From an uncultured archaeon (GTDB lineage: Archaea > Thermoproteota > Bathyarchaeia > Bathyarchaeales > Bathycorpusculaceae): 64,000 bases of DNA. Location: the NCBI GenBank assembly GCA_963782915.1, contig CAWALK010000020.1:352001-416000 (forward strand), in the 5' to 3' direction. This document shows positions 1 through 64,000 of the stretch, one piece after another; positions within the stretch are counted from its first letter, which is position 1, and each line of letters starts with the position of its first letter. The notes beneath the pieces were generated by a model. It made no database searches. It saw only the letters and a program-made list of their open reading frames with translations, and was not told where the DNA came from. Made by a program: the position numbers and the translations under genes.

Positions 1-2
1 TG

Positions 3-101
3 CGTGTGGATTGGAGTTGTTATCGTCTCAGTGAGGCGGAGGATGTGTTGATTAAGTTGAAGCAGGGCAAAATTGTGGGCAGAGCTATCCTGGTTCCTTG
101 A
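3..101 (+). CDS. C-terminal end of a zinc-dependent alcohol dehydrogenase (truncated by window edge)
   Basis: Manual translation ...YRLSEAEDVLIKLKQGKIVGRAILVP*, the typical MDR/ADH C-terminus. Confidence 0.7.
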   Translation, partial: RVDWSCYRLSEAEDVLIKLKQGKIVGRAILVP

Positions 102-281
102 TTTTACTTATTTTATGGTTAATCATTTTTTAGAATTATTCATTAGTGTAATTCAATATTTTTTATTTTTAGAATCAGCTGTCATCAGTAGCCACTTTGC
201 AACTTAATATTATAAACTAAACTTGACGATATTTGTGGACAAGAGCTCAATTTTTGCTCTAAACAAATTGGAGAAAAAAAA

Positions 282-2998
282 ATGCAAAATATAAAAAAAC
301 ACTTAGCTACAATCCTAACTATACTACTAATATCATCTATGGCTATCACTTTAACACCTACAATCCATGCAAGCGCAGAAGTAATAAACGGAATAAACTA
401 CGATTCTGCAACTGCTAGCTGCAATCAAAGCTGGCATGCACTGGGACTTAAATGCAAACGCCTCCAACAATCAGATTAATTATGTGGAACAGATACCAAG
501 ACAAAGTTCCAACTTGGGTATATGGTGTCATTTCACCAAACCCAGTTGGCGTGGGCCAACAATTTTCTATCGTTGTTTTCAACCCACAGGTACCACTATG
601 GCGCATCTGATGCCAACGACATCCGATACAAATACCACGTAGATATCACAAAGCCCGACGGAACAACAGAGAGATTGCCTTCAAGCGGATCTCTAGTATC
701 TGACTCCACAGGAACAACTTATACACAAATACTCACCGACTACAAGTAGGCAATTACACAGTGAATGGTCGTCTTTGAAGAACTCAAATGGACATGGACA
801 GCTGGCAGTAGCGGCGGTTTCAGCGCAGGTCAAATACGTGACTACTACGGCGTAACTTTACTATCAAGCAACCGAACATACACAGTCACAGTACAAGAAG
901 ACCCTGTACATCCAATTGCAATAACATAACTATCCACTTCCAACAGAATACTGGAGCCGACCAATTGAAGGACAGAACAACGCATGGGGTGCAGTCTCAT
1001 CAAACTGGCTTAACAGTGCAGCGGACCGCGACTACGGAAGCACTAACAACAGAGTACAAACGCAAGGATCGGCACCAAACAGCGGACACATTCTATGGAC
1101 TAAACCAACCGAAGACGGCGGCGTAGTCGGCGGAGACGGACTTTTGACAGAGAAGGACAAGTCTTCAACGCAGGACACCAATACCAAACAAGAATGTCTG
1201 ACACTACAATCATCATGCACGGAAGACTCTACTACCAAGAACCAATAACATGGTCTGGCAGCGGAGGCGACTGGGTATGTGTTGACCTAAAGACTGGCCA
1301 AGAAATCTGGCGCAACCACACAATGAGCTGCAAACACCATCCTTCGGTTACTACTATGACTTTGACACATGAACCAGCACGGAGTTGTTAACCCAGGCTA
1401 GCTATTCTCAAGCAACTTTGGCACTGCAATTCATCCCCGCTATGGAACAACCATTGGCTCAACACCACTAAACCTTACTAGCGTACCTATCAGGAACTGA
1501 AGTATTGGTCCAAATGGCGAACAACTACGGTACATAGTCCGACAGAAGGAACGGCACAACAATGGCGATTATACGAATGGAACTCATCTAGAGTATTTCG
1601 TTGACAGACAGTGGTTCAAACGCAAGCTAGTGAGTTCGATAAATGCAAGCACTAGCAACAGCCCCGACCGTCTAACTTGGGATTTCAACGTAACAGTATC
1701 AAATCTACCCGCAAGCTACCTACAACAGGGTATCTGCAATATTACCGTGATGTACTACTGGTCAGCAACGGCACAATCCCAGCAGCAGGCACAGGCTCAC
1801 TAACTACCACAACCTAGAAGAATCTACACTAACCGCCATCAGCCTCAAAGAAGGCGAAGAAGGACGAGTAATGTGGACAAAGAACTATAAAATGACCTTC
1901 AACAGACGGCTCACAGAACCTATACATCCGCTCTGGCGACGGCGTAATTCGTCATGCAACACATGCCCTGACTTGAAATTCATTGATTACGACATCTACA
2001 CAGGAAACAAACTCTGGAAAGCGCACCACAAGCAGACATCAATCCATTCGGTTACTATCATCTGGGTCAGTCTCATGAACGTCTATGGCACATCCATCTC
2101 CGACGGAAAACTCTTCACAACAGGCTACACTGGCAGAGTTTATGCTATGACCTCCACAACGGAACCTTAATCTGGGAGCAACGAAGCACCAACAGGCGGC
2201 GAAATCTTCGAGTATTACACACTATTCCACGGAGTAACCGCTGACGGCAAAATCTACATCGGAACCCACGAACACTCAGCAGACACACCGCTCCTAAAAG
2301 GCGCTAAAATCTACGTGTATTGACGTAAACACGGGCGACGAAGTCTGGAGTATGATCAGCTGGGCTAATCCAGTCACAATGGCACTCGCAGATGGCGTCC
2401 TCACTTACTGGAACAACTACGACCACCAAGTCTATGCAGTCGGCAAAGGCGCAAGCAGCACCACAATTGAAATCGACCAACGACGTAGTTCAATCTGGAA
2501 AGAGTGTCATGATCAAAGGCACTGTAACCGACATTTCACCAGGCACAAAGCAGTCCGAACAATCTCTACGGTTCCCCAACGGTGTCCCAGCAGTCTCTGA
2601 TGCAAGCCAAAGCGCATGGATGGAATACGTATACATGCAAAAGCCACGTCCAACCAACGTTACTGGTGTCACTGTTTACATTGAGTGTTGTAGACTCAAA
2701 CGGCAACTACCGAACCATTGGAACAACAACCGCAGACGCAGACGGATTCTACAGCTATAACTGGATGCCAGACATCGATGGACAATACAAAGTGTACGCT
2801 ACATTCGAAGGCAGCGAATCATATTGGCCATCACATGCCGTAACAGCATTCAACGTTGACCCAGCACCAGCACCAAGCGCAACCACAAACACAGTCGTTA
2901 GTCAACCTCCATTCGAACTCTACTTCGTAGGCAGCACAGTAGCTATCATCGTCGCTATCGCAATAGTCGGTTTAATGATGCTCAGGAAAAAGGCATAA
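282..2998 (+). CDS. Large secreted PQQ-like beta-propeller surface protein with C-terminal membrane anchor; broken by many indels
   Basis: Signal peptide at 282; fragments with CVDLKTGQEIW, YDIYTGNKLWK, ALADGVLTYWNNYDHQVYAVGKG and VPAVSDASQSAWMEYVYMQKPRP; C-terminal TM helix plus RKKA. Confidence 0.75.
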
Positions 2999-3176
2999 AA
3001 ACAAAAACAATCAACCATCTTTTCTTTTTTTTTTTAAAAATCTATTTATCCGCACTGATTTTCGAAGAAGTAACCCAGAAGCTCAAGAGTAATTGACCAA
3101 CAGTTTTAGACGCGGGTTTCACTAAAGTTTATCACAATCGAATTTGTTCCATAACTTAACATCTGGATGCATACGG

Positions 3177-4199
3177 ATGGAACGCAAAGATTACCTCAAA
3201 GAACCCGTAAAACACATCAAAATCAATGGCGTCTTAACCGTTGATCAATTGATGCAGCAATATGCCAACTCCGGGTCATTTGGCGCTGGGCGGCTGGCTG
3301 CTGCATGTGACACATACGAGAAAATGCTCAGAGACCCAGAATGCACCGTATTTTTGGCGCTTTCAGGAGCAGTGGTTCCTGCAGGTATGCGTCAAATCGT
3401 AGTAGATTTAATCAGAAACCACCTTGTAGACGTGATTGTCAGTACAGGCGCCTGCATGGTCCACGACGCCATCGAAGCCGTCGGCGGACACCACTATAAA
3501 GGCGGCTGGGCAGTCAACGACGCTGAACTTTACAAATACCACATTTTCCGTATTTACGACATTTTTGTTCCCGAAGAAGACTACGTCCGATTAGACTACG
3601 TATTCTCAGAAATGTACGCTGACATCGCCAAAGAACGCAACGGCCAAGCCTTAGCCTCAGACGAATTCACCTATGAAATAGGAAAACGATTAACCGACGA
3701 AAACTCCATCTTAAGAGCTGCCTACGAAGAAAACGTTCCAGTTTTCCTGCCTGCGGTGCGTGATTCAGAATTTGGCTTCATCCACTGGTTGCATGCCTCG
3801 CAGGATGGACAAAAAAACGTGCTTTTAGTAGACGCGTTTAAGGATGTTCCAACTATCTGCGGTATCTGTTCTAAATCTCCCAAAAACGGCATGATAGTTA
3901 TCGGCGGCGGCGTTCCGCGCAACACTATCCAATCCTCCGCTTTAGCCTCCAAAAAAGGCTTAGATTATGGTATAGTCGTCACGTTGGATCGTCCCGAAAC
4001 GGGCGGTTTGTCGGGTTCAACGCTTGAGGAAACGGTTAGTTGGGGCAAAATGAAGGGGTCCGCTGATCATGTGATGGTTATTGGCGAGGCTTTGATGGTT
4101 TTCCCCTTTATGGTCGCTTCGGTGACGGAGCGGTTGGGCAGCGGTTTTAAGCGTAATCCGTATTTGCTGCGGGAAAAAATCTTAGAAAAGGGACCTTAA
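3177..4199 (+). CDS. dys: Deoxyhypusine synthase family protein
   Basis: LSGAVVPAGMR, STGACMVHD, GGGVP and GGLSGSTLEETVSWGK (active-site Lys) motifs. Confidence 0.9.
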   Translation: MERKDYLKEPVKHIKINGVLTVDQLMQQYANSGSFGAGRLAAACDTYEKMLRDPECTVFLALSGAVVPAGMRQIVVDLIRNHLVDVIVSTGACMVHDAIEAVGGHHYKGGWAVNDAELYKYHIFRIYDIFVPEEDYVRLDYVFSEMYADIAKERNGQALASDEFTYEIGKRLTDENSILRAAYEENVPVFLPAVRDSEFGFIHWLHASQDGQKNVLLVDAFKDVPTICGICSKSPKNGMIVIGGGVPRNTIQSSALASKKGLDYGIVVTLDRPETGGLSGSTLEETVSWGKMKGSADHVMVIGEALMVFPFMVASVTERLGSGFKRNPYLLREKILEKGP

Positions 4200-4200
4200 A

Positions 4201-4416
4201 ATGGCGAACGCTAACGAATACTGCGGAAACTGTGACAGCCACAACTCCTACCAGTACCCAACCAAAGTTTTCTGCTCAACCAGATACTGGCACAGCCTAA
4301 ACCCAATAGTGGATACGCTTTGGCGCTGCGAAAGCTACAACCGAGTCAGCCAAGAATGCCACTGCATACGCGAAGCCCAGAAAGCTAAGAATGGCAACGG
4401 CGAAGCGCAACGCTAA
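4201..4416 (+). CDS. Small Cys-rich hypothetical protein
   Basis: 71 aa with CGNC and four more Cys; starts 1 nt after the dys stop. Confidence 0.6.
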   Translation: MANANEYCGNCDSHNSYQYPTKVFCSTRYWHSLNPIVDTLWRCESYNRVSQECHCIREAQKAKNGNGEAQR

Positions 4417-4452
4417 AGTTATAAAACTGCGCGTTGTTTGTGTTGTGTTCGC

Positions 4453-4528
4453 AGCCCAGTGGTGTAGTGGTCAAGCATAGAGGCCTCTGGAGCCTTTGAC
4501 AAGAGTTCGAATCTCTTCTGGGCTACCA
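4453..4528 (+). tRNA. tRNA-Gln(CTG), CCA encoded
   Basis: AGCCCAG/CTGGGCT acceptor stem (A1-U72 typical of archaeal tRNA-Gln), GAGGC-CTCTGGA-GCCTT anticodon arm, GTTCGAAT T-loop; TATA-like TTATAAA at ~4419. Confidence 0.95.
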
Positions 4529-4645
4529 CTATAATTTCAGAATCCTCAGAATTATTTACAAGGGCATGTTCTAACAATCAAGCGTACGTACTCTCAAAAA
4601 TAAGTACTTAGAAAGCAAAGCAACGAATGGGTGTCATTTTTTTCT

Positions 4646-4894
4646 TTAAAGTCTTTGGCGTGTTGGCTTTTTACGCGTTTCATTAGATTGATTTGACGAT
4701 GTCGGTTTTGTTTCGGTTAGAAGTTGTTTTAGATGCCAGACTGTTACATCTCGGTCGTTGGGTTGCTGATTTATCCATAATTCACGGTACTCTCGAAACT
4801 GTTTTCCGTCGATTTTGCCTTTTGATTGCAACTCACTCAGCAGTCTTAAGAAGACTTTGAGCTTTATCTGTTCATCAGTTTCTGTGCTACTCAT
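4646..4894 (-). CDS. Hypothetical protein
   Basis: 82-aa ORF with AGGAG upstream. Confidence 0.5.
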   Translation of the reverse strand: MSSTETDEQIKLKVFLRLLSELQSKGKIDGKQFREYRELWINQQPNDRDVTVWHLKQLLTETKPTSSNQSNETRKKPTRQRL

Positions 4895-5067
4895 TTGTTT
4901 TTCTCCTGTTTTGGTTGCCGCTATCTCTCTACCTGGCAGCGGATAATCATTTTATAGGAAAGGAGTAAAAAATGGTATTTCTGGCTTTCTACTTTGCGTG
5001 GGTAAAATTATCTCTTTATCGGACCGAACAAAAGAGCATTTTTCCCCAACCTACCAAAAACTGAAAA

Positions 5068-5165
5068 ACAACCCAAACCAAAAAAGACTCCCTTAACTAC
5101 TGATATCGTTTGGTCCTGTTTTGTTGGTAGTAGTCGTCATAGGGGTGTAGCGCCTACTACTTCTT
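5068..5165 (+). repeat. Divergent copy of the intergenic hairpin repeat (GTA-type arms)
   Basis: CAACCCAAACCAAA upstream; TTGGTAGTAGTCG-TCATAGGGG...-CTACTAC. Confidence 0.5.
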
Positions 5166-5281
5166 AGCGTTCTGCATTACACTGGGTTATTGAGTAGGTT
5201 TAAATTGTAATATTGATTTTCTGTTGTCAGGTAACTGATATGGCTGATTTGAAGGGCTACCTGACTTCCTACTGATCTCAA

Positions 5282-5653
5282 ATGAAAAAGACCCGTTTTC
5301 TGATAGTTGCTGGCATGTTAACAATCGTTGCTTCTTTTGTCGCTTTAGCCATCGGCTTGATCGCTTTTTCCGCTGCCCAAACAAGCTATTACTATAACCA
5401 CGGCTACAACTTCTACTACGCGTACTATCTAGCAACGGGTATCGTGGGTGCTGTTTCGTTTCCTTTGGGGTTGGCCGCTGGCATCCTCATCCTGATGCGT
5501 AGGCGACCGATTTTTTGTCTGTTTGGCTTGGGTTTACTGGTTGCATGCGGTGCCGTAATGACTTTTCCGCTGTGGTTCTTCGGCTTCACCATACTTACGC
5601 TTGCAATTCCGAGTGTAGTCCTTCTTGTCACGTCGAGGTCTGGATTCAATTAA
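5282..5653 (+). CDS. Small multi-pass membrane protein
   Basis: About four hydrophobic segments. Confidence 0.6.
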   Translation: MKKTRFLIVAGMLTIVASFVALAIGLIAFSAAQTSYYYNHGYNFYYAYYLATGIVGAVSFPLGLAAGILILMRRRPIFCLFGLGLLVACGAVMTFPLWFFGFTILTLAIPSVVLLVTSRSGFN

Positions 5654-5844
5654 GGCGTTTTGACAGGTGAATTAATAACCCTAAACTACCAATCAGTATT
5701 CAATTGGTGAAAATGTATGGCTGATTTGAAAGGTTGCCCGTTTGGTCAAGACATAAAAAACGATTGAAAAACATGTGATTATGGTAGCAAGAACCATTTT
5801 GATGCTGCATCGGGGCAATGCGTTAAACGCTAACTGTTAGGCTT

Positions 5845-6045
5845 CTATTCTAATAGTTTCCATGGGTCATCGGGGCCTAAAGCGCAATTATCCTTCGATG
5901 CGTTTGAGCCTTGTTTTTGGGTTTTCTTAGCTGTAATTTCCACAAGCATATCCGCCCCAATCTGCTCAGCCTGCAAAAGCTCCTTTGGCAAAGTTACGAC
6001 GATGCAGTCGCCGACTTTTCTGGTCTTAACAATGTATGTGCGCAA
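5845..6045 (-). CDS. AbrB/MazE-like small DNA-binding protein
   Basis: KTRKVGDCIVVTLPKELL pattern resembles the AbrB/SpoVT fold. Confidence 0.55.
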   Translation of the reverse strand: MRTYIVKTRKVGDCIVVTLPKELLQAEQIGADMLVEITAKKTQKQGSNASKDNCALGPDDPWKLLE

Positions 6046-6109
6046 TCAAATCCGCCTTAGCTCTTTTAGTTACTCGTAGTGTCTGATGCTTTTTACCGTT
6101 TCCCCACAA

Positions 6110-6595
6110 CTACTTGAACAGCGCTTCAAAACCGCTTAAGCTAGCCACGCCAACAGCCGTTAACCCAATACTCCATACCACTATGCCTATGCTCATCCAG
6201 AGCAGCAGCCGCCACCTCTTTGCACCAAGCAAACTGCCCAAAGCTGCCCCAATCAATGCGCCAAAAAGCAGCGGCGACAACAACCCCAACCCTACTACGC
6301 CGTATTTGTTCCAGATGCGGTAGAGGCGGCTTTGATTGAAGTCTTTTTTGTCGCCATATCGCCACTTTACGATTTTGTTTCTTATTTTCTCCCCCGCCAA
6401 AATGATTAACAGGGCACCGACTATGGCTCCCGCCGAAGATGCTATGATAATTGCTATGGGGTTAAGGTTCAATGCCAAGCCTGCGGGGATAGCAGCCCAT
6501 AGCTCAATTATGCTCAACCCGAAGACTGTCAAGGGCTCAATGAAATCCATGTTATCGCTATTTGGTTTGTCTGTTGGGCTTTTAAGAATATCCAT
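6110..6595 (-). CDS. Putative small multidrug export (COG2426-like) membrane protein
   Basis: IELWAAIPAG, KYGVVGLGLLSPLLFG motifs; the ORF extension to 6700 runs into a repeat and is probably spurious. Confidence 0.65.
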   Translation of the reverse strand: MDILKSPTDKPNSDNMDFIEPLTVFGLSIIELWAAIPAGLALNLNPIAIIIASSAGAIVGALLIILAGEKIRNKIVKWRYGDKKDFNQSRLYRIWNKYGVVGLGLLSPLLFGALIGAALGSLLGAKRWRLLLWMSIGIVVWSIGLTAVGVASLSGFEALFK

Positions 6596-6619
6596 AAAAT
6601 CAATACCAAACCCCTCCCG

Positions 6620-6870
6620 ATTGAAAACAACTGCAAACAAGACCGCCACAGAACCTAACAAACCCCTAGCTGCCCAAACAAAAAGAGTGCACACATACAA
6701 TCCCCAAGCGCCCAGCTAGGCACTTGTGGAGCCTATAAATAAGGGAGGGTGTAGGTCGTGAGAGCAAAAGACCTCTCTTTGGTTTGCTCTGAGTTTATTA
6801 CATAACCAAGTCCGTTGGTTGTTGTTGTGTATAGACGGTTTTCGCCAACAACAACTAAACAAAAACAAAA
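6620..6870 (+). repeat. Modular intergenic repeat (C/A-rich module + TATA/G-tract module + hairpin)
   Basis: 6620-6755 aligns with 40815-40950; GTTGTTGTTG 6818-6827 and CAACAACAAC 6846-6855. Confidence 0.85.
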
Positions 6871-6975
6871 AACCTCCCATCAAAATGACGCCAATTAAAA
6901 GCTACTGCACAAAAGCTTTAGAAACCACAAACCCCTTTAACCATTAAACAAACCCTAATATTGGCTGTGTAAAAA

Positions 6976-7290
6976 ATGCAGAAAGTATGGGAAGAACTAA
7001 AAAGTATCGAAGCCCAAGCTGACCAAATCCAAAACGACGCCAAAACCAACGCCAAAAAAATCGTCACCCAAGCCCAAAAAGACGCAGAAAAACTCCTCGC
7101 CAACAGCAAAACCTACGGCGCAGAAGAATCCCAGAAACGCTATGACGCCGCCATCGCTGAAGCTAACAAAAACCGCGACGCACAATTAGCCGAAAACGAC
7201 AAAGCAGCCGCCAAACTCAAGACACAAGCCGAAAAACGCATGGATAAAGCAGTATCAGCCGTCGTTAAAGCGGTGCTTGAGGAAAACTAG
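6976..7290 (+). CDS. atpH: A/V-type ATP synthase subunit H (G-like peripheral stalk)
   Basis: 104-aa charged coiled coil at the head of the ATP synthase cluster. Confidence 0.7.
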   Translation: MQKVWEELKSIEAQADQIQNDAKTNAKKIVTQAQKDAEKLLANSKTYGAEESQKRYDAAIAEANKNRDAQLAENDKAAAKLKTQAEKRMDKAVSAVVKAVLEEN

Positions 7291-7292
7291 TT

Positions 7293-8346
7293 TTGACTCA
7301 AACAACCCGTTATGCAACTGTTCTGCCAAAGATGGGTGCAGAAAGAACCAAATTTTTAAACGAAAACAAACTTAAGGCGCTTAGCGAGAGCAAAAACATC
7401 GGCGACATCGCCTCACAGCTCCGTGACAGTAGTTATCAGGAGCAGATCGCCCGAATCGTTCCGCCCCTTACAGGACGCAAACTCGAACGCGCCTATACAG
7501 AGAACCTGCTTGAAACTTACCTGAAAATCATAAAGTATGCTCCAGAACGAGCTAACCGTTACCTCGATATTTACCTCTCACGGTTCGAGGCAGAGAACGT
7601 TAAAACCCTGATTAGAACCGCCAACGTTAACATGCCTATGGAGCAGAGGCTTGCAAAAATTTACCTTGCCGTGGAAAAGTATCTTGATAGGGTTGCGGAG
7701 ATTGAGGAAGCCGCAAAAGCCCCAAACATTGCCCAAGTGGTGGCAGTCTTCAAAAACACAGAGTACGCTTCAGCCCTGAGTATGGGTTTGAAGAGTTTTG
7801 AGGAAACTGGCTCAACCACAACATTGGACATATTCATTGACACGTTATTTTATGAGAAGCTTATGGCTGCCTACAAGAGTTTGCCAAGGCGTGAGAAGCC
7901 GCATGCTTACCATTACGTAAGCATCGAAAACGACAGCTTCATATTGCTAACATTGCTTAGGGGCAAAAACCTCAATTACGACCCCAACTGGCTACGCCTT
8001 GCCGTTCCACATTGCTTCTTCAACTTAAACAAGCAGGAAGTCGAATCCATAGTTTCAGCATTAAACTTTGAAGCAGCCTACAAAATCGTAGAGGACAGCT
8101 TCTACGCCAAATACTTTGAGAGAAAAGCGACGCCTGAAGAAACGATTGCAAACGCTGAGAAGGCTTTTAGAAAAGACATTTTGGCGTATGCAAAGAAAAG
8201 TGTATCTGCGGGAAAAATTCAACATCGGCTCCACACTTAGCTTCATAACACTAAAAGAGGCTGAAGCCCACAACCTAACCGCGCTTACTTTAGGCGTGGA
8301 AAGCGGCATGAAGCCCGAAGCCATCCGCAACCAGCTTCTTTTCTAA
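7293..8346 (+). CDS. atpC: A/V-type ATP synthase subunit C (frameshift near 8210)
   Basis: RFEAENVKTLIR, LLRGK; the C-terminus continues in ORF 8116-8346 (LKEAEAHNL). Confidence 0.85.
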
Positions 8347-10364
8347 ACTTTTTGCTCTTCTTCTTTTTTAAGCGTTAAGTCGGTGTGGCTGAATTTCTGT
8401 TTAAATGGGCTAAACTCGGTTCCTGAGCCGCTATAGAATTTGCTGAACCATTCGTAAAAGTGCAGTCTTAGGGTGTGGATGAATACGATTAAGCCTTCCA
8501 ATGCCAGGACGAATATGTTGCCAAACACGATGACTATGCCTGCGATTATGAAGCCTAAGGTTGTTGGTGCAGCGGCGGGGTTGATTAATTCTGCAACGGT
8601 AGAGACCACGAGAAGCAGTGCCCAGTGTGCCATCAGTAAAGCGAGTATACGGCTGTAGGATATGGTGTTGCTTAGTAATCTGGTGAGGAAGTCTCCTGCT
8701 TCGAAGAATCTGCCGACGAAGGTTTCCTGTTCTGGATGCTCATTCGCGTGTAGCACGACAGGTTTTGCAATCATGGTATACACTGGTTTGCCTGCAACCA
8801 TAATTATGAATGGAATCAAAGGCACCAGTATGGGTCCGCTTAGCCAAGCTGCAAAATCCAGTTGATACACTGCAATTAAGTAGACGCCGCCTGCAAAGAA
8901 AGCAATCTTTGGCGCCGCTGTCAAGAGGGCGTCAGCTACATCGTGTTTTAGCAGGTAATTCACCATTTCAATGACTATGCCCGCAGTGATTTGCGTTATA
9001 CCCACGAATAGGCTGAAGAGTAGAAAGCTGAATACGTTCTCGAATGGGCTAAACCACAGTGGCGTAAATTGTATGCCGAAGAATTCTCCGAAGAGCAAAC
9101 CTGCAACCATAGCGCCAATGCCGCAGGCAGCCATAATCCAGCAGACATTCTTCATGCCCTGATTACCCTTAATTAATGAACCGACGACTAAACCGCCGAT
9201 TAACAACACTAAGCCATGACCCAAATCGCCGAACATTAAACCGAAAAGAATTGGGAAGGTTATGGCGATGAATGGTGTGGGGTCAACTTCGTTATAGTTT
9301 GGTAACCCATAGAGTTTGGTGATTTCCTCGAAAGGTTTCACGAATCTGCCATGAGTAATTTTGCTGGGAGGCTCAACTGTATGCGCCGATTCTATAGCGT
9401 TGTTTTCCAGTACAAGCGCTTTTCCATCCATCTTGCTGTTAACTGTTAAGGTGAGCTCATGGAACTTGTTTTTGGGCACAAATCCCTTAACCGTCGCAAG
9501 CCTGCCTGACTGGAGAATCTTTTTCTCCGCGGTTAAGAGTGTTAAAATGTTTTCGGAGGTTTCTTTCCAAGAAGCAAGTTTATCTTTGTTTTCTTCACCC
9601 AACTTTTTGAGTGATTCAGTTACGGTTTTTTCTTTTTCTTCGTTGTCTTTTAAGCGTTTTTTAACTTCTTTATGCGCCTCATCCACATTGTTGGGCAAGT
9701 CGGGGGGCATCTGGAACATTTCAGCGTGGTAAGTGCGAAGGATGCGTTCGACTTCTTCTTGATGCTTTTTTGGAGCTGCCACGCATAGGAAGCATTCGTC
9801 TTCTGTTAGGTGGGTTTGTTTAGCGAAAAGCGGTAAGCCTGTGATGGCTGTTTGGAATGCTTCGCAGTTTTTGATGGGCATGCTTGCGAAGACTACATAG
9901 ATTAGTTTGAGGTCGCCGACTGTTTGGAGGTCTGCGCCCATGCTTTCCATGGTGGAGAGCATTTTTTTGAGGTGATTTAGCTCAAGGTTCTTCTCTTTCA
10001 TGCCTGTGAGGGAAGCGTTTAGGGTTTCGATTTCTTTTTTAAGTGTTACAATTTCTTGGCTGGTGTTATCCAGGAGTGCTTGCCAATTATCTGCTGTAAC
10101 CGTGACTTTGATGGGTTGGGTAAGTTTGAATATGCCTAAAAGGCTGCCTTTTTCATGGACAAGCTGCTTGATTAAGCCGTCAACATCGAGAATACGTTCT
10201 TGGACTTTGGAAATGTTTGCGTTGTACTCTGTTAAGCTTGCGTCATCTTGTGCTGATGGTTCAATATGGAACTCGCCGAAGGTGTTTAGAGTATCTAATA
10301 CAGACTCGACATCTTTTTTTGTACATATAATAGATGTCGAAGTCATTCTTTCGGGTCGCAACAT
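8343..10364 (-). CDS. atpI: A/V-type ATP synthase subunit I (a), on the opposite strand to the rest of the cluster
   Basis: YGLPNYNEVDPT, FGLMFGDLGHG, ISYSRILAL (essential Arg), HTLRLHFYEWFSKFY. Confidence 0.95.
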   Translation of the reverse strand: MLRPERMTSTSIICTKKDVESVLDTLNTFGEFHIEPSAQDDASLTEYNANISKVQERILDVDGLIKQLVHEKGSLLGIFKLTQPIKVTVTADNWQALLDNTSQEIVTLKKEIETLNASLTGMKEKNLELNHLKKMLSTMESMGADLQTVGDLKLIYVVFASMPIKNCEAFQTAITGLPLFAKQTHLTEDECFLCVAAPKKHQEEVERILRTYHAEMFQMPPDLPNNVDEAHKEVKKRLKDNEEKEKTVTESLKKLGEENKDKLASWKETSENILTLLTAEKKILQSGRLATVKGFVPKNKFHELTLTVNSKMDGKALVLENNAIESAHTVEPPSKITHGRFVKPFEEITKLYGLPNYNEVDPTPFIAITFPILFGLMFGDLGHGLVLLIGGLVVGSLIKGNQGMKNVCWIMAACGIGAMVAGLLFGEFFGIQFTPLWFSPFENVFSFLLFSLFVGITQITAGIVIEMVNYLLKHDVADALLTAAPKIAFFAGGVYLIAVYQLDFAAWLSGPILVPLIPFIIMVAGKPVYTMIAKPVVLHANEHPEQETFVGRFFEAGDFLTRLLSNTISYSRILALLMAHWALLLVVSTVAELINPAAAPTTLGFIIAGIVIVFGNIFVLALEGLIVFIHTLRLHFYEWFSKFYSGSGTEFSPFKQKFSHTDLTLKKEEEQKV

Positions 10365-10421
10365 TTTTAACAGATATATTGAATTTGCTAACAAGCATTT
10401 AAAGTTGTATTAGGTGAGGGC

Positions 10422-10730
10422 ATGATTGGTTACGTAATTGGCGATAGCGACATGATTACTGGCTTTAGGCTAGTTGGAGTCGAAGGCGCTGAAGCAGTCA
10501 CCGTAGATGAAGCAAAGCAGGCCCTAAGCAAGGCACTGACACGTAGCGACATCGGAGTCATCATCATAAGTGAAGCATACTTCACCGACGCAAGCATTCG
10601 CGAGCAAGTCGACAAGATTCGCCAAGAAAGAGTCACACCCCTAATCGTCGTACTCCCTGGAAGCAGGGGACCAACACGCGGCACCCCATTATCTGAAACA
10701 ATCAGTAAAATCTTGGGCATCAAAATTTAG
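10422..10730 (+). CDS. atpF: A/V-type ATP synthase subunit F
   Basis: VIGDSDMITGFRLVGV motif; AGGTGAGG Shine-Dalgarno. Confidence 0.9.
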   Translation: MIGYVIGDSDMITGFRLVGVEGAEAVTVDEAKQALSKALTRSDIGVIIISEAYFTDASIREQVDKIRQERVTPLIVVLPGSRGPTRGTPLSETISKILGIKI

Positions 10731-10742
10731 AGGTTAAATGAT

Positions 10743-11367
10743 TTGAGCACTAAAAGTGGCGTAGTAGCGATAGCAGACGAAGTAATAGGCGACGTTCAGA
10801 AAGAAGCTGAAGCCATCATCCTGGCGGCACAGAACGAAGCCAAAGAAACCCTCCGAGTAGCTAAGGAACAAGCAGACAAAACCTACCATGCAATCCTTGC
10901 TGAGGCAAACCAGAAAGCTGAAGGCGAGAAAAGAAAGATTGCTTCTGTCACTGAAGTTGAGTTGCGGAATCGTTTGCTTCAAACAAAAGAGAACCTTGTC
11001 GATGAAGCCTTCGAAAAGGCTCTTGTTAAATTGAAAAATTTTGTTGAAACACCACGAATATCATACTTACCTAATCAAATTAGTTGAAGATTTAGCGAAA
11101 AAGATGGATCAGACTGTCCTTGTCGTAGAAGTTAACGCCAAAGACAAAGAATTCTTAACCGATGAATTACTCAAAAAAGTCTCCAAAAAACTCAAAATCG
11201 AATTAACCCTTTCCGAGCAAACCCCCAACTATATTGGCGGCTGCAAAGTTCAAACACAAGATGGCAAAATAGTATATGACGGCACACTTGATAATAGATT
11301 GCAGGAGCTTAAACCTGAATTGCGTGCCCAAATCGCAAAAAGCCTCTTTGGAGAAACATCCCAATGA
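10743..11367 (+). CDS. atpE: A/V-type ATP synthase subunit E (frameshift ~11055)
   Basis: Coiled-coil N-terminal half plus IGGCKVQTQDGKIVYDGTLDNRL C-terminal domain in two overlapping ORFs. Confidence 0.85.
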
Positions 11368-13133
11368 CAGCTAAAGGTAGCGTTATCCGAGTTGCAGGTC
11401 CAGTCGTTGAAGCCAAAGGCCTTTCAGATTCAGTTATGCATGAAATGGTCGAAGTCGGCAACGACGGCTTGATCGGCGAAATCATCCGTTTAGAAGGCGA
11501 ATACGCCACAATCCAAGTATACCAGAACACCTCTGGCCTAAAACTCAACGAACCGGTAGTAGGTACTGGCAGCCCCCTCTCAGTAGAATTAGGCCCAGGA
11601 TTGTTAGGCAACACCTTCGACGGTATCCAGCGACCTCTCGAAACCATACGGAAACTAACAGGCGCATTCATCAAGCAAACCCACGGCGTAACAGCGCTCG
11701 ACAGAGAGAAAAAATGGACTTTTACCCCTAAAGCTAAAGTCGGCGCAAAACTCGTAGGCGGCGACATCTTGGGAGTAGTCCAAGAAACCGACTTAGTCGA
11801 GCACCGCGTCATGGTGCCCATCGGCGTTTCAGGCAAACTCACATCAATCGCCGCTAAAGGCGACTACACAATAGTCGAAACAATCGCCACATTAGACACA
11901 GACGGAAAAAAAACCGATGTACAAATGCTCCAAAAGTGGCCAGTCAGAAAACCCAGACCCCACACCAAACGCCTCTTCGCCACCGCCCCCCTAATCACAG
12001 GGCAACGCGTCATCGACACATTCTTCCCCATAGCAAAAGGCGGAAGCGCAGCCATCCCCGGACCTTTCGGCGCAGGTAAAACCGTCACCCAACAGCAACT
12101 CGCCAAATGGTCAGACGCCAACATCGTCATCTACGTTGGCTGCGGAGAACGCGGTAACGAAATGGTCGATGTCCTCGACTCCTTCCCTAAACTGCTTGAC
12201 CCAACCACCGGGCATCCACTCATGGAACGCACAATCCTCGTCGCGAACACGAGCAACATGCCTGTTTCTGCCCGTGAAGCCAGCATCTACACAGGCATCA
12301 CCTTGGCCGAATACTACCGTGACATGGGCTACAACGTGGCGTTGATGGCGGATTCAACCAGCAGATGGGCAGAAGCCCTCCGAGAAGTCTCGGGAAGGCT
12401 CGAAGAAATGCCCGCTGAAGAAGGCTTCCCAAGCTATCTACCATCAAGATTAGCCGAATTCTATGAACGCACAGGAGTCGTCGAAACATTAGGCAGCGAC
12501 GAACGTGTCGGTTCAATCTGCGCCATCGGAGCTGTTTCCCCTCCGGGCGGAGACTTCTCAGAACCAGTCACCCAACACACCAAACGTTTCACCCGAGTCT
12601 TCTGGGCGTTGGATGCTGAACTTGCAGATGCCCGCCACTACCCCAGCATTAACTGGATGGCAAGCTACAGCGGCTACATCGCTGACCTCGCCGGTTGGTG
12701 GCACAAAAACGTGGATGAAAAATGGAATAGCTACCGCGAAGAAGCCATGCGCATACTTCAAGCCGAAGACGAACTCAAAAACATCGTCAAACTCGTCGGC
12801 CCCGAAGCCCTACCCGACAAACAGCGCTTAATCCTTGAAACCGCCCGAATAATCCGCATAGCCTTCTTACAGCAGAACGCACTCGACGCAATCGACACCT
12901 ATTGTAGCCCGCAGAAGCAGTTTAAGATGCTAAAAATCATCGTTGACTTCCACCGCCTCGCAGACAACGTCGTGAGCAAAGGTGCGCCAATCTTTAAAGT
13001 CACCGAGTTACCCGTCACAGAAGACATTATGCGCATGAAAAGCAGCATCCCCAACGACCAGATCGCTCGGTTAGATGATGTGGAAAAGAAGATGTATGAT
13101 AACATTGCAATGTTGGAGGCAACTCTGAGGTAA
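11364..13133 (+). CDS. atpA: A/V-type ATP synthase subunit A (catalytic), no intein
   Basis: GPFGAGKT Walker [33 protein letters not shown]. Confidence 0.97.
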
Positions 13134-13138
13134 TTATT

Positions 13139-14538
13139 ATGGCTGGTATAGGTTTAGAGTATAAAGGTTTAGCTTCAATTTCAGGACCCATCATCGTTGT
13201 CGAAAACGTCAAGAACGTAGGCTACGATGAACTTGTCTCAGTTAAAACCCAGAGTGGCGAAACCCGCCTGGGCAAAGTTATCCAGGTTAGCCAAAAAGCC
13301 GTCATGGTGCAGGTCTTCGAAGGCACCACAGGATTATCTCTATCGCAGACACGCACACGCTTCCTCGGCCACTCCTTGGAAGTGCCGGTTTCAACGGAAA
13401 TGTTGGGGCGAGTCATGAACAGCTTTGGCGAACCCATCGACGGTCACCCAAGGTTCTTCACGGATGAAAAACGCGATGTTAACGGTTTCCCACTTAATCC
13501 CAACGCACGAGAGTACCCAAGAGACTTCATCCAAACAGGCATATCCGCCATCGACGGCTTAACCAGCCTTGTCCGCGGGCAAAAGTTGCCAGTGTTTTCT
13601 GGTCCGGGTTTATCCCATAACGAATTAGCCGCCCAAATCGTGCGTCAAGCGCAGATTCGCAGTGCCAACGAACCCTTCAACATCGTCTTCATCGCCATGG
13701 GCCTCGAACACGACGACGCAGCCTACTTCAAAAAGAGCTTTGAAGAAACAGGCGCAATCAAAAACGTCGCCATGTTCCTCAACCTCGCCGAAGACCCTCC
13801 GGTTGAGCGTATCATTACACCCCGCGCAGGCTTAACCCTCGCAGAATACCTCGCATTCGAAGAAGACTCACATGTACTCGTTATCATGACGGACATGACA
13901 AACTACTGCGAAGCCCTCCGAGAAGTCAGCTCTTCCATGGAGGAAGTGCCAAGCCGCAAAGGCTACCCCGGCTACATGTACAGCGACTTAGCCAGCATCT
14001 ACGAACGCGCAGGCAGAGTCATCGGCAAAAAAGGCAGCATCACCCAGATGCCCATCTTAACCATGCCAAACGACGACATCACCCACCCAATCCCAGACTT
14101 AACCGGTTACATCACCGAAGGACAAATCGTCCTCTCGCCGCAGTCTTGGAAAAACAGGGGATTTATCCGCCAATCTACATCTCAACCAGCCTCTCCCGAT
14201 TAATGAAAGACGGCATCGGCAAAGGCAGCACCCGCGAAGACCACGCAAACGTCTCAAGCCAACTCTACTCAGCTTACGCCCAATATAACTCGGTCAAATC
14301 ACTGGTTACCATCATCGGCGAAGAAGGCTTAGGCACACGCGACAAAGAATACCTCAGATTCGGCGAACGCTTCGAAAAAACCCTGATTAACCAAGGCAAA
14401 AACGAGAACCGCACAATCGAACAAACCCTTGACATCGCCTGGGACGCATTAAGCGACTTGCCCGAAGAAGAATTAACCTCAATCAAACCCGAATACATCC
14501 AAAAGTACCTACCGAAAACCGATACCGAAGTAAAGTAG
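13139..14538 (+). CDS. atpB: A/V-type ATP synthase subunit B (frameshift ~14140)
   Basis: [40 protein letters not shown]; continues as GIYPPI..SLSRLM. Confidence 0.95.
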
Positions 14539-14546
14539 GCACAAAG

Positions 14547-15218
14547 ATGTCTTCGGAAAACATATCCCCAACAAGGATTAACCTCATCCAAACCAAAAAG
14601 ACTCTGCGTCTTGCGGAGTCTGGACGTGAGGTTCTGGAGCGCAAACGCGACATTCTCCTCCGCGAGCTCAGGGGCAGCGTTTATGATGCTGAGAAGACGC
14701 GGGAGGATTTGTTGGAGGTTCTTGTAAAGGCTTATTCTAGCTTAAAGGAAGCTAACATGGCTAAAGGCTCTGAAGCCATCGCAAATACCGCATTAACCAG
14801 CAGCCACCAAGCGGAATACCTGATCGATTACAGAAGCATCATGGGCGTAACAGTGCCCGTCGTCAATTTCCAAGCAACCCCCGACCTTAAACCCGATTAC
14901 GGCTTCGCCAACACCAGCGCCGAACTAGACAAGGCATTTAAGCAGTTCTACCGTGTACTAGAATTACTTGCGCACCTCGCCAAAGCCGAAGGAACAACTT
15001 TCCAAATAGCTAACGACGTACGCAGAACCCAGCGCCGTGTCAACGCCCTCAACTATGTGCTTATTCCACGTTACCGCAGCACCGCCAAACGGATTGAACA
15101 GGTCCTAGAAGAGAAAGACCGCGAAGAATTCGTTAGAACTAAAAAAATTAAGGGCATGATAAAAAAGAAAGAAATGCAAGAGAGGGAGATTGAAGAATTT
15201 GAAGAAGTTCAGCAGTGA
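14547..15218 (+). CDS. atpD: A/V-type ATP synthase subunit D
   Basis: PTRINL, LERKRDIL, RTQRRVNALNYVLIP, LEEKDREEFVR. Confidence 0.95.
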   Translation: MSSENISPTRINLIQTKKTLRLAESGREVLERKRDILLRELRGSVYDAEKTREDLLEVLVKAYSSLKEANMAKGSEAIANTALTSSHQAEYLIDYRSIMGVTVPVVNFQATPDLKPDYGFANTSAELDKAFKQFYRVLELLAHLAKAEGTTFQIANDVRRTQRRVNALNYVLIPRYRSTAKRIEQVLEEKDREEFVRTKKIKGMIKKKEMQEREIEEFEEVQQ

Positions 15219-15645
15219 AACTATCCAGAAAATTCTAGTTCCCACCGACGGCTCCGAACATAGCATTCGTGCAGCGGAATATGCTATCAGCGTCGCTAAA
15301 ACGCATAATGCACAGGTGATGCTGGTTTATGTGGTTGATGAAGTTGTTATTGACCAGTTTTCTAAGGCTGCCGAGCGCGATGTGGTTGAGGCGGAATTGA
15401 AGAATGATGGTCAACGATTCATCCATTATGTTGTTGGTTTGGCGGAGAAGGAAGGCGTCAAATCTACCTCGATGCTTGTAAAGGGCAGACCCTTTGAACA
15501 GATTGTAAATATTACTAAAAGCTTCGATATCGATTTGGTTGTGATGGGTACCTATGGCCGCCGAGGCCCAGAGCGTATCTTAATCGGTAGTGTGGCTGAA
15601 CGCGTCATCGAATATGCACCCTGCCCAGTGCTCGTCATAAAATAA
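15190..15645 (+). CDS. Universal stress protein (UspA family)
   Basis: KILVPTDGSEHS ... DLVVMGTYG ... IGSVAERVIEYAPCPVLVIK. Confidence 0.92.
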   Translation: MKNLKKFSSETIQKILVPTDGSEHSIRAAEYAISVAKTHNAQVMLVYVVDEVVIDQFSKAAERDVVEAELKNDGQRFIHYVVGLAEKEGVKSTSMLVKGRPFEQIVNITKSFDIDLVVMGTYGRRGPERILIGSVAERVIEYAPCPVLVIK

Positions 15646-15664
15646 ACAATTGGAAGCCACATCC

Positions 15665-15808
15665 ATGTCCACTTTAGACAAACTGCAAAATGACTATCGA
15701 AGCTTTATTGAAAATGTCGAGCGCACAGCGGCGGCGGATATAGAAAAAATCCGCTCAGACCTCAATGCCCTCAAAGAGAAAGCGGCGCAGTTTAATAAAA
15801 CCGCTTAA
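15665..15808 (+). CDS. 47-aa helical hypothetical protein inside the ATP synthase cluster
   Basis: Manual translation MSTLDKLQNDYRSFIENVERTAAADIEKIRSDLNALKEKAAQFNKTA*. Confidence 0.45.
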   Translation: MSTLDKLQNDYRSFIENVERTAAADIEKIRSDLNALKEKAAQFNKTA

Positions 15809-15904
15809 TTCCTTTTCTATACCGAGCGAAGACGTGCTTAAAGAGAAAAAAGTTAATAGCTAACCTTACTGTGGTTTTACAATAGTATTGGAGTTTGACG
15901 TGAG

Positions 15905-16243
15905 TTGAAACGAAAACTATTGCTATTCGTTATAACTACGCTTGTGCTTGTACCTCTTATGGGCATGGCCGCAGCACTAACCGTTCAAACCGTTCAAGAA
16001 CAAAACACTACAACACCCGCTGGTTCTTATGACCGCGTTGCCATTGCAATCGCAGCGACATTAGCCATTAGCATCCCCGGTTTAGCTGCTGGATTAGCCA
16101 TTTCTTCTGCTGGTACCGCTGCAATTAGTGCCTTAGCTGAGAAACCTGAAACCTTCTTCAGGAGCTTTCTGATTGTTGCGTTGGCCGAAGCGTTGGCAAT
16201 TTACGGTTTAATTATGGGTATCTTGCTCTGGCTAAAACTTTAA
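15905..16243 (+). CDS. atpK: A/V-type ATP synthase subunit K (c, proteolipid), single hairpin with N-terminal leader
   Basis: AEKPETF..FLIVALAEALAIYG (ion-binding Glu). Confidence 0.93.
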   Translation: MKRKLLLFVITTLVLVPLMGMAAALTVQTVQEQNTTTPAGSYDRVAIAIAATLAISIPGLAAGLAISSAGTAAISALAEKPETFFRSFLIVALAEALAIYGLIMGILLWLKL

Positions 16244-16358
16244 ATCGCCAAGCTTAACCCCCTTAAAACCGCACAAATTTTTCTTTTTTATTATTCTCTA
16301 CATTCCCTCGATTTGACGGACTAGAAGGAAAAGAGCCTTTTAGCCCAAAAAGAGGTTT

Positions 16359-17867
16359 TTATTGCTGTTGATTCTGCGGTTTTTTCTCGTTATCCTTGAT
16401 AGCCTGCTTTGAGGCTGCCATGGCGATTTCACTCATCCGCGAAATAGCATCTAATCCCCAACGAAGCGCAGTAGCTGGGTCAGAAGCAGCATACTGTGCC
16501 ATAGCCGCTCCCGTTTGTCTAACATTTTCGCTGGGCTGCGACGGGTTTGAGGGATTATTCATCATATCAGAAAACGTTGACATCCCAACTGATAGGGCGG
16601 TTTCTTGAAGCGTACCCGTTAGGGCTCTGGCGGAGGATTCTTCATTGGGAAAAATCATGCCTGAAAGTATGCCTGCGATTGCATCCGAAAATGCTGGGTC
16701 ACTTTTACTTTTTTGCCCCGTTAATTCCACCCATTGAAGCCACGCTTGATTCATGTTCCTATTACGCAACAAGCCCAGTATGAAGGCTGAAAGCCTAAAG
16801 CCATACCCACACTTGCCTTCGATACGTTTTGTGTAGGGTGTTAATGCTGGGGCGGAGAAGTCATTGTTTATCATGCATGTTTGGGCGGTTTCTGCTGCGT
16901 ATTTTGCGCTTAGAAGCCCCATTTGGATGCCTTCGCCGTTATAGGGGTTGACGAGTCCTGCGGCTAAACCGATAACTATGACTCTGTTGCCGATGAGGGG
17001 GACTTGTTCGTCATGGAGGTTTAGTTGGGCAACCTCGATGTTGCCTTTGATTTTGGCGTTTTTGAGGCGAATCCTCATTGCTTCGTCGTTTTGGATGAGT
17101 TTTTTAAGCAACTCTTCGGGGGTCTCTGTTGGTGGAGTGCAGCCTGCTACTATGCCGATGCCCACGTTTGCTTCGTATTTGCTTGTTGGAAAAATCCAGC
17201 TGTAGCCGGGGAAGCTGTCGTTGCCATAGAACAGGTTTGCTTCGTTGGGTGCGCCTGTTACATTTTCAAAGATGGCTCTTGCAACGTATGCGCGTTCGGT
17301 TTTTGACCATTCTGTTCCCTTTAGTTTGCGGGCAACTATGGAGTTGGGTCCGTCGGCTCCGATTAGCAGGCGGGCTCGGATTGTCTTTATCTGTTTGTAA
17401 TGTTCAGCGATGACTGTGACCCAGTCGTTTTCGACGGCAAAATTGATTACTGAGGCTCCTTCGAGGATATTTGCGCCTGCATTGCGTGCCGCTTCCGAAA
17501 CTGCGTTCTCTAAAACTTTTTTTGGGACAATCCTTGCATACCGTGGCATGTCTTCGACAGCCGGGAAATCGTCTGTAACGAGTTTTTTGCCGCTCAGATA
17601 CACGGTGGCATGGTCGATTATGTTGGTTTCTATGATTTGGGGCATGCTTGTTACGCCGAGGTTTTGGAGTTCACGCAACGCGCCTGGGCTTACGCAATAA
17701 CCCAAGTCTCCCCCACGCGGGGAATACTTTTGCTCAAGAACCGTAACTCTCAGACCTGCTTTAGCCATGTAGGTTGCTGCGGTTGCACCGGCTGCTCCTG
17801 CGCCAATAACAACTACGTCGGCGTCAAGGATAGCTTCTAAACGCGGGGTACTCCTCTGTTGTGACAT
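16359..17867 (-). CDS. Geranylgeranyl reductase family FAD oxidoreductase with C-terminal extension
   Basis: VIGAGAAG, LIGADG, PGYSWIFP, AAGLVNPYNGEGI. Confidence 0.85.
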   Translation of the reverse strand: MSQQRSTPRLEAILDADVVVIGAGAAGATAATYMAKAGLRVTVLEQKYSPRGGDLGYCVSPGALRELQNLGVTSMPQIIETNIIDHATVYLSGKKLVTDDFPAVEDMPRYARIVPKKVLENAVSEAARNAGANILEGASVINFAVENDWVTVIAEHYKQIKTIRARLLIGADGPNSIVARKLKGTEWSKTERAYVARAIFENVTGAPNEANLFYGNDSFPGYSWIFPTSKYEANVGIGIVAGCTPPTETPEELLKKLIQNDEAMRIRLKNAKIKGNIEVAQLNLHDEQVPLIGNRVIVIGLAAGLVNPYNGEGIQMGLLSAKYAAETAQTCMINNDFSAPALTPYTKRIEGKCGYGFRLSAFILGLLRNRNMNQAWLQWVELTGQKSKSDPAFSDAIAGILSGMIFPNEESSARALTGTLQETALSVGMSTFSDMMNNPSNPSQPSENVRQTGAAMAQYAASDPATALRWGLDAISRMSEIAMAASKQAIKDNEKKPQNQQQ

Positions 17868-18012
17868 TAACGTGCCCTCTCTTTGTACTCGAGTTAACAC
17901 TTAATGGGTTATAGCGTATTAAAAATTTGTTCATCCGCCATAATATTTGGAGTGCCTAGAGGCTATAGCTGAGGGTAGGCTGGTTTAACTTTCTCTGCTC
18001 TACCTATCAAAA

Positions 18013-18291
18013 ATTGTTTCTATATATAAGGGAGGGGGGTAGCTGGCAGAGCAGCAGAAGTTGCCTATTTATTCTTTATATAAGGGAGGGGTAGGTGCTC
18101 TGAGGTAGGTAGGTCCGCTAAGCCTAAATCTGTTCTGTTTAGCGGATTACTCCACAACCAAACTCAACCCGCCATAAACGCAGACCAGCCAAAACACAGC
18201 CGCCAGTCAAGCCCGCTGTAGTTGTTGTTGAAATAAGAGGAGCTCAAAGCAACAATTAACAAAATGAAAACAAACCCCACCAACTTTTAAT
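18013..18291 (+). repeat. Modular intergenic repeat (two TATA/G-tract modules + hairpin module)
   Basis: TATATATAAGGGAGGGGGG at 18021; TATATAAGGGAGGGGTAGGTGCTCTGAGGTAGGTAGGTCC at 18077 nearly identical to 40927-40969; GTTGTTGTTG 18221; CCAACTTTTAAT 18280. Confidence 0.85.
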
Positions 18292-18422
18292 CCATACATA
18301 ATAAAAGGAGACGCTCAGTCCTTCCAATAATAAATCGCTTCATCGACTGCCCAATCAACAGGCAATGTAACCCTTAATTAGCGTTTCAAGACACAAAGTA
18401 CTGCGTATTAGAAGCGGTTTTT

Positions 18423-18890
18423 ATGTCCCTTGTTGACTTTTTTTCGTCCCTAAAATACGATTTTTCCAGTTTTCTCAACGGCCGCAGCGAAATTAACACA
18501 GACGTCTTCTTGTACCCCAGTAAGTACGCGATATGTTTGCCCATGGAGAAGTTGGTAGCTGACTCAAAAGTATCACGGCAAGGTGTAGAGGTTTACAAAC
18601 AGAAAATCGCTGAGAACCAAAAAATTAACCCAATAATCGTGGTTAAACATCCCCGCAAAGACCTCTACGCCGTTTTGGATGGTCACCACCGATACTACGC
18701 TTTTTTGGAGATGGGCCGAAAAGAGGTCGATTGTGCTCTTGCAGGAGATTACTCAAGTGTAATTTTCTATTTAACCCAGCATGGCTATTTTCAGCCCAGC
18801 CCCGAGTTCACGGAGGGGTTTAGGCAACCTGCAATTCGGCTGCATCAAAACTTGAAGCAGTTTTTAGCGAATTTCCTCAATAAATCCTAG
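18423..18890 (+). CDS. ParB/sulfiredoxin N-terminal domain protein
   Basis: PIIVVKH...YAVLDGHHRYYA motif. Confidence 0.8.
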   Translation: MSLVDFFSSLKYDFSSFLNGRSEINTDVFLYPSKYAICLPMEKLVADSKVSRQGVEVYKQKIAENQKINPIIVVKHPRKDLYAVLDGHHRYYAFLEMGRKEVDCALAGDYSSVIFYLTQHGYFQPSPEFTEGFRQPAIRLHQNLKQFLANFLNKS

Positions 18891-18896
18891 CTATGG

Positions 18897-19037
18897 TTAG
18901 TCGTCGATTGTTTCTGTCATTTCTTTGCCGCAACACCAAGGGGCTTTTTCGATGTTTCGTTTAACGTCGCCTGTACAGGAAACCTCAAACTCCGCTCGCA
19001 CTTTGCGACGGCAAATGGAGCATTCAAACATTGGCAA
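18897..19037 (-). CDS. 46-aa desulforedoxin-like metal-binding microprotein
   Basis: Manual translation MPMFECSICRRK...APWCCGKEMTETIDD* (CxxC...CCG..M). Confidence 0.6.
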   Translation of the reverse strand: MPMFECSICRRKVRAEFEVSCTGDVKRNIEKAPWCCGKEMTETIDD

Positions 19038-19298
19038 TCTAGCGCTTAGCCTCAATTCATGTAGAAGAAATTTAATCTATTAACGTTTCCTGAGGTTCTT
19101 TTCAAACGGATTGGTAAATTCAGCGGATCTGCCTGAATATTATGTGCTTAAGTGCATAGCCTTATAAGTGTCTACGCACCTATATGTTTATGTGAATAAG
19201 TGAATCACAGCGAACAAAGAAAAACAACCAAACAACGCAATAAAGAAATTATCCATCACTTACCACAAAAACATATACAAGCAAACAAGTGACAAAAA

Positions 19299-19439
19299 TT
19301 GGGCCGCATCAACGTTGACATCACAGACGAAATAGAAAAACAACTAAGACTAAAAACCGTAGAACGCTTCGGAGGCAAAAAAGGCGACTTATCCAAAGCG
19401 GTCCAAGAAGCAATACAAACATGGATCAAACAAGAATAA
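19299..19439 (+). CDS. 46-aa ribbon-helix-helix DNA-binding protein
   Basis: Manual translation MGRINVDITDEIEKQLRLKTVERFGGKKGDLSKAVQEAIQTWIKQE*. Confidence 0.7.
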   Translation: MGRINVDITDEIEKQLRLKTVERFGGKKGDLSKAVQEAIQTWIKQE

Positions 19440-19505
19440 CAAAAGAAGCCTCCGTTCCCCGAAACCTAATAACTAAATTATCAAGACGCCACTCAAAAAG
19501 GCACA

Positions 19506-19572
19506 GGGACCAGTTAGCCTCGAATATCCTGCCTGGAAAGGCGGGTATATGGGCAATCTATCTGGCAGTCCC
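19506..19572 (+). other. Long imperfect stem-loop capped by a GGAA tetraloop (candidate ncRNA or terminator)
   Basis: GGGAC/GTCCC, CCAG/CTGG, TAG/CTA and ATATCCTGCCT-GGAA-AGGCGGGTATAT pairings; T-run follows. Confidence 0.45.
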
Positions 19573-19626
19573 CTTTTAGAAAAAAGTTCAAGCAATTCTC
19601 AGACGAATAAGCATTTAATTAATAAG

Positions 19627-19788
19627 GTGAAAAAAGTGGAAAATAAAAAATTAGAAATTGTTTTTACCGACAAGGAAGGGAAATGGTACCCCTTAGACGA
19701 AGTTGACCATGAAACGTTAGCAGAAGGTTTAAGAAAGGTTACTGAAGAAGTCGCCAAACGTCTGCAGTTGCAAAAAGAGCAAAGATAG
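19627..19788 (+). CDS. Small hypothetical protein
   Basis: Downstream part of ORF 19549-19788; start uncertain. Confidence 0.4.
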   Translation: MKKVENKKLEIVFTDKEGKWYPLDEVDHETLAEGLRKVTEEVAKRLQLQKEQR

Positions 19789-19856
19789 AATTTTAGTTTC
19801 CATCTCTTTGAAGCTTAAATACACCTTAGCACTAACAGGATAATGGAGATTTACTT

Positions 19857-20174
19857 ATGGGTAGTTTTTCAGTGACTTTAACCCCAATATGGGAAGCTTT
19901 TTTGAAAGGTTTAGCAGACGACCACGACACAGACGTCAGTAATGTGATTAGTGGCTTGTGTGACTGGGCTTTTTCCAGCTCTGATTATAAAGTGCAGTTT
20001 GAAGATTGGTTGGATAAGGCTTATCCGCCCAAAGGTCAAGCCGAAGACAGAGCAAAAGTTCAGGGCGAAGAAAAAAGCGCACGTGAAGAAGCGCTGCAAG
20101 ATAGAGAGGAAGAAGAAGCCCATGAAGACAGAGACTACAATGAAGATAGATCAGAGGCAGAAAAGTATGAATGA
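19857..20174 (+). CDS. Hypothetical protein with acidic C-terminus
   Basis: 105-aa ORF, GGAG upstream. Confidence 0.55.
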   Translation: MGSFSVTLTPIWEAFLKGLADDHDTDVSNVISGLCDWAFSSSDYKVQFEDWLDKAYPPKGQAEDRAKVQGEEKSAREEALQDREEEEAHEDRDYNEDRSEAEKYE

Positions 20175-20429
20175 GAAAGAAACCATAAAGAAAACTGAGC
20201 AAGAACCAACATCTCAGACCTCTCACCTAAAAAAGCAGCCGCCACGATACGCCTATGAGGACAAAAAAGAAGCGCCAAAAATCCACGAATCCGAAACAGA
20301 GGCTAAACCGAAAAAACAAAGGCAACAAAAAAGAGAACGCTAAAAGCCTATCCCTAAATGGGTTACAAGCGTCTTTAGATGCTCGTCTGGCATTTCCAAA
20401 CAGTACGACGCTCTGTTGCTGGGGAGCCA

Positions 20430-20448
20430 CAGTTACACAGGCTTAATA
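20430..20448 (+). promoter_or_regulatory. CAGT(C/T)ACACAG element directly upstream of a TATA-like box
   Basis: CAGTTACACAG-G-CTTAATA; repeated at 20955, 22488 and 23647. Confidence 0.6.
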
Positions 20449-20485
20449 GCCATTTATGCCCTTATGTTGCTTAAAGGTGTAACTT

Positions 20486-20908
20486 TTGAGTAATCTCATT
20501 ATTGATAATATGTCTTTAACAAGTCTCCTTGTAACTATTGTTGGCTTGATTATTATTTGGATAGTAGTCTCTATACCCGTATGGTTAGCGGGCAAAACAG
20601 TAACCGGTGGAAAAGGTACCTTTGGCGAAGCCATGCTTGCTACACTGCTTGGCCCAATAGTTTACGCGGTCACATTGATTTTGGTGGATGTCTTTCTGGG
20701 AACGATAATTGGTCCTGGGGCTTACATAATTGCGTTAATTTTAGCGTTCATAGCTTGGATATGGGTTTACAAAGCAAGCTTCAAAACGGGTTGGCTAGGC
20801 GGTATTGCAATTGCCATACTTGCAGTGATAATCTTTACAGTGATGAGCTTCGTGTTGGGAATCCTATTTGGTTTAGCCGTTCCTGCTCCATTCTTCCCCC
20901 ACTTCTAA
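20486..20908 (+). CDS. Four-helix membrane protein
   Basis: Hydrophobic 140-aa ORF. Confidence 0.7.
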   Translation: MSNLIIDNMSLTSLLVTIVGLIIIWIVVSIPVWLAGKTVTGGKGTFGEAMLATLLGPIVYAVTLILVDVFLGTIIGPGAYIIALILAFIAWIWVYKASFKTGWLGGIAIAILAVIIFTVMSFVLGILFGLAVPAPFFPHF

Positions 20909-20954
20909 ATGGAGGAAAAGAGCAATAATTAACTCTCTTGTTGATGTGGCAACC

Positions 20955-20974
20955 CAGTCACACAGCTATTTATC
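20955..20974 (+). promoter_or_regulatory. CAGTCACACAG element + TATA-like box
   Basis: CCCAGTCACACAG-CTATTTATC, about 50 nt before the ATG at 21015. Confidence 0.6.
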
Positions 20975-21014
20975 CCCACAATCAGTATTCATATCAAATT
21001 AAGTTGGTTTATTA

Positions 21015-21431
21015 ATGGCAACTCCAGAAGATATAAAAAATATACTTGGCTCAAACGAGAAGGTTGAGCTCTACATTGAGGAAAAAATTTATCATCCTCG
21101 AATAAACATCGAATCCGTAATCATAACAAATGAACGGATAATTTTTAGGCACCCTCATGCACTTGGTTTGAAGAAGGATTACACCGATTACAGCTATAGA
21201 GATATAACAAACGTAACGTTGGACAAAGGAATAGTACGTTCGACAATCAAACTTACGCTCAAGCAGGTGGGAGAGCATCAGGAGAAACAGCAAGAAGACG
21301 AGCATCTGGATTTGGATAACTTGCCGAATGACCTTGCAGAAAAAGGATATGGCATTATAAGAGAAAATATTGGGAAATTCCAATCGCCCTTTTCCACCGG
21401 ATACGCTACTATTCCCAACGCCCCAAAATAG
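21015..21431 (+). CDS. Bacterial-type PH domain protein
   Basis: VIITNERIIF...YSYRDITNVTLDKGI pattern. Confidence 0.75.
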   Translation: MATPEDIKNILGSNEKVELYIEEKIYHPRINIESVIITNERIIFRHPHALGLKKDYTDYSYRDITNVTLDKGIVRSTIKLTLKQVGEHQEKQQEDEHLDLDNLPNDLAEKGYGIIRENIGKFQSPFSTGYATIPNAPK

Positions 21432-21610
21432 TCGTTTAAGCAATCGTAGGCTAACCCTTTTTTTTATTAGCCTTTGAACGGTTACTATAACGCTAAATGT
21501 TCAACACTATTGTTGGTTTGCTATCGAATCTAGCCCATTTATCTTTTTAATTTTTTTAAATCCTCAATAAACATAAATATGTATTTTAACAAAATATTCT
21601 CGAGACCCGA

Positions 21611-22396
21611 ATGGCAAGCGACGAAAACACCGAACTATTGCTCGGTTTAGGTTTAACCCTTAACCAAGCAAAGATTTACTTGGCGGTTATTAAACTCGAA
21701 AAAACAACAGTGGGTCAAGTCGCAAACTTTTCGAAAGTACGCAGAGAAGACGTATATAGAATTCTGCCATCACTTGAAAAAATGGGCCTGATTGAAAGGT
21801 TGCTTGGTAAACCAACTGAAATCAGGGCAACCCGAATTTCGGATGCTTTAAGCCTCTTGGTTGCCGAAGAAAAAGGCAAATATGACGAGCGACTTGTGGG
21901 TATGAGGGGTATAGTCCAAAAGTTATCCCTTCAAGACTGGAAGCAGCAACTTCCTAAAGAGGAAAGCATCTACATACTGATAGCAGAAAAGAAATCAATT
22001 TTATCTAAAACTTCCGATTTGATCACTAATTCTAAAAAAGAAGTCGCTTTGATTGCAGACAAAGGAAGGCTGATGCCCGTTTTGTTTCAGTTTTCAGATG
22101 AGTACACCCGGGCGATAAAGAACGGTACCGTAATTCGGCTGCTTTTTGAAGGAGAGAACCCAGATGCTTTGCTTAAAGAAAAAGTGGAAAAAATCATCGG
22201 TACTGCTTCAGTTCAAATCAAGTTCCATCGTGAACCACTAAACCACTTTATAATGTCTGACGACAAAGAAGCATTGATTACCACATCCAAAGAAAGCGGA
22301 TTAGGAGAAAGCCCATCATTGTGGACAAACAACAGCAACCTAATTGGTGTGCTAAGAACAAGTTTTGAATCGGACTGGGAAAAAGCGGAAAGCTAA
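21611..22396 (+). CDS. TrmB-family transcriptional regulator
   Basis: LGLTLNQAKIYLA...VYRILPSLEKMGLIE wHTH; PLD-like effector domain (FIMSDDKEALI). Confidence 0.88.
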   Translation: MASDENTELLLGLGLTLNQAKIYLAVIKLEKTTVGQVANFSKVRREDVYRILPSLEKMGLIERLLGKPTEIRATRISDALSLLVAEEKGKYDERLVGMRGIVQKLSLQDWKQQLPKEESIYILIAEKKSILSKTSDLITNSKKEVALIADKGRLMPVLFQFSDEYTRAIKNGTVIRLLFEGENPDALLKEKVEKIIGTASVQIKFHREPLNHFIMSDDKEALITTSKESGLGESPSLWTNNSNLIGVLRTSFESDWEKAES

Positions 22397-22472
22397 TCCG
22401 AGACTCTACTTTCTCCTATAATTTCAAATTAGCCCTTTTACGTGTAGCTATTAACTGTTAACTCGCCATCCC

Positions 22473-22507
22473 GTTACTGGGGCTCCCCAGTCACACAGTT
22501 ACTTATT
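22473..22507 (+). promoter_or_regulatory. Palindromic form of the promoter element
   Basis: GTTACTGGGG-CT-CCCCAGTCACACAG followed by TTACTTATT. Confidence 0.65.
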
Positions 22508-22569
22508 GTAAGAACAACTATGGTATACTAAGATAAGATTTGAAATTGTTTTTGAAGAGATGAAAATTT

Positions 22570-23579
22570 ATGGCAGATATATTTGATATTGCTGTTGAAG
22601 CCGGGGGCTTCACAAAATTTGGCGCTGCAGTACAAGCGGCAGGATTAGTTGAAACATTGAAACGCAAAGGACCGTTTACCATTTTTACGCCAAATGATGA
22701 AGCCTTTGCAAAGCTTCCTGCAGGTACAGTCGATGGATTATTGAAGAATATTCCAAAACTTAGGGCGATTTTGATGTACCATATTGTTATAGGAAAGTTC
22801 ACGGTTGACGAAATAGGTCAACTGAAGAGCATGAAAACTTTCCAAGGCCAAGAAGTAAAGATTGACGCCGCCCATTGGTGACAATTCTCACTGGAACCCA
22901 TTAATCAATGAGAGAACACATCGTAAACACAGACGTTGTAACAGACAACGGAATTATACACGTTTTGAACGGCGTACTTATGCCAAATATGGAGCTTACT
23001 TGTCCTGTATGTGGAATGGGCTTCATGACAATGGATGAAATGAGTGCTCATACAAAGAAGGGCCACGTAACTGATAAAGTTCCGGAACCAATGCCACCAG
23101 TTGAAGTGCAAAAACTTGAACCATTGCCACCGACTGAAGTAATAACACAACCCATGCCTGAAGCCACAACAGGAGTTTTTGAGATCATATGCGATTCTGT
23201 TGGTACCTTCCGTTTCCATCTAAAAGCTGCTAACGGACAGATAATTGCTGTAAGCCAATCCTATGGAACAAAAGAGTCAGCTCTAAAAGGCATTGCTTCA
23301 ATAAAGAAAAACGCTCCAATAGCTGAGACTGCTGATTTAACACCTGGCGTGACTATACCAGAATCCACGCATAAACCTGGGATTGTCCAAGACACTGTTT
23401 TCGAAATTCAATTCAACGCTCCAGACAGATTCCGTTTCCATCTAAAAGCTGCTAACGGACAAATAATTGCTGTAAGCCAATCTTACCTATCCAAACAGTC
23501 AGCTGAAAATGGCATAGCATCAGTGAAGGCGAATGCTCCAATGGCAAAGATCATCGATCAAACCGTTGCAGTAACCTAA
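22570..23579 (+). CDS. Fasciclin (FAS1) + C2H2-like zinc finger + tandem DUF1508/YegP domains (indels at ~22880-22910)
   Basis: GPFTIFTPNDEAFAKLP and DNGIIHVLNGVLMP (FAS1); CPVC..H; two FRFHLKAANGQIIAVSQSY repeats. Confidence 0.8.
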
Positions 23580-23635
23580 ACCCAACTTTCCTTTTTTTTA
23601 ATTTAGTCAGAACTGAGTCACTCAACAGAATGTCG

Positions 23636-23664
23636 GTGTGGGCTCCCAGTCACACGCGTTTAAC
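23636..23664 (+). promoter_or_regulatory. CAGTCACAC element + TATA-like box
   Basis: GTGTGGGCTCCCAGTCACACGC-GTTTAAC. Confidence 0.6.
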
Positions 23665-23731
23665 TTAGCCAATGACCGCTTATATGGTAGCCTAAAATTA
23701 TGTGTTTTAAATTAGACAGGATAGATAGATA

Positions 23732-24023
23732 ATGAGAACTAAAGAATTTATTAGATAGAAGCGTTTTTGCCCTAGACGAGAAAATCGGAACAGTAAAAGG
23801 CATTGAAGTAGATCCAGAAGAATGGAAAATAACCCATCTTGAACTCGAATTGAATAAAGAAATAGCTGAATCGGTTCTTGGAGTAAAGAAAGGTGGAGTG
23901 CGAAACATGTTGGCCGTTTCATCCCTAGAGAAAGGAGTCGCCCGCTGGACCGACAATGGGTTGCACTTGAAAGTGTCAAAAGATCAACTCCACATGTACC
24001 TGAGACCAGTAGTTAAGACTTAG
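23732..24023 (+). CDS. PRC-barrel domain protein (indel near start; absent from ORF track)
   Basis: Manual translation MRTKE..LDRSVFALDEKIGTVKGIEVDPEEWKITHLEL... Confidence 0.7.
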
Positions 24024-24037
24024 CTGAGGCGATTGCC

Positions 24038-24196
24038 ATGAATACTTGGTTGACTATCGCCCTCATTGTTGTGATACTCTGGTTAGTTGGCTTCTTTGCA
24101 TTACCAGGCGTAGGTGCACTGATACATATTCTGCTCGTGATCGCTGTAATCTTGGTAGTGGTTTGGTTGTTGACCGGCAAAAAGCTGTGGAAATAA
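24038..24196 (+). CDS. lmo0937-family small membrane protein
   Basis: Manual translation MNTWLTIALIVVILWLVGFFALPGVGALIHILLVIAVILVVVWLLTGKK.. Confidence 0.75.
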   Translation: MNTWLTIALIVVILWLVGFFALPGVGALIHILLVIAVILVVVWLLTGKKLWK

Positions 24197-24379
24197 CCCA
24201 TTCCTTTTTTTGTTTAAAAATATCTGAGAAATAAAAAAAATCATATAACGTACACCGTTAAGAACAAAATGGAAGGCTATAAGTTGCGAGAGAACGTTAA
24301 GTTTAAAGGAAACGCAAGACTAACTTTACTGAAAAACAACACTCGTTTTATAGATCTCAGACTTTAGCGGGTCTCAAGC

Positions 24380-25441
24380 ATGAAACAGGTTTCTAATAAC
24401 TCTCATTTAGAAAAAAATTCCCCCCATCTCTCGGACAACCTGCGGATGGGCTTTAGGATTTACAATGGGTTAGTCTCAAATTTGTTGGGCGTTAGGGTTC
24501 CTTTTTTCTGCGGATTGCTAGGTGTTAGGGTTCCTTTTTTCTGCGGCCATAAACTGACCTATAATTGTAATCTGCGTTGTAAAATGTGCCCCTTTTGGAA
24601 ACGCCATAGCCCCGACTCGAGTTTAGACCAAGAAAAAGCAATCCTGAAGCAAATTTACAATTCGGGCGCTTGCGGAGTAGCCTTTGAAGGTGGCGAACCA
24701 CTCCTCAGACAGGATCTGGTGGAGATTCTTGCTTATTCCCGCTCTTTGCCCTTGCATACGAGCTTGATCACTAACGGAACACTACTTGAATCACGAATAG
24801 ACGAGATAGCTCCCTACATTAACGGCGTCGTCTACGTTTCGTTGGATGGGCTGGAAAAAACCCATGATGCCATAAGAGGCGTAGCTGGAAGCTTCAGAAA
24901 AGCCGTAGCTGGCATAAATGCGGCCAAAGAAAAAGTTCCTGTAACCATCAACACTACCATAATGGCTGAAAACGTTGATGAGATCGAAAGCTTGGTGGAG
25001 CTAGCCAAAGAGTTGGGGACAAAAATATCGGTCGCTGTCGCCCACGAATACTGCAACGCCAACTCATCTTCACCTGCCAATGGGAGAATACCGAAAATAG
25101 CGCGTCGGCTTATTGAAATGAAGCGGGCAGGTTATCCCTTTGCCAACTCCATGGGTTATCTTAAGGTGATGGCTAAAGAGAAAAATTGGCAATGCAAACC
25201 CTGGACGATGATAAACATTGACCCAAACGGAAAAGTGGTTTTGCCTTGCTATGTCCACAACGATTACACAAGTAGCCTCTCCATTTTTGAGAATGGCATT
25301 AAGGGCGCAGTTTCAGGGTTTGATTGGACAAAAATAGAAAACTGTCAAAAATGCAGTTTGCACTGTTATGTTGAGCCATCGTTGGTGCTTTCAAGAGATA
25401 TTAGCGCGTACATGCATTGGGCGTTTCATGTCAGCATCTAA
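24380..25441 (+). CDS. Radical SAM protein with SPASM/twitch-like C-terminus (PTO1314-like)
   Basis: CNLRCKMC, GGEPLL, TNG, VSLDG; C-terminal C..PC..CQKCSLHC. Confidence 0.88.
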   Translation: MKQVSNNSHLEKNSPHLSDNLRMGFRIYNGLVSNLLGVRVPFFCGLLGVRVPFFCGHKLTYNCNLRCKMCPFWKRHSPDSSLDQEKAILKQIYNSGACGVAFEGGEPLLRQDLVEILAYSRSLPLHTSLITNGTLLESRIDEIAPYINGVVYVSLDGLEKTHDAIRGVAGSFRKAVAGINAAKEKVPVTINTTIMAENVDEIESLVELAKELGTKISVAVAHEYCNANSSSPANGRIPKIARRLIEMKRAGYPFANSMGYLKVMAKEKNWQCKPWTMINIDPNGKVVLPCYVHNDYTSSLSIFENGIKGAVSGFDWTKIENCQKCSLHCYVEPSLVLSRDISAYMHWAFHVSI

Positions 25442-26251
25442 AATTCTAAAAGTTCCCCTGATGATGCTACCTTACGGTTACGTCACCTATCTCAGCCTTC
25501 GCCCTTTCAGCAAAAATTAGTCTGTTTTTATGGGTCCCTGCGGAATAGGCTGTTTTCCTGGTTTTGGCTGAGGCGGAGGTGGTGGAGGAACTTGACTCTT
25601 AATTTTGCTCATTTTAACCAACCAACCTGCACATGTTCTGTGTGCACAATAACTGGAATGTATGGACAAATCAAGTTAGCGATGAAAAGTAAACACGTTT
25701 TTATTTGATCAAACAGTGAAAATATGGAAGGTCGAGAGAGGAAGGTTAACTTAAAAGCAAGCGGAAATTCAGGAAGAGAGAGGGGGAAACACTTTGCCTG
25801 CTTTTAAGCTAACCTTTTACCTAATCTTATTATTGGCTCTTGAACCATAAATAACAATGTGACTGCACCAATACAACAACAATTAGTCGGATATCAGCGC
25901 AAAAAGTGGTGTTAGGCGGATTCAGCCGCGTGCTATATGCTGAGCGGACACAAAAATGTTGGACCCATGCCCACTCGACATTAGCAGCCGGACCCGCCCA
26001 ACCTGTCGGGCACCATACACGCTTTTCCACACAAGACACTCTATTTCCGAAATAGCATAAAAGATGATGTGGGTTCATTGGTGTAGTAACAAAGCGATAA
26101 ATCAGCGATGACTTTTGCCAATTGGTGTCCACTCAATCATGAGATTACCTGACAATGAATTTTGGCCAACACTTTGATAAAAAAAGAAAAAGGTAGAATG
26201 GTAAAAAATGTTGGGTTATGATTACCAAGGGTTTTCAATTTTTCGAGTGCT

Positions 26252-26422
26252 TTAAGCTTTTGTAGATTTAGAGACGTCACTTTTCGCTGTCGCTTTTACC
26301 TGTTTCATCGGTTTCTCACAGCACGTAATTTGGCATCCTTCACCGCATTCACATGGATTCTCAACCAGAATTACTAACCCGCAGTCTTCGCATTCGTATT
26401 GTTCACCTTTCTTTTTAACCAA
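26252..26422 (-). CDS. 56-aa desulforedoxin-like Cys-rich microprotein
   Basis: Manual translation MVKKKGEQYECEDCGLVILVENPCECGEGCQITCCEKPMKQV..; GAAGGTGA upstream. Confidence 0.7.
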   Translation of the reverse strand: MVKKKGEQYECEDCGLVILVENPCECGEGCQITCCEKPMKQVKATAKSDVSKSTKA

Positions 26423-26725
26423 AAAATCACCTTCTAAAAAGCAGCTAATTACTATTTATTTTCAAAAAATATAAGAATTTCTAAAGGCGCTGCCAAAAGA
26501 AGCACTTCCCGCCCCATAGGCGGCTTGAGTGATTCTTGTCTTTCAATTTCATTTTAGGACGAAATCCAGACTTTGTTTTTTTAGCGGAAATGACGTAGCG
26601 CTATCTTGTTTTAACAATAAATCCTCAACTGATACTCGCATAAGCAACAAATTAGCGCCAAAAAAATTGCATAACAAACGCTTTTATGCCGCGTTCTACA
26701 TAGTGCTATATTGGTCGTATTTCTT

Positions 26726-26995
26726 ATGGAGCGCAATCAAGCAATTAGCTACGTTAACGAAATTAAAGATGCCTGCGAAACGTTATCTCAGGGGGATATG
26801 CAGTTGATTGAAATAAAAACCAATGTTCAATTCGCCGTCGGCTATACCATTCTAATCAAATCTTTTCTAACCAGTGTCTGCAAACGCCAAGTAATCAGCA
26901 TTGCCCAGAAGTACAGTTTAGCGCTGAAAGAGAAGACTGAGGGGTTAATGATTTTTCAGCCACGGTACCTCAAAAAAAGCGTTAGCTCAAGATAG
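26726..26995 (+). CDS. Hypothetical protein, paralogous to 35587-35808
   Basis: MERNQAISYVNEI...IAQKYSLALKEK..GLMIFQP vs MQKGEAAACLKAI...IAKEHCLEVKEE.GYVIMFTP. Confidence 0.55.
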   Translation: MERNQAISYVNEIKDACETLSQGDMQLIEIKTNVQFAVGYTILIKSFLTSVCKRQVISIAQKYSLALKEKTEGLMIFQPRYLKKSVSSR

Positions 26996-27130
26996 GTAAC
27001 AAGGTTGATTCTTCGTTAAACCAAAAGATGGTATCGAGCATTTCTTAGTTTGTTGCCAAGGTACAATCACATATTCTTATGAGTTAACTTGAGACCATCT
27101 TTTTGTGCGCTCTGTTTGGAGGTGAATGTT

Positions 27131-27286
27131 TTGTCAAAACGTATACGCTCAGACCGACCTGCCATGGAGCCGAAGATGACTTCTGATGGCAAATTTGTCT
27201 GTGAAGCCGACAACCGCACTTTCGACAGCAGAGACGATTTTGATAGGCACTGTTCGCAGGCTCATATGAGCAGCAAAAGCTGGTAG
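27131..27286 (+). CDS. Small C2H2-like zinc-finger protein
   Basis: FVCEADNRTFDSRDDFDRHCSQAH; GGAGGTGA Shine-Dalgarno. Confidence 0.55.
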   Translation: MSKRIRSDRPAMEPKMTSDGKFVCEADNRTFDSRDDFDRHCSQAHMSSKSW

Positions 27287-27352
27287 TCACATAAAACAAA
27301 CGATTTTATCGGACCCCTTTTTTAGGTTTATTTTTTAGAAAGCGGTGATTTT

Positions 27353-27508
27353 ATGGCGGAAAAATTCTTGTGCCCTCACTGTATAGACAACTTTTACACT
27401 GCAGAAGGTTTACTAGTTCACATCAAACTTTTGCATCCTGAATTCATGGCGTGCCTCCGAAATGTTTCCTTGGGGGCGGCATGTTACTCCCACCAACACT
27501 TAGACTAA
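27353..27508 (+). CDS. Small C2H2 zinc-finger protein
   Basis: Manual translation MAEKFLCPHCIDNFYTAEGLLVHIKLLH..; GGTGA upstream. Confidence 0.6.
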   Translation: MAEKFLCPHCIDNFYTAEGLLVHIKLLHPEFMACLRNVSLGAACYSHQHLD

Positions 27509-27569
27509 CCCTCATTTGTTTGTCCGAAAATAATCCTTGGAATAACCGTTAAAATTTTTTTGGCTATGG

Positions 27570-27705
27570 CAAACTGCGGTTTGTTGCGCAACCAGTCTGC
27601 AACCTAAACCAAACGCCAAACCCAAAACGCCACGTTCTTCACAAGCCTATTGGTTGTTGTTGTGTATAGTGGTTTTTAGCAACAACAACTATAGAAAAAA
27701 TAGAA
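27570..27705 (+). repeat. Intergenic hairpin repeat copy
   Basis: CAACCAGTCTGCAACCTAAACC; GTTGTTGTTG 27653-27662 / CAACAACAAC 27680-27689. Confidence 0.85.
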
Positions 27706-28119
27706 CAAGCGCACAATTTGTGATCAAACGCATAAGGGCAGGGCGGTGTTCGTGAGCATGAGGTATAGTTCTACGTTTAGCGTTTTTGGCGGGCGCACCT
27801 TTCATGCATCATGATTGCGGGGGAGGCGTTATTTTGGGGAAAGCGGGTGGTTTTTTATGGTTTCGCTCGCGCACTTTTTCATCTATTTTTCTTTATTCTG
27901 CGGGGGCGGCTATGGTTTCGAGTAATTTTTTGGTTTGAATCGGGTTTTTGGCTGAAAAAAACCCAAAAGTCCATGGGTTTTGGCCTGTTTGGGTGAAAAG
28001 TGCTAAATTTCAAAATGGATAGCGAAATGTTAAAAACCAAACAGTACATAGTATTATACGGCTGGATTAGACTCACGAAACGCCTTCACGGGTGTTAGTC
28101 GAGGATTTTAAGGGGTGAA

Positions 28120-28136
28120 AAGAAACCTTTATATGA
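28120..28136 (+). promoter_or_regulatory. Probable rRNA promoter (BRE + TATA)
   Basis: AAGAAACCTTTATATG about 310 nt upstream of the 16S gene. Confidence 0.5.
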
Positions 28137-28443
28137 ATAAGTGCCACCTCTATGTAAATTCAGCTACAAATTGCTAACCCCGCAATAATCACATGGCGGC
28201 GGCTCAACTCGTACCGAAACGGCGATACGCCTTACAGGGATGATGAAGTTGGCCTCCAATTGCGGGGACATATATGTAGGACCTGACTAATTGCTCAGTT
28301 AGGTCTGAATTGGGCTTTGACGTATAGAGTGGAATGTTTTCCCTCCAAATCCAGTTAAGTAATAGAATGCGAGGAAATTAGTGTACAATTCGTACCACAC
28401 AAAAAACAAATTAAGATCCGCAGAAATCAAAACGGAGTGCATA

Positions 28444-29932
<1,489 letters not shown>

Positions 29933-30240
29933 AAGTAAATAAGCATTTGAATGCTTGACTGGAGGAGCAAGGAGAACATAGAAACTCAGGTATACGTCAA
30001 AGCCCAAAATCAGCAACTTGTAGTTGAAGAAATCGGCGGGTTACAAAACAATAATTTCCCTTCTTCAATAGTAAATCAATTTTAATCAATTTTTTGTTGT
30101 TTTATTGTTAACTCTGTTTAGAGTGTTTTTGGTTTTTTATGCGTTGTTCTTGGCCTAATGGTTTTGTATAGTAAATTTAAATAAAATTCAATTAAAATAC
30201 AAGCGGATGCCAGCGTTTTCTCTAAACTGCACGCCTAATA

Positions 30241-30630
30241 TTATGGTTCACGCATCTCCGGACCTTCCGGGCCGCACAATTTATCCTCCACGATGGTTAA
30301 GAGTTCGCGCGGCTGGACCGGTTTGGTGAGGTAAGCGTCTGCGCCTTCATCAAGCGCCAAAACTCCGGTTTCAAGAGAAGGAAACCCCGTGATTATAATT
30401 TTTGAAGTATGCGCCAGTTGCCCGCGTGCTTTAGCGAGTAAATCGGTGCCATTCATGTCCGGCAACCGCAGATCCAAAAGCAACAGGTCATAGTGGCGTT
30501 TATTGGCTTTTGCAATCGCTTCTTTTCCGGTCTCAGCGGTTTCGATTTCGTATCCGCATTTGGTAAGTATGCGGCTGAACGTTCGCAGTATTGATTTGTC
30601 GTCGTCTACAACAAGGATTGATTTTTTCAT
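30241..30630 (-). CDS. Single-domain response regulator (REC)
   Basis: ILVVDDD, LLDLRLPDMNG, ITG, GADAYLTKP. Confidence 0.92.
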   Translation of the reverse strand: MKKSILVVDDDKSILRTFSRILTKCGYEIETAETGKEAIAKANKRHYDLLLLDLRLPDMNGTDLLAKARGQLAHTSKIIITGFPSLETGVLALDEGADAYLTKPVQPRELLTIVEDKLCGPEGPEMREP

Positions 30631-30891
30631 TAGCAACTATCCACTTGACAGCTACACCAGCGCTTGAAACGCGAAGGTCTGTCATCACAAATAGCATTCA
30701 AATTCTCCTAAAAACCTGTGTTGTAGCTGCTAGTATGTAACTAACTTCTAGATTCCGCAGCTTCTTTGCAGAACTGGGCCCTCTGTTTGTAGGCGCCAAA
30801 AAGCTAAAAGGCAGCCTGAATTGTCTGCGATAAGGTTTAAACCCTTAAATTATGCCCTTACAGTAAGAACTGAGTTATTCAGGTTTTAACA

Positions 30892-31239
30892 GTGAGCACG
30901 CAAATAGTCGATAGCGTTATAGAAAAGACTTACAAACTTGTTGTAAGAGCAGTTAATTTTCAAAAAGATAAACCGATCAAAAATGTTAACGTCAAAGTCT
31001 TCAAGTTAGAAAAGGAACCGATAACTGTCGAGCAATGGGCTGAGAACATTAAAAACAATGGGGCTCCATTCAAAAGGTTGATGCTCTCAAAGAATACCGA
31101 TGATAACGGCAACCTAACTGTTGAGCTTGGCGAGGGCGTTTACGAAATTCATGCCGAAAATTTAGGTCTGAATGTTTGCGATTTAAAGCAAGATGAAGAA
31201 ATTTTGTTTGTTGAACCCAAGAAGCATTGGTGGCAATAA
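30892..31239 (+). CDS. Hypothetical protein with prealbumin/carboxypeptidase-regulatory-like beta fold
   Basis: KPIKNVNVKV...TDDNGN....L..GVYEI pattern. Confidence 0.55.
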   Translation: MSTQIVDSVIEKTYKLVVRAVNFQKDKPIKNVNVKVFKLEKEPITVEQWAENIKNNGAPFKRLMLSKNTDDNGNLTVELGEGVYEIHAENLGLNVCDLKQDEEILFVEPKKHWWQ

Positions 31240-31321
31240 ACCTTCAACAGCGGATAATCCCGCCTAACTCCTTTGCATATTAAGAAAAAAAGAGTCAATA
31301 TCTACAGGCGAGGTTGCTTGT

Positions 31322-31475
31322 GCGTAGACCCCCTCCCTTATTTATAGTCTGAGCGTCTGTTGGATTGCAGCTTTGGGGGTTGAACATTCATTGGAAAAGA
31401 TAGGTTGATGTTTTAGGCTTGTGGGGTTCTGTGTTGTATTTGTCTGCAACTGTTTTGGTTCGGGCGTTTTTATCT
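31322..31475 (-). repeat. Modular repeat, C/A-rich + TATA/G-tract modules (reverse orientation)
   Basis: Reverse complement AAAACAGTTGCAGACAAA..CACAGAACC...CTATAAATAAGGGAGGGGGTCTAC resembles 6620-6755. Confidence 0.7.
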
Positions 31476-31759
31476 GTTTGGTTATGCTTGTGTATACAGA
31501 AACCACGCGCTTCGGTATCTTCCAAGCCACAAAATTGTAGGCTGAGAACCCTGAGGCAGAAATAAAGGAAAACAAGGGGAAATGAAACCCTCATTTTGGC
31601 GCTATGTAAATTTACCCCAGAGCCTACTCAGCCCACAAAACCCAATAAACCAGCATAGGCTATTTGAGGGTGTGTTGGTGGCGCAAGAGACAACTGACTG
31701 AAAAATTCTCCACGTGGGACAGCGAAAGTCTACTTAGTAAAGCGCTTGTTGCTCTGCTA

Positions 31760-31782
31760 TACCTACCCCCCTCTATATAAAG
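31760..31782 (-). repeat. Isolated TATA/G-tract module
   Basis: Reverse complement TTTATATAGAGGGGGGTAGGT. Confidence 0.6.
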
Positions 31783-31788
31783 CGTCAA

Positions 31789-32550
31789 TTAGATGCTGCT
31801 GTAGTAATCCCCTTTGATGGATTTGGGGTCAATAAAGTAAACAAACGGGGAGCCGCCATAAACAGTCGTCGCATTCACAGTAACCACTCTTCCCTCATGC
31901 ACCAAATAGGGCTTCGTGGCTGCCAACTGAGGCTGATGGCTCCTGATAATTCTCCCCACCCCCAGCGCCTTGCATACAGCCTCCGAAACGTCAGCGCCGA
32001 ATTCAACGCCTGCACCGCGGCTATAGTTCGGGTCCTCGCCGACTCCGTCGAAGGGGTCAGACCACAACAAATCCGCCATGAGTTCCTCGGAGGGTGCTTT
32101 GAGGTCGTCGATTCATGTGAGTTTGCTTGAGACTCCGCCGTGAACCAGGAGCGCATTGTTGGGGATCAGGGCGCACAGCGGCAGGGTGTCGATGAAGGGT
32201 TTGAGTTCATTTCGGAAGTAGGTTTGCCAGCTTCCAGTTTTGGCTTGGGCTTCGTTGATTAGTGTGCATGGGTTAAAGTTGGGTTCGCCTGATTCGGTGA
32301 AGTCCTCATGGTTGCCCATTAATGCAACGACATTTTTGGGGTGCTCCTTCCTCAACTCGGCGACGGTTCGGATAACCTCAACGCCAGCTGGGCCACGGTC
32401 AGCGTAATCCCCCAAAAACACCAACAAATCCCCATCTAAATCAACAAGTTCAAGCAGAGCCACCAACGACTTGTAATCGCCATGCAAGTCGCCTACTACA
32501 TCGACCCTGCCAAAGTTCTGAGGCTCAATAATAAACAACGAAGACTTCAA
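31789..32550 (-). CDS. PPP-family Ser/Thr protein phosphatase (metallophosphoesterase), frameshift ~32110
   Basis: GDLHG, GDYADRG, GNHE, HGG, DLLWSDP, IIRSHQ. Confidence 0.9.
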
Positions 32551-32761
32551 CGACTAACACAACAGCAACAAAATACACAAACAAACAAAAAAAAGTATTT
32601 CGGCTAAAAGATAGAGTTGATTTAGGTAAATTCTTTTCTTTAAACATTACCCGCCCTATGATGGTTGTTATGGCGAAGTAGCTGACAATTATGGCTTCGA
32701 GTGAAAAGTTATGGGGGGTGTCTGAGGTTTGTTGCTATCTACCTAAGAACGTTGGGTTACC

Positions 32762-32944
32762 ATGTTTTGCCGCCGCCCGCCGCCGTATGCGCAGCCATGC
32801 AATGCCGATCATAATCTTCCTCGTTATCAAAAGCTGCATTGTCGACTGTGCAGACGTATTTGCCGTCAGCGGTTACTTTGGGTGGGGGCATGCTTATGCG
32901 TTCATTCTGAGACAAAAATAGTTCACCTCAAAAATGATGGGTGA
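32762..32944 (+). CDS. Small Cys-rich putative zinc-binding protein
   Basis: CRLCRRIC...CLC. Confidence 0.35.
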   Translation: MFCRRPPPYAQPCNADHNLPRYQKLHCRLCRRICRQRLLWVGACLCVHSETKIVHLKNDG

Positions 32945-33109
32945 AGAGTTAACATAAGAGTATGTGGTTGCATTGAACCAACCAACTTGAATTGGCTAAG
33001 TAGGTTATCCAAGATGCTTCCCAAACCATAAAAACAGCTGATGTCACAGTATCGCTATCACATAGTCTTAATTTTTTAAACCCCACCTTGCTGATGGAGA
33101 GTTTTTTAG

Positions 33110-35502
33110 TTGTCAGTTAAGCCTGAAATTAATTCTCAAACCCAACCTACCAGAGACATCCAGCGCTCTGTCCTGCCAATTCCAGATAAACCCTACAAGG
33201 GCTTGATAGTATATGATGCTAAGAGTCCGGATGCCAAGTTTCCGCCGATTCAGCCTATCCGGGCACCCAAAGGGGCGCCAAACATTGTTTTGGTGTTGCT
33301 TGATGATGTCGGTTTTGGTGCTTCTAGCGCTTTTGGAGGTCCAATTAATACTCCTGTTGCGGAAGAACTCGCCACCGATGGGTTGAGGTATACACGGTTT
33401 CATACAACCGCGCTTTGCTCCCCAACCCGTGCTGCACTATTAACCGGACGAAATCACCACACCGTAGGCATGGGCAGCATAACCGAAATCGCCACCTCAG
33501 CCCCCGGCAACAACTCCATAAGACCAAACTACTGCGCACCCCTAGCAAAAACCCTAAAGTACAATGGCTACTCAACCGCCCAATTCGGAAAATGCCACGA
33601 AGTCCCCGTCTGGGAAACAGGCCCCATCGGCCCCTTCGATCACTGGCCAACCTTTTCAGGCTTCGAAAAATTCTACGGCTTCGTCGCCGGAGAAACAAAC
33701 CAATGGTTCCCCGAAGTCTACGACGGACGAGCAAGAGTAAATCTTCCAAACGACCCCAACTACCACTTCCTCACAGACATGACTGACCAAGCAATCAACT
33801 GGATCCGCACCCAAAAAGCGATTGCACCCGAAAAACCATTCTTCGTCTACTTTGCACCCGGAGCCACACATGCCCCCCACCATGTTCCCAAAGAATGGGC
33901 AGACAAATACAAGGGCAAATTCGACGACGGATGGGACAAACTTCGAGAAAGAACTTTTGAGAAACAAAAACAGTTAGGCGTTATCCCGCAAGACGCGAAA
34001 CTTACGGCGCGTCACAAGGAAATTCCTGCGTGGGATGAAATGCCCGAGAAAATTAAGCCAGTGCTAAGGCGCGAGATGGAGGTTTACGCTGGCTTTTTAG
34101 AATTCACAGATCACCACGTTGGCAGATTGCTTGATTCCCTAAAAGAATTGGGCATACTTGATGATACATTGGTTTTCTACATAATAGGCGATAACGGCGC
34201 CTCCGCAGAAGGTACCCTGCAGGGCAGCTTTAATGAGATGACGAACTTTAACAATGCAGCAACCCTAGAAATCGCCGGAATACTTGATTGAGCACTTAGA
34301 CGAATTCGGAGGACCAAAATCCTACAATCACTATGCTGTTGGTTGGGCACATGCAATGTGCTGTCCTTATCAGTGGACTAAACAAGTAGCCTCACATTTC
34401 GGCGGTACAAGAAACGGCTTAATCATCCATTGGCCCAAGGGCATAAAAGCAAAAGGCGAGCTTCGCCACCAATTCCACCATATAACCGATATTGCACCAA
34501 CCATCCTAGAAATCGCCGGCATACCTGAACCAGAATTTGTTGAGGGCGTCGAGCAAAGACCGATGGAAGGCATAAGCATGGCTTATACGATTTTGATGAT
34601 AGCACAGCTCCCTACCGATCATGATGTCCAATATTTCGAGATGTTTGGCAACCGCGGCATATACTACAAAGGCTGGACCGCCGTAACAAAACACCGCACC
34701 CCATGGAAGCTAGGCGCAGCAAAAACAGTCCCCTTCGACGACGACAACTGGGAACTCTACGACACCACAAAAGATTGGACACAAGCCCAGAGACCTCTCC
34801 AAACAAAACCCCGACAAACTCCATGAACTCCAACGGCAATGGCTCATAGAAGCAACCCGCTACAACGTCCTACCCATGGATGACCGCGCAATCGAACGAT
34901 TCTTCGCTGAACTCGTAGGCCGCCCCTTAGCAGTACGAGGCAACACACAATTCATGTACCCGGGAATGATCTTCAACGAGAACGGCGTACTCAATATAAA
35001 AAACAAATCGCATTCCATCACAGCAGAAATCGAAGATTCCTGCCTCAAATGCAAACGGCGTAATTATTGCTCAAGGAGCCAACTTCGGCGGCTGGGCTAT
35101 TTACTTCCATGAGGGACGGCTGAAATATTGTTATAACTTTTTGGGTCTTGCCATCTACAACGTTGAGGCTCCAGATGTTTTGCCGGCGGGGAAACATGAG
35201 GTTCGAATGGATTTCAAGTATGATGGTGGCGGATTGGGAAAGGTGGAGTTGCAATGCTTTTTGTTGATAACGCCAAGGTTGCTGAAGGTAAACTGGAGCA
35301 TACGGTGCCTGTGATTTTTTCGGCGGATTCCACCTGTATGGTCGGTGATAAGATTGGGGCGCCGCTTTCAAGTGACTTCGAAGGACATAGTAACAAGTTT
35401 AATGGTAAGATTAGTTGGGTCCGATTAGAGGCCGGCTTAGAAGAAAGTGAGCGTTTGGTGAATCCGGATGAATGGGTGAGGGTGCATATGTCTATACAGT
35501 GA
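33110..35502 (+). CDS. Arylsulfatase (formylglycine-dependent), several indels
   Basis: PNIVLVLLDDVG, CSPTRAALLTGR, GATHAPHH, GDNGAS, HHITDIAPTIL, WELYD; C-terminal LamG-like domain. Confidence 0.9.
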
Positions 35503-35586
35503 GCACAGTGCTATCAAAAAATTAGTTCGCCCGATTCGGCTTCATCGCCAGTCTGCACAAAAGGTTTGGCATATCGCAAGCTACAC

Positions 35587-35808
35587 TCAAGGCGTGAACA
35601 TAATCACGTAGCCATGCTCTTCCTTCACTTCTAAACAATGCTCTTTAGCAATAGCCTCAACGGATTTCTTATCTGACCACCGATTTCGCCGTCGATGACA
35701 AATTTGGTAATTCCCTTCTAATGAGTTGGTTCTTTCGAAACTTACGGCGCTGGCTGGAAATATATTATAAATCGCCTTTAGGCAGGCCGCTGCTTCTCCT
35801 TTTTGCAT
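35587..35808 (-). CDS. Hypothetical protein, paralogous to 26726-26995
   Basis: Shared N- and C-terminal patterns. Confidence 0.5.
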   Translation of the reverse strand: MQKGEAAACLKAIYNIFPASAVSFERTNSLEGNYQICHRRRNRWSDKKSVEAIAKEHCLEVKEEHGYVIMFTP

Positions 35809-35954
35809 GGGCTCTCAGATGCCGCTTTCTGCGGTAAGATATAAAAAGGGTATATTCAGTTTTCGAATGGCATCTAACTGTTCAACACATATACTGTTAA
35901 TTTGGGCTGACTGCCTCTTTTAAGTCCTGGCATCAGGGCTATTGGGTTTTGTGT

Positions 35955-36291
35955 TTAGCGTTTGATCAGTAAATCCTGATTTTCTACTTTCACTTGGTAG
36001 ATTGTTGCATCGTTGACTTTGGGGTGGAATAATCCCATTTTTGGGTGTGCAACGGCTTTTCCTGTGGTTACATCGAATTTTGCGTGATGATTTGGGCAGG
36101 TTATGGTGTTGCCCTCTAAAATGCCTGCTGAGAGGTCGCCTTTCATGTGGGGGCATTTGTCTTCGATGGCATAGTAGTTGCCGTTGATGTTGGCGATTAG
36201 GACGTCTGTGCCGTCGAATGGGATCTTTCTTCATTTGCCCCGCTGGGACTTCATTTGTGTTTGCGATTTTGGTAAAACCGGTTTCTAACAT
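35955..36291 (-). CDS. Rieske [2Fe-2S] ferredoxin (frameshift ~36225)
   Basis: YAIEDKCPHM and ITCPNHHAKFDVTTG motifs. Confidence 0.85.
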
Positions 36292-36369
36292 AACAAAGAA
36301 CTCCAAAAATAGATAGGTAATTTTTAGGGTTTTTCCGTATTTAAAGCTAGCCTGCCCATCAGCACCTGT

Positions 36370-36840
36370 CTACGCTGTTTCTGCTATTTCTTTAAGCCGC
36401 CTGGAACTCTCCTCAAAGCCTTCCTCAAAAGCCTTGTGAACCCGTATCCTATCATGCATCGAACCGATGGGTCCATACGGCAACCTGTACTCTTCAACCA
36501 TCATAACCAAAGTTTTGTTTTCACCGCTTGGCTTAAGATAAATCGCTCCCGCCGCCGTAAAGTGTCCACCGGTGGTTTTCCATGTTTGCGCACCTTCCCC
36601 TTGGTCCGTGTACTCGATGATTTCGGCGTCGAATTCATCTTTTTCGTCGGCTACTTCGCTGACAACGTGAACTTTTGATCCGACCTTATTTTTAGTTGCT
36701 GAACTCCATTGTGCGCTTTTGAAAATGTCTGACCATTCCGGAATTTTATCCCAAGACGTGAGCGGCCAAATTTTGTCTGCTGATGTGTCGATTTCTATTG
36801 ACTTCTCGATTATAGTCAATAAATCACCTCCCAACAACAT
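36370..36840 (-). CDS. SRPBCC/polyketide cyclase-family protein
   Basis: IEKSIEIDTSADKIW....DKIPEW; C-terminal helix RLKEIAE. Confidence 0.8.
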   Translation of the reverse strand: MLLGGDLLTIIEKSIEIDTSADKIWPLTSWDKIPEWSDIFKSAQWSSATKNKVGSKVHVVSEVADEKDEFDAEIIEYTDQGEGAQTWKTTGGHFTAAGAIYLKPSGENKTLVMMVEEYRLPYGPIGSMHDRIRVHKAFEEGFEESSRRLKEIAETA

Positions 36841-36923
36841 TTGACTTTGACTGGAACTCTATGTGCTACTTGGGTTTGGCGGAATAAATCATTTTTTTCG
36901 AGGCGTAAGCTGTGCTGTTGAGG

Positions 36924-37835
36924 TTAGATTCGAGAGTGATTGAGCAGCAATGCTACACCAAGTATTGGCAGCGTTAGCATCCAGAAGTCGGTTAGGTACC
37001 AGAATGACGCGTAGATCGGCACAAAAAGCGCTACCACCGAGAAGACTATGAAGAACACGCCAACTAAAACCAACCCTGCCACTAGGAATTTTTTGGCGTC
37101 TGCCCTGTTTTTGTTTAGTTTTAAGCAGCCAAAGGTGATGGCTAGAGCCGCAATCAGTAATGTGAAGATGGCATTGACTGCGCCCACTGTGCTAAGGGGG
37201 TTGTTTTGATGAGTATTCATCGGCGCCAAGGTATCAATCCACAAAAACGCATACTTGAGCCATAGCGCAAAAACGAAAAGCGGGGCGGCGATGGTTGCCC
37301 ACTTCAGAATCGATGCCGTATTCTGGGGTTTACGCATTTTTTGGCTCAGAATCAGCAGTGGCGGCACAATTAGCAACGCTTGCAGCAGATACGAGAGCCC
37401 AACATAAACATCAACCATAAACCAGCCAAACGCAACACCCAAAAGATGATGCACACTAGCCGGCACCAGCAAAAGCGAGAAAACAGCCAACAAAACCAAT
37501 GCCCAACGAAGCTTCTGCAAATACTTCGGGTTCTTCCTCACATAGAAGACGGCGCTTTGGAATGCGAAGATGCCGCAAAACAGTAGCACGAAACTGTTTG
37601 CCACGGAGCAGATCTCTTGTACAAAGAGTGCTGTTAATGCTGCGGTTCCCATTGAGGTGAGTATGGATATTTGGTTGATGTTTAGGAGCATTTGTGTTAC
37701 TGAGTAGCCCCAGATTACGCCATTTATGAGCCAGTAGATGCTGTAGGCAAGGAAGCTGCCGGCAACGATTAGAAGGGCTAGTTTTAGGGTTACTGAAGGT
37801 TGGGTGTTTGTTGGGTTAGCCACTTTTGGTTGCAC
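36924..37835 (-). CDS. Multi-pass membrane protein
   Basis: About eight hydrophobic segments. Confidence 0.7.
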   Translation of the reverse strand: MQPKVANPTNTQPSVTLKLALLIVAGSFLAYSIYWLINGVIWGYSVTQMLLNINQISILTSMGTAALTALFVQEICSVANSFVLLFCGIFAFQSAVFYVRKNPKYLQKLRWALVLLAVFSLLLVPASVHHLLGVAFGWFMVDVYVGLSYLLQALLIVPPLLILSQKMRKPQNTASILKWATIAAPLFVFALWLKYAFLWIDTLAPMNTHQNNPLSTVGAVNAIFTLLIAALAITFGCLKLNKNRADAKKFLVAGLVLVGVFFIVFSVVALFVPIYASFWYLTDFWMLTLPILGVALLLNHSRI

Positions 37836-38264
37836 CGTAGGTTGTCTAGGTTGCAGCTCGAACAGATTTATCTCTTTTCCATTCCCAAAAAACCAGCGTT
37901 ATAGATGGCTTGGTGAGGCTCTGGGTTAAACATAGAGGAGAAGAAAGGGATGCAAAACCCTATTCTTTGGCACTCCCAGAGCCCCAAGCCAACTTGCATG
38001 GGGTATGCCAACCCATCACAATCCATGGAGGGTTTTGGGTTAATTAATGGGTTTTTCATATTTACACCCAAATTGGCTCCAAATTGCTGCTGCTTAGAGT
38101 ATAAACAGACTGCAATCACTCGCAGGTGGCAACCTAAAAAGGAAATTTTTGCTCTGTTTTGCCTGCTTTTTTTCTGTTATTGATTTGGCACAGTCACTTA
38201 GGTTTTAATTTTCATCCGAGACCGATAAAGCACCTGAAATATTTCCCCATTGGAGGTGAATTAT

Positions 38265-38531
38265 TTGGAGACTAAAGATTTTGACAAGGGTAACTTAAAA
38301 AATAATTTGAAAAGTGCTGGCTTTGAGGACTGCATCGCCGACGACATCGCTGACCGCGTGAACGACCGAAAAACAGACAACTGGAACGCTGACATGGGAC
38401 GCGACGAGGCACTAAAAGAAATCGAGCTGCTCATCAACCGCACACGCCAAGCCTATGATAACTTTAGGCAACGCAACCTGCCAGACAGTAGCATGCCAAG
38501 CAGGAGAACTTCAATCTCAGACGTAATGTAG
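38265..38531 (+). CDS. Small ATP-cone-like protein
   Basis: FDKGNLKNNLKSAG....ADDIADRV resembles an ATP cone; GGAGGTGA Shine-Dalgarno. Confidence 0.5.
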   Translation: METKDFDKGNLKNNLKSAGFEDCIADDIADRVNDRKTDNWNADMGRDEALKEIELLINRTRQAYDNFRQRNLPDSSMPSRRTSISDVM

Positions 38532-38554
38532 ACCTTTCTACATCAACCCTTTTT

Positions 38555-39040
38555 TTATTCGAGAGTTTTTATGTAGTCCCAGATTTTGTCGCTCACAAAA
38601 TGCAGCGTTTTAACAACAGGGCCTTTCTTGGTAGTTCTAGCGGTGGCTGAATCCATCAAAACCTCGCCTATAGCCAACGCTTTACCATGCTTCATATCAA
38701 CAACTAACGCTAAATCGCCAGTTGCAAACTCGCCTTCATAACGCACGATGCCCGGAGCCATAACGGTTGCGCCCTTACAAACATAGGGGATAGCGCCCAT
38801 GTCTACAACGATTTTTGGTGCCTTCGAAATAAATTCATCGAAGAGCAGCGTTGGCAGGACACGGTTGCCTGACTTGAAAAGCAGTGGTTTGCCGCCGATG
38901 AGGTAGATTTCGCCAACATCAGATTCGACAACTTCTACGGTTGCCTCCTTGTCAAAACTGAGTTTTAATGTCTGGTTGGTTTCCTCTATGATTTGTTTTG
39001 CTTCTTTGGCTTTTAGGGGGTATCTGCGTTGGGTGGGCAT
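38555..39040 (-). CDS. PUA-domain RNA-binding protein (DUF1947/MCT-1-like)
   Basis: LPTL...IVVDMGAIPYVCKGATVMAPGIV...HFVSDKIW. Confidence 0.9.
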   Translation of the reverse strand: MPTQRRYPLKAKEAKQIIEETNQTLKLSFDKEATVEVVESDVGEIYLIGGKPLLFKSGNRVLPTLLFDEFISKAPKIVVDMGAIPYVCKGATVMAPGIVRYEGEFATGDLALVVDMKHGKALAIGEVLMDSATARTTKKGPVVKTLHFVSDKIWDYIKTLE

Positions 39041-39693
39041 GGTTTATCTTCCGTAATGGGTTCTTCGCTGGGCTTATATTCTTTTTCTTGAGTTCCATCG
39101 GGTTTGCGGTGGAGATATTTCTTCATCAACTTATCCACATCCACCTTTAACAGAACTACTGTGATAACAACCGTTAGAATAATCGATACCACAATCGATA
39201 CTATGAACGTAGTTTCAGGCGTTAAACCAAACCATGTTTCCAGGGTATTTCCTGCCCAACCGCCTAAAAAGACACCTATAATCGTGATCAAGAGTTTGCC
39301 AAAGAAGTAGGCTGTGAAAAACTTTACAGGACTATACTTCATCAACCCTAACGGTATAACTATGGGTTCATCAGGAATGGGTGTGGCAGCCGCTAAAAAC
39401 AATAGTGGAAATGCCCATCGATGAATTTTTTGGGCATCAGCGTTTAGTCTTGCCTGCCGTTTTTGGCTAAGGTGTCCACTGACAAAGAAGGTTACCATGT
39501 AATGGATTCCTTTTGCCATCGCGGCAGCGAGCGCTATTAAAAACCCAGCAATTACCAATACCGCAGGATCAGGGTTTCCTAAACCAATTGCAGCCGTGGA
39601 GGCAATGAGTAAGTTTGAGGGTCCAGCGAATGGGATAAGGTTGAATGCAAATGCGGTTGCGAAGATTATTAGGAAATCAATTGGTAATGCCAT
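39013..39693 (-). CDS. DedA/VTT-family membrane protein
   Basis: LFLAAATPIPDEPIVIPLGLMKY..FF..GK. Confidence 0.75.
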   Translation of the reverse strand: MALPIDFLIIFATAFAFNLIPFAGPSNLLIASTAAIGLGNPDPAVLVIAGFLIALAAAMAKGIHYMVTFFVSGHLSQKRQARLNADAQKIHRWAFPLLFLAAATPIPDEPIVIPLGLMKYSPVKFFTAYFFGKLLITIIGVFLGGWAGNTLETWFGLTPETTFIVSIVVSIILTVVITVVLLKVDVDKLMKKYLHRKPDGTQEKEYKPSEEPITEDKPCPPNADTP

Positions 39694-39804
39694 TGCTAAG
39701 GAACCACGTTCTCTCTTCAAGATTTAGTGCACGCCGCGCTTATAAGTGCAAGCTAAAAGTAATCCTGAATTTTCTTGGTCAATCTTCCTTTGGGCATTTA
39801 GAAG

Positions 39805-39924
39805 TTAGTGGATTGCTTGGATTTTAAGTGCAGAATAATGTTTTGTTCCGCATTCTGTTTTGGGGCATCCTTCGCAACTGTTAAAGTTGACTTTTTGGCA
39901 TGGGATTGTATAGGTTCTGTCCAT
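39805..39924 (-). CDS. 39-aa Cys-rich microprotein
   Basis: Manual translation MDRTYTIPCQKVNFNSCEGCPKTECGTKH..; GGAGGGA upstream. Confidence 0.45.
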   Translation of the reverse strand: MDRTYTIPCQKVNFNSCEGCPKTECGTKHYSALKIQAIH

Positions 39925-40113
39925 TTGTTATTGTTCCCTCCCATTAATGTTTCGTACGTCTCAATATACAGACGATTATGCTTAAAAGACTTGTGAAGTA
40001 GCAATATTATCTAAAGGGAATTCATCCATTACCTGTTTCATCCAGTCCTTGAGATAGGTTTAAATGGAGAGAGTTAAAGTATAGAAGAGATAAAGATACT
40101 TGAGGATTCCAAT

Positions 40114-40341
40114 ATGAGCGAAATGACAACCGAGATCCTTGAACAAAACCTCAGTAAAATAGTACTTGTTCGCCTAAAAGGCGGCAAGAGCCTCAGAGGT
40201 AGACTCAAGGGATTCGACCAACACTTAAATCTAGTCTTAGAAGAGACTGAAGACACTACCGTCGTTGAAAACCAAAAGAAGTTAGGGCTAATTATCGTTC
40301 GCGGAGACAACGTAGTCCTTATTTCACCCCCACCCCGGTGA
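40114..40341 (+). CDS. Sm-like archaeal protein (Lsm/SmAP1)
   Basis: Sm1 GRLKGFDQHLNLVL and Sm2 IVRGDNV; conserved linkage to rpl37e. Confidence 0.95.
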   Translation: MSEMTTEILEQNLSKIVLVRLKGGKSLRGRLKGFDQHLNLVLEETEDTTVVENQKKLGLIIVRGDNVVLISPPPR

Positions 40342-40347
40342 GTGTAG

Positions 40348-40536
40348 ATGGGAAAAGGTACTCCATCAATGGGCAAGCGCCAAGGCAAAGTAGTCCACAT
40401 TATGTGTAGACGTTGCGGTAGACGTTCTTATCACGTTCGCAACCATCGTTGTGGAGCCTGTGGTTTTGGTGAACAGAAGACCATGAGGCGCTATACTTGG
40501 CGAACGAAGACTCTTCAGAGGCAAAGAGTCTGCTAA
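40348..40536 (+). CDS. rpl37e: 50S ribosomal protein L37e
   Basis: MGKGTPSMGKR..HIMCRRCGRRSYH....CGACGFG. Confidence 0.97.
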   Translation: MGKGTPSMGKRQGKVVHIMCRRCGRRSYHVRNHRCGACGFGEQKTMRRYTWRTKTLQRQRVC

Positions 40537-40631
40537 ATAGCCAAAATTAATTTCTTTTAATTTTATTAATTTAGCTTTTAAAGCCTAATTTTACTTTTCT
40601 AAGCAGCTATTTTCTTCGCAATAGATAATGC

Positions 40632-40775
40632 TCTGTGCTGTTCTGGCTGCGGTTTATTATACAAGCATATTGTAACCCAAAACAGACGCGGCAACCAAAA
40701 AGCAATAGCACCGCAAAGTCCGCTGGTAGATGATGAGCATAGTGGGTCTAGCCATTATCTACCCCTAGAAAACCA
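40632..40775 (+). repeat. Intergenic hairpin repeat copy with compensated arms
   Basis: Flank matches the reverse complement of 62740-62796; arms GTAGATGATG 40726-40735 / CATTATCTAC 40753-40762. Confidence 0.75.
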
Positions 40776-40814
40776 ACCTCCAACACAGCCTCAAACCAAC
40801 CAAACGATTCCAGT

Positions 40815-41120
40815 CTGAAAACAACTGTAAACAAAACCCCAATAGAACCCAACAAACCCCTAACCACCTAAACAAAAAGATTGCACTCATACAATCCCCA
40901 AGCACCCAGCTAGGCAGTTGTGTGTCTATAAATAAGGGAGGGGGTAGGTGCTCTGAGGTAGGTAGGTCCTGTTAAGTCTAAAACTGAACTGCTTGCGTAA
41001 AACGCTACAACCAACCTGCAACCCAAACCAAACGCACAACACCAAACGCATTGCGCAATAAAGTCCGTTGGTTGTTGTTGTGTATAAGGGTTTTTCGGCA
41101 ACAACAACTATAGAAAAAAC
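40815..41120 (+). repeat. Most complete modular repeat copy (C/A-rich + TATA/G-tract + hairpin)
   Basis: CTATAAATAAGGGAGGGGGTAGG at 40926; GTTGTTGTTG 41071-41080 / CAACAACAAC 41099-41108. Confidence 0.88.
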
Positions 41121-41128
41121 CGACTAGA

Positions 41129-41752
41129 TCACTGTTTAGGATAAGTGGTGCTATTTTTGTGCTGTTTAAACATGTTAACCAAATACACCCACAAAACAAA
41201 CCCAATAGTATTAGCAGCAATCATCGAAAAGTAAATAGTATCAACAATATGCACTGCAGTGCTAAATGGCGAAACAAGCACTAAAATCAAACCCATAGCC
41301 ATAGACTCCAAAACAAACCCCATCGCAGCCGCTTTTAGAAGATACCATTTTCCAGTAATTCTGGAAGCGAGCAAACCCGCGATTAACCCAATCAGAATCG
41401 TTGACACCGCACAGGGAATCGCAGTCAATCCTCCATAGAGATACCGATGGACGCCGCCGATTAATCCTGCCACAACTCCGCCGATGGGTCCAGCGGCTGC
41501 TCCGGCAATCATGGTTGCAAATTCCCGGACGTTAATGACTATGCCGCCTTCTAACTTCATGCCCCAAAGCGTTCCAAAAATCGCCAAGACACCCAACACG
41601 ACACCGAATAAAACCTTGGCTAAGATGCCCTTTTTGGGTCCTTGGAGTTTGTTTAATGTTAAGCCTGAAGCGATGAGTGCTACAACAATCATGGTGCATG
41701 CGGTGCCTAAAAGACCCAGAACGCTTGCCAAATTTTCAGTTAAGGGAACCAT
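41129..41752 (-). CDS. Stand-alone LytS/YhcK-type 5TM receptor domain protein
   Basis: LAIFGT, INVRE..MIAGAAAGP..G..AGLIGGVHRY..GG.TA.PC; no kinase domain. Confidence 0.85.
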   Translation of the reverse strand: MVPLTENLASVLGLLGTACTMIVVALIASGLTLNKLQGPKKGILAKVLFGVVLGVLAIFGTLWGMKLEGGIVINVREFATMIAGAAAGPIGGVVAGLIGGVHRYLYGGLTAIPCAVSTILIGLIAGLLASRITGKWYLLKAAAMGFVLESMAMGLILVLVSPFSTAVHIVDTIYFSMIAANTIGFVLWVYLVNMFKQHKNSTTYPKQ

Positions 41753-41792
41753 GTATGGTCGCCCTCCTTTTTCTTAGGGTATGCATAAGAAT

Positions 41793-42668
41793 TTATGGGT
41801 TGAGTGCATGCCAAATAACCAAGCGCCACTCCGTATCATATATCCCAATAGTTATCCAGTATGCTTCTTTGGCTACAACTTGGTTTTGGGTTTGATCAAG
41901 ATTTTTAACGTAGTATTTGTAGCTGCCAAAACCGGATTGCTGCTCAGAAACTTGCCGCGCGAAGGCTTGCACTTCCGGGTACTCTGCGTATATTGGGTCG
42001 GTGAGCAGGTTTTTGCCTTGCTGTGCTGGGTCTGGGTCATAGATGAGGGTGCCGTTTGCTTGCATAGCCCACATAGCGTACTGCACTGCATCGCCGGAGC
42101 CAGACGCGATTGATTGGTTAATCAAAGCGCTGGGTTGAATAACGATGCTTATTGAACCCATGAATTTGTTGCCGCTGTCAAAAATGGGTGCTGCCATGAC
42201 TGCGCCGGGAAAACCTTCTACCAGCGGAATCATGTTGCTCATGGCTGGCATCATGGTTTCATGAACGCTGATGATGTGTTCTTGCATGCTAATGTCTTCT
42301 CCGACAATGCTGCTGTAGCTGCTGGGTTGAGTTGCAACCAAAATGCCTTTCACATCTACTGAAGAGGCGCTAACTATGAGCGAGCTGTTAGCGGCAAGGT
42401 CACTTAGAACGGTTTCTGCTTGGGTGCCTGTTAATCCAGCTGCAGAAAGTTTTTGGCATGCGGACCTTAAGGCACTGTCGAGTGATGCAAGTTTACTGTT
42501 TATGTTGTTTTGGGTGTGCATAAGTTGGCTAACCATTTCTTGTTTTACGGTTGATTCCTGATTCTGTTGGGTAGCTGAGAGGGTTGTGTTATATTGGTAA
42601 ATATTGAAACCCAACGATACAACCATGACGACGATTAGGGCGAAAATTACTAGTTTGGATTTAGCCAT
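41793..42668 (-). CDS. Membrane-anchored Cache-domain protein
   Basis: N-terminal TM; SNMIPLVEG..VMAAPIFD..FMGSISI, NGTLIYDPD..GKN, WRLVI. Confidence 0.8.
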   Translation of the reverse strand: MAKSKLVIFALIVVMVVSLGFNIYQYNTTLSATQQNQESTVKQEMVSQLMHTQNNINSKLASLDSALRSACQKLSAAGLTGTQAETVLSDLAANSSLIVSASSVDVKGILVATQPSSYSSIVGEDISMQEHIISVHETMMPAMSNMIPLVEGFPGAVMAAPIFDSGNKFMGSISIVIQPSALINQSIASGSGDAVQYAMWAMQANGTLIYDPDPAQQGKNLLTDPIYAEYPEVQAFARQVSEQQSGFGSYKYYVKNLDQTQNQVVAKEAYWITIGIYDTEWRLVIWHALNP

Positions 42669-42749
42669 ATCTCATCTGCTACCTTTTCGATAAATCAGGT
42701 TTTAAGCGTTACGTACGCTTACTAAACAAAAGAAAGAGAATAATTAGGT

Positions 42750-43607
42750 TTAGAGGGTGCGCGCGATAACTAGGCGCCAATCAGTGTTATAGATGCCAAT
42801 AGTTGTCCAGTACCCATCCTTGTTAACAAGAGGTCTTCCCTGCGCAAGATCATCATAGTAGCTGTATGTGCCGTATCCTGACTGTGTATCTACAACTTGG
42901 TGGATGAATGTTTGGAGTTCCGTGTAGCCTTGATATTCTTGGTCGGTGAAGATGTTTTTGCCCTGTTCTCCGCTGTTGGCGTCGTTGGCATCATAGATTA
43001 ATGTGCCATTGCTTTGCAATGCATAGATGGTGTAGGTGCCTTTGGTTGAGTCTTTAACGATTGGGTGTATCACTTGGTAGGGTTGGAAAACGATGCTTAG
43101 TGAGCCGATGAATTGTTCGTTTGGGTTGAAAATCGGCGAAACCATGACTATTCCGGGGAATCCTTCTACAAGTGGGATGAGGTTGCTGAGTGCGGGTCGC
43201 ATGGTTTTGTGCATTTGCAAATTCTGTTCTTGGTTCTTGATGTCTTGGCCTATGATGCTGCTGTAGTTACTGGGTTGCACTGCTAATAGAATGTCGTTTT
43301 GGTCTGCTGTTGCAGCATTGACTATTACTGATGGGTTGTTCGTGTAGAGGTCACTTAAGATTTTGTCCGCTTGTGAACCCGTTAAGCCAGCGGTGGATAA
43401 CTGTTGGCATGCCGTTAAGAGGATGCCGTCTAGCCTTAAAAGTTCCGCATTAATCTCGGCTGCGTCATGAATAAGGATCTGAGCCATTTCTTCTTTATCA
43501 CTCTGCTTTGAAACAGCAAGGTTGCTGCTCCATTGGTAACCATTGAATGCTAACGAGGCGACAACGATCACGATTAAGGAGGCAACTATTAGTTTGGTTT
43601 TAGCCAT
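42750..43607 (-). CDS. Membrane-anchored Cache-domain protein (tandem paralog)
   Basis: Colinear similarity to 41793-42668. Confidence 0.8.
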   Translation of the reverse strand: MAKTKLIVASLIVIVVASLAFNGYQWSSNLAVSKQSDKEEMAQILIHDAAEINAELLRLDGILLTACQQLSTAGLTGSQADKILSDLYTNNPSVIVNAATADQNDILLAVQPSNYSSIIGQDIKNQEQNLQMHKTMRPALSNLIPLVEGFPGIVMVSPIFNPNEQFIGSLSIVFQPYQVIHPIVKDSTKGTYTIYALQSNGTLIYDANDANSGEQGKNIFTDQEYQGYTELQTFIHQVVDTQSGYGTYSYYDDLAQGRPLVNKDGYWTTIGIYNTDWRLVIARTL

Positions 43608-43767
43608 TTTTCATCGAGAATAATGTTCATATGGTTTTGGTTTTAAGCCTTGTTACGCTGGCAAAGCAGACTGGTTGGCGATAACAAGAAAAAGAAAGAT
43701 ATAGGATTACTTGAGGTAATCCACCGTAGAAGTCACAGACTTCACAACAGCAGTCGCGTTCTGTTCT

Positions 43768-44457
43768 AGGATGAATTCGCTTAAGCCAATATGTGTTGTT
43801 GAGTCGCCCCAATCGTAGGTGTAGCCAAGGCGTGTCCAGGGATACTTCATTGGAGTAGTATGAGCTGATTATGTTGCTGTTGAACCATTCTTTGTAGTCA
43901 GAGGTTGCGTTAGCGGGGAAATTCAGTGATGCGGTTGTGTCGGTGATTTCGTTGTCCGGTGCTGGTCGGAAAAGCGATTGTGGCTTAACCCAAAGCTCTA
44001 CGAAATAGGTGTTTGTGGTGTTTGCGGGTAAACCCAGTAGTTGCGCTGCCCGAATTGTATAGTTGGCGTCTGATGCAACGTGGTTTTGGAAGAAAGTTTG
44101 CATTTCCGGCGCTGCAGTTACCCATGTGTTGCCCCAACTGATTGTGATGTTTTCTCCGACTGGGTAGCTGTTGATGTATTTTGTCCATGCGACGACTAGG
44201 ACGGTTGCGTTTTCGCCTTCGCCCTGCCAAATCAAATTGCTATTGTTTAGGGTTATGGGTGTTAGGTTAGTGGTGATTTCGCTTTCTTTAGCTACCATTG
44301 CATCTTCGATGGCTGCTTGGTATTTCTGGTCGAGTGTTGGCGGCGGTGCAAAAGCCGGAGCGATTACCGCTGTGTAGAGGGTGGATATTCCAAGTGTAAC
44401 GATTATGCCTATTACAAAGAAAACAACGATTACTGTGCGGTCTTTCATTTTGCCCAT
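43768..44457 (-). CDS. Membrane-anchored extracellular hypothetical protein (frameshift ~43850)
   Basis: N-terminal TM; WVT, QLLGLP, FVELWVKPQSLFRP; the other frame gives YPWTRLGYTYDWG. Confidence 0.65.
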
Positions 44458-44550
44458 CTTCTATTAAGCATACGATTAAGCGCTTTAGCCTAATAAAAAA
44501 ATCGCAAAAGCTAGTTGGGCAAAAATTGGAAAAAGAAGTAGAGATAGGGT

Positions 44551-45195
44551 TTATTCGGCTGCTGTATCGTAGTAGCCTTTATCCACTTTAACAAAAATCA
44601 GTGGACCACGGCTTTGTGCCATCTCTCTTGCTTTTCTTAGAGTATTGTTGAGTGTGGTGAAGACTTTTTCTTTCTCGTCAGCTAAGCCTTGAATGCTTTT
44701 TTCTCCTAACTCCATTTTTAGGAGGTTTTCTGCTAGGATTTCTGTGCCGCATACTTCGCCGTTTTTGATTAAGGTTGATATTACGATTTCTTGGAGTTCC
44801 TGTTTATGCTCGAGTTTGCGCCATAATGGTTCTGCGTCGGTGACTGATTTGGTCATTTTGTTCCATTTGCTTGCGCTTTGGTTGCCGATGAGCAGTTTTA
44901 CTCTTTGCTTCCATTTCTTAAACCAAATGTTGCACCAAACCGTTAGGAATGCGTCTAATTCGTCGGCGTCTTCTCTGAAAAGCACTTCCAGTTTATCGAC
45001 GACTTCGCATTGGTTTGCCTCTTTGCCAATAAGGTTCCAATGGAATTTAAGGTAATTAGTAAAGTCTTGACAAGCCACCTGCAAGACCTTTCGATCCGAA
45101 CCCATCACATCTAATGCGGAGTCCGCATCTTTGAGTTTCTCCCCTATCATTATCTCCACGAAGTTCATTATGATTCCCGCTGAAGCCCTCTCCAT
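44551..45195 (-). CDS. Hypothetical protein
   Basis: 214-aa intact ORF. Confidence 0.65.
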   Translation of the reverse strand: MERASAGIIMNFVEIMIGEKLKDADSALDVMGSDRKVLQVACQDFTNYLKFHWNLIGKEANQCEVVDKLEVLFREDADELDAFLTVWCNIWFKKWKQRVKLLIGNQSASKWNKMTKSVTDAEPLWRKLEHKQELQEIVISTLIKNGEVCGTEILAENLLKMELGEKSIQGLADEKEKVFTTLNNTLRKAREMAQSRGPLIFVKVDKGYYDTAAE

Positions 45196-45300
45196 CCTTC
45201 TGTAAGAATGAGGTTACAATTAAACCTTATTTTCAAAACCCAATATAACTGCCTGTGCAAAAACGCGCTATATTACGAGCTTCGATATACCAAACAAGCG

Positions 45301-45957
45301 CTATTCAACGTGTTCAGGAAGTGAATTCACGTTTGGCAGAACTAAATCGGGGTTTTCCTGTTCAAGTTCTTCTCTGCTGTAGAGTCCCGAGAGGAACCCA
45401 ATTGTTTTTGCGCCTGCTGCTTTTCCTGCTCGTAAATCGTTGACGGAGTCGCCTGCCATTAAGCAGTCGCACATGTCAAGGTCTAGGGCTTCGACGCATC
45501 GGATTAAGCCTTCCGGGGCTGGCTTTGGTTTATCGCAGTCAAGTGATGTGACGATGTGGGTGAAGTATTTGGCTATGCCGTGTGTGTCGAGTTCTTTTTG
45601 CAGCACTGCGTTGGGGACATGGCGCATAGTAAATAGGGCGAGTTTTGCTTTTTTGGCTAAAAGCTCCAATGTAACTTCTACGTTTGGCATCAGCCTTGTC
45701 TCTTTCTCGGTGATGGAGTGGTAAGCATCAAGGTAGACCGGGAGAAACTCGTCTGTTGTGCCCAAAGTGATGTCTTCTAACGAGCGGCTTAACTCGAGTC
45801 TCTTTGGCAACTCAAGCATAACTGCATCGCTTGGCACAGGTTTGCCTACTGCGCGGAAAGCAATTTTGGCTGCTTCCAAATAAGCAACTGTGGAATCCAC
45901 TATGGTGCCGTCTAAATCGAGGAATATACCTTTGGCTTTGAACTTAATCTGCTGCAT
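45301..45957 (-). CDS. HAD-superfamily hydrolase (phosphoglycolate phosphatase-like)
   Basis: DLDGTIVDS, KPKPAPE, GDSVND. Confidence 0.9.
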   Translation of the reverse strand: MQQIKFKAKGIFLDLDGTIVDSTVAYLEAAKIAFRAVGKPVPSDAVMLELPKRLELSRSLEDITLGTTDEFLPVYLDAYHSITEKETRLMPNVEVTLELLAKKAKLALFTMRHVPNAVLQKELDTHGIAKYFTHIVTSLDCDKPKPAPEGLIRCVEALDLDMCDCLMAGDSVNDLRAGKAAGAKTIGFLSGLYSREELEQENPDLVLPNVNSLPEHVE

Positions 45958-46019
45958 TGCTGTCTGGTGTTGTGGGTGCTTTGTGTTTCTTTAAGGTTGC
46001 TCTGGGTTTGACGGATTTT

Positions 46020-46342
46020 TTGCCGAGGATTGGTTGAAGAGTTTGCCGCAACCATTGGCGCTAAAAGAAGGGTCTTATGTGATTTTTGCCTATCCCCCCT
46101 CTATTTATAGGCTCAACAAGTGTTGGGTTGGGCGTTTTGGTTGTCTGCATTCATTGGTTTAATGGTTAAGATAAGTTGCGTTTGTTGGAGAATTTGTCGG
46201 GTTTCTATGCGCCTGTTTTTGTACTCTATTGGCTTTGGCTGGTTTGGGGTTTGTTGCTGTGCCAAGACCTCCCTATCCCCTATTAAAAGAAGCCTTTGCT
46301 GCTCTGCCGACCCTCCCCCTCCCTTATATATAGAAACAATAG
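46020..46342 (-). repeat. Modular repeat with two TATA/G-tract modules (reverse orientation)
   Basis: Reverse complement ATTGTTTCTATATATAAGGGAGGGGG..GGCAGAGCAGC matches 18013-18055; CACTTGTTGAGCCTATAAATAG matches 6721-6742. Confidence 0.8.
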
Positions 46343-46399
46343 GGGCAGTTTGGGCTGGCGAAAACATCTCCGCCACTATGAGATAGCGGTATATTCCAA

Positions 46400-46876
46400 T
46401 CAAGGCGAAACCGTAGGCACAGGCACACTATTAGAGAAAATCATGACTTGTTCCAGCGCCAAATAAGCAATGAAGAAAATAATCAAATGCTCAACGATTG
46501 GAATCAGCAACCGCAACCGATACATAGACTGGCTTCGGTTTGGTTTGCCATCAATTCTTGAATATAGCCAAGTTGCCGGCAACGTAAGGAAAAATGCGAA
46601 AAACATTCCATAATAAATCGTGAGAACCTCCGATAATTCCCCGTTGAAAAATCCGTAGTATACGAAAGCTATGATTTCGAAAACAAACAAATTGCCGAAA
46701 AGGCACCAGCATAACTCTTTGATGTATCGGCGCCTGAATCTTCGCAAACCGCCAAGCTTCAAAGTTTCTGAGGGCGAAGGAATTAAACTTACAAGAATCC
46801 AACTTACAACCAACGCAATGATTATTGTGGTAGTTACCCTGAAGAAGTAATTCACTTGAGCTAGATACGAAGGCAC
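46400..46876 (-). CDS. Membrane protein (start uncertain)
   Basis: Four hydrophobic segments. Confidence 0.5.
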   Translation of the reverse strand: MPSYLAQVNYFFRVTTTIIIALVVSWILVSLIPSPSETLKLGGLRRFRRRYIKELCWCLFGNLFVFEIIAFVYYGFFNGELSEVLTIYYGMFFAFFLTLPATWLYSRIDGKPNRSQSMYRLRLLIPIVEHLIIFFIAYLALEQVMIFSNSVPVPTVSP

Positions 46877-47261
46877 AGTTGAAGGGCACAGGTAAGCTAC
46901 GTAGGAGAGTTCAGCGGTGGCTAAGACTGTGACTAGTAGAATGCATGCATCAAATACTCTGTCTACGTTTATTCGATTGGTGCTTTCTTCATTGCCTCAG
47001 TTTTGATGGGATCATTGGTTTGTCTCTTAGCCATTTAAAGGAGTTAGCGTTTAAGATTTGTTATCGATTAATTTAACATTGCCATGACACTGAATTATTA
47101 GCAATGGAACGTGCAAATGGTCGGGTTATTCATTATAATACAGATTCGCATCGGAATAAGATGGCAGTCAACAAACCTTGACTACGAAAATAACTTTTAG
47201 TCCAGAAACGTTGACAAGAACGCTTATAACCCAACCGAAACAAAACTAAAAATGATCAAGA

Positions 47262-48794
47262 ATGCAAATATCCTCAAGAAAACGCTGGGTTTCAATTATT
47301 TCTTTATTGCTTTTATTATCAGGGTTGCTTTGTATGGGGCCAACTTTTACCGTGAACGCTCAACAGTCAACCCAACCATTTTCCGACGACTTCAGCAGTG
47401 ATTCGGGTCAATGGCAGTATTTAGGAAGCGCCTACAGAAACCAAACAGGCCAGAATCTAGTCTTAACTAATTCTGACAACGAACATGCAGGAGTTGCCTT
47501 TTTCAATGCACCAATCCAAGGCTCTTTCACAGCTAACTTCCGTTACAAAACTGGTGGAGGATACTGCCAAGGGGATGGATTCACCATTTTTTTCTACAAA
47601 CAGGCTTATTCATCAGTGAATAGTGATAGTAGTGGGAACCATTTAGGATTCAACTCTTTTTCTGTTATTCCCGGATATGGCATCGAATTTGACGGCTGGC
47701 AAAACATACCTTGGGATTTCGAACAAGTAACCGGCGGAGAACAAAATCCGCAGGGTGACCCATCTTCTAGCCATATCGCGTTAATAGAAGATTTTACAGG
47801 TAATCATTTAACATACGTTGATGACCAAAGAGTTGCCGACAATAATTGGCATAAAGTTACCGTAGAAGTCCAAGCGTCTTCTGTGAAAGTATACGTTGAT
47901 GAGGATTTAGTGCTTCAAAGAGAGGGCGCACTAGACCGAACTTATAGTGGATTTGGATTCAGCGGGTCTAATGGCGGATGCGGCAGCAATTGGCACATAA
48001 TAGATGACTTCTCAATAACCGCCCAGAACTTAAAGACGCCAACACTAACAACGACCTGCATCAGTTCAAGGTCACAATCAGCTTTTGAAGTACAAATTAG
48101 TGGTGATTTAACATTTAACGGCGCTGGAGTCCCCAATGCACCCGTATTGCTCTCTTATAGCGTAACCGGCGGCGATTCTTGGCAAGACCTCACCTCTATC
48201 CACACCAAATCAGACGGCAGTTACTCAGCCCTGTGGTTACTTTCCGTCACAGGTGATTATATGTTAAAAGCTGTTTACAAAGGCAGCGAAAACTATCTCG
48301 GCACTACCAATGCAATCAGTTTCTCTATCGAACCGTGTGGAGAACAAAGTGTCTTCTCAGTAACCTCAAACTCAACCCTAAACGAATTATCATTCAATCT
48401 GGCTAACAAAGAGCTGAGCTTCAGAGTAACAGGGGATTCTACAACAACCGGATACGTGAACGTTTACATTCCTAAATCTCTGATAAACGATATCTCAGAC
48501 CTCAAAATGAGCTTGGACAACAATCAAGTGGACTATACGGTGCAGCCTTTAAGTGAGGGCTGGTTCCTTTACGCTACATACCATCACAGCACACATTTAG
48601 TAACGATTAATTTAGGGTCAAATGCCAATCCTGCAGAATCGAACGCTCAAAGTACACAAGCGCCAAATACACAAACACAGACACAAGAACTAGATTGGGT
48701 AAAGATCGCCATCTTGGCATCTATGATAGCTCTCGCCGTTATAGTGATCATCACAGCGCTTGTATTTATGAAAAACCAAAAAAATAAAAAATAA
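47262..48794 (+). CDS. Cell-surface protein with legume-lectin-like domain, Ig-like domain and C-terminal anchor
   Basis: Signal peptide; GSA..LVLT, GDGFTIFF, GIEFD, DNNWHKV; C-terminal TM plus Lys tail. Confidence 0.8.
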   Translation: MQISSRKRWVSIISLLLLLSGLLCMGPTFTVNAQQSTQPFSDDFSSDSGQWQYLGSAYRNQTGQNLVLTNSDNEHAGVAFFNAPIQGSFTANFRYKTGGGYCQGDGFTIFFYKQAYSSVNSDSSGNHLGFNSFSVIPGYGIEFDGWQNIPWDFEQVTGGEQNPQGDPSSSHIALIEDFTGNHLTYVDDQRVADNNWHKVTVEVQASSVKVYVDEDLVLQREGALDRTYSGFGFSGSNGGCGSNWHIIDDFSITAQNLKTPTLTTTCISSRSQSAFEVQISGDLTFNGAGVPNAPVLLSYSVTGGDSWQDLTSIHTKSDGSYSALWLLSVTGDYMLKAVYKGSENYLGTTNAISFSIEPCGEQSVFSVTSNSTLNELSFNLANKELSFRVTGDSTTTGYVNVYIPKSLINDISDLKMSLDNNQVDYTVQPLSEGWFLYATYHHSTHLVTINLGSNANPAESNAQSTQAPNTQTQTQELDWVKIAILASMIALAVIVIITALVFMKNQKNKK

Positions 48795-48805
48795 AAAAAA
48801 GTTTT

Positions 48806-50315
48806 TTACATGCCGCTTTTTAGGCGTCTATAAGTCGTGTAATCAACGTATTCGACGAATGGGTTTTCTGCGAGGAATTTGACGTTGATTTTTTGGCGTC
48901 TGCGTTTATCGAGCAATTGACTAGTGGTTCTTAGGACGTATGCGTCGCTGCCTGCGCCTGAACCGTAGCTGGCTACCAAGATGCGTTCTTCGGGTTTGGC
49001 TATGTCAAGGATTGCTGCTAAGCCGACTGGGGATGCGCCGCTGTAGGTGTTGCCGAACTTGTTAATCATCAGTGATGGGCAGTATTGTTCGTCTTTGAAG
49101 CCCAACTCCTTTGCTATGCGTACTGGGAAGGTTGGGTTTGGCTGGTGAGGTACGAAGTAGTTGATGTCGGATGGCTTTGAGGTTTTGGCGTTCCATGAGT
49201 TTAGTGGCTGATTTGCGTACATGTTTGAAGTATGCTGGGTCGCCGGTGAATCTGCCGCCATGCATTGGGTACGGTTCGCCGTCTCTGCGCCAAAAGTCCG
49301 GGGTATCAGATGTGCAGCTGTACCAGCCTTCGACTTCTGCGATGACGTCTTGTTTGCCAAAGATGAATGCTGCACCGCCGTAACCGACGAAAGCGTCTAA
49401 TTCGCCGCCGGGGCATCCTTTTGGTGCTGCTTGGGAGTTGTCTGCGCCGATAACCATGGCGTATTTGATGTTTGAGCGTGGGTAACTGACGAGTGCACAG
49501 GCGTCTTTGAACATGCTTGTGCCTGCTTTGCAGGCGAATTCTGTGTCGATGGCGTCTACGCTTTGTAGGTCGCCTTCTTCTTCGCCCAATTTCAGGACTT
49601 GTGCGACTTTGGAGGCTATTGGTTTCACTGCGTAGGGGTTGGATTCTGAGCCAACATAGACTTTTCCGACCCAAGCGCTGTCCAGCCCTGAGTGGATTAA
49701 TGCAAGTTTGCCTGCTTCAACCGCTGCAGTCACCGCGTCTTCATCGATGAAGGGTACTGCGCGTTCTAAGCCCTCGCCTTTTACGCGGAAACGCGAAGTG
49801 TAAGCGCCGTAGCCGACGATGCCTGGCAACTCGTAGTCTTTGGTTGGTTGGATTACTTTGTATTCTTGGTGTGGATAGTACTCGTCTGCTAAGGTAAAGG
49901 CGAGTGAGATGGTTGGGATAACGTCTGCTTTGCCCACTGAGTAGCGTCTGCGGAATCTTGGAACAACCTCGCGTCCTTCGAGGCTTGTGAGGTCTACTTT
50001 TTCGCCGTCACAGGTTAACTGGTCGGTTAATCTGGCTGGGACACGGATTTTACCGTCGTGGAAAGAGACGATGCCGTAGACGAAGCTGTTTAGTTTCGAG
50101 AATTTGTTAGTGGGTTCGTTGATGAATGTGCAGAGTTCAAGTTTTCCTTTGTCATAGAATAAGTCGATGCTGTCCATTTTGCCGTAGCTTTTACGACCGC
50201 AGACACTGCAGTAATCGCGGACTTCAAAGTATTCTTTGCCACAGCAGCTGCATCGGCTGGCTTTTAATCGGTCGCCTAAATAGGATACTCGACGCTCTAT
50301 TGGTTCACTGCTCAT
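48806..50315 (-). CDS. DUF35 (Zn-ribbon/OB) - hydroxymethylglutaryl-CoA synthase fusion (frameshift ~49170)
   Basis: CSCC..CSVC N-terminal domain in frame with GSESNPYAVKP, FACKAG, GRFTGDPAYFKH; later HQPN, GNTYSG, SYGSGAGSD. Confidence 0.9.
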
Positions 50316-51514
50316 TGCGTTTTCTCTCCAAGGATGGATACGTAGGCTTTTGTGCCGAAGCCTTCGAATTCGACGATTCCGCCGTATTTTAAGCCGCCCG
50401 GCACAGTAACTTGGCGTTCTGCTGCTTCTCCGCGGAGTTGGCGGTAGATTTCATAGATTTGTGCTCCGCCGGTTGCGCCAAGTGGGTTGCCGTTTGCTTT
50501 TAAGCCGCCGTCTGTGTTAACGTGGACTTGTTTGCCGCTTAATTCGTAGCTGGTTTGGTTGTTGAGGTAGCTTTCATGGATGCTCTTCCATGCGGTGCCG
50601 GGTGCGCATAAGCCGAGGTCTTCGAGGGTAACCATCTCCATCATGGTGGATTGGTCGTTAAGTTCCCAAAGCGGTATGTCTGAAGCGGCAACTTTGGCGG
50701 TTTGGGTTGCGTTTTTCATTGCTAATTCGGTAGCTACGAAGCGTGAGAGGTCTTCGCGTGATGAGTAGTTGAGGTAATCTGTGGCTGAACCTGAAGCTAA
50801 AACAAACACCGGGCGGTTAGTCATTCTGTTAGCTACACTCTCGCTTGTTAGGATGACTGCTGAGGCGCCGTCTGACATCGGAGCGAAATCGTATAGACCC
50901 AACGGTTTATGCGCTGCTTTACGTGCGTTTATAACTTGTTCAACGGTAATTTTTCTTTGGAACTGTGCATACTTGTTTTTGACGGCGTTGGCGTGGTTCT
51001 TAACTGAGACTTGGGCGAGGGCTACGTTGAGTTTTTCTATGTCTTGCCCTTGTAAGCCGTGTTTTTTGATGTATGCACGCATCATGAGTTCATGGTTGGA
51101 TTCCGGGGTTCCGCCGGCGTAGTAGCTCCATGGGTCGTCTAGGAGCATGAGGTCGTCGCGGATTTTGTCCCAGCGATCCGACATTTTCTCTATGCCGCCG
51201 ACAAGCACCGTATTGTAGACTCCTGCCTGAATCGCGTGGCATGCAGTCATTAGGGCGGCGCTAAAACTGCGGGTGACCTCCATGGGTACATGCAACTCAG
51301 TTAATTCTGAGAGGAAACCCTCTTCGAGGCCGAGTTTGTTTGTGATTGGTAAGAAGCAATCAGACATGTAACAAGCTTGTAGATCTTTGCGTTCCATGTT
51401 ACATTCCTTAGATGCGGCAAGCCAAGCTTCCTCGATGAGTTTCGCGGGTTCTTTACCGTAGTGCTCACCGAACTTGGTTCTGCCGACAGCAACTATGGCT
51501 GGGCGGTTTTGCAT
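50312..51514 (-). CDS. Thiolase-fold protein (acetoacetyl-CoA thiolase-like) lacking canonical catalytic residues
   Basis: GRTKFG, GGIEKM, SVKNH.NA, PMSDGASAVIL, NTDGGLKA.GNPLGATG. Confidence 0.85.
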   Translation of the reverse strand: MQNRPAIVAVGRTKFGEHYGKEPAKLIEEAWLAASKECNMERKDLQACYMSDCFLPITNKLGLEEGFLSELTELHVPMEVTRSFSAALMTACHAIQAGVYNTVLVGGIEKMSDRWDKIRDDLMLLDDPWSYYAGGTPESNHELMMRAYIKKHGLQGQDIEKLNVALAQVSVKNHANAVKNKYAQFQRKITVEQVINARKAAHKPLGLYDFAPMSDGASAVILTSESVANRMTNRPVFVLASGSATDYLNYSSREDLSRFVATELAMKNATQTAKVAASDIPLWELNDQSTMMEMVTLEDLGLCAPGTAWKSIHESYLNNQTSYELSGKQVHVNTDGGLKANGNPLGATGGAQIYEIYRQLRGEAAERQVTVPGGLKYGGIVEFEGFGTKAYVSILGEKTQ

Positions 51515-51652
51515 AACGTATGTGCTTCCCTGTTTGTGTTAGCATAGAAGATTTTCAAAAACACCTATTAAGTGTTTGCCATATTCAAAGAAATTTGGGG
51601 CGATGGGCTAATATAGAGAGAAATCAGATACAATGTGCAAGGGAGAGAAAGC

Positions 51653-51814
51653 ATGGGTAAAATTAAGGGAGCACTAGCGGGACTCCAGCACCGAGTAGAC
51701 GGTTTCTTGTATACCTGTGAATACATTAAGGAATGCGATAAGACTACTCCGCAGTGCCGTGAGGGCGGGAACAGTTACTGCGGCGAATACAAAAAACGCA
51801 GCCGCACAAAATAG
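51653..51814 (+). CDS. 53-aa Cys-containing microprotein
   Basis: Manual translation MGKIKGALAG...YTCEYIKECDKTTPQCREGGNSYCGEYKKR.. Confidence 0.45.
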   Translation: MGKIKGALAGLQHRVDGFLYTCEYIKECDKTTPQCREGGNSYCGEYKKRSRTK

Positions 51815-51878
51815 TTGCTTAAACCGTGTGGTTATGGTTTATTTCTTTCTCTGTTATCTGCGCCTTTAAGCGTTTCAA

Positions 51879-53219
51879 TCAGCTTTTGCAGTTTTCGCTA
51901 AGTTCTACGGGATACGCCGGTGCATTAGTCAAAACTTTGTATTGCTGAGGCAACTTTTTGAGGTTTTCAGCGGCGAAGCTGCGGATTTCCTCAAGCGAGG
52001 GCAACGCTATCAATAATTTGCCCTTATCCATCACTTTAACAAGCAGTGGCTCTCCCATCGCGGATTCATCTGTCAAAGCAATAGTATCCCGTTTGAATGT
52101 GCCGTCGCCGTTGGTGAAACGGTAAACTTGTTTTCTGCCGGGCAGGGTTATTTTGTCTTTGCTGAGCTTCATAATCGGGGCGAAGGTGCCGTCTGCTTTT
52201 TGGGTTTCACAGAGCTTATAGATCCCATCCAAATAGGGCCGGTCCGCGCTGGTGCCCATCTTTGTGCCTACGCCAAAAGAATCAATCGGAGCGTCAGCAG
52301 AGAGCAACTCAGTAACTTTGTATTCGTCGAGGTCTCCGCTGGCAAAAATTTTGGCAAATTGCAGGTTTTGGGCATCGAGGATTTTTCGGATTTTTTTGCT
52401 GGACTCAGCCAAGTTTCCGCTGTCTAACCTGACGCCGCCTAAACGTATGCCCTTAGCTTGAAGCTCTTTGGCGACGACTACCGCTTTTTCTGCCCCTGCA
52501 ATGTCGTCGTATGTGTCGATGAGTAGGGTGGATTTGTCCGGGAAGGTTTTGGCGAATGCTCGGAAGGCATCGATTTCTTTGGGATAAGACATGATGAAGC
52601 TATGTGCCATGGTGCCAAACACCGGGATACCATAGGTCATGCCTGCTAGGACGTTGCTGGTGCCTTGGCAGCCTGCGATGTAGCTGCTGCGTGCGACTTT
52701 CATGCCTGCGTCGATTCCCGGTTCCCGGCGGAGGCCGAATTCGATGACAGCTTTACCTTTTGCTGCGGTTACTACGCGGCTGGCTTTGGATGCAATCATC
52801 GTTTGGTGATTAATCGAGTTAAGCAGGAAAGTTTCGACCAGTTGCGCCTCGATAATAGGTGCAGTTATGCGGATGAGCGGTTCATTCGGAAAGGCGATTG
52901 TTCCTTCGGGGAGCGCCCAAACTTCGCCTGTAAACTTGAAGTTTCTCAGGTAATCGAGGAAATCCTCTTGGAACCCCTGGTTTTTTAAGTAAGAAAGGTG
53001 TTCCTCGGTGAATTTGATGGATTGTAAGTAGCCTAATGCTTCTTCTAGGCCTGCGAAGAGGAAGTAGCTGCGGTTTTCAGGCAAGCGACGGATGAAAAGG
53101 TCGAATGTGGCGGTTTCAAAGTTTTGGTTGTCGAAGTAGGCGGCGCACATGGTGAGTTCATAGTAGTCTGTGAAGAGGCTCATGTTTTCCTCTTTTAGGT
53201 AGCCCAGAAACGGTTTCAT
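51879..53219 (-). CDS. pncB: Nicotinate phosphoribosyltransferase
   Basis: LFTDYYELTM, EFGLRR, GTMAHS, LIDTYD, VRLDSG, ASGDLDE, FGVGT. Confidence 0.93.
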   Translation of the reverse strand: MKPFLGYLKEENMSLFTDYYELTMCAAYFDNQNFETATFDLFIRRLPENRSYFLFAGLEEALGYLQSIKFTEEHLSYLKNQGFQEDFLDYLRNFKFTGEVWALPEGTIAFPNEPLIRITAPIIEAQLVETFLLNSINHQTMIASKASRVVTAAKGKAVIEFGLRREPGIDAGMKVARSSYIAGCQGTSNVLAGMTYGIPVFGTMAHSFIMSYPKEIDAFRAFAKTFPDKSTLLIDTYDDIAGAEKAVVVAKELQAKGIRLGGVRLDSGNLAESSKKIRKILDAQNLQFAKIFASGDLDEYKVTELLSADAPIDSFGVGTKMGTSADRPYLDGIYKLCETQKADGTFAPIMKLSKDKITLPGRKQVYRFTNGDGTFKRDTIALTDESAMGEPLLVKVMDKGKLLIALPSLEEIRSFAAENLKKLPQQYKVLTNAPAYPVELSENCKS

Positions 53220-53365
53220 GGGTATGTAGAGTTCTGGTTTGCGATTTAATTCTTTCCTCGACTGCCATGGCTGAAAACTTTGTTAATAGTGATTATTCGG
53301 TGTTCTAATGCGTAGATTTAAATGCAGAACCGCTAACTGACACATCAAGGGGTAGATAGTAAACG

Positions 53366-56273
53366 CCGCTACTGTATCCAATCAAACATGTATTTCGAAA
53401 CTGGAAACTATTCGCTGCACTTTTAATAGGAATCGCACTTGCTGCAACCTTTTTCGCCGGCATAGGCGTTAAAGCTAACGTGGCTGCCGAGGATTCTCTG
53501 GATAAACAGATCAGTTCAGTCATGGTTGATATGAGTTCCCGGATTCAACTTAACATGTCAAACCTTGGGCTTGCCTACAAAGACATCACAAATGTCGAGG
53601 GCGTTAAGGACGTTGATTATTTAGCGACTTTTTCTTCGCCAGTTGGGTTACCTGCAAATAATTATTCTGGTATGGGTTATTATTCGCAGATAGTGAGTTT
53701 TCCTAATAATTCAAGAGTTCTCAATGAATGGACAAATAAGCCCTCTGATGGGATACCTACGAACTACACCTATGTGATGGCTGGTAGTAACCTCGCGAAA
53801 AGTGTCAAGGTTGGCGATATCATAACAACAATGCTTACTTTCAATAGCCCCAAATATTACAACCAAACTACCTTTTACCTTAATTTGACAGTAGCCGGTG
53901 AGATTGAATTAACCGATAAAGGCTACTCACTAGTTAGCGGCAACACCTATGCTATAGACTCCCGATCTTCCTTGGGTTCTTACAGAAATGACATTTTGGT
54001 TGTTGACTGGGATAATACTCTACAGCCTCTCTGGAAAAGTGCCCTTGACAGCAGCACCGTTGACCTCCAATTCTACATTGACGTTGACCGAGAAAGCATA
54101 ATTAGCCCCTGGAACGTACAAACATCAGTAACAAAAATAAACCAAATTGCCGATAGAATCCAAAACAAGATTCTGGCAAACTATCTTTCATGGGGCTATG
54201 TAAATAACCAATTGGGTAATGCACTCCAAAATTACCAAAGCAACCTATCTGGTTTCACTATTAGTTTCGCCGTTGTTTCATTCCCCATATTCATCTTGGC
54301 ATGGTATCTCGGCAAAACAGTATCAGACGTATCCTTTAACATCCGTAGACGAGAAATCGGTCTTCTATCCACCAAAGGCTTATCCAGTGGCCAAATCCAG
54401 CGGATGTTCCTCTCCGAAGCCATAATAATAGGTTTAATGGGTGGATTCCTTGGTGTCATCGGGGGTTTACTGCTCAACCAGTACTATTCTGGCTCTGTAA
54501 ACCTTAACAGCCTCTTCACAGGTAAACTGTTTAGCCCCGAGATTGCCCTGTTCACCGTTATCTTCGGTGTAATTTTGGCGCTTATTTCAGTGTTTCTATC
54601 TTCCCGCCGAGCTTCAAGAATACCTGCAGTTGAGGCATTAAGAAATGACATGTCCGCCGGCGATAAGCCAAATCGCAAAATATTCCCGTTGATAGCATTG
54701 ATTCTTGGCACTTACGCTGTCATAATATACCTTTTCGGATTAAACGTCCCCGCAGCTTTCAGCAACTGGTTATACGCTGGAGGAAACATGTACCTCATGG
54801 TATTAACTTTACCAATAAGCTTGATTGACCAATTTTTGAGGTTCTTTGGGCCTTTACTCTTTTTCTGGGGCTTCTGTACCCTAATAATTCGTGACTCTAC
54901 AAAATTCCAAACGGTTGTGTCCAAAATCGCATCTGTCATGGGTGACTTGGGCGCATTAGCAGCTAAGAACGTACGGCGGAACCCTGGTCGCTTGGCAGCC
55001 TTAGCTTTCATAGTTGCTTTAGTCATGGGTCTAGGTGTCCAAGTAACAGGCCAGATAGCCAGCCAAAAAGACTACATAGTCAGGGACTTGCAGGCACAAG
55101 TTGGCGCAGATATAGTCGTTAACTTGGCGAATGCTACAGAAGGTCAAATTGTCCTAAACCACTTGATAGCTAACATTTCCGGCATCCAAAATGCAACGGT
55201 GGAACGTATACTAAACCCAAGAATCGAAGGAGGCGACAACAACTATGGACCCACGATGAAGCTGAAAACTATTGACCCAACCACTTGGGAGCTATCGGCT
55301 CACTATGAAGAAGGCTGGTTCAGCGGTAACAACCTCCAAGACGCCCTGAAAACAATGAAAGCAGACAACAGCACAGTCATCGTTAGCCGTACCTTAGCTA
55401 AACAGTATGATTGGAAACTCTATGACCAAATAGGCGTCAACTTCAATTCAGCCGCACGCAAACTAAAGATTGTCGGGTTCTTTGGACCCGAACCTGCAGA
55501 CAATGCAAATACACCCTACTACCAATCATCACCTGCAATATCCATCGCGGAGGACAGATACACAACAAGCATTCTACCCTCCTACTATCGAAAGCGGGTA
55601 TTATCAACCAACTGACTGCTTCGCCCCAAGAGACCTCTTCAACGTAACAGGTGCAGACAGCGGCATCTACAAACTAGAAAATTTCGAAACTAACATACTA
55701 ATCAAACTACAGCCAGGCGTCAACGGAGCTGCAGTAGCACAACAAATCCGCAACTTAGACCTCAACATAAACACTGTCACCTCATTCGACGAAGAATGGC
55801 AAAGCTCCTCAGAAATGAACAACCTCGCAACATACACCAGCCTACAAACCCTCGACATCCAAAGCTTCGGCCTTATATTCGCCGTAATCTCCGCCTCCGT
55901 GGGAACAGCCCTCATCGCCATCGTCAGCCTAAAGGAACGCAATCGCGAAGCCACACTCATGAGCGTCCGCGGCTTATCCTATCGCCAACTAGTCTGGATG
56001 TTCCTAACAGAGAGCATGGCAATTATCACCTTCGCAGCCATCCTCGGCGTAGTGGTAGGCGTAATAATCGTCTATGGCACAGTAGCAATGGCTAACAACT
56101 CTGCAGGAATATACTCAGTATCTCTGGTCACTCAACGCTTAATCTTCCCCGCTGACGCAGTCGCAACAATCGGCACCTACGCCCTGTTAATCTATGCCTC
56201 CACAATTGGGGCAATCATAGTAATGTCGTATCAATACGTCACAAAACTAGAAAAGATGGTTAGAACAAGATGA
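53366..56273 (+). CDS. ABC transporter permease, FtsX/MacB-like (start uncertain, frameshift ~55590)
   Basis: RRREIGLLSTKG, AAKNVRRN, ERNREATLMSVRG. Confidence 0.85.
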
Positions 56274-57172
56274 GCGCAAACAATAACATAAAAATCCGTG
56301 ATTTAGTCAAAATCCATCATACAGGAAAAATCGAAGTCCAAGCCCTCCGAGGCTTAAACTTGGATATTTCCTCAGGCGAACTTGTCTCCATCATCGGCCC
56401 CTCGGGCAGCGGCAAATCCACGCTACTCAACATCATCGGCGGCTTAGACAAAGCAACAGCAGGCACCGTAACCGTCGGCGAAAAAACCGTAACCAACCTA
56501 TCCGTCCGCCAACTAGTCGATTACAGAAGAAAAATGGTCGGCCACATCTTCCAAAACCTCAACTTAATCCCCACATTGACAGCGCAAGAAAACATCGAAT
56601 TCTCCATGGTAGCTTCAGGCGTCAAACGGGGGAAACGCAAACAACGAGTCGAAGAATTACTAGACACCGTTGGCTTAAAAGACCGCGCCCACCACAAACC
56701 CGAAGAACTCAGCGGCGGAGAACAACAAAGAATCGCCATCGCCAGCGCATTAGCCAACGACGCACCAGTCCTCCTAGCAGATGAACCCACAGGCGAATTA
56801 GACACTGCAAACGCCAAACTCATCGCAGAATACCTTGTTAAAGTGAATCGTGACTTCAAAAAAACCATCGTTATGGTTACCCATGACCCCAGCGTCGCCA
56901 GAGTATCAAGCAGAATACTGCGCATCGAAGACGGCCTAATAAAAACCTCGTTGGCACCTTCCGACGTTATTGTGCAGGAGAAAGCTCATTCCTACGTGGA
57001 CCAAATCAAAGAGCGCATCATGGAAATCAACACTCAACTAACCCAGCTAGACAGCGACTTCCGCGGCGAAAGAATTGAAGGCGACGAATACATGCAGAAA
57101 CGCCAAACCCTCAAACACGTCAGAGACAGCCTCAGAGAAGAATGCTCAAGAATGGGCGTCATCCCACCCTAA
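56270..57172 (+). CDS. ABC transporter ATP-binding protein (LolD/MacB-like) with C-terminal helical extension
   Basis: GPSGSGKST, LSGGEQQR, LLADEPTGELD, VTHD. Confidence 0.93.
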   Translation: MSANNNIKIRDLVKIHHTGKIEVQALRGLNLDISSGELVSIIGPSGSGKSTLLNIIGGLDKATAGTVTVGEKTVTNLSVRQLVDYRRKMVGHIFQNLNLIPTLTAQENIEFSMVASGVKRGKRKQRVEELLDTVGLKDRAHHKPEELSGGEQQRIAIASALANDAPVLLADEPTGELDTANAKLIAEYLVKVNRDFKKTIVMVTHDPSVARVSSRILRIEDGLIKTSLAPSDVIVQEKAHSYVDQIKERIMEINTQLTQLDSDFRGERIEGDEYMQKRQTLKHVRDSLREECSRMGVIPP

Positions 57173-57202
57173 TCCCCTTTTATCAGTTGATCAATAGTTT
57201 AT

Positions 57203-57363
57203 TGGCTTGTTCTGCTTGCAGGTTATTGCACAACCAGTCTTCAACTTGAAGACCGCTTAGAAAACAAAAAGCAACTGTTCCCTTAGTCTGTTGGTTGTTG
57301 TTGTGTATAGGCGGTTTTTGGCAACAACACACTGTAGAAAAACAGATAACCCCCAACTTTAAT
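57203..57363 (+). repeat. Intergenic hairpin repeat copy between convergent genes
   Basis: TTATTGCACAACCAGTCT; GTTGTTGTTG 57294-57303 / CAACAACAC 57322-57330; CCAACTTTAAT. Confidence 0.85.
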
Positions 57364-57372
57364 TTTACCGTT

Positions 57373-59466
57373 TTATCTTTCTATCGAGATTTTGCTAACA
57401 CCCGCTTCCTTATCCAAAATAATCACATGGTCGCCTTTGGCAGCGAAATCTTCACTATGCGTTACCGCAATAATCTGCTCAATAGCCTTGAATCGGCTAA
57501 TTGCCTCAGCCAACCGTTCAATGCTGCCGTCTTCACTGCCCAAATTCTCCGTGGGCTCATCAAGCATAAGCATACTCAAACCGTGGCCAGTGCGGGACTG
57601 CATAATCAACTGCCCCAAACCAAGTCGGTAAGCAAACGCCAACAACGTGCGTTCGCCGCCTGAAAGGTTAGCTACTTCTCGGTCAACTCCTGCCTCGCTT
57701 TTCACGTAGGGCGTGTAGGTTTCGTCGATGACTACGTTTAGCATGGGTGTTTCGCCGCCGACTAAGTTGTCGAGGATTTGCTGTACGAAGTTGCGTAGTA
57801 CTTTGACGAATTCGCTGCGTAGTTTGGGTTGGATGCTGCGGTAGGCGTCGCGGACTGCGCTGAGTAATTCGACGGTTCGGCGGATTTTTTCCATGCGCTC
57901 CAGTTTTTCCTGTGCGAAATTGATGCGGTCTTTGGTGTCGTCTAATCGGCGGGCTAAGTCTTTTTTGCGGTTCTCTTTTGTGCGTAAATCTGATTCTACG
58001 GTGTAGTATTGTTTGAGGGCTTGGTCTTTTTTGTCTTTGGCTGCTTGGAGTTCAGATAAGTCGAATTTGCTGATTTCAAGGACCAAAGCTTCGAGTTCGC
58101 CGTGCTGCTCAACCTCTAGCCGCTGCTGCATCTCAAGCTCGGCGGTTAGGGTTTTGAGGTTAGTTTCTTCCTCAGCAATCCGCGATTTCAGGTCAGCGCC
58201 TCGTGTTAGGCAATTCTGCAGGTTAGTGTAGGCTTCGGAAGCTACAGTTTTGGTTTTTTGTAGGGTAGCAACTTCGAGTCGTAGGTGGTTGATGGTTTTT
58301 TCCCGTTCGCTGTTTTCCTGTTTTATGCTGGACAATAAATCAGTCTTATAGTTGCCCAGTAAGGGTTGGCTGCAAACGGGGCATTTGCCTTCCCCAGTTT
58401 CAACCAATGTAGCGGCTCTTTTCTGGTCCTGCTGAATGCCCCGTGAGGTGGCTTCCTGTTCAGCTCGCATCTGAGAAATCTTATCATCCAAACCCGCTAA
58501 GAATGGTGCTAGCTGCTCAAAGGGCTGATTAGCTGGCAACCCCGCCTGCTCCAGCTTGGCTAGGCACAGCTTCATTTGGCTATCCAAAGAGGTTTGGCGT
58601 TGCTGGAGGTTGTCGATGATGGTTTTTTTGCCCTCAACCCGCTCGGTAAGAGACGCCAAGTTTCGGGTCATGTTGGCGATGTTGGCGTTTACCCTTGCTT
58701 CTTTGCGTTTGAGTTCTTCTATGGCGAGTTTTTTCTCTTCGGAACGTTTCAGCCTCAGGTCAGCTTCTTCCAAAGCCCGTTTAGCGACTTCTAGTCTCTG
58801 CGCTGAATCTTCCAAATCCATCTCTAAAAGCGTGAATTCTTCGCTTGCCCTGTTATACTCGGCGCTAAGCTTCTCCAAACCCACCACATCGGGGTCCTTC
58901 TCATACACCCGTTTCTCAGTTTCGTAGTCGCGTTGGTACTGGGCAATGTTGCTCCAAGCCACCTCATAATCGGATAAGCCAAACAGTTCATCGAGGCGAG
59001 TTTGCCTATCGCGGGGCTTCGCATCCAGCAGTTCCTTAAGGTGTTCTTGGCGGAACCAAACAATCTCGCGGTACAAATCTCGGTCTAAGCCAGTGATGGC
59101 TTTGAGTTGTTCTGCGATGGCGTCAGTTTTCATGCTGGCAAGCAGCTTTTCCTCTTCAAAGAGTTTTAGCTGTTCTATGTCTTGTGTTATGCTTTTGCCC
59201 TTGCGTTTTAAGCCTCGGACCAACTTGTAGGTGTTGCCATTATGGCTAAACTGAACCGTAACTCGGCACCAATCTGCCCCTTCACGCATCAAATAATCAA
59301 AACTACGCCCAACCGCATCCCCGAACAGGGCAAAATCGACTGCGTAGAGGACACTGGATTTGCCGCATCCCACTCCCCCAACAACACAGTTGAAGCCATG
59401 CGTAAAGGGCACTGTGGATTTGGTGTGGCTGCGGATATTTTCCAGCACAACTACGTCGATTTTCAT
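57373..59466 (-). CDS. rad50: DNA double-strand break repair ATPase Rad50
   Basis: LENIRSH, GCGKSS, coiled coil with CPVC zinc hook, LSGGE, MLDEPT, VTH. Confidence 0.92.
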   Translation of the reverse strand: MKIDVVVLENIRSHTKSTVPFTHGFNCVVGGVGCGKSSVLYAVDFALFGDAVGRSFDYLMREGADWCRVTVQFSHNGNTYKLVRGLKRKGKSITQDIEQLKLFEEEKLLASMKTDAIAEQLKAITGLDRDLYREIVWFRQEHLKELLDAKPRDRQTRLDELFGLSDYEVAWSNIAQYQRDYETEKRVYEKDPDVVGLEKLSAEYNRASEEFTLLEMDLEDSAQRLEVAKRALEEADLRLKRSEEKKLAIEELKRKEARVNANIANMTRNLASLTERVEGKKTIIDNLQQRQTSLDSQMKLCLAKLEQAGLPANQPFEQLAPFLAGLDDKISQMRAEQEATSRGIQQDQKRAATLVETGEGKCPVCSQPLLGNYKTDLLSSIKQENSEREKTINHLRLEVATLQKTKTVASEAYTNLQNCLTRGADLKSRIAEEETNLKTLTAELEMQQRLEVEQHGELEALVLEISKFDLSELQAAKDKKDQALKQYYTVESDLRTKENRKKDLARRLDDTKDRINFAQEKLERMEKIRRTVELLSAVRDAYRSIQPKLRSEFVKVLRNFVQQILDNLVGGETPMLNVVIDETYTPYVKSEAGVDREVANLSGGERTLLAFAYRLGLGQLIMQSRTGHGLSMLMLDEPTENLGSEDGSIERLAEAISRFKAIEQIIAVTHSEDFAAKGDHVIILDKEAGVSKISIER

Positions 59467-60678
59467 TTCGATAGCTCCTCGATGGCTTGCTTAACTTTCT
59501 CGTCCTGTTTGCGTGCCAATGGCTCGATTAAGTTGAGGGCTCCATGCGCTATTTTTTGTGCTTCTTCTTTGCCGTAGCGGTCAGCGAAAATCTCCACGAA
59601 GTACTCATACGCTTTAGTTTTTAGATCTTTGAATTCGCCCTCAAAGATGGAGCGGACCACTTCATCGGAAACCGCAGTCTCCTTTAGCTGCACTATCGGG
59701 TGCACAAGTAGCGCTTTTTGGGCGGCAGCACGAATTCTGGGCACATCCACTTCAGTTCTGCTTGCCTCCGCTGGCAGGGTGCCTTTTAAAACTGGGATTA
59801 TGATGGCGTCTGCTTCGTCAGCATCCTTAACCATCTGCACCGCTTGCTCAGTAATCTTCGCCGCAGCCATCCCCGAATAATCAAACTCTACAATAACGAA
59901 TCTACGTGGGGATGTTAACTCGATTAGTTCGGGGTAAACTTGGCCTTTTTCGTCTACTTTGACGTGGTAGAAGCCTTTGGTTATTGTGGCTTCGTCGTAG
60001 CCGACGGTTTCTGTGCAGCCACTATAAACGAGGATGCCGTCTTTGAATTTGCTTTGAATTCGGTCATGGATGTGTCCTGCGGCGTAATAGCAGAATCCAT
60101 CTGGTAATTCGGAGGGTAATATTTCTGCCTCGATATAGGGTGGTTTGACGTCTGGTAAATCGAGGGCGCCATGAAACACAAAAATGTTGGCTACGCCTGC
60201 TTTGGGTGTCGGCGGGTTTTCTTCCATGAATTTCGGGAGGGCTTCTTGGGTTTTGTGGCGGTTGTGGTAGTTTGGGATGCCGTAGACGTAGCAGGAGTCG
60301 GGTTTGCTCCAGCATGCGCCCCGATGTCGTGGGAGGTGAATGATGAGGCCTGCGCTGTCCAATGGATACAGGATGGTGCTTGTTATGGTGTTAGGCGCGG
60401 AGTCATGTGAACCGTCTACAGTTAAGACTGGGATGCCTGCGTCTTTTAGGCGCTTGAAACTCCGAATCGTATTTTCCAGAGTATGATTGGAGGGTCTGGC
60501 TTGATGAAAGAGGTCACCTGCGATAATCATGAAGTCAGGTTTTAAGCTCGATTGTTTTATCCACGAGTTCGCTGAAAGCGTTGTCGAAGTCTTGCCTACG
60601 CACTTCTAAACCGTACTGAGAGTACCCCAAATGCAGGTCAGATGCGTGGACAAAGCTAAACGGCTTCAAAGATTGCAA
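59463..60678 (-). CDS. mre11: DNA repair nuclease Mre11 (homopolymer frameshift ~60540)
   Basis: HASDLHLG (upstream frame), AGDLFH, GSHD, GHIH, YSG. Confidence 0.92.
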
Positions 60679-60768
60679 GACTCCCTTACGTTTCCTTCGA
60701 TGGTTGTTATGGTTTGCTTGTTTTAAAGCGTTTATGCTTCTGCCGTTTCAGCTAGTTAGAGCTTCATG

Positions 60769-61150
60769 CTAGGACATTTGTTCTATTGGAATAGCGACTT
60801 TGCATTTCTTTAGCAAATGAGAATCCACAGTAACGAGCTTCAAGTTTTCTTTCTCTGCTAAATAAGCGTAGGAAGCATCATAGAAAGTAAGGTTCCTCTC
60901 TATAGCAACAGCTAGAACATTAGCCATTGAGTCGAGTTCAAGTTTAGTTAAAGCCTGCATTGCTTTCGAGAAAGTGGTTGCAGCTAATTGCGGGTTCTTC
61001 ATTCTTCCATGCTGGGTTTCTCTCCACAACACATTACCTATTTCATATTCTGTTAGTGCGCTTATTGCGCAATCCTCTGACTTTTAGAGGAATGCCTGAA
61101 AGTAGAATAGGATAGAGTGCGGATGTATCGATCAGGTACTTACATTTCGT
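60769..61150 (-). CDS. vapC: PIN-domain toxin VapC (frameshift ~61075)
   Basis: YLIDTSAL, EIGNVLW, LTFYDASY, LVTVD. Confidence 0.8.
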
Positions 61151-61367
61151 CCCTTGTAGCTCTGACATCTGCTGCCCACTCTTCAGGTGTAACGTTCATG
61201 GCTTCTCTGAGGTCTTTAGCAATTTGTTGTGCTTTTAATTTTTTATTGGCAACTAAATCTTCAAGCGTCGCTTCCACTACTGCCTTTACGTCTATTCCTA
61301 ATTTTTCTGCTTCGTCTTTGAGACCTTTTTTGACTCTAACGGATAATACTTCAGTTGTCATAACCAT
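61140..61367 (-). CDS. Antitoxin (VapB/CcdA-like, RHH)
   Basis: VLSVRVKKGLKDEAEKLGID...VRATRDE; overlaps vapC. Confidence 0.8.
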   Translation of the reverse strand: MVMTTEVLSVRVKKGLKDEAEKLGIDVKAVVEATLEDLVANKKLKAQQIAKDLREAMNVTPEEWAADVRATRDEM

Positions 61368-61531
61368 GCCGCCGTATACAAATGAATAATATTGTATACG
61401 ATCGTTATATAAGATTAACGTTGAACCCCCGAAACGAATTTTTCAAGCAGGTATATGTTCAGTTAGGGTTTGAGTGGCAAGTTTTAAGCCTTTAGCATAC
61501 AAGAGGCTAATGCAACGCATTGGGGGTTCTG

Positions 61532-62320
61532 CTATTTTTTGGTTCCAGCAACCACTATCATGTCTACATGATAGAGAAAAGTTCCCTGCTTTGTCTTTTG
61601 GGTTAATTCGCTGCGCCACTTCGATAGTTCCTCTTCTGATGCGACTTTGCTCTTTGCAGCTTCAGTGCAGAGCCAATCGTCAAAGGGTGTCTCAGAAAAG
61701 TCTCTTAGAACATACGGGTACACCTCAACCACAAGGTCCACATAGCCGTAGTCATGGAAAAGCTGTAGGAGTTCTCTGCCCGCGAACCCGTTGGGCCGCA
61801 TCTGAGTTGCAAAGAAGGACATAAGCCGCCGCTCAAGGGCGATGTCGCTGAAGTTTACGGAGACACTGCCCCAGTCAGTATCAACCACAACCAACCTGCC
61901 CCCAGTTCTCAAAACCCGACTGATTTCGGCTAAAACAGTGGGTGCCTCTGATTTCGGTAACACCTGAAAAAGCCGCTCCGCATGAACCCTATCAAATTCG
62001 CCCTCGCCAAACGGCAACGAAAAAACATCTGCTTGTATGTGCTTCACGTTTTTAGTTACTTTGCTTTCTGCTAATTGGGCGTCTGCTTTTTTGACCATTT
62101 CAGGGTCATTGTCGACGCCTACGATTCTGCCCTCATCGCCGATGTATTCTGAGAGCGCTATTGTATCTATGGCTGGACCGCAGCCTACATCGAGCACCTG
62201 CGAATCCGCTTCAATCTCCATTAGTTGGTGGCTTCTGGTTTTGATTTGCTCTTCATTGTATGCTGTTTTTTTGAGGTATTCGGCGCTGATATAGCGTTTA
62301 TTCTCTTTTGGTTCACTCAC
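61532..62320 (-). CDS. Class I SAM-dependent methyltransferase
   Basis: VLDVGCG, VGVD, LPF..GEFD, RVLRTGG. Confidence 0.9.
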   Translation of the reverse strand: MSEPKENKRYISAEYLKKTAYNEEQIKTRSHQLMEIEADSQVLDVGCGPAIDTIALSEYIGDEGRIVGVDNDPEMVKKADAQLAESKVTKNVKHIQADVFSLPFGEGEFDRVHAERLFQVLPKSEAPTVLAEISRVLRTGGRLVVVDTDWGSVSVNFSDIALERRLMSFFATQMRPNGFAGRELLQLFHDYGYVDLVVEVYPYVLRDFSETPFDDWLCTEAAKSKVASEEELSKWRSELTQKTKQGTFLYHVDMIVVAGTKK

Positions 62321-62397
62321 GATTCATCAGCATCTTCTCAATTAGTAAGAGGTGTAATTAAGTCATGCTTTGCTGATGGTTTAACCGCATCATGCTT

Positions 62398-62625
62398 TGT
62401 TTTTTATAGTTAGTAGAAAATGGCGGAGAGCCTCTATACTCTTCTTCTTCCTGTGGGCTGGCAGGTGGCTGCTTTTTGGTTTCTGCGTTGGTGGTGGTTG
62501 CAGGCGTTTGAAGAGAATTCCGCAAGCAGATACAGTTAGCCAACCAGAAGCATTAACTTGCCTACCTCAGGGACCTCCTTATTGCTAATAGGACCTATGG
62601 TACTCTGCCACTGATCCCCTATAGT
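62398..62625 (-). repeat. Divergent full repeat copy with GAA-type hairpin arms
   Basis: Reverse complement TGGCAGAG..AATAAGGAGGTCCCTGAGGTAGG..GCCTGCAACC..GAAGAAGAAG-AGTATAG..CATTTTCTAC. Confidence 0.7.
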
Positions 62626-62630
62626 AGTAG

Positions 62631-62796
62631 ATTAAAAGTTGGTTGGTGTTCTTGTTTTTCTTTATTGTGTTGTTGGTAGAAAGCCCCTATATACAACAAC
62701 AACCAGCGGCGTTTGCGGGCGATTGTGTTTTAGCTTTAGCGTCCAGAGTTAGGTTGCAGGCGGGTTGTGCAATAAACCGCAACCAGAACAACACAG
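62631..62796 (-). repeat. Intergenic hairpin repeat copy (reverse orientation)
   Basis: Reverse complement TTATTGCACAACCCGCCTGCAACC..GGTTGTTGTTGTATATAG..CAACAACAC..CCAACTTTTAAT. Confidence 0.85.
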
Positions 62797-62915
62797 ATTT
62801 TAAGGGTCTGCCAAAAAAGTCGGAAATGGGTAATGCAGCACACGATTTAATCCCCATATTGGCGTAAAAATATAAGATACCACATGCATTAACTCAGGAA
62901 AGGCGCCAAACAGTC

Positions 62916-63752
62916 ATGAAATGTCAAGCATGCGAAAGAGAAGAAGACCTGCCATTCCGTTGTCCCTACTGCGGCGGAGGATTCTGCGGTGACCATCGTC
63001 TACCGGAAAACCATGCATGCCCCCGAATAGAGCAAGCCAAAGCAGAACGCCAAGGTCAAGTCATGCAACAACAAGGCTACGGCAATTATAGTTACAGTTA
63101 CGTGTATGGGCAAGACCCTCACAAAAAGCAGTTCCATATCCGATGGAGCCCAAAAGAACTCAAACACATAGGTATTGCAGCAGCGCTTGTCATGGGAATC
63201 GGCATCTCCATCGGAGCATTCGCAACATTGCTCCCAGAGTTTTTCGGATTCAGTTTCAAATGGGATCTAACTATGATGGCTGTCTTCGGAGTAGTCATGA
63301 TAATCTCATTTCTCACTCACGAAATAGCACACAAAGTCACCGCTCAAAAGAAAGGGTTATGGGCTGAATTCCGCCTAACAACCTTCGGAGCACTCTTAAC
63401 GTTTGCATCAATATTCTTGCCTTTCCGCATGATTGCTCCGGGCGCCATGATGATCGGCGGCACCCTACAGAAAAAAGAGGACATCGTAACAATATCCATA
63501 GCCGGACCCATAACCAACATGGCATTCTCAGCGGTATTTCTCGGATTAGCCTTTACGCTGCCCCTTACATACGCATGGTTCGGGGTACTGTTGTTCTCAG
63601 CATACATCAACGCATTCATGGCTGTCTTCAACTTGGTACCATTCGGCGTCTTAGATGGCCTCAAAATATTCAATTTAAACAAAAAGGTCTGGGTAGCCGC
63701 ATTTGTACCAGCCGCGATCTTAGCAGTATTCACTTACCTGCTTTTCGTATAA
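62916..63752 (+). CDS. AN1-type zinc finger fused to M50 (site-2) intramembrane metalloprotease
   Basis: CQAC..PFRCPYCGGGFCGDHRLPENHAC; HEIAH, AGP, FNLVPFGVLDG. Confidence 0.9.
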   Translation: MKCQACEREEDLPFRCPYCGGGFCGDHRLPENHACPRIEQAKAERQGQVMQQQGYGNYSYSYVYGQDPHKKQFHIRWSPKELKHIGIAAALVMGIGISIGAFATLLPEFFGFSFKWDLTMMAVFGVVMIISFLTHEIAHKVTAQKKGLWAEFRLTTFGALLTFASIFLPFRMIAPGAMMIGGTLQKKEDIVTISIAGPITNMAFSAVFLGLAFTLPLTYAWFGVLLFSAYINAFMAVFNLVPFGVLDGLKIFNLNKKVWVAAFVPAAILAVFTYLLFV

Positions 63753-64000
63753 CCCTATTTTATTGTCCTCGCTCAAAAAGCAAATAATGATTTACTGTAT
63801 AATTCCATGCTCCACCCATCCCTGCAGTATTATAACTGTGCAGGTGCCAGCCTTGCGCTTCCCATTCAACAATAGCTCTACCCACATCTTCATGATGAGT
63901 GACTACAATACATCGCCATTCCTTCATTTCTTTCACCTCTCAAACTTGTGAGGTTACAGCGGCGAGATTTAAGGCATACGCTAAAGCTAGAAAACTTAAA

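Follow-up and report, generated by a model that had tools for sequence, protein, structure and literature searches.

In a window of 64 000 nt from the genome of an uncultured archaeon of the Bathyarchaeia (the window being the whole stretch of DNA that was analysed), an earlier note had described nine intergenic hairpins whose arms change together, and the question raised by this locus is whether they form one family and what kind of element they represent. All nine hairpins were present in the sequence at the positions claimed, and none overlapped a called gene by > 30 nt, in line with the intergenic placement reported. The arm classes were likewise as described, with GTTGTTGTTG and a CAACAA.. 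right arm in six copies, one G-T pair in the copy at 40726 and an imperfect stem at 62450. An excess over chance was borne out by counting GTTGTTGTTG on both strands of the window, which gave nine occurrences against 0.38 expected, a number that 0 of 100 shuffles reached.

The assignment of all nine hairpins to a single family held for eight of them. An nhmmer profile built from the copies matched eight of the nine and nothing else in the window, and a covariance model of the hairpin (R1) recovered the identical eight with E ≤ 1.6e-8. The hairpin at 5127 was missed both by nhmmer (E ≤ 1e-3) and by R1 (E ≤ 1); it may at most be a degenerate relative, and its membership is unproven. The shared flanks that had been proposed also stood in part: the left flank of ~100 nt is real and belongs to the repeated unit, whilst the downstream CCAACTTTTAAT lies outside it and is part of a separate motif adjoining a minority of copies in the genome (16/125). 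The hairpins of the window are the 3' part of a non-coding unit of ~150 nt with sharp ends, here termed E, and the copies are given below with the adjacent repeated modules, P and M.

5127-5166, + strand: hairpin claimed by the earlier note; 7-bp GTAGTAG/CTACTAC stem, CA-rich left flank.
6804-6879, + strand: short form of E, 3' part with hairpin; stem GTTGTTGTTG/CAACAACAAC; nhmmer profile positions 90-165, E 1e-16; R1 match 6810-6871, 78.8 bits; preceded by an M module (~6622-6728) and then a P-core (6739-6756).
18123-18277, + strand: E copy with loop type B (AAATAAGAGG..); nhmmer E 1.2e-21; R1 18211-18276, 37.8 bits; promoter-like P module upstream, P1 motif starting at 18098 of the window (370098 of contig C20).
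27575-27710, + strand: E copy; nhmmer E 1.2e-31; R1 27645-27705, 76.9 bits; ~730 nt upstream of the 16S rRNA gene (28444-29932).
40627-40783, + strand: E copy, stem GTAGATGATG/CATTATCTAC with one G-T pair; nhmmer E 2e-23; R1 40718-40778, 53.3 bits.
40800-40949, + strand: M module (~40800-40925), then P-core (40932-40949, exact match) directed into the next E copy.
40975-41125, + strand: E copy after the P module; nhmmer E 5.7e-38; R1 41063-41124, 78.4 bits; a convergent gene (41129-41752) ends 4 nt from its 3' end.
57198-57356, + strand: E copy; nhmmer E 1.8e-32; R1 57286-57348; between a convergent ABC-ATPase gene (56270-57172) and an SMC/Rad50-like gene (57373-59466).
62396-62544, − strand: E copy with imperfect stem GAAGAAGAAG/CATTTTCTAC; nhmmer E 2.5e-24; R1 62393-62458, 50.4 bits; in tandem with the next copy.
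62640-62801, − strand: E copy; nhmmer E 1.8e-37; R1 62649-62711, 70.2 bits; upstream of and divergent from a zf-AN1/M50 gene (62916-63752).

Architecture and genomic placement of E

Each unit starts with a conserved 5' block opening on CTGCTTGCG, continues through a CA-rich body of fixed length in which conserved and free positions are mixed, and closes with a stem-loop followed by TATAGAAAAA. The stem comprises 10 bp with a G at each third base, and the loop of 17-19 nt opens with a TATAG-like motif. At the 5' edge, conservation climbs from ≤ 0.4 bits to 1.0-1.8 bits at CTGCTTGC, and at the 3' edge it drops past the A-run. Among 82 copies from other genomes, which included several species, 74 had a spacing of 81 nt between 5' block and stem. 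Indels in the body were mostly of 1 nt (51 deletions and 26 insertions), with multiples of three not favoured, and E is thus non-coding.

Using nhmmer on the 3.28-Mb genome, we obtained 176 matches to E with the seed profile and 191 with a profile of 124 full copies, distributed over both strands (97 +, 94 −) and nearly all intergenic. Near-full copies numbered 131, four of which overlapped a called gene by > 30 nt, the gene calls being crude; partial matches included 19 with the 5' part only and 30 with the 3' part only. Copies lay between convergent genes in 41 of 131 cases (31 %), as compared with 18 % of long spacers, and in 64 the next gene on the hairpin side was convergent, with a median separation of 86-92 nt and in many cases one of 4-30 nt.

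Such a placement would suit a transcription end signal or insulator, in which the bottom-strand run of 5-7 T by the hairpin would stop a gene reading into the 3' end of E. Few parts of the unit are as well conserved as the A-run (1.6-1.8 bits), and the enrichment in convergent spacers points the same way. However, a convergent gene on the hairpin side is lacking in 67 of the 131 copies, a T-run needs neither a conserved body of 100 nt nor a covarying stem downstream, and relatives with an empty site do without E; as such, we regard this function as quite unlikely. On the top strand no T-run follows the hairpin, and an ordinary archaeal terminator is therefore missing there.

Compensatory changes in the stem

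Covariation was counted over 51 hairpin sequences, with 40 added loci hand-chosen for unusual stems, in an alignment (A3) fitted to the covariance model. In this set 84.4 % of stem cells were paired, as opposed to 67.6 % in shuffles (0/500), and 76 cells had both sides changed, as opposed to 36.1 (0/500). The covariation score was 0.373, whilst shuffles gave 0.154 and slid controls 0.065-0.199. Compensatory T:A to A:T changes were found at six of the ten stem pairs, well above shuffled and slid controls, which upholds the earlier proposal that pairing is selected; the pair at columns 18-58, for example, was UA in 25 sequences and AU in 24. The G at every third base is nearly invariant, as had been noted, and stays on the 5' arm. 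Pairing is at the same time imperfect: the commonest variant, GAAGAAGATG/CATTATCTAC, keeps two A:A mismatches, and at five of the stem pairs 11-18 of the 51 cells were unpaired.

Over 156 copies, G:T pairs outnumbered A:C pairs by 166 to 48, an excess that derives partly from register choice and from composition, as the 5' arm is G/T-rich. One stem pair was GC in 33 sequences, GU in 16 and unpaired in none, which together with the G:T excess is consistent with folding of the top strand. These patterns also bear on the suggestion that a dimeric protein, for instance one used in chromosome organisation, binds the inverted repeat as double-stranded DNA. Dyad symmetry, fixed spacing, high copy number, intergenic location and a fixed unit length would all be expected of such a site. 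A protein reading the invariant G and C positions would nevertheless not need matched T:A to A:T changes on both arms, nor would it account for a strand-specific G:T excess; moreover, the two strands are equally used and there is no replichore-like pattern of orientation (92 runs as against 105 expected). We therefore consider a dimeric site very unlikely.

RNAalifold returned no consensus pairs on 111 full units and none on the 51 hairpins. For one copy the whole-unit fold was no better than that of shuffles (top strand, z = 0.21; bottom strand, z = −0.96), and the hairpin was absent from its minimum-energy top-strand fold. With such z-scores and no RNAalifold pairs, the models do not support the reading of E as a highly structured RNA. 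No conserved stem was seen at the 5' end of E in the folds, the 3' hairpin being the one conserved stem observed.

Conservation among copies

Pairwise identity among copies had a median of 62 %, rising to 78 % between nearest neighbours, and columns of 1.8-1.9 bits adjoin columns of 0.1-0.3 bits. Copies of E thus appear to be under purifying selection rather than left to decay, although evolving master copies, as an alternative to selection on every copy, could also produce this unevenness. Another explanation is that E is what remains of a mobile element that spread in a burst long ago and is now decaying without a function of its own, its hairpin and conserved blocks reflecting only the requirements of the source copies for movement. 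The low median identity, the many truncated copies (19 and 30 with one part only), the failure to find any partner gene and the enrichment in convergent spacers (31 % against 18 %), where insertions are least harmful, can all be read in this way. Set against it are highly conserved columns standing beside saturated ones despite a difference of ~22 % between nearest neighbours, the 81-nt body length retained in several species, and the double changes that preserve stem pairing. On balance, we find decay without function unlikely.

The P module and a possible transcript

In a third of this genome's copies, a TATA-like module (P) is found ~57 nt upstream of E. Its core occurred upstream on the same strand in 43 of 131 copies, mostly at 54-59 nt, with controls of five on the reverse strand upstream, one on the forward strand downstream and two on the reverse strand downstream. 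In other genomes the identical pattern was found upstream in 4 of 82 copies and downstream in 4 of 82. Nineteen of the 43 P-E units are aimed not at a gene start but at a convergent gene's 3' end. Further repeats accompany E: the M module has ~15 copies in the genome (BLAST), and an inverted flank motif was present on the 5' side of 19, the 3' side of 16 and both sides of four of 125 copies in this genome, and on the 5' side of four, the 3' side of 20 and both sides of none of 97 copies in other genomes.

Together, the P module and the G:U counts suggest that the top strand of E is transcribed, in this genome often from the TATA-like module. Within such an RNA the stem-loop would act as a 3'-proximal hairpin, which may define or protect the RNA end or bind a protein. 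The reading we favour, at a little less than an even chance, is that E is a dispersed repeat of the REP/BIME/ERIC kind, kept by selection, with a top-strand hairpin acting in a transcript. A more far-reaching version, which we hold to be improbable, makes E and the P module a self-contained small transcription unit in ~190 copies, a new archaeal class of RNA on a fixed scaffold (5' block, 81-nt spacing and G-periodic stem) whose RNA or DNA is copied to new sites by an enzyme belonging to none of the known HUH, DDE or reverse-transcriptase families. In that case, each copy could owe a specificity of its own to the free segments between conserved blocks.

Insertion, distribution and the search for a mobility gene

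The earlier note had called for a comparison of orthologous loci, and at two of these we found empty sites in relatives. The junction orthologous to 57172/57373 is empty, at 7-16 nt, in three genomes (G005, G014 and G074), and among metagenomes only one of 70 such loci carried E; a second E lies on contig C14, in a paralogous version of this region with 85-87 % identity. At the locus of the copy at 62640-62801, E is found in G050 (spacer of ~630 nt) and in the genome studied here (G000), and is absent from G065 (~130 nt). Because orthologous sites in relatives are empty, E inserts.

BLAST matches to E were found in eight of 24 other genomes of the genus and in none of 16 genomes from 15 other genera, whilst R1 matched seven of 151 genomes of the order, G000 included, and none of 115 genomes from 11 other families. 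E is accordingly restricted to one genus and patchy within it. No viral copies were found. These features make E a lineage-restricted, non-autonomous, insertion-polymorphic element.

We found no match to known families. At gathering scores, Rfam identified the 16S rRNA and one tRNA in the whole window and nothing for E, and at E ≤ 1 there were no matches in 40550-41180, C/D and H/ACA sRNAs included. No repeat or small-RNA family described for Bathyarchaeia was found in the literature searched, which agrees with the earlier impression that no element of this kind had been described. Terminal inverted repeats are missing, a motif resembling them being limited to a minority of copies. There was also no target duplication, the longest word shared by the flanks averaging 5.03 nt against 4.92-5.29 nt in shuffled pairs (alternative ends were checked for four copies). 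These two absences rule against a classical MITE. A retro-mobilised element is likewise not supported, as the reverse transcriptase profile (PF00078) had no match in the genome (control, 3/14 genomes).

One account of mobility is that E is the non-autonomous partner of a HUH-type single-stranded DNA transposase (REP/RAYT, an IS200/IS605-type PATE or IS91/rolling-circle), whereby the subterminal hairpin would be recognised as folded single-stranded DNA during replication and the 5' block would serve as the other cleavage site. Sharp ends without terminal inverted repeats or target duplication, a single subterminal 3' hairpin with strand-specific G:T pairs, insertion polymorphism and a copy number that differs widely among species of one genus all fit this scheme. 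The window, however, contains no transposase, as had been stated, among the 40 ORFs scanned. The HUH/TnpA gene for which a search had been recommended did not appear in the genome either, which is 93.5 % complete: the Y1 transposase/RAYT profile (PF01797) had no match there, whilst matching six of 14 genomes in a positive control. The single match to the TnpB zinc-ribbon (PF07282) was an SPFH/zinc-ribbon protein, leaving no TnpB gene, and no IS200/IS605 partner sharing ends with E was found in the genome. Six multi-copy protein families that were scanned contained no transposase. The Y2 transposase profile (PF04986) had no genome match, but with its control also at 0/14 genomes this result carries no weight either way. 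Furthermore, no second hairpin was seen at the 5' end in the folds, and recognition of ends does not require high conservation of many body positions. A HUH partnership is, in our view, rather unlikely.

Significance and comparison with known systems

Bathyarchaeia are abundant and almost uncultured, and E occupies an appreciable part of the spacers of certain species of the genus whilst missing from others. A repeat so distributed can mark the history of strains and species, can supply promoters, RNA ends and sites of recombination, and offers a case in which to study how non-autonomous elements survive when no transposase can be recognised. Were the reading as an RNA true, E would rank with the largest families of non-coding RNA genes in an archaeal genome.

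REP elements are G+C-rich palindromes of 20-40 nt tied to a RAYT (Y1) gene, and REP/BIME elements lack both terminal inverted repeats and target duplications. E shares the latter property, and like them it is a high-copy intergenic hairpin repeat that forms mosaics with other repeated modules, is restricted to a lineage and has been long maintained. In contrast to REP, the hairpin of E (38 nt) is the tail of a 150-nt unit and has an A/T-rich stem in which every third base is G, and the genome yielded no Y1 gene. These enterobacterial elements, including REPINs, are treated in the available part of PMC2817692.

E has neither the terminal inverted repeats nor the target duplications of classical MITEs. 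PATEs are without terminal inverted repeats and have a palindrome at the end; both these and the Sulfolobus SM elements have ends in common with known IS elements in the genome that carries them, and MITEs derived from IS200/IS605 have subterminal hairpins at both ends. E resembles SM and PATE as a non-autonomous element dispersed in archaeal spacers, and the IS200/IS605-derived PATE in its lack of terminal inverted repeats and target duplication, but differs from them in that no IS partner was found in the genome. SM elements and the PATE of Haloquadratum are the archaeal MITEs named in the part of PMC10969869 available, where Bathyarchaeia are not among the hosts listed. The same source, to that extent, reviews the ERIC, BOX, RUP and Correia-type intergenic repeats and MITEs, which E resembles as a dispersed non-coding unit (100-200 nt in those families, which are often transcribed), the modular build of BOX elements being a further likeness. 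Promoters occur in some bacterial repeats (Correia) and terminator-like hairpins in others (SPRITE; in part PMC10969869).

Reused or mobile promoters of prokaryotes, found upstream of genes, are the subject of the part of PMC3575422 consulted. The P module is similar in being a repeated TATA-like unit before unrelated sequences, and differs in that this putative promoter has a constant spacing from a non-coding repeat. E itself is a new archaeal counterpart of the bacterial intergenic repeats of the REP/BIME, ERIC and BOX kind.

Extent and conservation of the repeat

The nine hairpins that the earlier note had reported from the sequence alone were all found at their places in the window, and the motif GTTGTTGTTG occurs there nine times when 0.38 occurrences would be expected, supporting an excess over chance. 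The hairpin belongs to a longer unit, E, a new dispersed non-coding repeat confined to one genus within Bathyarchaeia. The unit is ∼150 nt in length and the hairpin (consensus 5′ arm GWWGWWGWWG) forms its tail. Its 5′ edge is sharp, with conservation rising from ≤ 0.4 to 1.0–1.8 bits at a block opening with CTGCTTGCG, and its 3′ edge lies after TATAGAAAAA. The claim that the hairpins form one family held for eight of the nine, which were recovered as members both by nhmmer and by R1, our covariance model of the hairpin; the copy at 5127 was missed by both, and neither search found additional copies in the window.

The window is archaeal, carrying a 16S rRNA gene (28444–29932) and one tRNA, and belongs to an assembly of 3.28 Mb in 25 contigs that is 93.5 % complete. 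The 16S rRNA gene has no adjacent 23S rRNA gene, which is located on another contig (C12:367007–370037 of the same genome, G000). Using an nhmmer profile made from copies aligned together with their flanks, we obtained 176 matches in the genome; a second profile, built from 124 full copies, yielded 191, of which 131 were near full length.

Periodic G residues and open frames on both strands suggested that E might be protein-coding. This was ruled out, because indels of 1 nt dominate in the body of the repeat (51 deletions, 26 insertions) and the best reading frame is open in no more than 51 of 121 copies. E copies are old; their identity has a pairwise median of 62 %, or 78 % between nearest neighbours. 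Conservation along the unit is uneven, with columns at 1.8–1.9 bits beside columns at 0.1–0.3 bits, and the distance from the 5′ block to the stem is exactly 81 nt in 74 of 82 copies from other species. We read this unevenness and fixed spacing as probable purifying selection on most copies, an alternative account of the conservation being evolving master copies.

Distribution

The exact 19-mer of the hairpin was present in at least 97 stretches from the genomes of other species, and among the matches listed the titles were those of Candidatus Bathyarchaeia/Bathyarchaeota MAGs, with one 'uncultured archaeon'; viral contigs contained no exact 19-mer. BLAST matched E in eight of the 24 further genomes that represent the genus, whereas 16 genomes drawn from 15 different genera of the order had no match. 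R1 was run on 151 genomes from the order and matched seven (this one counted); it matched 4 of 12 within the genus, with a single weak match in each of two genomes of a sister genus and none in 115 genomes across 11 other families of the order.

Pairing of the stem

To count pairs, we aligned 51 hairpins to R1, comprising the eight window copies and a further 43 taken at 40 loci picked for unusual-looking stems, with the ten stem pairs named from the seed alignment. Standard pairs occupied 84.4 % of stem cells compared with 67.6 % in shuffles (0/500), and both sides had changed in 76 cells compared with 36.1 (0/500). The covariation score was 0.373, against 0.154 when shuffled and 0.065–0.199 for slid partners. 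The six W:W pairs alternate between U:A and A:U (at columns 18–58, UA n = 25 and AU n = 24), whilst the four G:C pairs are never reversed, one of them being G:U in 16 sequences. The commonest stem variant, GAAGAAGATG/CATTATCTAC, retains two A:A mismatches. RNAalifold predicted zero pairs on the 51 hairpins and likewise on 111 full units, and for one whole E unit neither strand folded better than its shuffles (z = 0.21 and − 0.96). An alternative pairing of a block in the body with the 5′ arm was rejected, as by eye there was no covariation in copies of the GAAGAAG type.

Across 156 copies, 166 G:T oppositions were counted versus 48 A:C, the former number being inflated by the G/T-rich 5′ arm and by free choice of register. 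Such an excess would fit folding of the top strand, which carries the G/T-rich 5′ arm. The hairpin would most likely have its role in a top-strand transcript. Sequencing runs sharing words with this sequence comprised a single DNA run, with a small share, and no RNA run.

Neighbouring modules and genomic context

Two other repeated modules adjoin E. In the first, P, a TATA-like box precedes a G-rich core (P-core), and the P1 form has in addition a G/T-rich stretch that ends sharply; the second, M, is a third repeat family with ∼15 copies in the genome.

P and M modules in the window
40932–40949, + strand, P-core, exact
6739–6756, + strand, P-core
46310–46327, − strand, P
start ∼18098, P1 motif
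∼40800–40925, + strand, M module, ∼120 nt
∼6622–6728, + strand, M module, ∼120 nt

In this genome P-core lies upstream of E on the same strand in 43 of 131 copies, mostly 54–59 nt away, and three control placements relative to E gave 5, 1 and 2. P1 has 50 copies in the genome, and P modules also occur as P2–P1–P2 tandems and singly ahead of ordinary genes. As P resembles the TATA region that precedes the tRNA and 16S genes, and a conserved GAG is seen by eye ∼30 nt downstream, we infer that it is a putative promoter, and it may be one that is reused. In other genomes the same pattern placed P upstream of only 4 of 82 E copies, and several others there had, by eye, diverged forms of P. In every copy M immediately precedes P and E, in the same orientation. 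A conserved ATG and a short hydrophobic ORF are present on its bottom strand; by eye, a stop shortens this ORF in at least one other copy.

Four paralogues of the transcription factor TFB (TFIIB) with ≥ 60 % identity are encoded in this genome (C11:28926–29870, C18:238901–239872, C20:138573–139595 and C20:143506–144474), one of the four having been covered by our Pfam scan. They may be relevant to the unusual promoter-like modules.

Context was taken from a crude gene prediction of our own (3,310 genes, 74 % coding), with spacers > 150 nt as background. E lay between convergent genes in 41 of 131 copies (31 %; background 18 %), between divergent genes in 29 (background 25 %) and between co-directional genes in 61 (38 sense and 23 antisense; background 57 %). 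Strand use was equal (97 to 94) and clustering of orientation was mild and local; no replichore-like pattern was seen. Two window genes are irregular: a sulfatase is seemingly split into overlapping ORFs (33110–34291 and 34284–34826), and the ORF of an A-type ATPase B-subunit is short (13139–14203) and followed by an overlapping ORF (14146–14538). Either case could reflect a frameshift or an error of assembly.

Insertion at orthologous sites

Comparison of orthologous sites indicates that E inserts. Where the ABC-ATPase and SMC-like genes meet (57172/57373), three related genomes (G005, G014 and G074) are without E and have 7–16 nt between two stop codons; one of these, G005, holds many E copies elsewhere. 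Of 70 metagenome loci with the gene at this junction, only one had E there. Similarly, the spacer upstream of the gene at 62916 is ∼130 nt without E in G065 and ∼630 nt with E in G050, and contains two E copies in this genome.

The ends of the ABC-ATPase and SMC-like genes, including the E between them, are segmentally duplicated (window 56300–58300 and G000 C14:12160–14288). The paralogous region is 85–87 % identical and carries the same E plus a second, whose left edge lies at the CTGCTTGC block and at which a flank repeat is not visible. In another species (L115; G058:C51, between 46149 and 46268) a P-like module replaces E at the junction where this genome has E, and thus P-type modules come and go at orthologous sites.

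Ends and mode of spread

No target duplication was found at the ends of the E core, nor at alternative ends set by an inverted flank motif, for which only four copies were testable. This motif seemed at one locus to bracket E, as the terminal inverted repeats of a MITE would; it was present on both sides in 4 of 125 and 0 of 97 copies, and is a separate module adjoining E. Split pairs of E were also considered as ends of an autonomous element and rejected, as gaps of 194–200 nt contained M and P, and gaps of 924–1017 nt ordinary ORFs.

Neither a Y1 transposase nor a reverse transcriptase was found in the genome (93.5 % complete), and the sole TnpB-like match was an SPFH/zinc-ribbon protein. 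For a Y2 transposase, PF04986 matched neither this genome nor any of 14 control genomes. Seven protein families had at least three close copies: the six scanned were MCP, CheW, TFB, thermosome and two without a Pfam match, and the seventh was a NosD-like gene. Within the window none of 40 scanned ORFs was a transposase, in agreement with the earlier note. Absence of a transposase is not proven by this, because MAG assembly can lose IS elements. A 3.2 kb repeat, ∼97 % identical at three contig ends (G000 C19:179250–182459, C3:1–3206 and C9:18618–21468), was rejected as a transposase source, as no transposase is encoded in it; its genes are of NosD-like, PHP and TGT type. A P1 module lies between its genes.

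Comparison with known repeats

No Rfam family matched E, and we found no account of such elements in the literature on Bathyarchaeia; in the available part of one source, archaeal MITEs are listed only from other lineages (PMC10969869). In tests of membership, E did not belong to the REP/RAYT, IS200/IS605-derived or classical MITE families. It works like the bacterial intergenic repeats of the REP/BIME, ERIC and BOX class.
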